A stretch of DNA of 64,000 nucleotides, taken from positions 64,001-128,000 of the IMG/VR virus record IMGVR_UViG_3300012662_000008. One strand, given 5' to 3'. Positions 1 to 64,000 of the stretch are shown here, piece by piece. The stretch's first letter is position 1. Each line of letters opens with the position of its first letter. Source of the DNA: a virus (lineage: Duplodnaviria; Caudoviricetes). Under the pieces are notes generated by a model, which had not been told where the DNA came from, did no database searches, and saw only the letters and a list, made by a program, of their open reading frames with translations. Made by a program: the position numbers and the translations under genes.

Positions 1-2
1 AA

Positions 3-1121
3 AGTAAGCCCAGCCTTTTTATAAGCATCGGCATTTCCTTTAAAAGCATCCGGAGTCCAGTATTCTTTTGTAGTGCTACCTGTGCCAGAACTACTTCCAG
101 ATTCTGTACCTGTTGCATCTGGCTCATATCCAAACAATTTAAGAATTCGTTTGTCATTATCCTTTACTTCCTCTCCAGCAGCAAGTCTATTTTCAAGATC
201 AATTAGATAATTATTAAAACCCTCGGTTCCATTAAAATTATCTTTTAATGCACGGATGTAGTCAAAATTTCATTTATCGACATCATTATAATTGTCTTTA
301 TTAAAATCATCAGCCCATATCGCACCAACAGCATCACGCATTGTATCGTACATTTGTTGGTTGGACTGCGCTCCTTTATTATATATCGATTTTCCATCTT
401 TGTCTTTATCATAGCTAAACCACCCGCTTCCACGTAAGAGTGATTTCTTTACTGGGCCGAGTTCTTTTTCAGGAGCATCTGGCGTAATTTCACCAGATAT
501 AAGAGTATTATAACTATCAAGATCTGCGTCTTTTTGTGTAGAAAAAGTAGCTGCCCAATTTCTGGCGAAACGACTTTTTGGAAGTGTTTTTGGAGTTATA
601 ATTGAATGCGTGATATCGTTCCCATCTTTATCAAAAAACCAAACTTTATTTCCTGCAACACGAATTCCGCCGCCATTATTTATTGCATTTAATGCATCAG
701 TTTGTGCTCTTTTATTAGAAGAGTTCCTAAACCTTTTATTTATTTCCTGTATTGCTCTAGCGCCGGTAACACGAACTCCATTTAACTCAAAAAAGCCATT
801 GTTTACCAATGCCGATTCAGCAGGATCTGCTGGAGCTGCACTTGTAGTAGATGCAGGCTTAGTAGCAGGAGTGGTTGTTACAACGGACTTAGCGCTAGAT
901 GTTCCTGTAGTTGTTGTACTAGGTGCGGCTCCTGTTTTTGTGTCAGTTGTACTAGACTGGGCCGGAGTAACTTGAGTTTTGTTTTCTTCACTAGCGGCAG
1001 CCTTCTTTTTTGCCTCTTCTTCCAGTCGCTTCTTTTTTTGTTCCTCTGTTTCATTTTTAGGCAGAGGGCCTGGAGCATTCTGGTATTTCTTTATTTGACT
1101 TCTATATATTACTTGTGACAT
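3..1121 (-). CDS. Large virion-associated/ejection-like protein, runs off the left edge (TGA=Trp at 270)
   Basis: ORF 270..1121 ends in TGA and the same frame stays open to the window edge. Low-complexity T/A/P/S linker. Confidence 0.55.
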
Positions 1122-1137
1122 ATATTATCATTTATTA

Positions 1138-1172
1138 AAAAAGGAGGAGCAGTTTTTATTCCACCCCTCCTT
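1138..1172 (-). terminator. Intrinsic terminator
   Basis: AAGGAGGGG...CTCCTCC hairpin followed by a T run on the minus strand. Confidence 0.55.
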
Positions 1173-1189
1173 ATAAAAGAAATCTTTAT

Positions 1190-1504
1190 TTACTTTCTAA
1201 TCTTAGCTCCACCGCAGGCCTTCTTATAGATCTTGCCTCCCTTGCGCTGGAAACCTACTTCTTGTGGTTGTGCACCAACTTCCTGTGCTGCTCCCTGGAG
1301 CATTTCCATAATAATCTGAGCGAGCATTGCTGCTGCATCTGGACCCATCTCCTGGATAATTTGTTGTGCTACTTGTGAGAGTTGTTGCATCATCTGTTCA
1401 TCACTTTGTGCTTGCTGCACCTCTTGTGCTGGAGCTCCCTGTGCCTCTGCTGGTACAGGCCCACCCTGTTGCATGTACTTTACATCAAATTTCTTAATTT
1501 TCAT
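1190..1504 (-). CDS. Small Q/A-rich crAss-like protein with QQGG/RKGG motifs
   Basis: Intact ORF. Motif pattern shared with other putative virion cargo proteins in the window. Confidence 0.7.
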   Translation of the reverse strand: MKIKKFDVKYMQQGGPVPAEAQGAPAQEVQQAQSDEQMMQQLSQVAQQIIQEMGPDAAAMLAQIIMEMLQGAAQEVGAQPQEVGFQRKGGKIYKKACGGAKIRK

Positions 1505-2438
1505 TTTCTATAAGTGTTTTTATATTTTTAAAAAAACTTGCCTCATCATATTCGTCGTATTTTATAATATATAAAGTACAATTATGTTCTGCAAGTAAAT
1601 CTTTCTTCTTATTATCCAATAACTTTCTTTTTTCAAATTCTATTTCTCCGCCAAAAAATTCAACTGGTTCATAATGTTGTCTTCCGTTATATTCAATTGC
1701 AAGATTCAATCTTGGATTAAAGATATCCACTCTTTGAAAGCCCAACCAAGTCGTTGTATATTCCCAAATCCACGGTTCATTTGGAAATTGTTCTTTTAGT
1801 TTTTCAAAAATTTTTTGTTGCATTTTTCAGTTTTTACAAAATGGACAACCACCTCCGCATATATGATTATGTGGTTTTTGCGAAAAGTCACCGTGGGTCT
1901 TGCATGTTATTATAACTGGTGTTTCCTTATCAGTATACTCTACTTTATCGTAGCTATAAAGGTTTCCATGTATCTCCCTCGCCTTTATTATAAATTCCTC
2001 TGTTGTAAAAGGCTTTGATTTCCCACAACAAATTGGACATCCATGACCACGAAGATGGTTCGTAAGCCGTTGTCTATATTTATAGTTATGTTTTTTACAC
2101 ACAATCATTATACAATCTTGCATATGTTCAGTTCCATCTATTTTATAGATGTACTTATCATTATGGATTTTAGCAAATTGATTTAACAATTTTTCTTTTC
2201 GGGCTTCCGCGTTTGGGTTTCAGATTCTCTTTGGAAGAACTTTATTTTCTAAAGCACATTTTGGACAGTTTTGTCCTTGTAAATGAGCGCCGGCTCGTTG
2301 AATAAAATCTCCATGTGTTTTGCATGTTATTATTACTTTATTTCTTTGCCCAGAGTAAATAGTCTTACTATAGTCGTATCTGTCCTTGTGAATTTCTCTA
2401 CATTTTTCTATAAATTTTTCTTGTGTTAATTTTCTCAT
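1494..2438 (-). CDS. Free-standing endonuclease: repeated Cys/His (DUF723-like) units plus C-terminal PD-(D/E)XK/Vsr-like nuclease, 314 aa, 2 TGA
   Basis: Three in-frame ORF pieces joined at TGA 2220 and 1827. Repeats 'IITCKTHGDF..HL.G..CP.C' and 'LAIEYNGRQHY'. Confidence 0.8.
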
Positions 2439-2458
2439 AGATCATATTACTTTTGTGG

Positions 2459-2532
2459 CAAAAGTAATAAAATAATTCGATATATGCAAATATATTTTGT
2501 GTTTGCTTTTTAAAAATATTATCTTATCTTTG
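2459..2532. promoter_or_regulatory. Divergent pair of Bacteroidota housekeeping-type promoters
   Basis: Minus strand TTTG(2487-90)-N20-TACTTTTG(2459-66). Plus strand TTTG(2502-05)-N19-TATCTTTG(2525-32). Both match TTTG-N19-21-TAnnTTTG. Confidence 0.6.
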
Positions 2533-2538
2533 TATTGC

Positions 2539-2632
2539 AATAAAATAATAAAAGAGCGTGACCGCTGCTACGGCAAACGACGTTAAACATTTTTAAGTAT
2601 TGCTAGCCCTTGCTGTTATAGCGGGGCTTTTT
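2539..2632 (+). ncRNA. Candidate ~95-nt small RNA
   Basis: Consensus promoter followed by an ORF-less stretch and a terminator AGCCCTTGCT..AGCGGGGCT-TTTTT. Confidence 0.35.
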
Positions 2633-2634
2633 TA

Positions 2635-3366
2635 TTATAGTTTGTATTCCTTTTCTATAACTCTATTTCTATTCAGAGCAGCTTCTCTTTCCAATGCAGC
2701 AATCCGCCGTTTCAAATCCTCATTTTCAGACTTAATTTCCTCTATATCAGACGTGTTTTTAACTACTTGCTGTGTAACAGCTTTTGCCCACAAAGCGGCT
2801 TGTTGCAGTCCAGCTAAATTGAAATTTTTTTGTATAACTGGCAGACCGGACTCATCTTTCTTTTCGGTAGCTTGCTCTTCCAAAAATCCGTGCTCGATAA
2901 GCCAAGTGTTATATTTCTTAATCGATTGTGTTGTTCACCCCGTTCTTCGGGATAGTTCTGTGTTTGTAAACGAGCATTTCCCCACTCCAGTATCTTTTCC
3001 GTATAAAAAAGGCTGTATGTCCATATAATATTCTTTTATATTCAATGGCATATCTAGTCTTAAAAAAGCTTCTGTGAACATTTCAAATTGTTTGTCCCAG
3101 TCACTTCTCGGGAAATAATAATGGTTTTTTCTGCCATCATTCGATTTTTGTACAACTCCAACTTCAATTAATCTTCCAATTGCTAGTTTTATTTTTCCTG
3201 TACTACACTGCAATAATTCAGCAATTGTCGAAACGGCGGGGAAACATTCTCTTGTATCTTCATTCATGTACGTTCTAATTGCGGCATAAATAATTTTATC
3301 GCCATGCTCTAAAGTGTGCGCTAATTTCATTGAGTCTAATATTCGTGGAACTTCAGTGTGTTGCAT
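2635..3366 (-). CDS. Double winged-helix/HTH replication-initiator-like protein, 243 aa, 1 TGA
   Basis: Pieces joined at TGA 2935 (RRTG-W-TTQSIKKY). HTH_36-like 'CFPAVSTIAELLQCS..I..L...G'. Confidence 0.7.
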
Positions 3367-3410
3367 TTTTTCAAAAAATTTTTATAAATTCATTAATCTT
3401 TTCTATAATG

Positions 3411-3441
3411 CAAATATAATATAAAAATTTTTAATATGCAA
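3411..3441 (-). promoter_or_regulatory. Bacteroidota promoter for the Rep-like gene
   Basis: TATATTTG at 3411-3418, TTG 20 nt upstream. Confidence 0.55.
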
Positions 3442-3466
3442 TACTAAAAACATAAAAAAGTGCTGT

Positions 3467-3563
3467 AATAAAATGACCACATCACGTAATAAATTGACCA
3501 TATCGCGAAATAAAATGACCAGATAAAAAAATAAAATGACCACATCAAGAAATAAATTGACCA
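3467..3563. repeat. Iteron-like array, 5 copies at exact 21-bp period
   Basis: AATAAA(A/T)TGACCA starts at 3467, 3488, 3509, 3530 and 3551. Confidence 0.85.
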
Positions 3564-3569
3564 CTAACT

Positions 3570-3617
3570 ATACTTAATATACTTAATATACCTAATATAC
3601 CTATGAACTATACCTAA
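3570..3617. repeat. AT-rich 9-bp tandem repeat ATAC(T/C)TAAT
   Basis: atacttaat atacttaat atacctaat atacctatg...atacctaa, next to the iterons. Confidence 0.75.
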
Positions 3618-3620
3618 GCA

Positions 3621-3962
3621 TTATCTGCGGTTAAAAGCTGGAAATAGCATATTTTCACGAAGTTTGTCCATTTCTATGTTTATCCGCTTTCACGCTTCTG
3701 GAGAAATTGTTTGCCCACCAAGTAGGTAGCCTGCCGTTGTTTTGTCGTGATTATATCCAGTGTGTGGAGAATATATAGTATCTCGTTGTGGAGATATTAA
3801 TGTAGTGTCTGCGGCTGCCGATCCTCCAACATATAAACTCCCTGGATAAAATACAATCTGGCGTTGTGTTCCGTCTGGAAACGTTTCTATTCTAGTTTGA
3901 GCTAATACATCGTTAGTTCCAGGCAATTCTGTTTCTTTTGTTCTTGTTTTATAAACTCCCAT
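3621..3962 (-). CDS. Hypothetical protein, 113 aa, 1 TGA
   Basis: Readthrough of TGA 3690 to TAA 3621. Confidence 0.6.
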
Positions 3963-3968
3963 AATTTT

Positions 3969-4574
3969 TTAATTTTTAGCTTTTACATACTCGGCTTTTC
4001 TATGATTTTGGGCATCTATCTCTTTAAAAACATATCTACCCAACGCCTTGTAATCTACATCACTCTTACTTTGAAATGCTTTTTCTGCCTTTCCAATAAT
4101 TATGCGGCTTGACTTTCTTGACATAATTCTTTCCCCACCTTCTAATATAGCCTGTGGTTGCCCATCCGAACCAATAACATACATTGTGTTCGGTTCTAAT
4201 TCTATGTCAGATTCTTCTTCCGCGTAATCATCATCGCTATCTATTTCAAGTACATCACCGGGTTCCACATCACTACCAGCATTTAACTCGACGACATACT
4301 TCACATTATCTTCAGAAATGAAATCCTCGTTATTTGGTTCGCCCTTTTTAACAGAGATAACTTCTTTATCTTCTCCGAAAAATATAATATCTAGTTCGAG
4401 GTCACAATCTTTCATTCAGAAATCAACGTGTTGTGGTTCGTCATAAAAGAAAATGCATCCCTCATCATTATCCATCTCCTCTACATTTTGTAAGCCTTGT
4501 GCTCGCTCCTCTTCAGTACGGGCAGCGAGCACTTTGTACGGCTTCTTTTCTATTTTTATATTAATCGTCTCCAT
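3969..4574 (-). CDS. DUF192 (UPF0127) family protein, 201 aa
   Basis: ARTEEERAQGL..EGCIF..VDF-W(TGA 4416)-MKDCDLELDIIF..YVVELNAG matches the family motifs. Confidence 0.85.
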
Positions 4575-5973
4575 CTAAAAATTCTCCAGTATTATCATCG
4601 GTATTGCACATAATCTCACGAGCAAGTAACTTGCCAGCACGTATCATTGCTTTTTCAGAACCGTCTTTCATTAACTCCTCTATCTTATCTGTAAGCTTCT
4701 TTCGAAAAATAATTTCCGCTGACTCGATCTCTGCAAGTTGCTGATAGTCAACACCTTGCGAATCTGTAGCAATAACTGGTATGCCTTTTTCGGTCACTTT
4801 ATCCATGTCTGGATTTGCCTCTTCAAGATGATTCTTATGGGCATGTAAGGCACCTTCTGGTATCACATTAGTATCTATGCCAGGTAACTTTTCAGACTCG
4901 TCAGACGCCTTTTCTACCCCCTTTTTGGGCATGTTTGAGCGCGCTTCTAGGATTACTGCAATCATATGCTTATCTGGCAATTCCATTCCATGCCTAGCAA
5001 GAGCTGTTGCGCCACTATTGCCGGAGTATCTATTTTGGTTTTGTGCATTAAGTTCCTGCGAGTAAGTATTTTCTTTTGCAAGTGTGTTTGTGCGACTAAT
5101 ATTCGTTAACAACTTATTTCGTTCATTAGCCTCATCTATCTTTGCTTGCATTTTATTTTGCGCCCTACGTAAGAACCATGCCATTCCAGTACCACCAACA
5201 GCCGCAGCTGCGTCCATTTGTTTAAGAGACCCAGAAAATGCATTTCGTACATTTTCTGTATCTTGAGAAATTTCTGCATTTGTCAATTTTTTGGTTGCAA
5301 TATTTCCGAAACCAGCTGAGCCAGGTAAGGAACTAAAAACGTGTTGAACCCAGTTTGCTGCTTTAACATCACTTCCAAGTCCCAGATCTTCTATTTGTTC
5401 GTCTGTATAATCTGCAGCTCGCAATCCCGTCGCATCTGTAATTCCATCGACTGCCTTTGTTGCAAGTCCAATTGCCATCGCATATGGATTTCCAGATTTT
5501 ATTGCAGCATCAGAAATCGAATCTCTCACTTGCTTTGTAGTATCACTAGCTCCGAATCCAGCTACTCCAGATTTTTGATATAATGCATTTCCAACGGCAT
5601 TTACTGGCTCTGTTAATGCACTCATTATATCTACCCCACTAGAGCCTTTTTGAGATATATCTGCGCCATCACCTTTTGGTTTGTTTTCCTTTGCTCACTT
5701 TTTTTCCACTTTTTCATTTTGGCCCTGCGTAAGATCTGTCATAACTTTTGTTGCACTTGCAGTTTCTGGAGTTGCAACAGATGTTTCTGTAACTGGGTGT
5801 GTTGCAGTCATCATTCTTGCATGTGACCCTGCGTTATAATCCTCAAGTAATTTATTTACGTCTATAATACCAGACTCATCGGGGATATCGTACTCATTAA
5901 CATTCTTGCGTGTTTTTAGAGCTTTTACTCCGGTAAGATTCGTAGGATCTAATCAACTATTATTTTCTCACAT
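4561..5973 (-). CDS. Putative virion cargo/ejection protein, 470 aa, TGA at codons 2 and 7 plus one more
   Basis: Frame open from ATG 5973 (right after the upstream TAA) to 4561. 'NVIPEGALHAHKNHL' crAss-type segment. Confidence 0.7.
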
Positions 5974-5974
5974 A

Positions 5975-8900
5975 TTATGCGTAACTTTGTGTATATATTG
6001 TTTTCAATGCCGTTATCACAGCAAGATCTTTTCCAGAGTATTTAACGCGTATTCTAACGTATTTATCTCGTATTCTGGTTTCTTTATTTCGGCTTCCGTC
6101 TTTGTATTTAATCGGATCTATTTGCACATTTCAAGAGTCCTCTATATATTGAGTATTTCCAAGTCTCCTACCGACTTTACGAACGTCTTTACAATCTTGC
6201 TCAACTTTGATTGCCTTCTTATTTTGGTAATCTAGACTGGCAATTATCTCTGCATTATCTAGATCTCGGTCTTTTAACGGAGTACCAACTAAGCCGTAAA
6301 CATCACCATCAATTATATATTCAATTTCCTCTGGAGCAACATTATTGGAAATAATCACGAGATTGTTAAAAATCTTATGCATTCCAACCTGATCATTACA
6401 AACATATTCAAACTCAAACGGATATTGTCTATCGTACCAATAACATGGCTTTATTTCAAGCCCCTCTACATCATCGAATATTCCGGCCTGACCATGCACG
6501 AAAAAGCCATTTGTTAAAACATTGTTAATTTGTTTCTGAAATTTATCTTTGCTATTGATAATCATCCCAACAATTGTATCGTACGGTTTTTCATTTTCGC
6601 CATATAAGCACCAATAAGTGATGTGTATATCATACTGCACTGGCATCTTTGTCTCGGAAAACGCATTTATAAACGCACTAAGCCCACTAGAAGTTATTCT
6701 TCAGTTTGTTTTCTTTCCAGAATCCGTATCCTCATCAGAACCAACTTGGAAAAGTTCAGCAATTTTTTCTTTGCCTGTTATTTCATCGTAAACAAGCTTT
6801 TCGTCATTTTCATCATATAAACAATAAACAACTTTATTTATTTTTATATCAGAAATCCCGTCAATAGCCATCCCTTCTGGAGCTACAAGTTTTGTTTCAA
6901 AATTAATAACATTTTTATTATCAAGGTCCCAAACTGCGTTTGTGCTATTAAGATCATAAGATGCGTTTTTACTGTCATATATTTGTGCTAACGAGGTGAC
7001 TCTTTCTCGATCCATTGAATAAAATATATTATCAATATTTTCAGAACACAATGGTATTCAATCATATTGTGTAATTCATTTACTTAATCTCTCATTATAA
7101 CAAACATTTCATTTTTCGTCCTCACGTTCATTATAAAAAGTAAACATAACATCTCCTTTAAAATTGTTATAATGTGTTTTAACATTTCTAAGGCCAATTT
7201 TAACAGTTTTGTCTAATTCACTAAGTTTTATATGTTCGTTCAAAAACTTCTGTATTTTCATATCAGAAATGGTCTCAAAACCATTTTGTTGTGTGATGCG
7301 CCATATCTTCTTCGCAGTAGTATCAACACCATACACACCAATTGGTGTACGAATAATCGAATCTTGTCAGATGCTTCCAAAATCAGGATTGATAACAGTG
7401 ACCTGATTTTGCAGTACACCTGCTCCGTACATATGCACAGATTGCCCAGTTTGTGTAGAAAGCAATGCCTTTTCATTTACAGGTAAAATTCCTACACCAT
7501 GCTCGAATATGCACAAAAGATTGCTATTCCATGGAAGTAATTTTACAATTGCGCCGTATTGTCTTTCAATATCCTGATAATCAAGTGATTGGAAGATTCT
7601 ATATGCATTCTGGAAATTACCGTAAGTTTGTGCATTACTAAACATCACCCTATTATCAAACATATCCTTTATATAAGGAAGGTTTGGTGCAGAGAAATTT
7701 TGTCTTTGTCCAACCGTTGCATTGTACCCCTGATTTAATAACGCAGAATCAGCAACCTTTGAAGGAGCAGACGTCGAAATATCATTAACCGGGTAAAAGT
7801 ATCTAGGATTTCCCATCAATGCATATTCGTCTGTTTGTGTTCTATCAATTGATCTAAGACCAAGATTGTAATTGGACATGCATTTAAAAGTGACCCATTG
7901 TCCAAGTGCTACTGTATTTAAGTCTGCCCTATTTATTTTACTATAATCACCCTGTCCATCCTTTAACTCTTCTGCCCCCATTTTCATATTTCCCATGCCT
8001 TTGTAGTTATCTTTTCATGTATTGCGATCAACGATGGTATTATTAATAGGAACTTCAGGGTCAATAAAATTACGATTCATTCGTATTGTTACGGTGTTTG
8101 TATAACAATCTCCTCTATATGCGTCTACTTCACTATGTGTAGTTGTATCGCCTATTTCGTAACGATCGGTAATTGCATAAAAAGGAGCTGTGTCAAGACC
8201 ACGCACAGTAAAATAATCAGCGAGGAATTGCTCATTATAATCACGCTGCATTATATTGTACATTTCTCCGTAAGGGAGTCTTGTGGTAGCACCTATAAAA
8301 GGAGCGTATAATCCACGAACTAAATTAACATTATCGGCAGAGTACTCACTTTTATTTCTAAATAATCCAAATTGGCTAACATCCTCTGCATTTCCAACCT
8401 GGGTAGCAAAAGTATATCCGTTAACAATTTTGGACGAACAATTATTATCAACATATATCATATTGACCTTACCATAGTTTGTAAGGTTTGAGGATTGCCC
8501 ATTTTGTATATAATAATGCCTACTTTTATCTAGAGATTGTGTTAGTCCCATTCCTTCAGTAGTTTTAAAAATCCCAAACTCAGAACCATCAAACATTGAT
8601 CTTAACTCAGGTATTAATGTTGCATCAAGTGCGAGTAACCCAGATCCAAAAGAAACTGTAGTTTCTCTTACGTGGTTTGCGTAATCATTAGCTAATTCCC
8701 TACTTCCGTTCAAAAAACTCTCTGCAGAAAACGTAGTAGCACCATTCTCTTTTTTAGTTGCCAACATTGGTATTGAACAACCTTCATCAATTCCAACCGA
8801 GTAACCCTGGCAGAGTGTTAACGGAATTCGTTTCTGTCTAACAAAAAAATATCCTCGAACCCCTCTTTTTTCAAGCTCTTGTTTTACTCAAGGATGTATA

Positions 8901-10234
8901 TCAAAATTGTAATATATTGGTTTGACAGAACTACTTGCGTAATCAATAACAGACAGATCTGGATTTTTAAAAACTCCGTAAGTGTTATCTAGCCAATCAG
9001 GACTGTTAAGCATAGTGTTTTTATTGAGCTTTATAAGAGAACCATCTGTTTCATCAAACATATAAGTAGTATCATAATCAATATTCGATCTTCCTCCAGC
9101 CTTTTCTTCTTTATCAGAGAAATTACAACCTCGTAAGTTAAAAACGGGGCTAAGTGACCCGTCCTGCATAATATAAACAACTCCTAGCCTATATAACTCG
9201 TTTGGCCAATATCCTAGCTTGTAATATAGGTTAAGTGGGTTGTAGTATTCACACAACGTTGGTTTGTTTGTATCACTCGCCTTGTAATTACTAGGATTTA
9301 CTCATCCAATTCCTTCCTCGTCTTGCTTTACAGAAACTCTAATATAATAAGAAATTGCTTGTAGATCGTCAATTGGTAATGTATTTTGTTCAATATTTCC
9401 AAAAAAGATCATATTCTGTATTTGGACTTCTGTTTTTGCACAAGTTATCAGGTTGTATTGTATATTAAGTTCGTCAACAGAAATGTCCAAAAGATCCTCG
9501 AAGCCATTTAATGTAAAATATTCAGTTTCAGAACCTATGCTATATGCACTTTTTACTTGGTATGCTTTTGTGGTGCGAACCCCATTCATATCACTAGTTT
9601 CCCTAGTAAAATATAAAAACAATTGTGAAAAAGAACGATCTAGATTTGTTGCCTTTAATTTAATTGTTTTATCGGTGGTTTCGTCTAACAACGTTCCTGA
9701 AATAGACGGTATATTTTCGTAACTACCTTTGTATATATAAACTTGCCCGGATTCTGCTAGAAAGTCAGTTTTATTGCCATCAGCATCGGCTAATCGTATA
9801 TAAAAGGTATATGTACCACCTTTAAGATTTCCCCCGGAAATAACGTTATTTAACGTTATAACCGGGATTTTATCTGTACTTTTTATAAGCCTAGTTTGTA
9901 GGTCTATCTTTTTTTCATCGTATAAGTTACTCTGTTGTGTTTGGTTTCTGTTAATTACTCGAAATTTGTTGTTTTCTATTTTAGAAAAACGAGAGTTGAT
10001 AATTCTAGGTGGATTTTTATCATCCGTTAAAATTAAGTTAACTGTACCATCATAAGAAGGTTGGCACTCAATTGAAACAGGATGTTCCAGATCTATTTTA
10101 AGACTAGAATTATCTATATTAAACCCAGTTATTTTACCATCAGAAACCAAATTTCGCAATGCGGAGTATGTATGTTGCAAGTCACCACTTTGGGCGAATC
10201 TTTGCAAGTGTAGTGTGTATGTTGTTGATGACAT
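5975..10234 (-). CDS. Large tail (muzzle/stabilisation-type) protein, ~1419 aa, many TGA
   Basis: Seven ORF-track pieces share one frame and each ends in TGA. C-terminus ETRIRDKYVRIRVKYSG. Position in the tail module. Confidence 0.75.
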
Positions 10235-10236
10235 AA

Positions 10237-13200
10237 TTAATTCGTTAATATAAATGATGTGCTAGGAGACGCACCAAACCCAATTGAATAAGTAGCTTCG
10301 CCGTGTCCACCATTAGATCAATAACCATGAGTAAGTTTATCATTAACAAAACTATATGAATTATTATTTAGTGCATCTACAACTTTGTTGTACGTTGAAT
10401 TAATTTCATCACCTCCAACTCATACATACCAAAGATTTGTATCTGACGTTAGGTTATTAATGTACGTTAGGCAGTCATCTACTGCAGCCAAACTCTTTTG
10501 GGTGGACGATTCATTAGTATATTCATCTATCTCACTTTTTAGTTTATCTAATTCAATAGATAAGGTGTTCTGATCAAATTCTGATTCCTGTATATGTAAA
10601 ACCACGTTATCATTAACCTCTTTTATAGTTTTGTTTTTTGTTAGATTGTTAAAATTTGTGTTAGAATTAAAACTTAAACTAGAGAATTGATTAAACATTG
10701 GTTCTGGATCTATAGTGATTTTTGTATTAATCTGAACATTACTCAAACTGAAAGATCTTGAGCTATTATGTTGTGTAATTGTAACAAAGCCGCCATTTAG
10801 TGATTGCGATGTTTTTTCAAAACAATAAATATTTTTTCGTAATTTATTAACTAAGCTTGAAAAATCAGCCCAACTAGAAGAGTTGTTCCTAAAAAAATAT
10901 AAACAGTGATTTAATGTATGTCTATTTCTTATCATCAGACAATATGATCCAGCATGATATCATTCGTCGCGTTTATCTCCACCTATGCTTACAAAATCTG
11001 ATCCTGAAGGGTCAGAAAAACAATGTATTCACGTTCGATTTTGATTATCATTGTTTCATTTAATAGCTTGTATTTGTAGTTCTACCGGTCACAATACTTC
11101 GTCTTCTTGAAATCTCTTATATAAATAAACATATGGATCATAACCATACGGCCTTTCATCGTTTCCTTCACGATGTACTGTTACCGTCTCAATATATGTC
11201 CTTATATTTAGAGTGTGCAATTTAGTTGGAGATGTTTCACTCGGTGCTGTATCAAATGCAATTATAGATTTGTCATATGGATATATTCCGTCAGTTGGCT
11301 CACCAATTGGTGTGTATTTATAATCGAACATATCTTTTCCAAAACTAACTCAATTCAAACTAACAGTTTCAGACAACATCCCGCTTGTTGTTACAGATAT
11401 ATTTTTTTTAACATCTTCTAGTTTTCCTGTATATTTGTTAAATTGTTTATTATTTGGTTCTAACCCTATTTCTATATTTGCATTTACGTCTAAAAATCTT
11501 CACATTGGTCCATGCGGAATAATTATATTAGATAAAATTCCATCGGACTTTATTGTGTAATATTGTTCAGTATATATTTTTTGGTTATTATTATAATTAA
11601 TGATTTGATTAAATTGATCCTTTGTTATAAACTTGTCATATATAGCAACTTGCATATTGTGTTTAAGTTCTCTAAATCATAGAGGCGCTTGTGTATTTAT
11701 TGTTTTTTCAATAACATATGTTGGGGAATTAAGATTTTCTTCACCTATAACATATTTCTCATAATTAGCAAACCACCTATCAAAAGTAATTTCATAGTAC
11801 TTAGCATCGTTAAATCCATTCATTAATTTAGAGGCAATAACAAGCCTTTTCATATTGTCATTCTGGAAATATTTATTATCCAAAATAATCCTGAACTGCA
11901 ATAAGTATATGTCCTCTGGAACAATCTGTTTGTAATTATGTCCGCTACCGTCTATGTTTTTATTGCCAGAGTCATCAGAACCATCAAAAGATTTGTCATA
12001 TTTCACAAGATTGATCGTAAGAGATGTCGTAATATCTTCCGCGGTCTCCCATGTATCAACTTGGTGATAATCAGGAGTTGTTTGTTCAATATTGTTTCTA
12101 ATTGGAGTCCAATTTAATGTACTGTTAGTTTCTCCTGTAAGACGAGATAATCCCCATTCAAGTCTAGCACCGACCGTATTTGCCATTCCTGTTGTGTTGA
12201 ACATTACCTTAAGTTCAGATTCATCTTCACTAAGAGCGTAGGTAAAATAATTGTTTCCTATTTCAACGTTGTTTTCATCAAAAGATGTTGCATCTGCCGT
12301 GTATGTATATTCCTTTTTAAACTTGTCATATGCAACATTTCCTATATAAGGAGTTGCTGTTACTGTGATCCTGCAACCCTTCATAACAGTGAATGTATAT
12401 GATTTTCCCTCAGTGTTAAAATAATATTGACCATTTGGCATATTAACTGGAGTATTTTCAAACAAATCTTCACCAGATATTGTCCGCTCCCCTATAATAA
12501 TATTGCCATTGTTATCAGTTTCAAAGATTAAGTTTCCATTTTCGTCTTTTAATTCATTACCTTCCTTATCCTTTTTAACTACGTAAGTTTGGTCGAGCGT
12601 GACCTCATATATAACTTTTGCTTGTATATTTTTTGTTGTCTCTTTTCCCTCACTATCCACTTCTTTTATCTCAACCGGACCTTTATATAGCCCATCCGAC
12701 ATCAATGTACGAAACTTTAAGTTTATATTAAGTTCTGCTGGAATGTTATCGCCTTTAAAATTTGGAGAGTTTCCAGTAGTAAAATTAATTAAGAAATTAT
12801 CTATATCCGGAAAACATAATTTAACAGCGAGTCACCCAGGTATTTTTCAACGAACCTCGTCATTCTTACTCATAGCCGAACTTTTATATGCAAGATGTTC
12901 TTGTATATATTCGTCAATATTCGTAAGATTTCTATTTTCGTCCATAATATAAAATTCAGTCTTTTGAAAAGGTTCTTGTTTTATTCCTGTAATAACAGTT
13001 TCCTTTATTACATTGCCGTCTTCATCGAGCTGTTTTTTCCCATTTTCATCTAAGACCTCTCTCTCTTCTTTCACCTCATTTCCCTCCCACTCAATTTTAA
13101 CCTGGTCTCCTGGGTTTATTTTCCAACGTTCTGGGTCTTTATCTGTAAAAACTTGTATGTGATATTTATCTAAAAGATCTGTATATGTTTGTGTTTGTGT

Positions 13201-13545
13201 TCAATCAATATAATTAATTGTCTCACTAAGAGTAGTTCCATCATCCAATCTTGCATTGACTTTTGTAGATGGGTAAGATCCAATCTCAGTTCGATCTGTT
13301 GCTGGGTTGTAAGAAACGATGTATAATATTCCTCCATATTCCTTTAATCCAACAGGCACATAACCAGGGCTGAGTTTGCAATTTTTCAATCCAAAATTTC
13401 CCATATCATTTTGGAGGCATAACTCATTTCCGTTATATGTTAAAATTGTTCCATTTTTACAATCCGTAAGTGCTGTAGCTGGCACATTTATCGGATTGAT
13501 ATCTTTTACCATTCCATCTGAAAAACTATTTGAAGCCTGTCCCAT
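10237..13545 (-). CDS. Large tail stabilisation-like protein, ~1102 aa, many TGA
   Basis: Five in-frame pieces ending in TGA. N-terminus 'NSFSDGMVKD..P...TYNGNE..LQNDMGN' typical of crAss-like tail proteins. Confidence 0.72.
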
Positions 13546-13547
13546 AT

Positions 13548-14549
13548 TTATTCTTTAAAATGTACCTTTTTATCAGCACCACGTTCTCCGATAAGTTCAA
13601 CATTTCTTGTCTCGTAATTTTCCAATCAGATTTTTCAACCCTTCTCTTCCTGCCACGGAGTACGAAAGAAATATTTGGCTTTTCTAAACAATGCCGCTTC
13701 TTCTTTTACTTTATATAAACATATTTTTGGAAAGACAATCTTTTTCTTCAACCTACCCTTCTTATCGGCAAACAGTTCATTATATTCATCCTCAGTAAGA
13801 CCAAAATAATAATATCCTGTTCATGGTTTTGTTTTTCTTTCCAAGTTATATCGTATTCTTATTTTATCTGCCATTTTTTTATTGTGATATTCGTAAAATT
13901 TTTCATCACTAATGAAAAACCTTCCAAAATATGCAACAAACGGAAAAAGTCTTTTATTACTTAAACAAATATCGCAACCCATTCCTTGCAGTCGAAACAT
14001 AGTTCTATATGCATGCTCACAGATTTGTCTAATTGTCTTTTCCGGAAGATCCTCGAACTCCTTGTACACAAAAGGTAAGTAATCGTCTAGATTTGTTGGT
14101 TTCACTGGTTTTGGTCCTTTTATTGCTCTATCGCGCAATTTTTTTTTAAGGCCATCATTAATATGTATTGACTTCACCATTGGTGCGCTAGTATAATCGC
14201 ACATATAAACTAGCCCATATCCAATAAAATTTTGTTCCAACATATCTTGGCTTGCAAATGCTCCACATTTTCGCATTTCTTGTAATTCTTCACCAACATA
14301 TTCCTTGCAATATATCTGGGCGCGTTTCCCCCTATATAAAGGCAACGTAAAGTTAGCATTATTTTCGATAATATCCAAAAGTGTTATATAAAAACAATAT
14401 ATAAACACACTAACACACAGATATTGCAATCTATCTACTCCATATTTCTTTTTAACTATCTTTTGCTTCAAATGAACCTTTCCTTTTATATCAAAAGTTT
14501 CAAAAAGGTCTCTAGCATAAAAACTATGATCAACTACCGGATATTTCAT
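13548..14549 (-). CDS. Conserved crAss-like structural-module protein, 333 aa
   Basis: Start MKYPVVDH at 14549, readthrough of TGA 13821 (KP-W-TGYYYFGL). Confidence 0.65.
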
Positions 14550-15519
14550 TATACTGACTAGTTTTAATTCAACCAATAGGATGCCCATTAAATTTCCCAG
14601 CTGTTTTTCTTTTTCCAGATAACACTTCAGAAATATTATGACCGTGTGTATTAAAACGTCTCCCGGCTTCTGACAATGTGTCAAACTTCCCTAAAATTTC
14701 ATCTGTTACACTATCTACAGCAGTAACCTTTATTTTTGGATCACTTTTAATTTTGTGCGCCCGCTTCAAGTCGTTTTGCGTTATAGTATCACCTTTATAT
14801 TTAAAAATATATCTGGTATCATTTATTAAAACAAAAGATGATTGCGATCTACAATTCGCAGTTATTCTTTTAGGTGCAATTTTAAAAACACTTGAAATTT
14901 CTTTTGCAGAATTAAAAGTTCTCAATAGTACTCCAGACATATTAAACATTAAAATTTTCTTATCATAATTAATTCTTTTTAAGTTCTTAAAATCCTCCTC
15001 GGTTATTGTGTCATTTTCATATCTAAAAATCACCCTATTATCATCTATTTTTGTATAAAATTTATTTCTTGAACAACAGGACTGGATACTCCCCTTAGTT
15101 ACACCGAGTATCTCGGCAGCACTTTTTGAAGACTCAAACGTTTTTAATAGCTTCCCGGTCTCATCAAACATTAAAATTCGAAGATAGTTAACACAACATC
15201 CATCACCACCCTTTGTAAGATTGTATCCGTTTACAAAAGTGTCATATTTTTTAATATAGTATTTTTCTCATCGATTTAGTAATTTTCTTAATTCTTCATC
15301 ACTAGGAGCATTTACTATTTTTACTATTTTCCACAAAAAGTTTTCTAGCCCATATTTTCGTAATGCCCTATAAAATTTGCTGTTGTAATCACTATTGTTT
15401 TTATTTTTATATTTTCTTTTATGTTCTTTTCATCTTAAATTAACGTCACTACGCCCGGTTTGTCCTATATAGCTTTTATTATTAAAAACATTTGTAATTT
15501 TATAAATATATCCAATCAT
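14524..15519 (-). CDS. Free-standing GIY-YIG homing endonuclease with NUMOD1-like repeats, 331 aa
   Basis: MIGYIYKITN..KSYIGQTG..R-W(TGA)-KEH. Repeated 'G.LL.TF.S...' units. Confidence 0.85.
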
Positions 15520-16214
15520 TATAAAACACTTTTATATGATTTGCCGTAACTCTTTCTGTCTCAACGAGTTTTAACATCTAAAATGGCATTCATATCGTTT
15601 TGATTCAAGTGGTCTTTTACTCGTGCTGCGTTACAGGCCCTGTACCACTCTGCCTCTATATATTGTGCAATTGTAAAAGCATTTCTGTCTTTTCTTCGAA
15701 TTGCATCTTTGTAAGTCTCTCTCCAAGCAACAAATGCTGCAATTGCACGTAATTCTTTCTCATTAACAAGTGGCAGACCATCATCTTCATCTGCCAAAAT
15801 TCCGTGATATAACACAGTTATATCATCATAATCTCTGGAGAAATATAACACTCCATCTCCTTCTTTATATTTAACGTAACTACCGCTAGTATAAAAAGGA
15901 TCATTATTTTGTTTGAAGGCCTCTATATAACCTTCTACGCGCACATTTTCAAGATCTATTATATCTGTTTTATTACTCGTTATTTGTGCGCTCAGAGCCG
16001 GTATTGTTACCGACTCAATTATTTCTACGTTACAAGGAAGAACTAGTTCCTTATCTTTCGTATTTGCTTTATATCTATATAATCTAGTATGTTTGTTTCC
16101 AATTTTTTCCCACCCTACCAATGCGACATCTTCAAACGTATCTGGATCTGGGTCTACCCCGAATAACGAGTTACAGAGCTGATATGCCGCTTTTATATTA
16201 ACTAATTTCCCCAT
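15519..16214 (-). CDS. Putative tail ring/head-tail protein, 231 aa
   Basis: Readthrough of TGA 15561 (KTR-W-DRKSYGKS). Gene order after the MCP. Confidence 0.65.
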
Positions 16215-16217
16215 ATA

Positions 16218-16898
16218 CTAACCAACTGTTTGTGAAGCACTTGGAGAAGCACTTCTATATAATCTAATCTTCTTATTTAAAATGCGATTTTTAATTTCAC
16301 TACTAAGTACTCCCATTTCAAGGTAATCGCTCTGGCTACAACAATTGTACGCCTCTAATTGTCTAGGGTTTTGAAACACACCAATAACTGCTATATTTTC
16401 AACCATTGGCGCGTCGAAAATTCAGCCATCAAACATTCCATTTTCATTTGGTGTACGTTCTATATAAACGAACGGTTTGTTCTTTTTGCTACGAGAGTAT
16501 TTCTGAAAATATTTATAATAATCAAGAGCTTCTTTGTTATAAAAGATTTTATAAGAATTTGATCTATCGGTACTACCTACATAAACGAGAGATTCTGAAC
16601 CAAGTCCTGGCATGAGTTGCGGAATTTCAAAATGTTTTGCATTTTTTGTGATTCCAAGCCCCATACACTTGCATTTATTTTGGTCTTTGCAATCTACTGG
16701 TACACAATTAAGTGCAAACAGAACATCGTTTTTATTTAAAATACCTTTTAAAAACATTTCTTTTATAACAGCAGCTCTTTCTTCTATAACTTCATCTTCC
16801 AATTGGTCTACAGAAAGCAGACTTTGATTGTTTGGGGTAACAAAATTTCCCGAAAACAAATCATTTAAAATTGCAGAAGAAATATCATTAACTGTCAT
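16218..16898 (-). CDS. Putative tail ring protein, 226 aa
   Basis: Pieces joined at TGA 16422 (FDG-W-IFDAP). Confidence 0.65.
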
Positions 16899-16917
16899 TT
16901 TATTTGCTTTTATACGA

Positions 16918-16953
16918 AAAAGAGCGAGCGAGAATCAGCTCTCACTCGCTCTA
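16918..16953 (-). terminator. Intrinsic terminator
   Basis: AGAGCGAGTGAGA...TCTCGCTCGCTC-TTTTT. Confidence 0.75.
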
Positions 16954-16978
16954 TATTTTGTTTTATTTTGTTTTAAAA

Positions 16979-18010
16979 TTAAGCCTTTGCTTTTGCAATA
17001 ATGTTTGCTACTGTTGCGGCATCACCAGTTAATGCACCGATTGCAGCAAGTTTATCATTTGCTTTCTTTGCAGCGGCCGTTGCAGCATCAGCAGCGCTCT
17101 TAGCAGCAGTAACTGCAGCCTTGTTAGCATCGGCCTGACCAGCTACATCAGCAACCTCGTTAGCATAAGGGTTCATAGAAAGCTCCTCAAGATTTGCCTT
17201 ATAATCAGCAATCAGGGTTGGAGTGATACCAGCCTGCGTAAGAACCTTATCAAAAGCAGTAACCTGATCATCCTTAACGAAGAAGATGTGTGCAGTAATA
17301 GAGTCTACGCACTGATCAACGCCAGAAAGACCACCTGGAACGTTATGACGAGCAATGTACTTGAATACATACTGGTAGTACTTTCCACCACGTACCGGAA
17401 GCTCATCAGCGAAGAGCGGAGAGTAGCGACGGTTTGGTGCAGTAGGGAAACGAAGCGTGTGATCAATCCACTCAGCGGTACCAAACTCAGCAACAGCAGC
17501 AGTAGGATCAACCTTTGCGTCAGTGGTAGCAACACCAACAGCCTCATCGTTCTCCAGGAGTTCAATAACCTTTACGTCAACATCCTGAAAGTCCATCCAC
17601 TTTTCCTTACCCTCAACTACAACGGCACCTGAATCGACCGTAGCCGTAACATACTCACCAGCAGCGAGCTTAATAGCAGCAGCAACACGAGCGGCATCTG
17701 CCTTTGCAGAAACCTCAATAACGAGCGGCTTTCCGAAGTCCTGCCAGCACGGAGTACCAAACTCTGCGAGTTCTACACCTGGCGTAGAGAGGAACATCGT
17801 AATACGAATAATATCGCCCTTGGTAATACCAGTAGGGAGAGTAATCTTAACCTTACCTGCTGACCCAACAACTGGAGCAGTCTTATATATCTTCTTATCA
17901 AGAATCTTAACAGCCTTATAATTTGCTGCGCGTGGAATTCTAATTTCACCATTGGCGAACGTAACGCCAGATGCGTCGTTAATAATAACTTCTTTTGTAT
18001 AATTAAACAT
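16979..18010 (-). CDS. Abundant structural protein (auxiliary capsid-like)
   Basis: Intact, no TGA, codon usage similar to the MCP, followed by a terminator. Confidence 0.6.
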   Translation of the reverse strand: MFNYTKEVIINDASGVTFANGEIRIPRAANYKAVKILDKKIYKTAPVVGSAGKVKITLPTGITKGDIIRITMFLSTPGVELAEFGTPCWQDFGKPLVIEVSAKADAARVAAAIKLAAGEYVTATVDSGAVVVEGKEKWMDFQDVDVKVIELLENDEAVGVATTDAKVDPTAAVAEFGTAEWIDHTLRFPTAPNRRYSPLFADELPVRGGKYYQYVFKYIARHNVPGGLSGVDQCVDSITAHIFFVKDDQVTAFDKVLTQAGITPTLIADYKANLEELSMNPYANEVADVAGQADANKAAVTAAKSAADAATAAAKKANDKLAAIGALTGDAATVANIIAKAKA

Positions 18011-18039
18011 AATTTATTTTCAATTTAAAAATTTATTGT

Positions 18040-19119
18040 CTATTTGCTTGCTGCCTGCGCTTGTTGCATAGGCGAAACAATTGTGTTATTTATTGGCATA
18101 TTCGTTTGTAGTCTAGGATCACTTGCGTTCTCCATAATCAAACGAGTAAAAATATTCACAATTTCGAAGCAAACATAATCTGGAAATTCAAGAACTTGAG
18201 ATGTGTCAATAGTTTGATCAATTTGCTCTTGTGTAAGCCGAATATACATCGGTGCTTTAAGGTAGTCTATATAGATATTTTTTGGAACAAAAACATCATC
18301 GTTTCCAAAACGGAGTTCCAGTCTAACGCGAGATGGGTTGGCAAGTCTATTGCCAGCGCTTGCCACTGAGTTAACTTGTGTTGATTTAGTAATTACTTTT
18401 TTTGTTACGTTAACAATCCCAAATTTATTTTTTAGATCCTTCTCTAATTTTGCTATTTCATCCTGGGTTGTGTCAGGATTGTTTAGGGCGGATTCATACT
18501 TATTCTTTGCACTTAGATAAGCGCCCATCGCATTATAATACCCGGCTTTTTGGGCATCTGTAATACCAGCACTTATTTCGCCAACATCTTCTAGCACTTC
18601 ATCATCCTGTAGAGAATTAGTTGGAAGATTCTTTGACCCATTAATGTTTGTCAGATAATAATAAGGCCTTTTATACATAGGCCGCATATAAGCATTATTT
18701 AGAATCTGAGTAAACATATTTGGAGTTAGCCGGCGCGCCGCAAAATAAACATGATCGTTTTCTTGATAGCATTTAAAATTAGATTTTGTAACTTCGTAAT
18801 CTATGACGCAATTAAGAAGATGCATATAATCTCCTGGAAGATCTACGTAATAACTAGATTTGAATATCCCGTTTTTCATTCCTTCAATTATTGACTCTTC
18901 TTCCACGCCAATTTTCTTTGGTGTCAGAACCGTAGACGCCTTTAATACACGAATATCATCGGTACTTTGTTGATCGACCTCAAGTTTTGCATATACTAAG
19001 TTAATATATTGCTGAACGGCCTTGTTAATAAAATAATTGTAATCCTCAAGCAATAAACTAGGGGCCTCAATTTTATTTAATTCAACAAGGGCGCTTTCAT
19101 ATAGGTCCCTCGCGGTCAT
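18040..19119 (-). CDS. Head-tail adaptor/ring-type protein
   Basis: 'LLEDYNYFINKAVQQYIN' and 'YIDYLKAP..EFPDY..EIV' pattern of crAss ring proteins. Confidence 0.6.
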   Translation of the reverse strand: MTARDLYESALVELNKIEAPSLLLEDYNYFINKAVQQYINLVYAKLEVDQQSTDDIRVLKASTVLTPKKIGVEEESIIEGMKNGIFKSSYYVDLPGDYMHLLNCVIDYEVTKSNFKCYQENDHVYFAARRLTPNMFTQILNNAYMRPMYKRPYYYLTNINGSKNLPTNSLQDDEVLEDVGEISAGITDAQKAGYYNAMGAYLSAKNKYESALNNPDTTQDEIAKLEKDLKNKFGIVNVTKKVITKSTQVNSVASAGNRLANPSRVRLELRFGNDDVFVPKNIYIDYLKAPMYIRLTQEQIDQTIDTSQVLEFPDYVCFEIVNIFTRLIMENASDPRLQTNMPINNTIVSPMQQAQAASK

Positions 19120-19131
19120 TATTTTCTATTT

Positions 19132-20028
19132 TTACTTCTTGGACCCTCTCTTCGGAGTACCATCAGCCTTCGATGCTTCGATAACTTTTTCTACATCTTC
19201 ATCTACCTTATCAATTTTATCCTCCAGATTTTTTACTGGAGCATATTCTGGGTAGGTTTCAAACTTAATTGCATCAAGAACTCTCTTATTTGCAGGCATC
19301 TTCAAGAAAAGAAGAACTGCATCCTCAGTAGCGCCAAGAATATTATCGGCATATTGGAACATGCCATCTTTTCTTATAATAATTGCTTTTGCTTTTGCAT
19401 CGATAATCAGAAGTTTTAACGCCATATCTCCACTTGTGTAGAGTTCGATAATCTTATCTGGCGTTCTTTCTGCTTCACGATACAAATACTCCTGTACGTC
19501 TGTGTCAGGGGCATTTTCCATATATCGGCCAAGGAGTTTGCACTTAGTCAAACGACCATACTGGCTATCGTTCTCGATATACGTCCAGGCTTCAGTAATC
19601 TTCTTTTTCTTCGATACGGTCTTAGCAGACGATGCACCTGGAACATCAACATAAAGCTCTGCAATTCCATACCTCTTCTTATCTCCATCAATAAAGAAAT
19701 TACCCTTATTATCGCGAGCATCACGAGTAGGAACAATCAAATCTGAGTTTCTAATTGCAAGCCACTTATTGTACTGAAGTGGATCACTTAAATCAAAAGT
19801 AGTCCCTTCCGTTACTACAATATCTTCGTCCTCAGCCAAAAAATACTGACTATTCGGATCATTTCTTTCTGCATCTGACATAATCATTTCAGCATTGCCG
19901 TACTGATCATACTTAACTGGCTTCACAAAAGGAAAGTTTGCCCCATTAGGCATCTTACCTGGCTGAAAATGATATTCCTTAATCTTATAAACGCAACGGA
20001 GCGTTATTACCTGATTCTCCATAAACAT
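19132..20028 (-). CDS. Conserved crAss-like protein downstream of the MCP
   Basis: Intact 298-aa ORF. Confidence 0.65.
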   Translation of the reverse strand: MFMENQVITLRCVYKIKEYHFQPGKMPNGANFPFVKPVKYDQYGNAEMIMSDAERNDPNSQYFLAEDEDIVVTEGTTFDLSDPLQYNKWLAIRNSDLIVPTRDARDNKGNFFIDGDKKRYGIAELYVDVPGASSAKTVSKKKKITEAWTYIENDSQYGRLTKCKLLGRYMENAPDTDVQEYLYREAERTPDKIIELYTSGDMALKLLIIDAKAKAIIIRKDGMFQYADNILGATEDAVLLFLKMPANKRVLDAIKFETYPEYAPVKNLEDKIDKVDEDVEKVIEASKADGTPKRGSKK

Positions 20029-20044
20029 TATTTCTTAATCTATA

Positions 20045-20072
20045 AAAACCTCTCCCATATAACTGGGAGAGG
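20045..20072 (-). terminator. Terminator after the MCP
   Basis: CCTCTCCCA...TGGGAGAGG-TTTTT. Confidence 0.8.
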
Positions 20073-20093
20073 ATAATCTATCTTATTTTTAAA

Positions 20094-23000
20094 TTATGAC
20101 CATACGCTATAACCAGGGCGATTCTCTTCGCCAATCATAACTACAGAACGGTACGGATTGTACAAAACACTGCTTCCGTCAAAATGTTAATAATCAATTA
20201 CTTACATAATTGTTCAGACTATATCTTTAACTTAATCACAATACTCAAATTTATATCCTTTTGTTTGGGTTCTCGCTCCAGAAAGAACATATCGAACGTT
20301 TGAAAATTCTTTTACACATTCTCGAACTGTATCTCAAACCTTTATAATATTTTCATCAAGATCCTTTTGTACTACTTTTCTAGCTTGTACTTTTTTAATT
20401 GGAAACTCCTCATATTTTTCATATGATCAATAATAGCCATCACACAATGATTTTGTTTGTATTCTATGAGCGCACCCGTTTAATGGTAAACTAAGTGTTT
20501 CTCTTGCAGTTTGAAGATCAGAAAATTCCGAAATATACTTCCCATCTTCATCGTATTGATATACTTTGTGATGTGTGTTTCTTTTATATTTTTGTGTTGG
20601 AAATACATTGTATTTATTATATGAAACACGATAACCTAAACACTTTATTTCTTTTCTAGCCGCATTTGATATATCTTGAGGTCTAGTTTCCAAAAATTTT
20701 GCACATTCAGATGCCGATTCAAAAGATTGTAAAAATTTTCCATCTTTATCATATAAAAAGACCTCTTTTTTTCTATCCTTTTTATACTCAGAAATATCAA
20801 GTCTTGCCTTTCTAGTTTCGGACCAATAAAATCCAGCACATACACCTTTGTTTATAATTGCTGCTAATATTGATGGATATTTAACTCCATTTTTTCTAGC
20901 GGCATCAGATCGAGAAACATAAGTTTCAATATAATTTCCATCAAGATCATATTTATGAACTTCAATTTCCATTTTTGGAACTCGCCCTTCACCTCCACCA
21001 ATTGCGGTATTGTAAGTATCAGCACGAGCAACAAAACGATCATTCACTAGGATTTTCTCCATCTCTTGCGCTTCTTCATATGTGTCATATATAAAAAGAG
21101 TGTATCTTTTAAAAGCCGCAAGGCCGTATTTTTTACAAGCCCTTTGAAAAGGAGTTTTTGGATGTTTAAAATGATATGAACTTGTTCCAGTTATACCACA
21201 TCCCCAATAATTATCAAACTTTGTTGGATCTTCTGTTATATGGATTCCCATATATATCTTGTTGTTAACAGTATTTACTGTCATATAGAGTATTGTTTTT
21301 GTTAAGTTATTTCCCATTTCGATTTTAATTTAAAACCTACGGCATTTAATGCCTAGTCGTTGAACTTTTGTAGTAGCTTCGTTAAACGCTTGCTATTATC
21401 TACACTTAGCTGCTGATTGTCCAATATTTGTTATTTTCAAACATTCACGCTTGGTGTTACCATCTACGTTGTAGTTAACAAATCTCTAAGGGTTTTCCAG
21501 CAATTAGAGAAATTTATTTATACACCGTCACCGGTGCAGGGACCTAGGCTGCAGTAGTTAAGCCCCAGTTAATATACTTCATTCCTGCTACAGGAGAGGA
21601 AACCTGACCAGAAGCGAGGCCAGTCATACCTCCAACGCCAGGTATGAAGTTGTGGATGAGTTCACCACCCTTGAAGGTGTAGAATGCAAGAGCAGACCTG
21701 CCTGACTGTCCGTCCGGGGTAAGATCAAGCATAATGCCGAACTTACGAGTAGGGTACTCAATATCGAAACACCTATCAACTTTTACGATAATTTTGTTGC
21801 CCGCAAACTCATAAGACTGATAAGTAGCACCGAGGTCTACATATCCGTTAGCGCCCTTAGACCAAAGGTATGCGCCATCCGTCTTGTGAGCAATGATCCA
21901 TGCGTTCATCACGCGCTGGAATTCGTTATAGAAGGCGGTGTTGCAAAGCATTGTGAAGGTCGATCCCTGTGGCTTCTCTGACTTAGAAACCATTGCCTGG
22001 AGAGCCTTCTCGAAGAAACCTACATTGAGCTTGTTAAACACAAACTTAGTAGCAAACTGCTCTGCCTGAGGTATTATCAATTTGTTATCGTAACGTTGTT
22101 TATACGTTACTTCTTATATTTTTGTTCATATAAGTTCAGACTATATCTTCACCCTTTCGGGTGACTCCTTTTCGTGGATTTATACTATTCACCAGGATTC
22201 ATTATTTTATATTCAAAACCAGGAATTATATAAGGCCTAATTAAGTTCGAGAACTTACGTCCTTCTCTGGTTCTACACTTTAAGTAATAAGTTATTTCTC
22301 CTGCTTTGTTTGTTTTCTTTAATGGATAAAATTTTATATCATATTTTTCTTTAAAAAAATCAATAATATTTTGAGTATCTTCTGCGTTTGTCATCGTATA
22401 AAAATGAAAAGAGTGACTCCTAACCGCACCCGTTTTTTTGTTGTATTCGCGGTTGTGGCTTCCATCATCCATTCACCATAATGCTATCGCTTCCGGAGTC
22501 AGGTAATTTAAAAGTCGTTTATCGAAATGTTTAATTTTATTTTTATATATTCATTTATACAGCACCCTAAAATATTTATGGCCTTTTGATAATTTATATG
22601 TATCTTTTGCAACTCTATGATACAAGTACGGTTCCTGACAATTTAATAATTCAGAAATTAATTTTGCTTTGTATTCGATATAAAATTTTTGCTTGTGTCC
22701 ATGCTCTATTTCTAGAGCAACACCATGCCTTGGATTTAGGTGGCCATCACCTAAAACTAATCCAATTAAGAGAGATTTTTTTCTTTTATCCATATGAAAT
22801 GATATTTATTATAATAATATAAATCTAGTCGTTACACCTTCCTTATATTCCTATAAGGCTTGGCTCGGTATTCCCATCTCAGGGTTCACCGAATTTAAGA
22901 GTTGTTTCATAACTGATTTCTCAGTTAAGCGGCATAAAATCTACCGTCCGTCGTAGTAATAGCACGACCTACATCGTCGTAGTTCTTAACCTTTCCATTA

Positions 23001-24268
23001 ACATCCACATTGCACTTACCCCAAAGGAGCTTGTTGTTACGAACCTCCATAAAGTTGTCGAGACAAACCTTCTCGGCCTTATTGAGGTGGAAAACAGGAT
23101 CAGTGCCACCCTGCTCGCCCTTGCCTACCTGGATGAATACATCCTCCATAGGCTTGTACATTGCAGAAGCATCAACATCGCAACGGTGTGACGACATATA
23201 GCTCCTGAAACTTTCTGTGTTGCTTGTATACTTGGTATCAATTTTTGTTATCAACGTATTTCTACGCTGTTCAGACTATATCATATTCTTATATTCCGTT
23301 AGCAAATATAAGAACCCTCCTGTTTCCACGCTTGTGTACTCTACTTGCTTGTTCATAACAGTCTTTCTCTGTTACTATGCGTTTGATAGTCGTTGAACGT
23401 CCCTTTTGGTTTCGCTGCTGATAATCTATTGGCAGATAGACTTCCCAGCAATTAAGGAGGTTTTTAATTATACATCACTATATAATGGGCCAACCAATTT
23501 AGCCCTGATCGTGGAGCTCTGGAACTGCATTCGTAATAAAACGAGTCCAAGCACCCTTTTCTACAAGCGGATCCTTTTGAGAATCATAATCGTTATCGTT
23601 AATCTGAGCAATTACAAGATAGCACTTATCTGAAAGACGCTGTGGCTGGTTCACAACAATGAACTGCTGACGTGAGCGCTCCTCAATAAAAGTATCGTAC
23701 TTCTGATAGTAGTTCTCCGGGAAATAGAACTTAACTTCTGATGCATTAGCTCCATCTCCATCTACATCGAGAATCTGTACCTTGTGGATCTTGTGTACTT
23801 CGATATTCCATTCAATAACGAAATTGTTAACTGACTGAAAACCAGAACCGCCCTTCTTCTCTCCTTTAGTATAAGTATTCATAAGGGCTTCAGTCAGGTG
23901 CGTAGCTGTGTACTGATCATAGAGTTTAGCTACAATTCCCAGACGGGTTGGATTTGCTCCGAGCCATTTCATAAACATTGTGTTAACTGCATATCACTAT
24001 GCAGATCAGACTATATCATCATCCCAATGGGACGCCCCCCGTTTCGAGCATTTCTGCCCTACTCTCTTTCGAGATAGTCGTTGAACCTTACTTGCATGCA
24101 AGTCTTGGCTGCTGATTGTCTTAATTGGCAATTTTAAGAGTTCCCAGCAATTAGAGGGGTTTGCTAATTAGATTGCTCTAATTAGGAGCTTTGTTACAAA
24201 CTCTCGTATGTTCTCGTAGCGGCCATGTCTGGTCTAGTGGTTGAAAAACCTGAAATTCTTACTGCCAT
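20094..24268 (-). CDS. Major capsid protein, 5 exons (24268-24200, 23975-23501, 23238-22943, 22077-21561, 20179-20094), 480 aa spliced
   Basis: Exon lengths 69+475+296+517+86=1443 nt give one frame: TYES|FMKW, ELHDQG-Y-TKY, TTDG|IIPQ, NWG-Y-GSSVLYNPYRS. Lies downstream of an acidic scaffold-like gene. Confidence 0.88.
20180..21560 (-). mobile_element. Group I intron 4 of the MCP (1381 nt) with GIY-YIG homing endonuclease
   Basis: U|...G| ends. AAUUGCUGG/AAUCAGCAG, UUCAACGACUA and AUAUAGUCUG core elements. Confidence 0.9.
20232..21317 (-). CDS. Intron-encoded GIY-YIG endonuclease with NUMOD1 repeats, 361 aa, 2 TGA
   Basis: ILYMTVN..KIYMGIH, 'YN...GG', repeated 'VYQYD.DG.YI.EF'. Confidence 0.85.
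22078..22942 (-). mobile_element. Group I intron 3 of the MCP (865 nt) with LAGLIDADG endonuclease
   Basis: P1 CGGU/GCCG, GUAACGACUA and AUAUAGUCUG, terminal G. Confidence 0.9.
22185..22793 (-). CDS. Intron-encoded LAGLIDADG endonuclease, 202 aa, 2 TGA
   Basis: LIGLVLGDG and LTPEAIALW-W(TGA)-MDDG motifs. Confidence 0.88.
23239..23500 (-). mobile_element. Group I intron 2 of the MCP (262 nt, no ORF)
   Basis: P1 GGGCU/GGCCC, UUCAACGACUA / AUAUAGUCUGA. Confidence 0.9.
23976..24199 (-). mobile_element. Group I intron 1 of the MCP (224 nt, no ORF)
   Basis: P1 GAGU/GCUC, UUCAACGACUA / AUAUAGUCUGA, terminal G. Confidence 0.9.
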
Positions 24269-24300
24269 AAAAATTTTAAAATTAAGTTAATAAAAAATAA

Positions 24301-25410
24301 TTATATTGAACTGCCCCAAACATCATCGATAGAAAGACTCCTCTTATCTGCCTTTTTATTAGGGACAATTACCGTGTTTGTTTCTTTCTTACTAACCTTT
24401 TCAAGTTGTGAACGGAGTTTCTTATTTTCTGCCCGCTCCTCTGCAAGGATCCCTTTCCAGTACTGTGTAACGTTGGAAAGAACCTCTGCGCCCTGTGTAC
24501 GGAGCCAAGCCAACTCTATAAGAGCATCGGGGTTCTCCAGATCCTTAACTAGTTGCGATTTCCCGTTCGTATCCTTGTCCAGGATGTAAGAAATCATCTT
24601 CTGTTTATCTGAATCCTCAATAACTAAAGAATCGCTGTTATCGTCAGTGTAGTCAAGCTGTACTTCATTGAAAGCTGTAGCAGCGTTAATTAAGTTGTTT
24701 CTTAAATCTTCTGCTGCCTGCTGTTCAGCCTGCACTCGATCTTGCTCAGCTAAATCTTCTTGCTCTTTATATGCATTTCTAAGTATCTCTGTTTCTTTCT
24801 TATAAAGATCTTCATTCTCTTTTGCGGAGTCGAGTTTTTCAAGAATTTCCTCGTCTGTAAAATTCGGATAACGTCTTTTAAGATCAACAATATAAAGATC
24901 GTCATCTGAATAATCATCAATGTCGTAAGTCTTCTGTTTCACTTGGTCTGGGTTCTGCTGCAAATAAGCATTAAGATAGTTTTTCGCATAAGCGTCCATT
25001 GCTGTTTGCATTGTTAACCCATTTTTCCGCAGAAAGTTAACTGTATTAATTTCATCATCTGTTAAGCCCGGATCAGCGAGTTCATTAAGAATCTCCAATT
25101 GCTCCTCCGGTGTAAGTGATTTAAAATCAACCTCTTCTGAGTTTCCATCTTCATCTGAGATCTGGAACTTACTGGGATCTTTTAAACCACGTGCTTGCAG
25201 AAAAGCGTACATTGCATCTCCAGAATAATCTGGAGTTTCTTGCTCTGTTTCATGCTGTTCTGTTGGTGGGGTTTCATCACCTGCATCATCTGGACTATCA
25301 ACAAGATCGTCAACGCCAACTGAGTCAAATTCATCAATATGAGTTGCCCCTTGTTCAATTGTAGGATCTTCCTGGTCCAAAAGTGCATCAAAGTCTACAT
25401 TTTCTTCCAT
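24301..25410 (-). CDS. Highly acidic scaffold-like protein upstream of the MCP
   Basis: D/E-rich with coiled coil, in the conserved position before the MCP. Confidence 0.65.
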   Translation of the reverse strand: MEENVDFDALLDQEDPTIEQGATHIDEFDSVGVDDLVDSPDDAGDETPPTEQHETEQETPDYSGDAMYAFLQARGLKDPSKFQISDEDGNSEEVDFKSLTPEEQLEILNELADPGLTDDEINTVNFLRKNGLTMQTAMDAYAKNYLNAYLQQNPDQVKQKTYDIDDYSDDDLYIVDLKRRYPNFTDEEILEKLDSAKENEDLYKKETEILRNAYKEQEDLAEQDRVQAEQQAAEDLRNNLINAATAFNEVQLDYTDDNSDSLVIEDSDKQKMISYILDKDTNGKSQLVKDLENPDALIELAWLRTQGAEVLSNVTQYWKGILAEERAENKKLRSQLEKVSKKETNTVIVPNKKADKRSLSIDDVWGSSI

Positions 25411-25462
25411 AAAATTACATATTAGTTCATATATCTTTTAGGCTATTTTAGCCATTTCGCTG

Positions 25463-25494
25463 CAAATATAATAAATAAAATTAAATAATGCAAA
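25463..25494 (-). promoter_or_regulatory. Bacteroidota promoter for the scaffold-MCP operon
   Basis: TTTG-N20-TATATTTG. Confidence 0.65.
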
Positions 25495-25506
25495 TTTTTT
25501 ATTTAA

Positions 25507-27777
25507 TTATGACTATTTTGTATATTCTTTTCAAACATCTCCATCAAGATAAACACCTTTTTGATTTCGGGTTCATGAGTCGTATTGCACAATTTGAAAA
25601 CTTATCTTTCCGTCGCAACTCCCAGCTAAATTATAAAGGGATATTATTATGTATTCTGATGTTTTGTCTTCTATTGAGACAAAGCCTCCATAACCCGTAC
25701 TTAAAACATAATATCTATCATTCATTTCTCAATGTGTTGGAAATGTTATTTTTATTTTACCAACAGCAAGTCGTTCTACTTTTAGTACAGAACGATCAAA
25801 TGTTCTTCAAGTATTTTCGCCTGGTTTATCAGTAGTAATAATTCCATCTGCAAGTATAGGACGAAGTCTCCCAAGTTGCTGTTTATTTAATACGAATCCG
25901 CGTTTTAATACCAATCAACCATAGAATCGATTTTTGCTTGGATCTGAGGCGTCTGTGATGCCAATGCCAATTAATTCTGTATATTCTTGACCTCAAATTG
26001 TTAAAGATTGATAAGCGACTCCATCTTCATAAAAAAACATTGATTTATCACTATTTATGGATCCATCTTCATTTTTAACAATTTTAGCAGGAAATTCAAT
26101 TTTAGTGTTTAAATTGCTTGCAAAAGTATTATTGGACTCTTTTCGATGTATTAACAATATCATTCGACGTCCTATCTGACTTGTATCTCATGGTATAGAA
26201 AATCCACCTAATTGAAAGCTCCCAGAGATCCAATCGCACATTATATTATTATATATGCTTGTCTCTATTGTGTCGGCAAAAAGATCCGGTGAATAAAACA
26301 CAAACGGTTCGCGTACACCTCCTGTTAGGAGAGCCTTATCCGCCTTTATAAATCCATCTTCATATACTTGAAACTTGCTATTTTTTGGCACATCATTAGC
26401 CCCTGCAAACATCATTAAATTACCATGTTCAGAATCGTTTAAATCATATGTTTTATCACCAAACTTAGCGGAATCTACAGCGCTAAGTCCTGCTTCAAGA
26501 GTACTACTTACTATTTTAGTAGACTCGTTTCCGTTTGCATCTTTAACGGTTTTTGTTACTAAATTTCGAACACCAACCAATCCGGCAAGCAATCCACCAC
26601 TCAAAGTAAGAGATCCATCCTCAAACATCAAATCCTTACCCAACTTAAACTTGCTATTTTTTAGATCAAGGTAACTATCACCATCTGGACTAGAAAACAC
26701 ATATGCTCTTATCTGGCCTGGTGTTATTTCAGTAAAACCATTCATCGTAGCAATAGATGGGTAATCATCAACACTCGACACAGTAACAACTGCATACAAG
26801 AAATTATATGCATATTGTATTACCCAATTTGGCTTTTTGTCGGTTCCCATATTTACTGTTGTAAGATATTCACAATAATCCTTTTTATAGAGAGTCTTAA
26901 CTAATTGCCCTACACCAGTTTTTGCATAAACGCCTGTATATTCAGCCGTTTTTATTTTTCCTGGATATATTTCATCATCCGCATAAAAATATAGATTTCC
27001 TTTGTGTATGGCATCATCTGCAGGACCAGAATCCCCGCTATTTACGTCTGCATCAGACACTTCAATAAAAGGCACCTGCACATAGTAATAATATGTTCCA
27101 GGTAGTAAGTTTTCTCTATATTCGTCTTTTTCAGTAGTTCCTTCAGTAGTTCCTTCAGTAGTTTTGGGTTCTTCATATATTCCATTACCTGGAGTTTCTA
27201 TATATCACCTATAATAATATTTTGTATTCTTGTTATTTTTATCCTCTGGTTTCAATTGTGTTGGGCCACCTAGTGTATAATGTTTCACATAACCCGGCTT
27301 GTAAACAATCTCTTTTGTATCAAAATCAACATATAATGGATCTGAGACTAGATCTTCTTCGGTAAGAGATTTAATTCATTGGAACTGCAATTGGTCAGAT
27401 CCAACCACCATTTGCATCGTTTGTACTGTTGCTGGTTTTATTGATTCGGTAAACTCATCTGCAAAAGCCTCCTCCAGAGCTGCCTGTGTTGCCTTAACTG
27501 CCTCAAAATCACGTTTTGTAACATAATTGCTTTGCGATGTTTCTAGATCTGGGAAAGTCACATAATTGGACATATCCGGTTTTTCTGCATTTTTAACAGC
27601 TTCCTCAGCGATCGGTTCCGCTACTGATTTTGCAATTTTCTTAACTGCATCTGTATCTGTTTTATCTTGATTTCTAAAATTAATTTCATAATATTTTTGA
27701 CCGACTTTCACATAAAAGCGACCTGCTGTTTCTAGAACTATGTTTTTATTCGGTTCTCCAATTATTTTTTGTGGCAT
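25507..27777 (-). CDS. Putative tail spike/fibre-associated protein, ~756 aa, multiple TGA
   Basis: Pieces 27376 and 26188 are in frame. 'FAGA....KFQVYEDG' tail-type motif and TTEG x3 repeat near 27131. Confidence 0.6.
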
Positions 27778-28403
27778 CCTTTTTCTCTAATTATAATGCA
27801 TTCAACATCTTGTATTTCAGTATGTGGGTTCTTTGCAACCACATAAACGCTCTGTGATTTTATTTTGCTTGTCTTCCAGAGAAACCCTAAAAATCTCTTG
27901 TGTTCAGTAACAACACTAACAACCAAACTATCGCTACTTTGAATTTTAAGATCGGCCTCCCTATCAATAATCGTGCCATCAACTTGCATCCATGGATCAG
28001 ATCACGAAAAAACTTGTGCCTTATGTGCTGTAGAATCTACGTAGATAATGCTATCTCGTACTTGTGTTTTAATCTCAGCAATTGTTTTGGATTGTTGTGT
28101 TATAATCTGATCGAGGTCTTCATTTCTCTTTTTCAGACTTTTAATTGTTTTAAGGTCTTGTTCTCTATAACGTTCCAGCTCATCTACTCGCAGAGTAAGA
28201 GTGTTGCTTTTTGCAACCGAAAGAGAGTCTTTTGTTCTTCATGTCTCACAATCAACTAAGGCAGATTCCATGTTTCTTTTATAAATATCTCTATCATTTC
28301 TCAGATTGGCTATTTTATTTCCTTGTATAATAACAGCCGCTACTAGGCCTGCTATAATAACCGCCAGACCTATTCTAACATAAGTTTTAATTTTGTTTCA
28401 CAT
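27762..28403 (-). CDS. Putative spanin-like (DUF6549-like) protein, 213 aa, TGA at codon 2
   Basis: ATG-TGA start, N-terminal TM helix, coiled coil, 'KRFLGFLW'. Confidence 0.6.
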
Positions 28404-28419
28404 AATTTTAAGATTTTCG

Positions 28420-28451
28420 CAAATATAATAAAAAATATCTACAAACGCAAA
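28420..28451 (-). promoter_or_regulatory. Bacteroidota promoter overlapping the terminator of the upstream Rep-like gene
   Basis: TTTG-N20-TATATTTG. AGGCGAGGA..TCCTCGCC-TTTTT hairpin at 28449-28476. Confidence 0.6.
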
Positions 28452-28464
28452 AAGGCGAGGATTT

Positions 28465-28941
28465 TTATTCCTCGCCTGTCTTGTTCGGGTCATCTTTGTC
28501 GACCAAGTCAAAAGTAATTCGCAACTCCTTGTTTTCTAAAAAATTCCTCCGAGTATTCAGATCTCCTTTCCAGAAAATTTTAGGATTTATCATATATTCA
28601 CCATCTTTTCCGGTAATTATTTTTAACTCCTTCATTTTCTTTAAATATGCAGAAATCGAGTTTGTCCCAATGTCTAATTTTTGCATAATTTCCTTTCGTT
28701 TGCCGACTGTGATCGCAACTCGCCCAGTGTTAAATTCTGCGTTTTGGCACATTCACGTCAAAAGATTCCTAGCACTATCTGTTTTTAATCCAAATAATGG
28801 GCTCAAACAATCTATAAAAGTCATATAAAAGGAGTCCTCATCTATTTTCTTCGTGTAAGTTTTCGCGGTTTCAATCGTTGTAAGCTCACCAGTTTCTGGA
28901 TCTAGCAACTCCCGCTGTGTAACAACTTGAAATTTTCCCAT
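28465..28941 (-). CDS. RepL-like plasmid replication/wHTH protein, 158 aa, 1 TGA
   Basis: 'LLDPETGE', LLT-W-MCQNAEFNTG, 'YMINPKIFWKG'. Confidence 0.75.
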
Positions 28942-29095
28942 ATTTTTCTTGTTTTAAAATTATATACAAATATATAAAATATTTCAGAAAATTCCAAAAC
29001 TTTTTCAGAAAAAATCAACACAAATTTTTGTTAAATCTTTTCAGAAAAAAATGTATGTTTCACAAAAGTACTCGTGTATGATGTTCAGAAATTAT

Positions 29096-29166
29096 TGTGA
29101 TGGTATCACAATAAAATGTGATGGCTTCCCAATACGTTGTGATTGTTTCCCATTACATTGTGATCC
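29096..29166. repeat. Iteron-like array at 21-bp period upstream of the RepL-like gene
   Basis: TGTGAT(G/T)G.(A/T)TC.CA units start at 29096, 29117 and 29138, partial at 29159. TTTCAGAAAA repeats at 28982-29048. Confidence 0.7.
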
Positions 29167-29211
29167 AAATTCGCGTAATTCTCTATCTAACAAAGAGTTA
29201 CCGACTTTCTC

Positions 29212-29631
29212 CTATTTTATCTTATTGACAAATTTTCTACATCTATCACACAAAAAGGTTTCGGCAACTGGAAACATATCTTGTCCAATTTCTCCAACTA
29301 GATATTGGAACTCTTCTCCAAAAGGGTCTATATGTAGAAATCCACATATATGCATTGCTAAGTGTCCTTTCTCGTGATCAAAAGTATTTTGGAATTGCGC
29401 AGCAGACGACGTAAGCCCTATAACAATAACAGAAGATCTACTTTCAAGATTGGAATAAGTAAGTCCAGAGTTAATCCCACATAAACAAGCTTCAGCCTGT
29501 TCTAAGTCAGATTGTGGACATCCAATCGCCTCTAGTTCTCCCAAAATATCATCCACATAATAAGTGTCTACCGCATAAAATATTTTAACGGACCAATTCC
29601 AATCTTTTAAGTAAATCTCCTGTACTATCAT
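29212..29631 (-). CDS. HExxH-containing conserved Bacteroidales phage protein
   Basis: 'TFDHEKGHLA...EEFQY'. Confidence 0.7.
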   Translation of the reverse strand: MIVQEIYLKDWNWSVKIFYAVDTYYVDDILGELEAIGCPQSDLEQAEACLCGINSGLTYSNLESRSSVIVIGLTSSAAQFQNTFDHEKGHLAMHICGFLHIDPFGEEFQYLVGEIGQDMFPVAETFLCDRCRKFVNKIK

Positions 29632-30038
29632 TATATCATATCCTCCCAATTAATTGGCTTTCCAGAACCAATACAATCCGCATAAAAGCGGGTAAAAGGT
29701 AATTCTTCATAACCATCAGGGTCGTCGACATAGTCTTTTATAAACATTGCTACATGTCCCTCATCTGTTATAGACGAACCTAGATAATCAGCACGGCACA
29801 TATTTGCAACAAAAACATAATCATATCCAAACTTGTTGTTAAGAGTCACATTGTACTTTTTAAGAACGGAGTCCACTTCGTCTTTGCTCCAAACATTTAT
29901 ATATGCTCTTTCTTTGCCTGTTGTTTTGTACATTCCAGAGGTAGCCCAATCACACATTTTCTTGCTAAAATGCCATCCATATTGGGAGAGATAATCCCCC
30001 ATGCCAGAGGGTAGTCTATCTCTTGCGTCCAATCTCAT
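29631..30038 (-). CDS. Conserved Bacteroidales phage protein
   Basis: 'YGWHFSKKMC', 'YVANMCRAD', 'DDPDGY'. Confidence 0.75.
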   Translation of the reverse strand: MRLDARDRLPSGMGDYLSQYGWHFSKKMCDWATSGMYKTTGKERAYINVWSKDEVDSVLKKYNVTLNNKFGYDYVFVANMCRADYLGSSITDEGHVAMFIKDYVDDPDGYEELPFTRFYADCIGSGKPINWEDMI

Positions 30039-30039
30039 A

Positions 30040-30195
30040 TTAATATCTCTTAGGCATCCTATAAGAAGCTCTATCCTTCTTTATCTCTTTCATTGCGGCT
30101 TCATAACCATCCTCGTAACCACACTCGTAGTCACTGCCAGTCTTGTCGTAATCATCATAACGACCAGCGTTTTCTCTAATTTCCCACATTCTCAT
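30040..30195 (-). CDS. Small charged protein, 51 aa (not in the ORF track)
   Basis: MRMWEIRE...YECGYEDGYEAAMKE fills the operon gap. Confidence 0.6.
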   Translation of the reverse strand: MRMWEIRENAGRYDDYDKTGSDYECGYEDGYEAAMKEIKKDRASYRMPKRY

Positions 30196-30197
30196 AA

Positions 30198-30716
30198 CTA
30201 ATTTTTATTTAATTGCTCAACCAATCGTTTGTTTGTTTCCATTAATTCAGACAAACTCTTCGACATAACTCCTATTTGTTGTTTTAAGTCATTTATTTCA
30301 TTTCTCTGCGCTTGTTTTTCAGCAAACTCGGGATTCAGATCAGATAAGATTTTATCACAATTTGCTATAAACTTTTTGTGAAAATCTATACTATTTATAA
30401 TATCTGAACTCTTTTGTTTTAACGAGAGAATTTCTGCGTTCATTGCGTCTTTGCTACTCGAAATAACGATCGACTCTCCGTTTGAAGAAGAATCAGCAAC
30501 ATCTAGTTGTGCTGGCAAACTATTATAATTAACAGTCTGATCTCCAATTTTAACAATTATATCGACTACTGTTTCTTGCTGTTGTCCGAAAACAGGCGGA
30601 ACCTGATATTTCGGTCTCGGTGTTGAAACGGAAGAAACATAACCGATCTCCATAAAAGGTTCCGCTCCTTTATGAAAAATATAAACGGAACTATTTGTTC
30701 TTAATGATTGAAACAT
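30198..30716 (-). CDS. Conserved phage protein with C-terminal coiled coil
   Basis: Intact ORF in the operon. Confidence 0.7.
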   Translation of the reverse strand: MFQSLRTNSSVYIFHKGAEPFMEIGYVSSVSTPRPKYQVPPVFGQQQETVVDIIVKIGDQTVNYNSLPAQLDVADSSSNGESIVISSSKDAMNAEILSLKQKSSDIINSIDFHKKFIANCDKILSDLNPEFAEKQAQRNEINDLKQQIGVMSKSLSELMETNKRLVEQLNKN

Positions 30717-30719
30717 AAT

Positions 30720-31055
30720 TTATCCTATATTTTGTAACGTGTTTGTTGTTCTATCATAATACATCAGATATATACCCGTACCAGACCAATCTGCAACAGT
30801 TATATTTGCACTGTTATAAGTTGTAACATTTTGTTTTCCATTTGTCGAATTAAAAACAATTGGCAATGTAGTAGTAGTTCCGGAAGCAATTTCTTGCTCT
30901 ATTTTAACCAATACTAAGCCTGAATAAGTTTCACTAAACAATCGGTTTCCATCAAAATAAAATTCGACATCATCTGTTCCTACTGTTACTCGCGTGCTCT
31001 GTACTCTAGGAATACCTGCTTTATTTGACCAATAATATCCTGGAAAAACTAACAT
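30720..31055 (-). CDS. Small beta-rich protein
   Basis: Intact ORF in the operon. Confidence 0.7.
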   Translation of the reverse strand: MLVFPGYYWSNKAGIPRVQSTRVTVGTDDVEFYFDGNRLFSETYSGLVLVKIEQEIASGTTTTLPIVFNSTNGKQNVTTYNSANITVADWSGTGIYLMYYDRTTNTLQNIG

Positions 31056-31073
31056 AATACACCTCCTGGCATA

Positions 31074-31970
31074 CTATGCCCATAATCCTGGATTTGCTAC
31101 TGTACCATATACTCCGCTAGTAAGATAACTAGGAATTGCTGTTAAGTTAGGATACTGAACTGCAACTGTAGCTGGCATTGAGTTCTTGATCGCAGTTACC
31201 TCGTTCTGAATTGGAGTTACCAACCCTGAAACGTACGCCTGAATCTGAGCTGTTTGATTTGCATTTGAGATTGAGTTCTGGAGAGCTGTGTTAGTCGCTG
31301 TAAGGGTGTCTATCTTGCTCTGGAGTTCTCTTTCTTTTATTGCACAGAACTGCTGATCCATTAACGCTGTTTGATTTGAAATAGCTGCTGTTATTGCGGC
31401 TGTATTTCCGTCTATCTTGCTTCCAAGCTGGTTTGTTTGTTCAAGAGTACGAATCTGAGCTTCATAACCCTGTGATGTCGTGAGAAGTTTGTTCTCGCAG
31501 CAACATTGTGCAAGCTGACTAGCAAGTGTTTGATTTCCAGCCTGTATTGCATTAATTACCTGTTGTCCAGAAAGACCAACAGTGTTACCAACAGACTGCA
31601 CTTGACTACCAACAGCATTGATCGCTGCTTGAATTTGACCAGTTGAACAATTAAGCGAGCTAGATAATTGAGAAATAGCAGTACCATTACCATTAATTGC
31701 TTGCATAAGTAAGTCTCGTCCATAATCGTTATTAAGTTGTGATTCTAGTCCAGTTCCACGGCCATTTCCGTAACCAAATCCACCCCATCCCATAAGGAAA
31801 AAGAGAAAGATTATTCACATAAACCAGCCACCTTCGCCAAAACCACCATCTCTGTCCTTCATAAGAGCAAGGACTCCAGGGTCTATTCCACGTTGCTGTA
31901 AAAGTGGAATAACACCAGAAAGTAATCCGGAATCATTTCCGAATACATAAGTTTTTGCATCTTCTGCCAT
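31074..31970 (-). CDS. Membrane-anchored coiled-coil 'QCCC' protein, 298 aa, 1 TGA
   Basis: GGWFM-W-IIFLFFLMGWGGFG TM segment, QLAQCCCEN motif. Promoter TATATTTG at 32021-32028. Confidence 0.75.
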
Positions 31971-32066
31971 AATAAGTAAGTTTTTAAGTTAAAAATATCT
32001 TTTATTTTGTGATCACGATGCAAATATACTATCATTTCAACCTAACCCACATACTATGCTATATAA

Positions 32067-32105
32067 AAAAATAAGCCTCCGTAACTATCACAGCTACAGA
32101 GGCTT
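32067..32105 (-). terminator. Probable terminator
   Basis: AAGCCTCTGTA..TACGGAGGCTT-ATTTTTTT. Confidence 0.55.
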
Positions 32106-32128
32106 GGAAACCGATTCGTTTAGCATAT

Positions 32129-32425
32129 CTATGCTAAGCTTCTATATTTATCTAGGTCTTTCTTATACCAGAACAACTCAGTAAACCCTTGTTGTTTTCG
32201 TCCCTCTGGAATATCTCCAGCACGAACGTGATTGTCAAAAGTAGCACGACACATATTTAAGTACTTGCAAGCTTGGTACTTGCTATATTTTGTGTCAGCC
32301 ATTGAAAAGTGTTTGATCTGTTCAATCACTTTGTCATAATCTTCTTCTGTCATCGAACAATTTCCTGCATCAATACGTGCAACTAATTGTAACAGAAGTT
32401 CTTTTATAAGAGATAATTTATTCAT
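32129..32425 (-). CDS. Excisionase-like HTH DNA-binding protein
   Basis: 'SKYQACKYLNMCRATFDNHVRAGDIP.G'. Confidence 0.75.
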   Translation of the reverse strand: MNKLSLIKELLLQLVARIDAGNCSMTEEDYDKVIEQIKHFSMADTKYSKYQACKYLNMCRATFDNHVRAGDIPEGRKQQGFTELFWYKKDLDKYRSLA

Positions 32426-32647
32426 TATTTTATAACAATTAAGGCTAGTAATCCAATAATAAAATATGCGACTTTATAATATCATTTTTGTGGGTACTCC
32501 AAGTCGACGTCTTTTGTTCTTTCTCTAGCGATATGCAAGTCATATAAGAGATTGTGCGAAGCCCATTCAAGTAAAAGAGAGAAATTAGAGCGTTCAAGAA
32601 CGCAATCTCGATTTTTTAAGATTTTAAGCATATTTCATTTTGAGATT

Positions 32648-33034
32648 TTATACGAATCCACTATGTGCAAGTTTTCCATTTTCTTTTAATTTTGTGTAAA
32701 CAAACCATGCAAACAAGGCAATACCAGCAATAAACACAGCTCATCTAAAAATTGGTAATGCAAGACCAAACCCAGCAAAACAAGCTTGCCATTTTATACA
32801 GCAAGTAACAGCACCAACATATCCTATAAAATGCCTGTGAATTGTACAAAATCCAAAAGCTTTTGATCATATTATGCAAGTAATGCAGGGTACAACAGGT
32901 AATCCGATTGTAGTTTCTGCAATTGGGTAACTAACACCACATAGCAGGCCCATAACTCGTAGTCACATTATAAAGCCTGCTATCATTGGTGCATATTTTA
33001 ATAACATCATACTAGTTCTTTGAATCGGTTTCAT
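32648..33034 (-). CDS. Multi-pass membrane protein, 128 aa, 3 TGA (absent from the ORF track)
   Basis: Open only with TGA=Trp. Several hydrophobic segments. Confidence 0.65.
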
Positions 33035-33250
33035 AATTTCTAAAAATTTTAATTGTTAAAATATCTTTTAATATAACATTTTCATAAGTCCAATCAAAAC
33101 AGATTGACTTATAATTTTGTTCAAATCACTGATTTTTTGGACAAAATTTTATATATCTCTTGTAACTCTATAGTTTCACAACAATCAACATAGCTTCATA
33201 ATCGGCTGAATAATTGTCTAAGATACTTATATCTGCAATAATTTTTTAAT

Positions 33251-33781
33251 TTAATTGGTTTCTAATCTTGGCACAATCGACGAAAGACCTTTTATTGCAT
33301 TTTTAATCGTTGTTTGAACTACTGATACGATGCTAGCTCCCTGTATATATTCACACTCTATCCCATTTGGGTCAATTACATATATATCGCCGCCTACGCC
33401 ATTGCTTAAAGACACATTTCCATAAACATCAGATGGTCTAGTAGTTGCGTTAACGAACCTGGCGCCACAAACATCTTTTGTTTTTAAAACGCTTATTTGT
33501 GCTCCAACACCAGTATTGTTATAAAAAACTACAAGCGGAATTTTATCCCTTATTAAAGTGTCCTCTTTAATTTGATTATATTCAGCTTCTGTTGCAGCAG
33601 GAAATATTGTAATGTTATCTGACGCAGCTGTTTTTAAATTATTGTTTAATAAAACGGCGATGCGATCTATTGTGGGAGGGTCGTCTTTATCAAACAAACC
33701 TGGAATGAGGTTATTGCCGAGTGCTATTAACGTTGCCTTTGCGTTCTCTAATCTTGTTATTTCTGTACTTATATCACTCAT
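33251..33781 (-). CDS. Tail-fibre-associated protein
   Basis: 'MSDISTEITRLENAK' N-terminus, directly follows the fibre gene. Confidence 0.6.
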   Translation of the reverse strand: MSDISTEITRLENAKATLIALGNNLIPGLFDKDDPPTIDRIAVLLNNNLKTAASDNITIFPAATEAEYNQIKEDTLIRDKIPLVVFYNNTGVGAQISVLKTKDVCGARFVNATTRPSDVYGNVSLSNGVGGDIYVIDPNGIECEYIQGASIVSVVQTTIKNAIKGLSSIVPRLETN

Positions 33782-33784
33782 ATC

Positions 33785-36700
33785 CTATATATTTTGTAAT
33801 TGTGTTAATACTGTTCCTAACTTGGCAGTAATCTGGTCATCTACATACTTTTTGTTGGCTGCATCTAAAGTATCGACTGGTGTTGCTACGCCAGAAACTA
33901 TAATTTCAGAACCATTTGAGCCAAGTTGGAGTCCTATAGGAATTTGCTCAACCTCGATATTACCGTTTCCGTCGCTATTAAATACTATATTATTTTTAAT
34001 GATTGTCTCACCACTAAAAGTATTGTTTCCTGTAAAAGTATTATTCCCAGCGGCAGTAATATCTCCTGAGCCGCCTGAAATAGTGATATTTCCGCTTCCC
34101 AGCAACGAAGTACCGTTTACTGTCTTTATGTTAGTACCTGAAACAAGTTTGTCCTGCTTGCTCTCAATGACAGTCTTCAGGGTCTTCGACGCATTGTTTA
34201 CTGCATTGGTACCGTCATACCCACCCACTCCATAGGCATATATGTCACCATTCTGCATCACCTCAAATGCATTCTTCCTATTAGTGTCTGACGTTCCTAT
34301 ACCTACAGAATGAAGAGTGTTATTACCTTCTGTGTAATATGATGGACTTACACTGTTTGAGAAATTAAAAAATCCTTCTGCGTGTTCAGCGCGATTTTTT
34401 GCCGTGGTATACCAGCCCTCTGTATGACTTCCGTCACCGTTGGCTGTTGTATGTACCCCCTCTGCGTGGGCGGCATTGTTAGTTGCTTGAGCATAATTCC
34501 CCTCGCTATGAGCACCATTTCCACTTGCAGTAGTACTTAGCCCTTCTGCATGGGCATTACTATTATTTGCAATAGAAGCGCCTTCTGCATGAGCATTGTC
34601 TCCTTGTGCAGTACCACTGCCTTCTGCATGAGAACCACTGCCAGTTGCTTTTGAACCGTTGCCTTCTGCATGAGCATTATCTCCTATTGCTTTGGTTCCT
34701 TGACCCTCGGAGTGTGAGTGAGCACCTGATGCAATAGTGCCCCATCCTTCAGCATGAGCACCCTCTCCCGAAGCGTCATTCCCCTGTCCCTCGGTATGTG
34801 AATAATGTGCCTTTGATTTGTTATGTGCTCCCTCGGCATGGGATGCATATCCGTATGCATTATTATACATACCCTCAGCATGGCCACCTTCTCCGTAGTG
34901 CTCCTCGATATTAAAATCAGCAGGTTCTGACGGTTCAGTACTACCTGTACTACCTGATGAACCTCCCGAAGGAGCGGTATACTTGGAGTTATTTACTGTA
35001 TTGTTTGCACCCTCTGCGTGAGAGTTGCCTGCATTTGTCGTATTGTTTGACCCCTCAGTATGTGAGTGACTTCCAATCGCCTTCGTAAGCGCACCCTCGG
35101 CATGGGACATATCACCCTGTGCAATGGTGATGTATCCTTCTGCATGAGAAGAGCTACCTATAGCAGACGTACCATTGCCTTCTGCATGGGAATAGTTACC
35201 ATCGCCTTTTGTTCCATTGCCTTCGGCATGAGACGCAACTCCATTGGCTTTTGTGTCTGCTCCCTCTGCGTGAGATGTGTTTCCCTTGGCGATAGTGGAG
35301 CTGCCTTCTGAATGAGATGCCGCACCCAGAGATTGAGTTCCATTACCCTCAGCATGAGCACCCATCGCAGATGGACCTGTTGTTGTCTGATAACCCTCCA
35401 CATGAGAATCACTTCCCAATGCGACTGAATTATCTCCCTCGGCATGGGAGTAATTACCCTTCGCTATAGTAGTGGTACCCTCGGCGAAACTTCTCTTACC
35501 CATGGCTATAGACTTGCCACCAAAAGAAGATGCATATTGTCCAGTTGCACCCCTTGTAAGTGCTCCTGTGATGGTTGAATCCAATGCAGTGGCATTAGGG
35601 TTCTTGCTTGTTACATCGAGTGTTTCCCCACCGTCGAATGCCTGATTGATTCCTCCCGTAGACGATGCATCCTTTATGTTGGAAGCCTTTGTCTTCACCG
35701 CAGCATTCACCTCGTTTATAGCACCTACAATCTGCTTTGAGGTGGTGGTGAGATTTGATGTTGGAGAGCCAAAGTCTACATATCTCCGACTGTAGGTTCC
35801 GTCTACGCTTGATACAGAAAACCAGGTTGTTCTATCTAAATCATACAGGTACAATCCGCGATAGAATGGCCCGCTACCTATCGTCATATAGCCAACATTG
35901 TTGCCTACAACAATAGGTACCATATACCCCTTTGTCACATCAACTCCCAAACTCTTCAGATTGTTCACATAAGCCTTTATTGCAGCGACATTCGCTGCCT
36001 TGTCAGCATCGGAGTTGGAGGTCTTTATTGTTACCGCTTCGAGGTGCTGGAAGAGCGGGGTGATGAAGATAGAACCGTTAGTTGTACTCACACTCACTGA
36101 TGAATTTACATAACTATCATCGCTACAAAGTCCCTTATATTCACCGTCAGCCCAATTATATGTTAGAAGTACATTATTCTGTCCTGTAGAAGTCGCAGGG
36201 AGTCTCCCCACAAACCTCGCTCCATCTAACGAATCACTACCCGTCAATGCCTTCCAATCAGCCTCAAATTGGTCTAACTTCGCCTTCCTTTCGGCATCTG
36301 TGCCTGTGAGGTCTATTTCCTTGAGGATTGGAGTGAGGGTGGATTTGTTGAGGTATTTTGCATCATCAATCAAATTTTTTAATGAAGGTTCTGAATCTAT
36401 ACCGAATACTTTACAAGTATGTGGAGTTGTGTGTTTTATTGTTACTTGTACTCCTTGTACACGCACATTTTCGATTGATTTTTTAGGAAAAGCAACCAGT
36501 GAACTAAAGTTCAACATCAACCCACTTCCCACGCTTTCTGATGTAAAGCGATATAAAAAATCGGCATTATTCATCTTAAACACCACATCCACATCATCCC
36601 TCAACAACTTCTGGTAGGTTTCCTCATCTACCTCCGTTGTTGATTCTGTCAAGATGATTGGATTGCGGGTACCTACTGCGAGTTTTGCACTTGTTACTGC

Positions 36701-37084
36701 GTTATCTGACAAATTAGCCGTGCCAACTGCACTGGCAGTGTTCTTCAAATAAGTGCTTTCAGCAAAATCCTTTGTTATATGATTTGCTTCATCACCAAAC
36801 TCTACCCAAGTCTTAGCACCATTTACTTCAGTGCACACATATTCCTTATGTGCAACGCCGATAACATCGCCTATGTTATAGGTTGCAGCGCTTGGTTTAT
36901 CAGCTTCTGTTTCAAAAGAACCTTTCCACACAAAAGCTCCTGTAAGATTGTTTACCTTTGTGTTTATCTCGTTGATTGCTCCTGTTATTGTCTTTGCACC
37001 TGTGTTAAGACTACTGTCAGTGAACAATCCTTTAATTTTACCCCAGAGATATGTAACCCCTGAGGAATCCAAGTATTTTCCCAT
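33785..37084 (-). CDS. Tail fibre/adhesin with YadA-head-like 14-aa (S/A)HAEG repeats, 1099 aa
   Basis: Long array of 'A.G..SHAEG..T' units, 'GAINE' x2, 'DAANKKYVD'. Confidence 0.85.
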   Translation of the reverse strand: MGKYLDSSGVTYLWGKIKGLFTDSSLNTGAKTITGAINEINTKVNNLTGAFVWKGSFETEADKPSAATYNIGDVIGVAHKEYVCTEVNGAKTWVEFGDEANHITKDFAESTYLKNTASAVGTANLSDNAVTSAKLAVGTRNPIILTESTTEVDEETYQKLLRDDVDVVFKMNNADFLYRFTSESVGSGLMLNFSSLVAFPKKSIENVRVQGVQVTIKHTTPHTCKVFGIDSEPSLKNLIDDAKYLNKSTLTPILKEIDLTGTDAERKAKLDQFEADWKALTGSDSLDGARFVGRLPATSTGQNNVLLTYNWADGEYKGLCSDDSYVNSSVSVSTTNGSIFITPLFQHLEAVTIKTSNSDADKAANVAAIKAYVNNLKSLGVDVTKGYMVPIVVGNNVGYMTIGSGPFYRGLYLYDLDRTTWFSVSSVDGTYSRRYVDFGSPTSNLTTTSKQIVGAINEVNAAVKTKASNIKDASSTGGINQAFDGGETLDVTSKNPNATALDSTITGALTRGATGQYASSFGGKSIAMGKRSFAEGTTTIAKGNYSHAEGDNSVALGSDSHVEGYQTTTGPSAMGAHAEGNGTQSLGAASHSEGSSTIAKGNTSHAEGADTKANGVASHAEGNGTKGDGNYSHAEGNGTSAIGSSSHAEGYITIAQGDMSHAEGALTKAIGSHSHTEGSNNTTNAGNSHAEGANNTVNNSKYTAPSGGSSGSTGSTEPSEPADFNIEEHYGEGGHAEGMYNNAYGYASHAEGAHNKSKAHYSHTEGQGNDASGEGAHAEGWGTIASGAHSHSEGQGTKAIGDNAHAEGNGSKATGSGSHAEGSGTAQGDNAHAEGASIANNSNAHAEGLSTTASGNGAHSEGNYAQATNNAAHAEGVHTTANGDGSHTEGWYTTAKNRAEHAEGFFNFSNSVSPSYYTEGNNTLHSVGIGTSDTNRKNAFEVMQNGDIYAYGVGGYDGTNAVNNASKTLKTVIESKQDKLVSGTNIKTVNGTSLLGSGNITISGGSGDITAAGNNTFTGNNTFSGETIIKNNIVFNSDGNGNIEVEQIPIGLQLGSNGSEIIVSGVATPVDTLDAANKKYVDDQITAKLGTVLTQLQNI

Positions 37085-37090
37085 ATATTT

Positions 37091-37366
37091 CTATTTTATT
37101 GCGTTATCTATCTCTGTTTCGGTAAGTGCATATGTAGCACCAATTAACTTCCAGTTGTCTAATTTTGATGCATTATCATCAGTAAGCACATATATATTTC
37201 CATCGGCAAGGCACGTTACCGCCATACCTTTATACGCAGGCATTTCTGTAGTCCATGCTGTAGTAAGGTCCGCCAATGTTTCCACTCGCATTCTTGCATC
37301 AATAGGACCCTTGGCACCAATATTAAAATTTGAGCCGAATGAAATTGCTCCTTTTATAATTCCCAT
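37091..37366 (-). CDS. Small fibre module protein
   Basis: 'PIDARMRV..LADL..YKGMAV' is paralogous to the N-terminus of 41892..43850. Confidence 0.7.
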   Translation of the reverse strand: MGIIKGAISFGSNFNIGAKGPIDARMRVETLADLTTAWTTEMPAYKGMAVTCLADGNIYVLTDDNASKLDNWKLIGATYALTETEIDNAIK

Positions 37367-37381
37367 ATTCTATTCCTCCTA

Positions 37382-39544
37382 TTATGCATTAAGTGCTTTG
37401 TTCAACGTAATCTGATAATCGGATGCTCCATTAGCGACAGTAAGATAATGATATGTAACACTAACGCCTTGAATCGTTTTTGTGAGATTCCCTGCATTCT
37501 TGTTATGGTCAGCAGCAAACTCATAGTATTTACCGTCAAGAGACTTTACCTTAAACGACGAGATTGTCCATCCATCCGGATATGCGAAACGAAAATCATT
37601 ATTTCCTGCATTGTGAGATGGAACAGAAATACTGAACGTCGCACCTGTCTGCAATGTGAGTTTCACAGTAGGCTCAGTTCCGAGTTTTCCGAGATTAGTG
37701 AAGCAAGGATATACACCGGTCCATTCAATCGTGGATGTCGCACTTGCCTTACTTGCCGTCCATGTATAAGCAGCATCTGTCTTTGTGTTTCCAAGGTTGG
37801 TAATCGGACTGTTTGTCGGGGCTGAGTAATTTGCAGACGCAGTAATAGAAACTTTATTTGTCCCTTTGGCCGTCTTTGCAGTGCCCTGTGCAATTGATGC
37901 TCCTGTTTGTTTTACATAACCAGTTGCACCGGAAGCGAGCTGTGATGTCATTGTTTCTCCACTCCAAGTAAACTTAGCAGTTGGCTGTGCAGGAGAAGCC
38001 CATCCGTTGTTATTGAAATGACCGGCAGTCTTTGAAATTGTTGCTGTACCTACATTAACTGTCTCTCCTATTTCATGAAGTCCGGACACTACAGATGTCT
38101 TTGTAATAGAAATTGTCGGCTTTGTAGCCGTGGCCGGCATAAGTTCTTTTGTGAGCATCATTTCAAGTATCTTTGACAATGATGTTCCCTTAGGAATTGT
38201 GTCCCCATTCTTGATAAGACCACAACCGTAAGTGTCACTGAGTCCTGCAACTGTTATATTCTCCGTAATTGCTATATTTGCCTTATTGTTTTCCACTGAT
38301 ATATCAGTACCAGATTCAACTGGTTTACCAGCACCTATATTCTTTCTTGCCTGCTGCTTTTGGTTATCAGTAAGTGACTGTTCTTTGTCATACCGTACCG
38401 TTTTTGCAGATATTTGAGAATCTACATTTTCTTGTGTAGCAACCTCATCCGCGAAATAGAATATAAGGTCGTCCGCTGTGGATTCGCCGGTTGCTTTCGA
38501 TGTTATTATGAGATGACGTGAACTTCTTTGCTCCACTAAATACTCATCCGGTATTGTAATTTCTAAACCTCCGCCATTAATATTAAGAACAGTAATGTTC
38601 CTCAGGGCAGGTTTTGAAAATGAAATGCCCTTCGAATTGATGAAGTGGATGTTTGCACAGTCTGACCCCAATGATATGTTAGTGCATTCGTTTTCGAATG
38701 TATTGTGCACGCATCGGTAACCGAGGGTTATTCGGTTACTTTTATTCCCAAATATGTTGTTGCTACAACTTTGTTCCAATGTTATATAGCCGCAATTGTT
38801 CCCCAATGTGTTGTTGTTACAACTGTCCCCAATTGTGTTAGATTTACAATAACTCCCCAACTTATTGCCCTTACAGTATGATTCGAATGTGTTTTTGCTA
38901 CAGTCATACCCAAGACGATTACCGTGACAGCCGTAACCGAAGCTATTCCCGATACACTTGTCGCCGAAGTAATTGTTCCAACTTTCATACGCAAAATAGT
39001 TTGTCTTACACCCCGCCCCAAAGACTGAATTGCGAGGCTTAACCACACCCGCAGAGAAAGCCTCGTTCAAATCCTTCGGGTCATAAAAGATGTTGTCTCT
39101 GTCGTCACGCAGTTTGACATTAATCTGTGCCTGAACTACTTGCTCGTTATTTAAACTCTGAGGAATAGTCCTAACATTATCATTAACTTTACCTTGCAAC
39201 AAGGTATCTAACTTTTCCTCAGTTACTGCCTCATCAGCAATCTTTTCAGTAGTAATAACACCATCTGGCAGATTATCACCATTTACAATAAAATCAGTAT
39301 TAGGTAATATTGCTATTTCCCAATATGCATTCTTTTCTAGTCCAATTGCGTTATTTTTTGCATCACTTAATATTACAGGTTTGTTTTCCTCTTTAGATAA
39401 GTGATTAGCTTTACAAACAACAACAACCTCATCTATTCTACAAAAATCTTGAACAAACTCATCGTTGAAATAATGTTGGTCCTCTTTTCATTCTCCAGAC
39501 CAACGAAAGGATTTTCCTTTTTTATTTATATTACTCTGTATCAT
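37382..39544 (-). CDS. Tail fibre-like protein with Cys-rich 11-aa beta-helix repeats, 720 aa, 1 TGA
   Basis: Extends upstream of the ORF-track start through TGA 39488. 'C..N.(F/L)G..' repeats. N-domain paralogous to 45442..46362. Confidence 0.75.
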
Positions 39545-40782
39545 TATTTTATTGCGTTATCTATATCGGTTGTTGTTAAGGATTCCACTGTTGGTATTGC
39601 TGTCTTGAGGGCGTATTTGTTGGAAAGGAGTGCTCCGTTTTCCAAAAGACTAGGAGCGTCCACAGCGCCAACAAATGTACTCTTTGCATTAGCATCAATA
39701 GTGTATATAGTTCCAAGCTTTGCCACACTTGAATATGCGCTGTAACACGTTTCGCCAAAAGCAAAAAGTTTACTAATGTTTAAACTAGAATATGTTGGGA
39801 ATGCAATTGTGTCCATTCCAAAAATAAGCTCTACTCTCTCAGCTTGACTGTCGGCATTGCAATGAGTGTAAAAAAGTGGAACATTAATTACATTTCATCC
39901 ACTTCATCCAGATATTGGCTGCTTTGTGGCTAGTTCTATAAACGTATCTTGTGCTCCTCATGTGTTTCTTCTAATAGTACATCAGCAATTTTTACAACTA
40001 TTTGTTGTTACATACATTATGAATTTTCGTATACCAGTATATAGATAACCATTAAAATTATATAATGTAATCCTTAGTCTATCTTGTGTTGTTTTTGTAT
40101 CTGACACATCTTTTTTACCACAGCGGAAACTGGAATTATAGTATGTTGTTGAAACTAAGTTTGTTTTGTCTGCGTCAGAAGCATTGTAGTCAACTCAGGT
40201 TGTGCCCCCATCTGTTGAATACTCAATTTTAATACAATTTGGATTAAGAAAGTCAAGACGATTTGCTGTTAATTGTGTAACCATAGCTGCGTCTACTGGG
40301 GATACGGCATCTGTTATGTTTCTACCACCCCACTTTAGATTTGCCTCATATAATCCACTGGTAAACTTGTCGTTAAGTATCTTCCCCTGTGCAGCATCCA
40401 ACGCAGTACCGGTACTTGTTGTGGTAAGGTTGTTCGTTATGGTTGTTTTGTTGGCTCCAGTAGCAATTCCTGACAGTTTCGTTTTTTCCGCCGTAGTATA
40501 ATCGTTTGTGGAAAGTCCTTTTCCAGATTCTTTCTTTACATAAGTATCAGCAATAACTGCCCCATTTCCATCTTGTGTTGCTTTTTTAACACTGAGTTCA
40601 GATTCTAGTTTACTACCACCACCTCCCAAGAGGACGTAGTCATCTGTTAAGTTATTCTCTATAAGATATAGATTGTCGGGATCGTATTTATAAGTAACTC
40701 CCGCTTTTGTTATCTGTCCTTGTTCTTTCAGAGTAGCAAAATCAGTGCTACTAATTTTAAAAATTTTATTTAACTTTCCCAT
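39544..40782 (-). CDS. Tail fibre protein, 412 aa, 5 TGA
   Basis: 'GKGLSTNDYT..EK.KL', 'IEYSTDGGTT-W', 'ISG-W-SG-W-N'. Confidence 0.75.
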
Positions 40783-40794
40783 ATTGTTTTATAT

Positions 40795-40823
40795 AAAAAA
40801 CCTCCCTCCCGAAGGAAGGAGGG
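40795..40823 (-). terminator. Intrinsic terminator
   Basis: CCTCCTTCC-TTCG-GGAGGGAGG-TTTTTT. Confidence 0.8.
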
Positions 40824-40896
40824 CGCCGCAAAACAGTAGTAGTGCACTAGCACACGGCCGAAGCCGGATACTTCACTCAGTGATATACTAACGGCG
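40824..40896 (-). ncRNA. Candidate multi-stem structured RNA
   Basis: Closing CGCCGU/GCGGCG and UAGUA/UACUA stems enclose three hairpins, one with a UUCG loop. Confidence 0.45.
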
Positions 40897-40900
40897 AATA

Positions 40901-41659
40901 TTATATTGTTATATATTTTTCTTGTGTTCTATTTAGAGTACGAAATCTAAAAAGTCCAAAACAAAATCCATCTGAGAGTATTTCTGGCCTAATTTTTTCC
41001 AGATACGTCTGATCGTGTATTGTGTTATCAAATGGTATGGCGTAATCGCATATATACTTACTAAGATATGCTTGATTAAAACAAATAGCAATCCTAATTT
41101 TAATAAATGGAGGGTAGTCTTCATTAAAACTATTCTGTGTATCATTATTATAAAAATAATTTCACATGTTTTTTTTGTGATTTATTCAGCTAAAATGTGT
41201 GCTGGCATTAAAAATTGTATCTTTTATATATTGTATTCCAAAATCATACACAGATTTTTCTGGAGTCATTTGCTGGATTAAAATCGTTTTTCAGGCAGTG
41301 CCACCACTACTCCCACTATATTCTAATCTACTATTTTTTTGCCTGTACGCATCTGTGTATTCAGGATGGCCTGGTTGCCTATCATAAGTTATTGCAGATC
41401 TATTGCATCTAACTTGCAAACACAGATACATATTATTTTCTAATAATGTTTTATAAAAAGGTAAGCTAACGTTGCCTCCATTAAATTCTGAGCAGTCCTC
41501 TTTAAAAGAATCAATCGTTACTGTAATTCTATTTTTATCAAACGTCACAAATTTAATAAATTTATCCGAAAATTCCAAAGGTTTTTGTCTAGTTTTTGTG
41601 TCAATTTGTTTTCCGGTCTCTAACTTCACAGAAGACCCACCTAAACTCATCGTAAACAT
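40901..41659 (-). CDS. Hypothetical protein, 252 aa, 3 TGA
   Basis: Readthrough from 41291 to TAA 40901. Confidence 0.6.
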
Positions 41660-41829
41660 TATGTAAGATCTATTATTTCAATTCCACCCTTGGCTATCTG
41701 TACGCCACCTTTGTCTGTACCAAGCCAAACGCCCTCTATTCCATCTGTGTCAAAAAATAATTGCCCTGCAGTAAGTTTTTTAACTTTTGTTTCTGTGTAG
41801 GGACCTTTTAAAAATTGTACTGTTTCCAT
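41659..41829 (-). CDS. Small fibre-anchor-like protein, 56 aa
   Basis: 'VQFLKG..AGQLFFDTD' resembles the N-terminus of 43863..45416. Confidence 0.55.
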   Translation of the reverse strand: METVQFLKGPYTETKVKKLTAGQLFFDTDGIEGVWLGTDKGGVQIAKGGIEIIDLT

Positions 41830-41891
41830 ATTTTAATATTTTAAGAAATTGGAACTCTACGTTCCGATCAAGGAGCGTAGAGTTAATTGTT

Positions 41892-43850
41892 TTAGATTTC
41901 TGTCCAAGTAAGAGCATCATCAACATATTTTTTGTTAACTGCTGAATCATCTCCTTCTGGTGTTGCTATTCCGATGAGTTTAACGGAATTTGTTCCATTT
42001 AAAATCCGCAAATTACCGCCAGGAAGATACTGTATGTAAATATTTTCCTCGCCCGTTCTCTGTAACACAATTCGGTCTGCTGAATCTGCGTCATTTATAG
42101 CAATAGGAGCATCAACTAAAACAGAATCGTGTTTGCCGTCCTTTAAACTATATTTAACAATATCATCAGAACTTAATGCCGCAGCTGTACCTAACCCAGC
42201 AACAGTACCAGTAAGTTTCTTGTCTGTTCCTACGGTGAAATTAACTGCTCCAGTTGCCGTTTTTCCAGAATCAACAGTAATTGCACCTTTTTGCCCACCA
42301 AAAGTTGTGACGCCAGTGTCAATTGCACCGACTTTTGTATCAACATATGCTTTATTTGCTGCATCGGTATCAACTTCTGGGGAGGCAATACCCATGAGCA
42401 CAACATTTTCTTCGTGTTCTGGATCTGCATTAAGTAATAATGCCGAACTCCCATTATTCCTTGAGGAGGATTTTTGGATTGTTATTCCGTTTTGTCCTAA
42501 CTCAATTTTTCCATTTTTTGTCTTGAAGTTCCCCTCAATGTCTACATCCTTTCCATTCGCTTCAAACTGTACTGAATTATCTGCCTTTCCAAGCGACGCC
42601 TGTACATCAGTTGCCAACTTAGCCTTAGTTACTGCGCCATCAGCAATATTCGCCTCAGCGATTGCCTCGCCAACAATCGTTGCTTTAAGTTTTGCGTTTG
42701 TATCAGAAGTTCCCTTAGTAATACTAAGCTGTACACCTTTTTGTACAGTCTCAAAACCAATATCACCTTTTTGGGTATCAATAGAAGTAACACCAGCAGC
42801 GGCCGCAGATGAAGCTGCACTTTTTGCTTCGGTTACACCAGCCTCAAGTTTTCCAAGAGCTGCACCAAGTGAATCAGTGGTTTTAACAGCGGTGTATTCA
42901 TCTGCCTTACTGTAGTTTGAAATTATTATATCAGCAATTACGCCGTAGCTTGCGGTAATTTTACCATCTGTTTGCGAAACACTTTTTACAATATAATTTG
43001 CTGATTTAGGCGGCGTCCCGACGTTCATATCAGTCTTTAATGCATATCCAGAAAGATCAACCGTACCACCGAGAGCGTCCCAGTGCGCAACTTTATGTGC
43101 TTCAGGCGCATCTTCAGCCGTTTCTGCTGGCGCCCAAACAACATTTGTTCCTGCTGGGTAAGGTTTTGATTCGAGTGTAAACGCATTTTGAACGTTATAG
43201 ACATCTCCAACTGAGTTGTTAGCAGCAGCAGGAAGATCTGCGAAATTTGCAACACAGCCCTTTACTTTATATGCAGAAGCAACTGCGGTATCAATTGCAG
43301 CCTTAACTGCGCCTCCTGTTACGAGATTTGCATCACTAGCTTTAACCTCTGTAGAAACACCCTTGTAAGCTGCGCCTGCAAGACCCTTTACGGCAACATC
43401 TGTTGCTGCTCCTGTTCCAGTAGTTACTGAAATTGTACCATTAGCAGTTCCCGATGCAACTTTACGAACTGCATTTGTAGCGAGTGTCCCTTGTGCTGCA
43501 GTAGCGAATCCCTCAGTGCGCTCTTTGAAAGATTTAAGATCAGAAGCAGCCGTATCAGCGGTGCTTTTTACTGCAGTAATCTGCTCCTGAAGGTCTGAAA
43601 TATCCCCAGAAACATCACCAATCTTTTTCCATCCAGCAGCTTGTGCTACCTTGGTCGTATCTGTAAGTACATATATTGCATGTTCGTCGTTAACAACAAC
43701 CATCATGCCCTCATATATTGCCGTACCAAAAGAGTTGTACAGATCTGCTACAGAAGCAACTACTACCCTATCATCAAGCGGCTGCGCACCGGTCTGGTTA
43801 ATTGCGGACGCTAACTTAATATTTCCTGTAAACTTTTTACTCATATTCAA
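41892..43850 (-). CDS. Tail/head fibre protein, 652 aa
   Basis: 'VGDVYNV..AGTNVVW..WDALGG.VDLS.Y', 'DAANKAYVD'. Confidence 0.75.
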   Translation of the reverse strand: MNMSKKFTGNIKLASAINQTGAQPLDDRVVVASVADLYNSFGTAIYEGMMVVVNDEHAIYVLTDTTKVAQAAGWKKIGDVSGDISDLQEQITAVKSTADTAASDLKSFKERTEGFATAAQGTLATNAVRKVASGTANGTISVTTGTGAATDVAVKGLAGAAYKGVSTEVKASDANLVTGGAVKAAIDTAVASAYKVKGCVANFADLPAAANNSVGDVYNVQNAFTLESKPYPAGTNVVWAPAETAEDAPEAHKVAHWDALGGTVDLSGYALKTDMNVGTPPKSANYIVKSVSQTDGKITASYGVIADIIISNYSKADEYTAVKTTDSLGAALGKLEAGVTEAKSAASSAAAAGVTSIDTQKGDIGFETVQKGVQLSITKGTSDTNAKLKATIVGEAIAEANIADGAVTKAKLATDVQASLGKADNSVQFEANGKDVDIEGNFKTKNGKIELGQNGITIQKSSSRNNGSSALLLNADPEHEENVVLMGIASPEVDTDAANKAYVDTKVGAIDTGVTTFGGQKGAITVDSGKTATGAVNFTVGTDKKLTGTVAGLGTAAALSSDDIVKYSLKDGKHDSVLVDAPIAINDADSADRIVLQRTGEENIYIQYLPGGNLRILNGTNSVKLIGIATPEGDDSAVNKKYVDDALTWTEI

Positions 43851-43862
43851 TTCCTCCTATAA

Positions 43863-45416
43863 TTAACCAATTGTGAAATTAACTCTATTCGAACCTTCGG
43901 TACCCTTGTACTCCCAAGCGTAATAAGTTGCAGTCGTATCTCCTGTAGCTTTTGTTATTGCAGTTGTATTCTTTACAAACTTAGAAAGTACATCGATATC
44001 ATACTTTGCAGTAAGTCCGTTAAGTGCTTTTGCTGATTTAATTGATTTGCTTGAGTGTAACAGAATTCTGTAACCAGTTCCACCAGCCACTTGTGCAGCG
44101 AACGCTACTCCAAAAGTTGTGTTATTTGCGACAAGAGGAAGCTTCGTAGTGTCGGCAGTAGCAGTAACTGTCGGGGTCGATGTGTCTGAAGTGCCTGAAG
44201 AGGCTCCATTTGTATATATCGGATAATACGCTTTAACTGTAGCACTCTTTGTGCTGGTAAGTGCTTTATTTGAGAAATGTGTAGTCTCTACCGCTTTGCT
44301 TGTTCCCTCTACTTTTTCCTTCGTGTTAGTTGCTGCATAAACTGTCTTTGCTGTAAACGCAGTAGGAACAGCAGTAACTCCGGCATTGCTAACAGAAAGA
44401 ACATTATCACCTTCTGCAGCAGCATATGCTGTACCACTTGTTGCAGCTACAGCCGTAGCAGAACCAAGTTTTATTGTAGCAGTAGCAGCAGCAGTTCCAG
44501 TAGTTGTACCAGCCTTTGTTTCGGTGTAAGCTCCGGACTGAAATTTGTTGTCTACGAAAACACCGTATGTACCAGAAATAGTAACCTTTGATGAATTTCC
44601 GGAAACGGCAGTACCAGCAGCAAAAGTAGCAGTAAGGTCCTTTCCAACCTCGACTGTTGCTGAACTACCAAGGGAGGCAGTAGGTGCTGCAATAGATGGG
44701 CTCCAAGTATAACTTGCAGAAAGTGTACCATTCTGCTTCTTTAAGAAAAGACCTTCAAGAATTTCTGCAAGAGACTTTCCTTCAGGAATAATTTTATTTC
44801 CCGCGTCATCAGTCCAAGGCCAAGTATCGCCAGTCTCTTGTACGTTATTTGCAAGTGGTCCTCCAGCAATTGTAATTGCTTTTCCAAGAGCGACATCCAC
44901 ATGTACCTTCTTATCTACAATTTTTGCTGCTGTATCAGTACCATCTTCAACTCCTGTAACAGGCACCGTAACAGTAGGGATATCAACACTTGCAGAAAGA
45001 CCAGTAGCAGTCTTTGTGAGCACCACGTTTCCTGCATCTTCTCCAGATGCGATATCCAATGTAACCTTTGCTGCTGTCCCAGTTTTGCTAGCTGAAATCG
45101 CGTGCTTTCCGTCTGCCGCATCACCAGAAATTGTTTCGAGCTTCTTTGCAAGCTCGGCTGCCATTGCAGTTGCAGATGCAACATCAGAAAGATCTACTAC
45201 AACATCTGCTGTACCATCACTAAACTTAATTGTAAGCTTTTTGTCTACAAGTGTTGCATCAGCAACCTTTCCTCCATAAACTGTTGGTGTCGCTGTACCA
45301 GCTCCCAACATTATCTGTTTTTTGTTCTCATCGAAATAAATCGCACCGGCTTCATAAGTACTAGGGTAGGTAGGATTTTCTTTCTTTGTGATTTTAATAA
45401 ATTTTACGTTTGCCAT
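43863..45416 (-). CDS. Fibre protein with Ig-like C-terminal domains, 517 aa
   Basis: T/A-rich. 'IPEGKSLAEILE' is shared with 37382..39544. Confidence 0.7.
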   Translation of the reverse strand: MANVKFIKITKKENPTYPSTYEAGAIYFDENKKQIMLGAGTATPTVYGGKVADATLVDKKLTIKFSDGTADVVVDLSDVASATAMAAELAKKLETISGDAADGKHAISASKTGTAAKVTLDIASGEDAGNVVLTKTATGLSASVDIPTVTVPVTGVEDGTDTAAKIVDKKVHVDVALGKAITIAGGPLANNVQETGDTWPWTDDAGNKIIPEGKSLAEILEGLFLKKQNGTLSASYTWSPSIAAPTASLGSSATVEVGKDLTATFAAGTAVSGNSSKVTISGTYGVFVDNKFQSGAYTETKAGTTTGTAAATATIKLGSATAVAATSGTAYAAAEGDNVLSVSNAGVTAVPTAFTAKTVYAATNTKEKVEGTSKAVETTHFSNKALTSTKSATVKAYYPIYTNGASSGTSDTSTPTVTATADTTKLPLVANNTTFGVAFAAQVAGGTGYRILLHSSKSIKSAKALNGLTAKYDIDVLSKFVKNTTAITKATGDTTATYYAWEYKGTEGSNRVNFTIG

Positions 45417-45441
45417 AAAATAAATTTAAAAATAAAAATAT

Positions 45442-46362
45442 CTATTTAACAGGTTTCCCTGTTTCGTCTGTCCATGTTAAATTTTTATCAATTTCAGTAA
45501 CTCGCGCATCTATTTTTGTAACAGCTTCATCAACCATTTCAAAAGTAGTTTCAAGAGGAGTTATTCTAGCAGAAAGACTATTAATTGCTTTTGTAATAAC
45601 TTTATTTTGTACTGCTTTCTCAGATGTTTCAGATAATTCAGTATCAAAAGTTATTTTTGCCTGTAAGTCCTTGCTAAGTTTAGCCTCAGTAACAGCATTG
45701 TCGACTATTCTGCCAGTGTCTATTGTAAGATCCCCAACGGTATCTTTTAGCTCAGTTAACCTATCATCAACTCTCGTTATTTCAGCACGTAACGAGCTAG
45801 CCGTATCGTCAACATAACCTTTTATAACTTTATTTTGTATTGGGTTTGTCGACGTATCACTAACTTTATCATCCGTTGGTAAAATCTTTGCTGAAAGCGC
45901 AGAGACAGCCTCATCAACAGTTGCCGTAACTTCTTCCTGCGAAACAGCACCAATATTTATTCTGGCTCGCAATTTTTGCACATCTTCTAAGTGCTGCTCA
46001 ATATCGAACCTAACCGCACTGTTGGAGCTACCTCCACCACCAACTAATGAAATCTGCCAATATTTCGTATTTTCTAGACCTATGACATTTCCTTTGCCGT
46101 CATATTTAAGAACTGGCTTGTTGTTCTCACTAGAAAGATGCGAAACTTCACAGATGCACATAGCACCTTCAATTGAAACAAAATCAACTATATATTCGTC
46201 ATTAAAATAATGCTCTCCAGCTTTTCAATATCCGGCTCATCTAAAAGATTTGCCTTTGTAGTATTTCCTGGTAACATCATTTCCCATAATTCCAGAAAGA
46301 GCGGTACTTTTATTTTGTGTACTCCTTTCTAGATTGTTATCGATTTTAATTCCATTCAACAT
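45442..46362 (-). CDS. Fibre-base/coiled-coil structural protein, 306 aa, 2 TGA
   Basis: GKSFR-W-AGY-W-K..HYFND, 'S.TS.NPIQNKVI' x2. Confidence 0.72.
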
Positions 46363-46544
46363 TACTTTAATAACTCTACAAGCATTGCTGCTGTCTTTGG
46401 ATCTGTTGCGTTATTTATATAATATATAAACGTAACAAGATTCATAATTCGATTCATTCGCTTTTTGTTGAACGGGTATCCAATTAAAAGATCATTCAGC
46501 TCTTCAGAAAAGAGCTCCTCAAACTCTTTATATATTTCATTCAT
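46362..46544 (-). CDS. Small conserved protein
   Basis: TAATG-coupled on both sides. Confidence 0.55.
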   Translation of the reverse strand: MNEIYKEFEELFSEELNDLLIGYPFNKKRMNRIMNLVTFIYYINNATDPKTAAMLVELLK

Positions 46545-47275
46545 TATTTTCCTCCGCATCCACAATCAGAGGCAATCTTATCGTTATCACCACAGATTCC
46601 TCCGCAAGCATGTAATCGATTTAACAATTGCAATGCCTTCTTTATTTCCCCACTCTGCGTGTAATAGTCAATAACTAACATTGCAGACAGAAGAAAATCT
46701 CTTTTATAGTTATCAACACCAGTGGAACAAGTAAAATCACAACCTTTTTTCAAAATATCATCAATCGATGCTTTCTGCGCAGCGAAAAGGCATTTCTGTA
46801 ACTTGCAAGTAACAAGACCGAGTTTCTCACCAATAAAAATTTCCTGGAATCTATCGTGTGCACTATCATATAATGCCATATAATCAGTAATTTCAGTTGG
46901 TTCAGATTCTGGAGTTTCTTTCTCCCAAACTCTATAAACACCGTCTCTATCTGCTGCTATATAAGCCCCAGAGTCATCCTCTTCATTTGGTAATACCAAT
47001 CGCCTATATACATAACAGCCGTCGTGGTCGACTTTGTACGGGAGGGACTGCTTTAATGCAGGATCCCCCTCGTCCATAAAAAGTCTAATATTTACAAAAA
47101 TAGGTTCAGATTCATCACCGTTCACATCAACTTCTGTAATAAACTCACAAAAGCCATGGTGTTCAAACACTTTTATATCAAGAGAGTCATAGTCAGTTTT
47201 ATCATATGCAATCAAGTTGCAATCAGTGTCTGTCTCAAGCTCAAAAGAGAGCTCTGGGTACATATCGTTATTCAT
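46544..47275 (-). CDS. Conserved crAss-like protein with Cys-rich C-terminus (portal/tail hub-like)
   Basis: 'CGGIC...DCGC', directly after the portal. Confidence 0.6.
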   Translation of the reverse strand: MNNDMYPELSFELETDTDCNLIAYDKTDYDSLDIKVFEHHGFCEFITEVDVNGDESEPIFVNIRLFMDEGDPALKQSLPYKVDHDGCYVYRRLVLPNEEDDSGAYIAADRDGVYRVWEKETPESEPTEITDYMALYDSAHDRFQEIFIGEKLGLVTCKLQKCLFAAQKASIDDILKKGCDFTCSTGVDNYKRDFLLSAMLVIDYYTQSGEIKKALQLLNRLHACGGICGDNDKIASDCGCGGK

Positions 47276-47277
47276 AA

Positions 47278-49702
47278 CTATACTTCTTTTATTTTGTCGT
47301 TATATGGGTTGCCGTCATATAATTGTGCAATCTCAGCTTGGGCTTGCGTTTCTTTTATTTCAGCAACTCGCATATCATAACTGTGTTTATCGGCAGCAAT
47401 CTTTTTATCCAACTCAAGACGATCACGTTCAAGAGCAAGTTTTTCGTTATTTGATTTCTCAAGTTGTTTTTCCATTTGCTGCATCTGTTCCTGCATCTGT
47501 TTAATTTGCTTCTCGTACTCTTTAACAGTTTGCTCGGCTTGGGTAGCTTGCTGTTGTAATTGCTGCAATTGTCCAGTTTCTGCCTTTTGTTTTTCAAGTG
47601 CGTCTTTCACAACCATTTTCAGTTCTGTAAGATTTTTTGCTGCGCTCATATCAACAATAAGTTCTGCGTTTGCTAAGCCTGCTTTTATAAGTTCTGCACA
47701 ATATGCTTTTAACGTCTCACGAGTCTGGAAAGCTTCTGTACTATCCTGGATGTGGATATCAAAATCTGTCATTGTGTAGTACTCAGGTAAAGCTGTGAAA
47801 ATCTGGTTCAATCTGGTGCCGTTAATAAGCGTACCGGCAATTCCTTTTTTAAATACGATTTTTGCTAAATTAAGCAGATCATAATTAACTTCCTTGTACA
47901 TCAAATCCATTGCAGAAAAATACTGCTTGGTAAGTAGTGTAGATTGCCTAATTCCAACCTTCACATTGCTCACTGCATCTCTCTGCTGGATTCCTCCTAA
48001 CTTTTCAGCAAATACTCCGGTAATCGAACTGGCTTGTTGTTCAATACTTTCAAGTACCATCTGAAAGGCTTGGATTGTTTGTGCTTTTATCGTGTCATCA
48101 TAACCGTTAAAAGCAGTATTAATCATCTGTGAACCTTCCATTGAAGAGTCAATTCACGCAACGCCCTGCTTTTTATATGCAAGCCATTTCTGTACTCGCT
48201 CGGGCATTTCTTCGCCAAGAAATTCAGGTAAGTGCGCTGCATCAAGAAAATCTCCAACTGTTCCAGACGATGCTATAAGGCTATCCCTATAGTAGATTGT
48301 AAGATCATATCTCGTTTTTGTTCACGTAGCTTCGCTAAGACTACGCCGCTTTCGCTGCTGCATATTTCTATGCAGTCCAGACTATATCATAACATTTCTG
48401 TTTCCCGTGCTTCGGAACGCTTGCTCCTACATAATAGTCGTTGAACCTTCCCAAAAGGGCTCGGCTGCTGGTTGTCTTCGTCTTTCTCGGTAAGAGTTTC
48501 CAGCAATTCTCGGGATTTACCCAGGACTAGATAAGTCAATCCTGCAAGTCCATGGTACTCAATAAGATAGAGAATGGGTCTCCATTCTTATCTGAAAAGA
48601 AAAGCCCATTTATACTAAGCGAGCAGTCATTTGGATTTGAAATGCTCCTCGTAATGCTTTTTGATTCACCACGAACTATATATATTTCTGTACCTATTTT
48701 AACTCCTTCGTGTCGAGTAAGTCGTTCTTTTTCTTTATCATATTCGATTCACTCGCATTCATAAACTTCATATGTATTCTCTTTTGCAATCGCAGACGCT
48801 CCTCTATTTTCCCTAATTGGATGTGCTTCCATCCCTCCGAGGATTCCAGGAGTTGATGTCATTGCACTAAACGGAGCCATATCTGTTTTCACATAAACGA
48901 AGTTATCATTTCTAACTCCTTGATCTTGGTGTGTCTCTAGTTTTTCTTTTGCTTCTTTTGAGAGATCATCGCCAAACTCGTCTAGGATTCTTTCTGCAGT
49001 CATTCATCGTCTAACAACTGCACGAGGAGATTTGTTAAGGTAAAATTCGTTAAAATTTCGCTCTACAAAAGTGTCTAGTGGATTTAATATTTCCAGACTA
49101 ATTGTGTCACCTTTTGGGCGTGTTCTATAATAACACATTCCCCCAATTAACAAGTCTGTTAATAGATCCCGCATTTTGTTTTTTAAGTCAATATCACGAG
49201 AGTTTTTAATATAATTTAAAATATTTTGTGCTGCTATTTCATATTCAGAGACGTAACTTCTTTCAGCGTCTTTCTTTATTCGTTCCATTTCTTGCTCGAA
49301 AAGAGCGTCAACAACTGGTTCTTTTCCGTCTCCAAAAACTTGTAAGATAACGTTATTTAACTGTTGTTCAAAATGCTTGTAAGCAGCCTCGTGTATCTTT
49401 AATTGCTTGTCTCGCATAATATTCGAGATTGTCTTGTCATCCTTGCAAGTAATCTGTAGATCCGGATCAAGCTCAAGATATTCACCAACCAACACATCTA
49501 CGTGCTTTTTAATCAATGGAGTAAACCCAACCGATGTTGGAGTTCCAATTCCATAGTTGTCTTCGATGTGTCTAAACTGTTCTTCGTCTCTCGTGCAATG
49601 ATAGTAATTGTAAGCTTTTCTCAACTGAACTTTATCATAAACTAACTCGTTAATACACTTGTTAATTTTTTCAATTTCCTTTTCTTTATTCATTGCATTC
49701 AT
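47278..49702 (-). CDS. Portal protein, 2 exons (49702-48539, 48312-47278), 732 aa, 3 TGA
   Basis: Spliced ..MDLQD|RYDL.. 'SSITGVF.E.LG.I.QRDAVSNV' crAss portal motif, coiled-coil tail. Confidence 0.88.
48313..48538 (-). mobile_element. Group I intron in the portal gene (226 nt, no ORF)
   Basis: P1 CAGGAU/GUCCUG, UUCAACGACUA / AUAUAGUCUG. Confidence 0.9.
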
Positions 49703-49970
49703 TTTTACACCCGTTATAAACGAGATCTATTTTATAAAAACCAACCCTTGTTAATTGCCTGGTTTTTAACTCTTTAATTATATATTTTTTGAACTGTTCA
49801 AAATCACCCTGGTAGGAAAGTATAAGTGGTACTAACTCGCGATCCAGATAAAGAAACAGACTTCACATATCCGGCTCGTCGAACCTAACTTCAATCTTGC
49901 CTATATATTGGGCTTCAGTCACCTCTTGGACTAGTTCAACTATTTGCTGCTGGTATTGTTCTATATCCAT
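49686..49970 (-). CDS. Small protein between TerL and portal, 94 aa, 1 TGA (absent from the ORF track)
   Basis: MDIEQYQQ..YIGKIEV..M-W-SLFLYL. Confidence 0.65.
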
Positions 49971-52900
49971 AATTTTCAGGTATTACTCCGTGTTTCTTCC
50001 GTCCATATTCATCAGTATATCAACCAATATCTTTCCACTGCTTTTTAACAGTATCGACCTTTCCAACAGTAAGACCAGACATATCTTCATCGCCAAGCTC
50101 GCACATGCCTAAACTTGCGATAATATCGAATTTTCTTTTATTTTCATAAGTATAATTCAACATCTGGTCCAACATTTCATCAAAATCAATTGTATGCCAG
50201 TAGTCATTTATAAAAGCAGCAATAAGTTCCAATTCATGTCGTATAACTGCTTCAGTACCAGGCACTCCAATAAGTTTCTTTGTATTTGGCGATCTTGTGG
50301 TCTTCTTGGTAATTGCAAAATCTGGACGAGCCATAAAAAGATGTTCTTTGTGTTTTTCCCGAAAATAAGTCTGTATCGAGATTTTGGTGTACTCCAACAT
50401 CGCTTTGCAATCATATCAAGTAAGCAACTTCATTGTAAGATCGTATGCTTCACGTATATCTTGTGGTCGATATTTGTACATTGCTACATATTTCGGTTCA
50501 TTAAGTCCAAAAACACGCTTCTTTATAACAACACAGAAATCAGAAACATCACTATCTTGTGCAGAGTCAGATCTACCCATATCAATTGCATCTATTCCAG
50601 CAACATATAAGTTTTTATAAGGTTTGTTTGTTTCTGGATCAATAAGTGGTGGTTCTACAACAAGCAAGTGTGAACTACGACTTTCAACTGCTTTAACTTT
50701 GCTCATCGAAACTGCTCCTCCAGCCGTATCTCAGAGTAATTGCATTTTCTTCGGTTTTATCCCTGCCCCGTGTATTTTAAGTTGCACAATTCTTTCAGTA
50801 ATTGCAGCAGCATCAAAAACGTTGTCACCATGCTTGGACAACGCTTCACGTGGTATAAAACAGTGTTCTGCGCACTCGTTAAGATAGTCTTTGTCAGAAA
50901 GATTTTCTCGCTGCTTTTCATAAAATGCCTTTAATTTTGGTCAGTTTGTAACTCCTCGATTATCAAGATATTTCGACACAAGACCGAATTTATGTGCAGG
51001 TATAAAAAATGCAGTCAGATCTGGTCGCCCATCATCAGAGTCGTAGTTTTTATAAGGTAGTATGTTATATCCGTTTGGGTTAAGGAACATTGTTCGTAGG
51101 CCCTCAAGTTTGACATCATCTCCCAATTTTGTTATCGTAGTGGTTTTTTATCCTCTACTTCTAAAACTTTTGCTTCGTTTTAGTTCAGCGTACATTTTCA
51201 CCCGTTCTGGGGTCGAGCACTCTTGGAGACATTATATTTATTCAGTCTCTACGCGTTACGGTGCTAAATAACCTTTCGTAATTTATTTAGTTACCTCGGT
51301 ATTTGCATTCCAGCCTCTACCGATTTTGCTCGATTTCAAAACAGAAGATCCCTCTTCTGCCAGGCAGAACATTTTATAAATGTCATATTTTCTGTCAAGA
51401 TAAATTGTAGAGTTAGAGTATAAAAGTCTACTTACAGCCCTTGCCTTCCTGCTGTTATAATACAGTGTAGATGCTTTTGATAAATATGCATTACAACTAT
51501 TATTTCTAATATGTCCAGTAATTCCTAAAAATTGTTCAACGCCTTTTAAAAATTCTTCGGTTCCACAAAAACTTAACTGAAATTTTCTTCCATGTTTTCC
51601 AAAGTAGATTCCCAATGAACCATCACCGTCGCAATATCCTCTAATAAAATCATAAATTAAATTTCGATGTTTAAAGATATTCTCCGGAGGAAATTTTAAA
51701 ATCAAGGATTTTGCGGGAACGCAACCCTTATCATATAAAGCTTGTCACATATGTTTATTTCTAACGGAAAACCTGCATATTATAGAACCGTGGTTATCGC
51801 ACAATCTTGTTTTTGCTTCCGATTTTAAAAATTTCTTAAATTTATTCATATGATCTAAATCTCCAACAGAAAGATTCATTTCAATTTTATCTTCGTTTTT
51901 AGCAATATTACCATCTGCATACATAAAACCTAACCAATACGCTTTCTCCTCTGTGTCTATAACATCAAACATTGTTTGGTCTATTTTAACTATATTTGTA
52001 TAATTTATAACAGGAAGCCCTTTTGCTTTTATGTATTTTGCAAGAGTTTGTCTTTTAATTCCATACTTTTTATATAACTTTGTCAAACTCCTTTCCTTTT
52101 CAGGAGTCTGAAAGTATTCTTCTATAATTTTATCTATCAATTCAATATAACGTTCTCTATCCATGATATTACTAGTTATAAAATGTTAATATATTTACCT
52201 GTACCAACCGCAAACCTAGTTCCAAACTTTTGTCCACCCAATGAAACAAGAGCATCACCTTTAATTCAGGAGTCTGTTAAGGCGGGGTTAGATCCACCCT
52301 CATCGTAGATCAAACGGTCAGTTCTAGATCCTCTCACCTTGTCTGACGTATCTGCCACAATGCTGTTTATCTGGGACATTCACCCATATTCGACATTGTC
52401 CTTTGTCTTTTTGGATGCCCTTTTTGTGTCATTATTGTTTATAACAAGTCTAGCATGCCGCAACCCACCAGTAGTATTCATATTCAGCCAATCAAGCTGT
52501 CTTCAGCACTTTTCTCGTAATGGTTGCAATTTTGCTTCAGCTGCACAAGTTATGATAACGTTGTAGTTTGGTAGTACTGTATATGGCCTAACTGCTAGAT
52601 TTGCCAAAATTTCCGATAGCCCTCAATTTGTTATCCTACCGGCTTTTTATCCGGTAGCTCTTCAGATTTCTCTGAAGTTCAGCGCACATTTTCATCCTTT
52701 TTAGGATGCTCCGCACTCGTGGAAGGATTATTACTCTCTTTAACGTTCACCTTCTGCGCGTTACGGTACTCAGCGATTAACTGAGTTACCTCGGTATTAA
52801 CATAATGATTAAATTTATCATACTTTCTTTTCATAAAGAAGTTTGCGTTTTTATATAGATAATTAAAAATTTTTGGCAATTGTGAAGTTGCAGCACTAAG

Positions 52901-54291
52901 CGTAAACATATTGTCACGATTGGTATGACAAATATTGCATTTTACATTGTTTTTCTCAAGCTCGTTTTTAATATCTTCTAGCATGCTTTTTGTTTTAGAG
53001 ACAATTGAAAAATTTGCACGAAACCTCTCGTTCTTTTTATATTTCAGGTCTGGTTTTATATAATAACCGCTAACACAACCATCTCCGTCGAAATATCCAC
53101 GTATAAAATGTGGAATCAGATCTTTTGGTATGTTTGGTATATGATTTTCTGCTCATGTTTTTCTGTAACCGAGCCCAAGAGCAACTAAATCTTGGCAGAG
53201 TGTTGTACTGTTTATATCTACACCGTACGTTGTTGCACACTCATAAATTTCTCCATGTCTGCCAATTTTTTGTTTTCCGCGTTCAATAACAAACGTTCTT
53301 GCAGTTGGACAAATGATATCCTTAAAATAGTTAACAATATATGCATCGTCGTAGCTAAGATGTATCCTAAACGTTTTTCGTTTTTCATTTATATTTCCAT
53401 CGGACGCATATAATCCAAGAAGATATGCTTGCATCTCTGTTTCGATCTTTGAAAAAAATGTATGGCGCATATATCTCTTACTTCGTATATGCTTTTCCAT
53501 AGGATAATTATCCTCTATAAACTTAATTTGTTCTTCTTTATTCATAATAATCGTGATTCAATCACATTTCATTTTAGTTTCTACCGATTTTGCGAAGTTT
53601 ATTACCTATATATTACTATATAGGAGCACATATTATTTATGCCACGGGCTTTTAATATACAAACATCTTTATGTAGTTTTTCGCACATATCTACGTAATG
53701 AAAAAACTCATATTGCTTTGCCAGGAAAGATGGAAATGCCTCTTTTCGACCTGCTCCAGAAACTGCATTTTCAACAACAGTTTCCATTCTATAAAAGTTC
53801 AAAAAGAAATAATGATCTCCAGTAATCCTATATCGTCCAACAGTGTAACCGTTCTTACATCGATCGATTTGTTCCATCCAAAATTCCCTTCATTTTTTTG
53901 ATCCTTCTGGAAACTCGGTAAAAGCCCCGTCACGATCATATATAGCAGCCGTTTCTCTAAAAGGAGTCGGGTCAAAATCGAGACCTTTCTGCATTGTAAT
54001 CGGTCTGTAGCCAGTTAATTCATAAGAAAGTTCTGGATCGAAATATTGTATTTCTTCGTCAATTGGAACATCTCACTCTTCCCCAGGACGAGCTTTGTGA
54101 ATATTTGTTTTTGCATTCATCATTTCTTCGATTTCTGCGTCACTCTGTGCCTGTTGCTCATTTTGCTCTTTAAAAAGTTGCTCAATTAATGCAGCCTCAG
54201 ATTTCATGCTAAAATCGGGGAGTCTTTTCTTTTGATCAACAATCCGCTCTTTCTCTGGCGGTAGTTCTATATTTGGTGTTTTTCTAGCCAT
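49885..54291 (-). CDS. terL: Terminase large subunit, 3 exons (54291-53639, 52623-52197, 51123-49885), ~772 aa, 12 TGA
   Basis: Spliced Walker A LKARGI|GLSE, Walker B RLIYDEGG, GTG|GD, RNase H-like YVAGIDAID..SDF. Confidence 0.9.
51124..52196 (-). mobile_element. Group I intron 2 of TerL (1073 nt)
   Basis: U|..G| ends. P7 GCGUA/UACGC, AUCGGUA/UACCGAG. IGS GCCUG near 51360. Confidence 0.85.
51283..52164 (-). CDS. Intron-encoded double LAGLIDADG endonuclease, 293 aa, 1 TGA
   Basis: AYWLGFMYADG and FIRGYCDGDG. Confidence 0.88.
52624..53638 (-). mobile_element. Group I intron 1 of TerL (1015 nt)
   Basis: P1 GGCAU/GUGCU, P7 GCGCA/UGCGC. Confidence 0.85.
52631..53545 (-). CDS. Intron-encoded double LAGLIDADG endonuclease, ~304 aa, 2 TGA
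   Basis: AYLLGLYASDG and FIRGYFDGDG. Confidence 0.85.
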
Positions 54292-54292
54292 A

Positions 54293-54871
54293 CTAATCCA
54301 AAAGTCCTAATTTGACATCTCCCCGAACTTTTTCGCCACTCTCAGCAAGATCTCTCTTGTGTGTAGCTTCTAGTTCTTGGAGTTGCTTTCGTATTTCGGA
54401 GATGGACTTAATATCTGCTATAACGTCTTTTGGTTTGTATAACGGACGCCCATCTGCATCTATGTCGTTATTAAAATCTATATTATCCAAAAACACCTGC
54501 ATCTTATGCAGTGTCTTATATGCAGTTTTAATTAACGATAAAATTGGGTCTGACTCTTGTATTTCTTGGTACTTATGATATGCTGCCAGAAAAAGTTCAT
54601 CTTTCAGATCATCTTCGCATAATCCAGAATCATCCAATGCAGCTTCGTGCTTGTCTTTCTCTAGATATTGAAAGTACGGAGATTTGAAATCCAGAACTAA
54701 ATAAATATATGTAAACTCCTTATATGCACGGAGTCTCATCTTTCCACTCTTATCTTCCTTACACTTATTTCTAGCTATATCTCACAAGTCCTTAAATTCT
54801 TTTACAAGTAGGACACTATACTCTTCTATTGTTAACTTATTTTCTGCGTTATCAAACACAAAAAAATTCAT
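54293..54871 (-). CDS. Conserved protein upstream of TerL (possible small terminase), 192 aa
   Basis: Extends via TGA (EFKDL-W-D) to ATG 54871. Position adjacent to TerL. Confidence 0.55.
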
Positions 54872-55524
54872 TACTTCTTATCTGCTGCGTTTTTCATTGG
54901 GAAACCAGGTTTGATTCCCGCCTTCTCTAAAAGTGCTCCAACATAGTTAACTACAGCCGCAGAGTCTGCACCATGCAGATCATTGAATGGGCCATATCCA
55001 TTATAAACGGACGTTACTCCATTTTTATCGGCGTTAACATATAGATGGTTATCCAGGTAGTCGCCCATTGCGACATTAAAATCACTATTCGGATCTTTCT
55101 TTTGATTCACAGTTAATGATTTACGTGTTGGAGCAGCCTCTACTTGAACGGTCCCGTCCGATCCGTATTCTTGTGAAACATACTTGTTTCTTGAAATTCA
55201 TTCTGGAACTTTTGTTTTTGTGCCATCCTGCGCTTTAACTAAAAGTTGTTCCAACTTCCCACCCTTCTTAAAAAGACCTGCCTGTTGTGCGGCTTGAGCA
55301 GCAACTTGATCGATCTGATCGTGGTATTGTGAGTAGATTGTTACAACTCCCTGCAAAAGCTCTTTATCTTCCTGGAGCATCTGCATTGCTTGTTGTGGCT
55401 GTTTCTTGATCTGGGCAACTAACTCATCCGGGAAATCTGCACCAGCTTGTTTGAATGCCTGTGCATATATTTCTGGAACTAAACAAAACGTCTGTGCAGC
55501 TGCTTGTAGTGTTTTTTCATCCAT
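54871..55524 (-). CDS. Q/A-rich protein with FKKGG motif, 217 aa, 1 TGA
   Basis: Pieces in frame across TGA 55198. Confidence 0.6.
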
Positions 55525-55525
55525 A

Positions 55526-55762
55526 TTAAATGTGTACTAAATCCTTTGTAGAGAAAACTGCCTCTTGCAGTTCCCCATCTTTTGAAAACCACCTACAACG
55601 CAGGCCAGTAAAAATAGACTCACGTTCGGATGATTCTTTATTTATAAAAGTTTTTGTAACTTTTTCTACAACGTACATTGCTGGTCTATTATCCAGCTCT
55701 TCGTGTCGTACCACTACTATATCTCCGGGCACGAAATAGATCTTGTCATTTTCAGTGATCAT
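55526..55762 (-). CDS. Small SH3-like (DUF2158/YodC-like) protein
   Basis: 'PGDIVV..P.M.V...C.WF..DG.L....F...DL'. Confidence 0.65.
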   Translation of the reverse strand: MITENDKIYFVPGDIVVVRHEELDNRPAMYVVEKVTKTFINKESSERESIFTGLRCRWFSKDGELQEAVFSTKDLVHI

Positions 55763-55763
55763 A

Positions 55764-56150
55764 TTACTTTTTAACTATTCTACATATTATATTTGTTTCA
55801 TTAATTGCTCGATATCCCTTGTTCCTAAAAGGAATCGGTTGTGCAATCATTTTAACAGCAATAACATCATCTCCTACATTAACATATTTGCATGCTGGTC
55901 CTACTGCAACAACCTTGGCAACAGCCATATATTCTTCAGAGTCCTCCATTTCTCCGGTCTCATTCGATTTATATCGCTTGTTCCCTTCCAATCCTAAAAT
56001 CAATCCACTCTCAGTCTTTTCTAGTTCGCGATATGGATTTTCATCATAAAATTTCAGGATCACATTCATATTGCATGGCGTTATCTCAACTTCATCTGTG
56101 TTAATATCTTTTATATTCTTTTCTAAAATTGTTTTTGCTACGTTATTCAT
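55764..56150 (-). CDS. groES: GroES-like co-chaperonin
   Basis: 'TESGLIL', 'AKVVAVGP...VNVGD.V', 'INE.NI'. Confidence 0.75.
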   Translation of the reverse strand: MNNVAKTILEKNIKDINTDEVEITPCNMNVILKFYDENPYRELEKTESGLILGLEGNKRYKSNETGEMEDSEEYMAVAKVVAVGPACKYVNVGDDVIAVKMIAQPIPFRNKGYRAINETNIICRIVKK

Positions 56151-56367
56151 TTCACTTGTTCATTAAACATTTTTCATCTTTCACTCTAGTCTTGGCTGAC
56201 AAAAGGCATCCACAGAGACTGCAGATCGCTTCGTTTTTTGTCAGTCTTATGCGCTGATCGCAGCTAGCGCATATATCTAGCCTTTTCTTGGCTAGTGCTG
56301 TATTTCTTTTAAAAAGCCAGTTCCATCAACCGACTATTATATGTTTTATTTCTATAAAAATATTCAT
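56143..56367 (-). CDS. Cys-rich Zn-binding small protein, 74 aa, 2 TGA
   Basis: RLDICASC..C..CGC.L..K.....KC...KW, paralog of the next gene. Confidence 0.7.
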
Positions 56368-56582
56368 TATCAAAATCCTGCTACACAATGACTATCTACG
56401 TGAGGTGTTTTTTTCTCCAAAAAACATCCGCAACCTTTAACATATCCTTCCTTTGGCAAAAAGGAGGTCTTACCTTCTTTATTTATATATTTACTAGAAT
56501 TGCAAACTGGGCCAAACTGGCTCATTTTGTACAACCCACATTTTTCACATATTGCCAACCGTTTTTCAGAAAGTGTACTCAT
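56367..56582 (-). CDS. Cys-rich Zn-binding small protein, ending W(TGA)-TAA
   Basis: RLAICEKC..GCGC.L.KK...HC.AG.W. Confidence 0.7.
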
Positions 56583-57532
56583 TATATTATAAAAGGTTTA
56601 TCGCGGTCTAATTCCGCTTGGATTTTCTTTTGTTTCTTGTAGTGAGCAATCATATGCTCAACGTCCTCTTTAAGATATTGGCACGGATATTCAACCTCTG
56701 TGCCGTCGTCCTTCAACTGTACAATCATAAGACCTTTTACAACTAAGTCGGGCCTTTGCTGCTGTATCATTCATGCATACAGGCTCGTTTGCAATTGATA
56801 ATGGTTAAAATTGCAATCATCTAGGTTGTTTAACGGAAATTGCATTTTAACACTTTTCCCTGTTTTTTTGTTAAAATAGCTTTTTTTATCAATTGTTTTA
56901 GATGTTTTTCAATCAATAATATATAAGTCTGTCCCATGTACAACAACTAGATCAGATATTCCTGCAAGCATCAACTCCCCGTCATCAGATTGCCATTGTA
57001 TAAGAAATTCTGGATAAACTCCATTCTGGAGATCAAGTTTGTAGTAATTTTCTCTACACTCAAATTCTCCTTTTAAGTCTTTATAACCGTACTTTCCAAA
57101 ATCAAACTGATTTTTGTTATAAAAAGACAATTCTTTCTTCTCGTGTGCAAGAGTTCCCTTTATGCAGGCATCGTTCCTTTTTCTCTCGTACTCGGCGAGT
57201 ATTTCAGATTTCTTTTGTTCAAAATCAGCTAAGTTAACGCCTAATTTACTAAGTAAACGCAGGTCGAACCGTTTTGTAGTAAGAAGAGTTGTTTTAATTG
57301 GCAACCAAACTTCCATTGGAAGCAGTGCCTCCAATGCTTTATAAGACGATCAAAAATTTTCATCGAATGGCTGTCCGTACGAATTTACAATGGTTGTGCA
57401 AGAAACGTACGTTTTCATTGTTTCTTTATTGTAGTACTTATGCTGTTCGTCATTAAAAAAACAAACGTCGTTTTCTTTATCTATTTTTATATCTTTAAAA
57501 AACCTTTCTTTTTCATTGTGTCCTGCTGGCAT
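56582..57532 (-). CDS. PD-(D/E)XK exonuclease-like protein, 316 aa, 3 TGA
   Basis: 'GT..H', 'AGISDL', IID-W-KT, 'HYQLQ.SLYA'. Confidence 0.85.
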
Positions 57533-57780
57533 AATTCATTTTCATTAAACATTAATTATCTTTTAAACTTCTTTATTATATCGTTGTACGGATTTGGAGA
57601 AACATTATCATATCATTTATAATTTTCATTGAGCTCTTTTATTAATTCATCTTGGCTCATTTTTGTTTCTTCCAAAAACTCAACTCACGAATATATGTAT
57701 CCGAAAAAATATCACAATTATCTAATTGCGTTTTTTGTTTGTTGTTTTCCTTTCTACTATAATCATCTGCTGGCTGTATC

Positions 57781-58281
57781 TTATTCGCCAGATTCTGATA
57801 TTTCTTTATTTTCATCACTTTTTGTTATTGACAACGTTCCAATCTTTCTAACATCATAACCCTTTTCACGGGCAATTTCAGAAAATTCTTTGTTATTAAA
57901 CAAACTTTCATTGTTTTCTTTACATCTGGCAAAAACTTCGTCTCCGAAACCTTTCTCAGGTTCCCTTAAAGGACATAATGAATTGATACACAACGCGTTA
58001 GAACATTGCATTAGGTCTGATTTTAATCCGTTTATTTCTTCATGAGCCTTTGCATTCATTTCAAAAAGTTCACGATTTCGACTCTCTTGACTCTTAATTG
58101 TTTCTTGCATTGCACGAAAAGCATCTGCATAAGATTGCATCTCTGTCTGTTTAGTGGCAGCCTCGATTGCCTTGTTATCTATTTCTGGTTTTCTCTTAGC
58201 TGCCTTAGGGTTTAAAAGAAACATAAAACTTCCACCAGTTAATGCTCCTATTATCATTGATATTATAGATACCCAATCCAT
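57781..58281 (-). CDS. Holin-like protein (N-terminal TM plus coiled coil)
   Basis: MDWVSIISMIIGALTGG hydrophobic N-terminus, C-terminal C..C..CP.R. Confidence 0.5.
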   Translation of the reverse strand: MDWVSIISMIIGALTGGSFMFLLNPKAAKRKPEIDNKAIEAATKQTEMQSYADAFRAMQETIKSQESRNRELFEMNAKAHEEINGLKSDLMQCSNALCINSLCPLREPEKGFGDEVFARCKENNESLFNNKEFSEIAREKGYDVRKIGTLSITKSDENKEISESGE

Positions 58282-58333
58282 TCATATATTTGTTATTAGT
58301 TTTAGTTTATTAACTTATTGTTCCATTCTGCCG

Positions 58334-58402
58334 CAAATATATAAAAAATAATTGATTTCTGCAACTTTTGTTTTGTTATTCTCCAGATTTTTTATATATT
58401 TG
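58334..58402. promoter_or_regulatory. Divergent Bacteroidota promoters
   Basis: Minus TATATTTG 58334-41, plus TTTG-N19-TATATTTG 58372-58402. Confidence 0.6.
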
Positions 58403-58425
58403 CAGATCATTAAAAATAAAATATT

Positions 58426-58662
58426 ATGGACATATTTAGACTACTTAACTTAGTTGGGGCATACACCCCAATTCCTGCTTTTAGAGATGGCGGTCTTATA
58501 AAAGCAAAATCTGGTATTCATATAAAACCAGAAAATGAGGGGAAATTAACAAACCTAAAAAAGAGAACAGGAAAAACAGAGGCTGAACTCTGAAAAGATG
58601 GCGATGCATCCGTTAGAAAGATGATCACATTCGCTAGAAATGCAAGAAAGTGAAAACATTAA
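58426..58662 (+). CDS. Small basic crAss-type protein, 78 aa, 2 TGA
   Basis: SGIHIKPENEGK...FARNARK-W-KH. Confidence 0.75.
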
Positions 58663-59048
58663 TGAAAGTTATTTATAACAAAATTTTGCCGGTGCCTGGA
58701 TTTTATGCTATCACGATCCTAAAATGGATTTTTATTAGAGAAGAGTACAGAAAGTACGATGGCACAGAGACTTACAAAAGAATGCTTAGACACGAGGGGG
58801 TCCATTATGCACAGATAATGGATTTTACTCCAGATTGTTTTCCAGAATGGCTTAGGCTTTTAATTGGGGGAATTTGTTTTTATCTCCTTTACTTGCTTGA
58901 GTGGCTTTGGAAACTTATCCCTTGCGCAATTAAAAAGCATGATGCTTACAGAATGATTTCTTTTGAACAGGAAGCATACGAGCACGAAAATGAACTAGAT
59001 TATAAAAGAAAGAGATTTGATTGAATTAAAAATATTTTTAAAATATAA
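58662..59048 (+). CDS. Membrane-associated HExxH zincin-like protein
   Basis: RHEGVH..Q, 'AYRMISFEQEAY'. Confidence 0.75.
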
Positions 59049-59053
59049 TTTTT

Positions 59054-60349
59054 ATGGCAACTTATCAACAAGCAAAAGCTTATTATCAAAAGCACGCAGA
59101 TAAAGATACAATAAGAAAGATTCAGCAGTTTCTTGCTGTAAGAAATTCCAATGGTAATGGGGGCGTGAAACAATCCAATATAGGAGAGTCTTTCTATAAT
59201 GGAGATTTAGATGGAATTTTTGGACCAGAAACATATAAGGCGATTCTGGAATACCAGAAAGCTATGGGAACAAATGCAGATGGAATGTGGGGGGAATCAA
59301 CAAACAGTTTTCACCGAGTTTTAAATGCAACTAACTCGCCATATAGAGATGATGCCTCTGGGCCTTCTGGGGCACATTCTGGTTTTGTGAGAGGAGTCAA
59401 TACTGGTCAGAAGTCACCTGCACCTCGAAAGAAGTGGGCTACACAAAACGATATGTATAGAGATATACAGGCACTTAAAGAAAGATATTATGGCCAGGGG
59501 GGCGAGGATTGGTTTTGATCCGAAGATCCATCGGCAACACAGTGGCGGGAATTTTTGGGATCTACACCTCAAGGCCAAGACATTTTTAACGAATTTTATG
59601 AAGACGCCGTTTCTAGAGGAAAGAAGCCGGATCGTAGACTTATGACAACTAAACAAAAACAGTTTGCATATAACACTGGCATTCGAGACGCAATTAACAA
59701 GGGAGGAAGGACAGTTGCTACTGTCGCAGGAGGATTAGCTTTACCATTGTCCTTCGCAGCAGCACCACTAGCCACTGCGTTTGGTGTTGCGGGAAGCGCC
59801 CTTGGTAGTAAAATCGGCGGAGACCTCGCTGCAAATTTACATGAAGGAGACACATCTGGGTTTACTACAGCTGATCAATATTATGGGCAAATCGCCACAG
59901 CAATACCTGCCGAGAATTACCATAGACCATTTGGTCAAATTATTGGTGGTACCGTTGGTGGCCTTGCAGGAGGTACGTTTGGTAGTAATTTTGAGCCAGG
60001 ATTACCAAGATTAGGTTATGGCAGAAATAGCTACGGAACTTCAGGGAAAGTTTATACTACCCCGAGATCTATGTATCGAGATGCAGTTACTGGTAGAGGC
60101 GTAAACCCATCAGAAATTTATTCTGTTCCAACAGGCGCAGAATGGCAACCTAGAATCGCCGATACTCCAGGACTTGTAGGAAGTAGCCGATTGCATGTTG
60201 GGCAGTTTGCACCAAAATCTTGGCGGAATCCATCTGTTGAATTTGTGAATTATTTAGAAGGTGCCGGTGGGAATCCAGCGTACTCACCAACCGCGCAAAC
60301 CATGTTCTCCTTTAAAAGGGGAGGAATTTTATGTAGAAATAATTATTAA
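59054..60349 (+). CDS. Peptidoglycan-binding-domain protein with Gly-zipper TM region, 431 aa, 1 TGA
   Basis: 'DGIFGPET.KAI..YQ...DGMWG..T', pieces in frame across TGA 59516. Confidence 0.7.
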
Positions 60350-60356
60350 AAACAGA

Positions 60357-60382
60357 AAACCCAGGCCTAATGGTCTGGGTTT
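60357..60382. terminator. Bidirectional terminator between convergent genes
   Basis: AAACCCAGGCC..GGTCTGGGTTT. Confidence 0.65.
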
Positions 60383-61791
60383 ATTTGTTTATTAAGTTCA
60401 TTTTGTATATATAAAAAAGTAGGATCTGCTACCAGTGCCTTTTTAGGCAACGGGTCCTCAAAAGAAAGGGCTACTCCCTCTTTTGCTTTATTATAGTTCT
60501 CGTTATTTTTATGTTTATTTATATCTTTTCTCTCCAAAATAAAATTAACGTAATCTCTCGTTTCCTTCGGGAGGTGTTCAAGTCAGTCCAGACTTTGATA
60601 TATATCTTTTCCTGCCCGTTTTGCTTTATTAAGAGCATTTATTGTATTTCTTCTTCCATAATTATATGCGGCTAATGTTTTAGCCCACAAAACTCTGTCA
60701 GATGGATTTCCTTTTGTAAAAACATCAGAAGCTATATCGCGACCAATTCTCCAGTCTCGTACTTTTTGATTGTCTTCTGGGTTATCTAGGTCTATTTTTA
60801 TTTTTGGATTTGCCTGTAAGTAATCCGCTAGTGCAGCCGGCATAATTTGAAAAAGCCCCTTTGCTCCTTTTGGACTTTTGCCAGTAGAAGAAAAATTGTT
60901 TTCCATAAAAGCCTGCCTCATTCCTATTTCATTGGCATCTATGTGTTCTCCACGAGTATCTGCCGGCAACAATTTCCCCCATTGAAATTTCGGCAACTTT
61001 GTTCCTTTCTTAGCAAAAATACTCTCCTCAGCAGCACGTACCCTTCTATCTAGATTTCCAGATCCCGATTTTCCGTACATCTCCTTGTGTTTTTTCGCAT
61101 ATTTTGCTTCTATTTTTGAAACACGGGCATATAAGTCATCTAGGCTAGATATATTTCTCTCGTTTGCCCCTGTGTATTGCGCATAAGTATATGCTGTCGC
61201 ATCTTTTGCTGTTTGGGCTTTTCTAAGGTTGTTTAGATAATCACTGTATTTGTTTTGTATCTCGTCTATTGCAAAATCTAGCTGCGTTTTCAGATCGGCA
61301 ACTCCACCATGCTCTGCTACGTAACGAGCAAAATCATCATGCCTGGATCCTGTTCATTGCCCAATTCCAATTCCGTATTGATTTGATTTTACAGAACTGT
61401 TCTTTCCTGCCTTCTCCTCTTTGTTTTCTGCATTTATATTAAACCCAGATTCTGCCTGCCAAACCCCTACTAAACCTGCTGCCTGTTCCTTTGTAAGACC
61501 TAATTTCTGCTGAAGATATTTACTAGCAGCGTGCCGCATGCCTAGATTAGTAGTATTGGAAAAGTCTATTTCAGCCCCCTGGGGTTTCTCTTGGGAAACC
61601 GTTTCTACTTGGGGTGTGTTTTCCTGTGTTTCTGTAGGCGTTTCTACCTGAGTGTCTTCCGGGGTTTCTGCAGATTGTGTTGTTTCTTGTGTTTTTGGTC
61701 GGAATCTTGGTTGATATCCTATTATTGGCTCCTCTGGTTCCTGTGTTGAACTTGAAAAGTCTTTATTTACTGTTGCTTGGTATTGTATCAT
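60367..61791 (-). CDS. Dual muralytic protein: phage tail lysozyme (lysozyme2-like) plus SLT lytic transglycosylase, 474 aa
   Basis: QAAG.VG.WQAESG..GIGQ-W-T. 'GAKGLFQIMP', 'LAAYN.G', 'LP.ETRDYV'. Confidence 0.8.
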
Positions 61792-62213
61792 TACTTCTTT
61801 ATTTCGAATTTCATTTTTCTCTGTTTTCCATCATTATTGAACAATCCAAAATGCAATCACTTGCTCTTTCCAGATTGCTCAATAATGCACTGATCCCAGC
61901 TTTTACTAGCGTCCAGATAAGAAAGGACAAACTTACAAAAAGCATCAAACTGACCATTTATTGGTCAGAGATCAACTGCATTTCCTGTTGTGTGTGCCGA
62001 AGTCGGAACGCCGCCTACAGCCTTGTTAAGAGCAGGGCATCTATATCCAGAGTTAATTCTAATTCCGGATCCCCATTTCTCTCTAAGAGAGTTCAGAAAA
62101 TCTATAAGTCTTTTAAGGTTCTCTTCTACTTGCTTTGTAGGAGTATTATCTATGTGCTTTGCTACTGCTGTATCGGAGTAGCAGAGTTCTTGTACTGTGA
62201 AATATTGTTTCAT
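61791..62213 (-). CDS. Endolysin, peptidase M15 family, 140 aa, 3 TGA
   Basis: INSGYRCPALNKAVGG..TSAH..G.AVD, W-DQ.I.E, W-LH. Confidence 0.9.
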
Positions 62214-62425
62214 GGTAACTCTATATATTTATTTTCAACTAAAAAATCCAGAGTTTTTTTTACATCTGAGTAATCTAAGTTTCTAAATTTTGAAATAGTT
62301 TCAACAATGTCTTCTCCATCAAAAACAACTGCAGGAGATACTCCGACAAAATAACTTCAAACAGGATACGCCCAATCTGGTATGGCCTTATCGTGGTTAA
62401 CAGTTCAAGTTTTAAAATTATTCAC
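62162..62425 (-). CDS. Small partner protein, copy 2 (start GTG 62425 or ATG 62440)
   Basis: Paralog of 63490..63720. Confidence 0.6.
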
Positions 62426-63488
62426 CCCCAGCTCCACCATAGTTATTAACAATTACAGTTGTTCCAAAAAGAGTTCCCGTTAGACCGGACCACAGTCTTT
62501 TATAATCATCTTCTGTTTGAAGATTGAAATATTTTTTTAGTTTGCTAAGTCTTTCGTTTTTTGTTATGAGTTTTTCTAGCCCATCTTTACCTATATATTT
62601 AGAGCCGGGTTTTAATCCTAATTCTTTGCCAGATTGGGAGAGCCACGCTGCGGTCTCAGTTGGGTTTTTTAGATATTTTAGCTCCTCGTGCAGTTGGGCA
62701 GGTACTTCGCTGTATGATTTTCAGATTTTATTCGCAATATCTACATTCACGGGATTTGATCCAAGATCTCCATATCCAAGGGTGTGAAGTCGTTCATGAA
62801 AAGCAGTTGACTCCACTTTTTCTATTGGTAAGTTCTTATTTATATCAATCTTATTTGAATATCCAGCACGTATTGTTTGTGGGGTAAAAATAAACTTCTC
62901 TGTACCGTCTTGTAGAACTCTTGCATAAGCCCCTCTCCCATTTGAAACAACTCCCAGATCAACAAGCTCTATTTTTGGAGACGTATTTGCGCGAGTAATA
63001 TACTCGCTAGCCTGAGTTGCAGGTCATTGTATCTGCGTTTGCCCAAGCGCTTGTTGTCTCGCGAATCAATCTGTATTTCTTTGTATAGATGCCTGTACTG
63101 CTGGGTCTTTAACAAAAGCATTGGCATCGCGCACACCTTTATTTGCGGCGGCCTTCATTTCATTTTCGAGAGCCTTTGTTGTAAACTTTGTTTTCCCAAC
63201 CGGTGTTGCACTATACAATAAGTCCTCTGTATTTCCGGATATAGCCGTTTCTATAAGTGCTTTATAAGCACCAGGAGCCATAACTTTTGCAAGCCAGCCT
63301 CCGGGCTGCGTCCACATAAGAGCAACATCCATTGCAGGATGCTCTTGTTTTAGTGGCTTTTCTTTTGGAAGAGAATGTTGCCTTTCTTCTAGTTCTCTAT
63401 CTTTGTCTATCTTTTCATATAACGCTTGTTCAAGATTTTCCCGATCTCTTTTGCGTTTTCAGTCTATTCAAAATTTTGGTATTGGCAT
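62418..63488 (-). CDS. Zincin (HERLH) domain protein, 356 aa, multiple TGA
   Basis: AFHERLH..YLKNPTE. Paralog of the partial gene at the right edge. Confidence 0.7.
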
Positions 63489-63489
63489 A

Positions 63490-63720
63490 TTAGTAAAACT
63501 CAATTATGCTATTGCTTACTAGATATTCGATCGACTCTTTAACAATTCCAATTGGTTCATTTATTTTCTTTGAAATTATTTCTGCTTTATCCTCTTCTTC
63601 ATAAAATACTGCTGGGCGAATCCCTTCAAAATATTGAAGGGTTTTTTTATAAAAATCTGGAACAGGCTTCTTGTGAATTTTTCAAAAAATTAATTTTTTA
63701 GTACAATCCATTGGGAGCAT
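63490..63720 (-). CDS. Small partner protein, copy 1, 76 aa
   Basis: W..H.K.PD...YF.G..PAV...ED..E.ISK..VK...LV.N..IE. Confidence 0.65.
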
Positions 63721-64000
63721 AATTTTCAGAATTTAGAGTTGATACCACTATGCCAGTATACAATGTTCCAGTCAGGCCTTTTCATAATTTCTTATAATTT
63801 TCCTCTGAGTCTAATTTTAAGAAATTAAGCAGGTAATTAAGTCTGGTTTGATTTTTATTTTTTTCTATGAATTTTTTAACCCCGTCTACTCCGGGATATG
63901 GTGTGCCAGATCTTAATCCTAGTTCGTATCCGGTTTGTGCGAGTCACGCAGCTGTTTCGTGAGGCTCTTTTAAATATCTCATATAATCCACAGCAGCTTG
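63698..64000 (-). CDS. C-terminus of a paralog of the zincin protein (partial)
   Basis: YLKEPHETAA-W-LAQTGYELGL..YKKL-W-KGLTGTL. Confidence 0.7.

Follow-up and report, generated by a model that had tools for sequence, protein, structure and literature searches.

The 64,000-nucleotide stretch analysed here (the window) belongs to a 166,528-base phage genome that CheckV rates as 95% complete. The window very probably forms the middle part of a minus-strand block of virion, packaging and lysis genes (33-131 kb) in the 166.5-kb genome of a Zeta-like crAss-like phage, a block in which UGA is translated as tryptophan. Genes of this block that carry in-frame TGA codons include the following:

3969..4574, minus strand: DUF192 gene (Pfam DUF192, 74 bits), with TGA 4416-4418 in an FWMK motif
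5975..10234, minus strand: crassvirus muzzle protein gene, 1419 aa (PF25731 crAss_MUZ, 102 bits), 9 TGA
10237..13545, minus strand: 1102-aa virion-block gene, 12 TGA (the densest in the window), fragmented under code 11
15519..16214, minus strand: tail ring protein 1 gene (PF24228 CrAss_Ring_1, 30 bits), 1 TGA
25513..27777, minus strand: 754-aa gene, 9 TGA and 2 TGG
56582..57532, minus strand: PD-(D/E)XK nuclease gene (Pfam PDDEXK_1, phrog_298), 3 TGA including 56909-11
60367..61791, minus strand: tail lysozyme / SLT gene (Pfam Phage_lysozyme2, 83 bits, and SLT), 2 TGA

The genes for the large terminase subunit (TerL), the portal and the major capsid protein (MCP) are split:

21544..23978, minus strand: MCP exons (23499-23978, 22925-23254 and 21544-22080), all without TGA
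22185-22793, minus strand: LAGLIDADG ORF in an MCP insertion (phrog_11023), 2 TGA
23252-23510, minus strand: group I intron in MCP (Rfam)
47278..48363, minus strand: portal gene 3' exon (phrog_6547), 2 TGA
48358..48574, minus strand: ORF-less group I intron splitting the portal gene (Rfam RF00028, 74.6 bits)
48575..49702, minus strand: portal gene 5' exon (phrog_6547), TGA at codons 233 and 318
49885..51126, minus strand: TerL last exon (phrog_6681), 7 TGA
51283..52164, minus strand: LAGLIDADG homing-endonuclease ORF in a TerL insertion (phrog_4645), 1 TGA
52176..52607, minus strand: TerL middle exon, colinear with the other two exons, 3 TGA
52631..53572, minus strand: second LAGLIDADG ORF inside TerL (phrog_4645), 3 TGA
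53602..54291, minus strand: TerL first exon (phrog_6681, profile positions 49-187), 2 TGA

By homology, the phage is assigned to the Crassvirales, in agreement with the crAss-like character suggested by an initial sequence-only reading. TerL matches Crassvirales only (all 66 tblastn matches in the phage collection were to crAss-like or unclassified gut phages; nearest GenBank phage TerL, 43% identity), TerL and portal match phrog_6681 and phrog_6547, and the crAss_MUZ and CrAss_Ring_1 matches lie above their cut-offs (27 for both). With its size of 166.5 kb and its numerous introns, the phage fits the Zeta group. The window contains three Rfam group I introns as well as homing-endonuclease insertions; TerL is in three exons and MCP in at least three. 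The TerL exons are colinear in a single ORF of relative G001 and of MT835470, a standard-code relative with 94% ORF coverage under code 11, and the second TerL LAGLIDADG ORF is missing from both. The portal exons are contiguous in MT835470 and G003, while the 446-aa MCP is colinear over its three exons with one MT835470 frame; PF23898 Crass_capsid matched one of these exons weakly (20.6 bits, below cut-off). Uninterrupted alleles also occur at the DNA level: in run X1, a variant strain is without 51112-52210, the TerL insertion with its LAGLIDADG ORF, and portal alleles without the intron are present in runs X1 and X2.

Reading TGA as sense raised the coverage of the window by minus-strand stop-to-stop ORFs of at least 150 aa from 53% under code 11 to 81%, compared with 57% when TAG and 62% when TAA was read as sense, a gain that is beyond chance. 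The code-4 ORFs abut end to end along the minus strand, and code 11 breaks the same ORFs up. The 57 minus-strand window genes contain 109 in-frame TGA and 117 TGG codons. Recoding had been described as window-wide: TGA in 36 of these genes upholds the recoding, and its extent was slightly overstated, as the other 21 lack TGA. All eight codon coordinates given in the sequence-only reading proved correct on the minus strand; an M15 motif (WDQ/WLH) also listed there was not located, and no M15 family match appeared among the window proteins scanned.

That the TGA codons are real stops, whether in pseudogenes, through assembly errors or with low-level readthrough but no reassignment, has virtually no probability, with nothing in its favor except the code-11 reading itself. 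The 109 in-frame TGA codons contrast with zero in-frame TAA or TAG in essential genes such as TerL, portal and muzzle, homology runs on past the TGA codons, relatives with a divergence of 30-45% carry TGA at the same positions, and the stretch was found in contigs of two independent studies. Within the window, 57 TGA sites fall inside alignments to relatives, with homology on both sides in conserved genes. The DUF192 Pfam match spans its TGA, and MT835470 has W there, which bears out the proposed FWMK motif. MT835470 also has W at muzzle sites 740, 956, 1042 and 1059, at TerL first-exon site 73 (TGA in 11 relatives) and at portal codons 233 and 318 (TGG or TGA in 13 relatives). In 11-12 relatives, all three sites of the TerL middle exon hold TGA or TGG; the same two codons are seen in relatives at last-exon sites 132, 237 and 369. 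G001 and MT835470 have TGG in place of the tail ring protein 1 TGA, and site 191 of the 754-aa gene is TGG in three IMG/VR relatives. In the nuclease, whose IDWKT motif was likewise confirmed to contain TGA 56909-11, the positions of the TGA codons are W, Y, TGG or TGA in relatives.

Further support is provided by two pairs of paralogs inside the window:

37382..39544, minus strand: 720-aa fibre-cluster gene, N-terminus (TGG 39500-02) paralogous to 45442-46362
45442..46362, minus strand: 306-aa gene, TGA 46237-39 opposite TGG 39500-02
62418..63503, minus strand: paralog B of a duplicated pair, 5 TGA, holding TGG 62490-92 and 62643-45
63698..64000, continuing to 64771, minus strand: paralog A, TGA 63782-84 and 63944-46 opposite the paralog B TGG codons

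Both relationships, from which TGG had been placed opposite TGA in the sequence-only reading, are real. The first pair (E 8e-21) aligns TGG and TGA in the motif GKSFRW, a site at which relatives have TGA or TGG. The second (62418-63503 versus 63698-64771; E 6e-46, 40% identity) does so in LW.GLTGTL (62490-92 opposite 63782-84) and ETAAWL (62643-45 opposite 63944-46).

The codon comparisons assign TGA to Trp, as had been proposed. MT835470 has W at 17, F at 10 and Y at 10 of 63 TGA sites, on a W background of 1.1%, and W at 41 of 88 TGG sites. W was the maximum-likelihood meaning, ranking first by 18.5 nats in a BLOSUM-based analysis with MT835470 (n = 55); with three relatives the margin was 68.5 nats. 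The order was W > Y > F, and every other residue trailed W by over 60 nats. Non-aromatic residues stand opposite about 30% of aligned TGA sites, as expected of variable positions. TGA and TGG freely interchange among relatives: in 13 IMG/VR relatives, TGA sites of this phage were TGA 97 times, TGG 46 times and TAT 22 times, and its TGG sites were TGA 38 times and TGG 35 times. A whole-genome comparison with relatives agrees with this picture, and TAA or TAG was found in none of 237 aligned pairs of the recoded block. Codon usage points the same way. TGG alone makes up 0.60% of codons in the recoded block, and the sum of TGA and TGG (1.17%, of which TGA contributes about 48%) matches the TGG content of the TGA-poor plus-strand blocks (1.15-1.39%).

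A tRNA(UCA) had been expected outside the window and is present at genome 154945-155018 (ARAGORN, tca; Rfam tRNA score 53.8 bits), on the plus strand 26.9 kb past the window end. It is the only one of the five phage tRNA genes with anticodon UCA, and all five lie in the TGA-poor 131-161 kb block. Bacterial Trp identity elements, as defined for E. coli TrpRS, are G73, A1-U72, and C35 and A36. All of these are found in the phage tRNA, whose anticodon loop carries A36-A37-A38; among 46 bacterial tRNAs, A1-U72 together with G73 was confined to the two tRNA-Trp and a single tRNA-Gln. Its best overall matches are Ile and Thr tRNAs rather than tRNA-Trp, at an uninformative identity of 0.64, and blastn against phage and E. 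coli collections gave no match. Relatives G001, G002 and G003 each have a tRNA(UCA) with G73; these suppressors are closest to tRNA-Trp (0.69 identity) but begin and end their acceptor stem with G1-C72. The reading of the phage tRNA as a Trp tRNA is therefore based on a small number of identity elements combined with the codon evidence. The elbow pair of the phage tRNA is inverted, C19:G56 instead of G19:C56, which was unique among 81 tRNAs compared; the inversion might tune ribosome handling or shield the tRNA from host tRNA-attacking factors. The genome domain search gave no sign of a phage-encoded RF2 antagonist, which had been suggested as well, and RF-1, PCRF and TrpRS domains were not found in the phage genome.

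Another meaning of TGA, namely Gly (code 25), Cys, Sec or Arg, is very improbable. ARAGORN labels the tRNA 'SeC' from its anticodon, and tRNAscan gave 'Trp or Arg' for a related phage (PMC12386605). Against such a meaning stand the likelihood ranking, the interchange of TGA with TGG, the ordinary size of the tRNA (7-bp acceptor stem and 4-nt variable loop, unlike tRNA-Sec) and its G73, where the Gly and Cys tRNAs of the 46-tRNA bacterial set have U73.

Recoding to Trp is a mosaic, gene by gene. TGA is absent from the MCP exons and from a strain-specific tail-fibre cassette of higher GC, and the following genes are of note:

33785..37084, minus strand: 1099-aa tail-fibre cassette gene, without TGA, 8 TGG, GC 0.44
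41892..45416, minus strand: two fibre-like genes (652 and 517 aa), without TGA, GC 0.42
58650..59048, plus strand: HExxH 'protease' gene (phrog_15610), only TGA 59022-59024

The binomial probability of zero TGA among the 8 Trp codons of the 1099-aa gene is 0.005, and this gene has almost no orthologue in relatives. No orthologues of the two fibre-like genes were found in relatives; Phage_tail_C, Mtd_N and fibre-repeat families occur in their Atlas neighbours. The DNA polymerase and its neighbours, which span the record ends, are recoded as well. Trp is almost always TGG in two other blocks, at 6-33 kb and at 131-161 kb. The 131-161 kb block, on the plus strand, has only three homologue-supported TGA sites against about 105 TGG. 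Gene 153893-154177 of this block lies just upstream of tRNA(UCA), and its TGA is aligned to TGG in two relatives, which makes a strict early/late code switch too simple. In one case in this block, the TGA at genome 143284-143286 stands opposite the TAG stop in the G001 orthologue, and the gene seems to end there; a few further TGA codons lie 2-18 codons ahead of TAA or TAG. The single TGA of the HExxH gene may also be a terminator: it is codon 125, and the MT835470 alignment stops at codon 124.

In a rival reading, code 4 (UGA = Trp, no RF2) is the code of the host as well, in which case phage and host would share a code with neither conflict nor switch. Nothing direct favors such a host, although no release factor was found in the phage genome, and we consider it very improbable given that the phage keeps its own tRNA(UCA), that two blocks write Trp almost solely as TGG, and that one gene seems to end at TGA where its orthologue has a TAG stop. 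Moreover, the hosts published for crAss-like phages have code 11 (PMC7886860, PMC12386605), and the sole host lead, a Faecalibacillus metagenome-assembled genome (MAG) containing two TerL homologues with in-frame TGA, encodes RF2 (prfB, 462 bits). This lead points weakly to Bacillota, which agrees with host predictions for opal-recoded Zeta phages (PMC12386605); the Bacteroidota host of the sequence-only reading was an assumption.

UGA-to-Trp reassignment by the phage in a standard-code host would work as follows. The host tryptophanyl-tRNA synthetase would charge the phage tRNA(UCA), which would be synthesised ahead of the translation of TGA-bearing genes and would outcompete host release factor 2, such that full-length replication and virion proteins would appear only after suppressor build-up. 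This sequence of events follows the temporal code-switch model of Yutin 2021 (PMC7886860) and Borges 2021/22 (bioRxiv 10.1101/2021.08.26.457843). A more speculative joint reading, which we hold to be rather unlikely, is that TGA density acts as a dosage throttle and not only as an on/off timer, and that the elbow inversion is functional. Suppression would then stay incomplete because host RF2 still competes. The lack of TGA in MCP and the imported fibre genes, together with 5-12 TGA in each of the low-copy parts (muzzle, portal, TerL and the 1102-aa protein), is what incomplete suppression would lead one to expect. MCP is the most abundant virion protein, and the TGA-free fibre genes are newly imported.

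Standard-code annotation shreds two thirds of the virion genes, and the code is needed before the window can be read further. In cellular code 4 (Mycoplasma and Spiroplasma), a tRNA-Trp(UCA) is present, RF2 has been lost and reassignment is genome-wide. The phage shares with these bacteria the reading of UGA as Trp by an anticodon-UCA tRNA, but its TGA use is mosaic and its tRNA must act in a cell in which RF2 is presumably retained. According to Borges et al. (10.1101/2021.08.26.457843), the code-4 gut phages Jade, Sapphire and Agate likewise have a suppressor tRNA(UCA), late/lytic recoding, a standard-code host and a proposed role in translation timing, as proposed here; they lie outside Crassvirales, in lineages that differ from this phage. 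The TAG-to-Gln (code 15) crAss-like phages described by Peters et al. 2022 (PMC9523058) belong to the same order and share late-gene stop reassignment, but with another stop codon and another amino acid; the metaproteomic protein-level proof reported there concerns code 15, not TGA = Trp. The closest parallel is the Zeta group, for which TGA-to-Trp recoding with suppressor tRNAs has been published (Yutin et al. 2021, PMC7886860; phage Lera 2025, PMC12386605). The habit is real but already published for this phage group, and the phage is one more well-documented case of a virus with its own suppressor tRNA that uses a stop codon as sense in late-needed genes. What is added is the detail of the mosaic (TGA-free capsid and fibre genes, and a likely TGA terminator in a TGA-poor block) rather than a new principle. 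Unlike the Zeta phages, this phage has 5 tRNAs, compared with 17-26 in most listed Zeta genomes, and neither a second (CUA) suppressor nor a DGR reverse transcriptase. Like them, it has a genome within the range of 145-192 kb, a phage-encoded tRNA(UCA), TGA as Trp mainly in structural genes, TerL and some replication genes, group I introns and TGA-carrying LAGLIDADG ORFs that split MCP, TerL and portal, and MCP exons without recoded stops.

The virus record is a single sequence of 166,528 bases, estimated by CheckV to be 95% complete, and the GC content of the window (bases 64001–128000 of the record) is 37%. The plus strand of the window shows a strong excess of T over A and of C over G, which fits the location of the genes on the minus strand. 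Under code 4, abutting ORFs tile the minus strand, and under code 11 the same genes are broken up. Coverage of the minus strand of the window by stop-to-stop ORFs of at least 150 aa was 53% under code 11 and rose to 81% with TGA as a sense codon, above the controls in which TAG (57%) or TAA (62%) was treated as sense. The 57 minus-strand genes of the window contain 109 in-frame TGA and 117 TGG codons, and 36 of them carry at least one TGA. A sequence-only reading had proposed TGA-to-Trp recoding from paralogous segments that place TGG opposite TGA. Both the observation and its interpretation are upheld. All eight codon coordinates are correct on the minus strand, the flanking peptides match those quoted, and both paralog pairs are significant (E 6e-46 and E 8e-21). 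An 'M15 WDQ/WLH' motif, also said to be restored by the recoding, could not be located, and no M15 peptidase match for it was obtained among the window proteins scanned.

In GenBank, the closest phage is MT835470, which follows the standard code and has 94% ORF coverage under code 11. Opposite the TGA codons of the present phage, MT835470 has Trp at 17 of 63 sites, Phe at 10 and Tyr at 10 (background Trp, 1.1%), and the residue profile opposite TGG sites is the same. A likelihood built on BLOSUM62 and calculated across the minus-strand block of virion, packaging and lysis genes (genome 33–131 kb) ranked Trp as the leading meaning, 18.5 nats ahead with MT835470 alone and 68.5 nats ahead with three relatives, followed by Tyr and Phe, with Gly and Cys far behind. 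Among 13 IMG/VR relatives (TerL identity 53–72%), the TGA sites of this phage corresponded to TGA in 97 cases, TGG in 46 and TAT in 22, and its TGG sites to TGA in 38 and TGG in 35, implying that the two codons act as synonyms across the clade. Two relatives compared over their whole genomes gave the same picture, with neither TAA nor TAG opposite block sites in any of 237 aligned pairs. A calculation made without any homologue puts the Trp content of the block at 0.60% when TGG alone is counted and at 1.17% when TGA is added, equal to the TGG-only content of the TGA-poor blocks (1.15–1.39%). These comparisons show that TGA in this block is a sense codon with the meaning Trp.

A tRNA search of the window found none, suppressors included. 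The whole genome encodes five tRNAs, all on the plus strand at 138.5–155.0 kb (Gln, Leu, Met, Lys and a tRNA with anticodon UCA). The last of these had been predicted to lie outside the window, and was found there:

Genome 154945–155018, plus strand: tRNA(UCA), 26.9 kb past the window end, an ordinary tRNA by Rfam (53.8 bits)

The phage itself supplies this tRNA, which has an A1-U72 pair, G73 and an A36-A37-A38 loop. Among 46 distinct tRNAs of a bacterial MAG, the combination of A1-U72 and G73 is confined to the two tRNA-Trp genes and a single tRNA-Gln, and position 73 is U in the Gly and Cys tRNAs; overall similarity to other tRNAs was uninformative. A tRNA(UCA) with G73 is also present in each of the IMG/VR relatives G001, G002 and G003. 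Short length and high divergence explain why blastn matched the tRNA of the present phage to nothing in a phage collection, an E. coli collection or five relatives. Domains of the RF-1, PCRF and class Ib synthetase types were not found in the genome, which leaves tRNA(UCA) as the sole visible recoding component. The tRNA (positions 96–169 of L003, a genome stretch beyond the window) carries C19 in the D-loop and G56 in the T-loop, an inversion of the normally invariant G19:C56 elbow pair; G56 is unique to it among 81 tRNAs compared, and the canonical 19:56 pair is present in the other four phage tRNAs and in the suppressors of the relatives. Directly upstream (genome 153893–154917; positions 2893–3917 of L050, another such stretch) lie two genes, one of 94 aa and one of 246 aa, the latter metallophosphoesterase-like with GDVHGR ... 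GNHD motifs. Homologues of these genes are separated from tRNA(UCA) by 1.3 kb in G003 and by ~4 kb in G001.

Several genes of the window are interrupted, with three group I introns recognized by Rfam, and others encode free-standing homing endonucleases:

48306–48574: ORF-less group I intron in the portal gene (Rfam, 74.6 bits)
49885–54291: TerL, three exons separated by two ~1 kb insertions, each with a LAGLIDADG ORF
21544–24300: MCP gene, split by Rfam group I introns 23252–23510 and 23987–24209
22185–22793: LAGLIDADG ORF carried by an insertion in the MCP gene
1494–2540 and 20232–21317: free-standing homing-endonuclease genes (HNH type, phrog_314 type) in the virion block

The MCP gene would also have a short first exon upstream of 24209, and both free-standing endonuclease genes contain in-frame TGA. 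No Rfam intron core was found in the two TerL insertions. TerL is uninterrupted in MT835470 and G001; in G003, one of the two positions is occupied by an insertion. Contigs from public runs, which represent DNA alleles and have no bearing on expression, include a TerL allele lacking 51112–52210 in one run; in two runs, just 6 other letters separate 48306 from 48539, indicating that alleles without the portal intron are present as DNA in other strains. The public runs listed as containing the stretch included no RNA data set. In the portal 5' ORF, the TGA at position 389 was rejected as a sense codon, since it lies inside the intron and hence is no codon.

Recoding is uneven along the genome. 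TGA accounts for 48% of Trp codons in the minus-strand block, and a second recoded stretch crosses the record ends (161.4 kb to 5.9 kb) and includes a DNA polymerase with 3 TGA. Only three TGA sites are supported by homologues in the 131–161 kb block, where the tRNAs are located. In one gene of that block (genome 142888–143307), the TGA (143284–143286) falls exactly opposite the TAG stop of the G001 orthologue (74% identity), with a backup TAA six codons later; termination at TGA has therefore probably been retained in this gene. The sole TGA of an HExxH gene (58650–59048, plus strand), at 59022–59024, stands where homology ends and is a candidate terminator. The TerL tail, whose length varies among relatives, has three TGA past the end of homology, and the first of these may end the protein. 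The MCP exons are TGA-free, as Yutin et al. also noted for the MCP of one Zeta phage (PMC7886860). A plus-strand ORF (23217–24077) with five 'TGA' seemed to be a counter-example because these sites face Ser, Cys and Ala, and was dismissed as an antisense artefact that overlaps an MCP exon together with two group I introns.

A strain-specific tail-fibre cassette (33251–45416) has a raised GC content (0.40–0.44), and orthologues of its genes are nearly absent from three relatives. It includes three TGA-free fibre-like genes, with a GC content of 0.42–0.44 compared with ~0.35 in their neighbours:

33785–37084: TGA-free fibre-like gene
41892–43850: TGA-free fibre-like gene
43863–45416: TGA-free fibre-like gene

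The lack of TGA, the GC content above that of the neighbours and the near absence of orthologues suggest a recent import of these genes from a standard-code source. The interleaved cassette genes (39544–40782 and 40901–41728) have 4–5 TGA each. A PDB sequence search with the three TGA-free proteins returned nothing, and a search for reverse transcriptase found none, placing the Mtd_N-like fibre gene outside any DGR here.

Proteins of the window identify a crAss-like phage, with TerL matching crAss-like phages only. Portal, tail lysozyme, PD-(D/E)XK nuclease and DUF192 proteins are encoded as well, together with:

1419 aa: Crassvirus muzzle protein (102 bits)
15519–16214: tail ring protein 1

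A PHROGs search with seven further virion-block proteins gave no match. The 203,856-base record of G001 (IMGVR_UViG_3300013426_000016) repeats itself at an offset of 157,187 (25016 and 182203), and its true genome is probably ~157 kb, assembled beyond its ends.

Early in infection, the TGA-poor block would give rise to tRNA(UCA), which the host TrpRS would charge and which would compete with host RF2, so that TGA-bearing replication and virion genes would yield full-length protein only once this tRNA accumulates. This timing scheme follows a published model (PMC7886860, PMC12386605). Co-binning hints weakly at Faecalibacillus as a host: a MAG of this genus that encodes RF2 includes two related TerL genes, both carrying in-frame TGA. 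The phage also encodes a TGA-free GroEL-like chaperonin (genome 158758–160335; L050:7758–9335; phrog_5725, E 1.5e-140), whose top match in a prokaryote genome collection (53% identity) belongs to a contig in a Faecalibacillus MAG, where related phage contigs are also present.

The phage fits the Zeta group described by Yutin et al. in its genome size, its LAGLIDADG insertions and the three group I introns recognized by Rfam. For that group, genomes of 145–192 kb, dense introns and suppressor tRNAs are reported, with TGA read as Trp or TAG as Gln mainly in late genes (PMC7886860). Phage Lera is a described opal-recoded case, and Bacillota hosts have been predicted for opal-recoded Zeta phages (PMC12386605); the Faecalibacillus lead agrees with this prediction, and not with Bacteroidota. 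The phage is a further case of the published type of TGA-to-Trp recoding.
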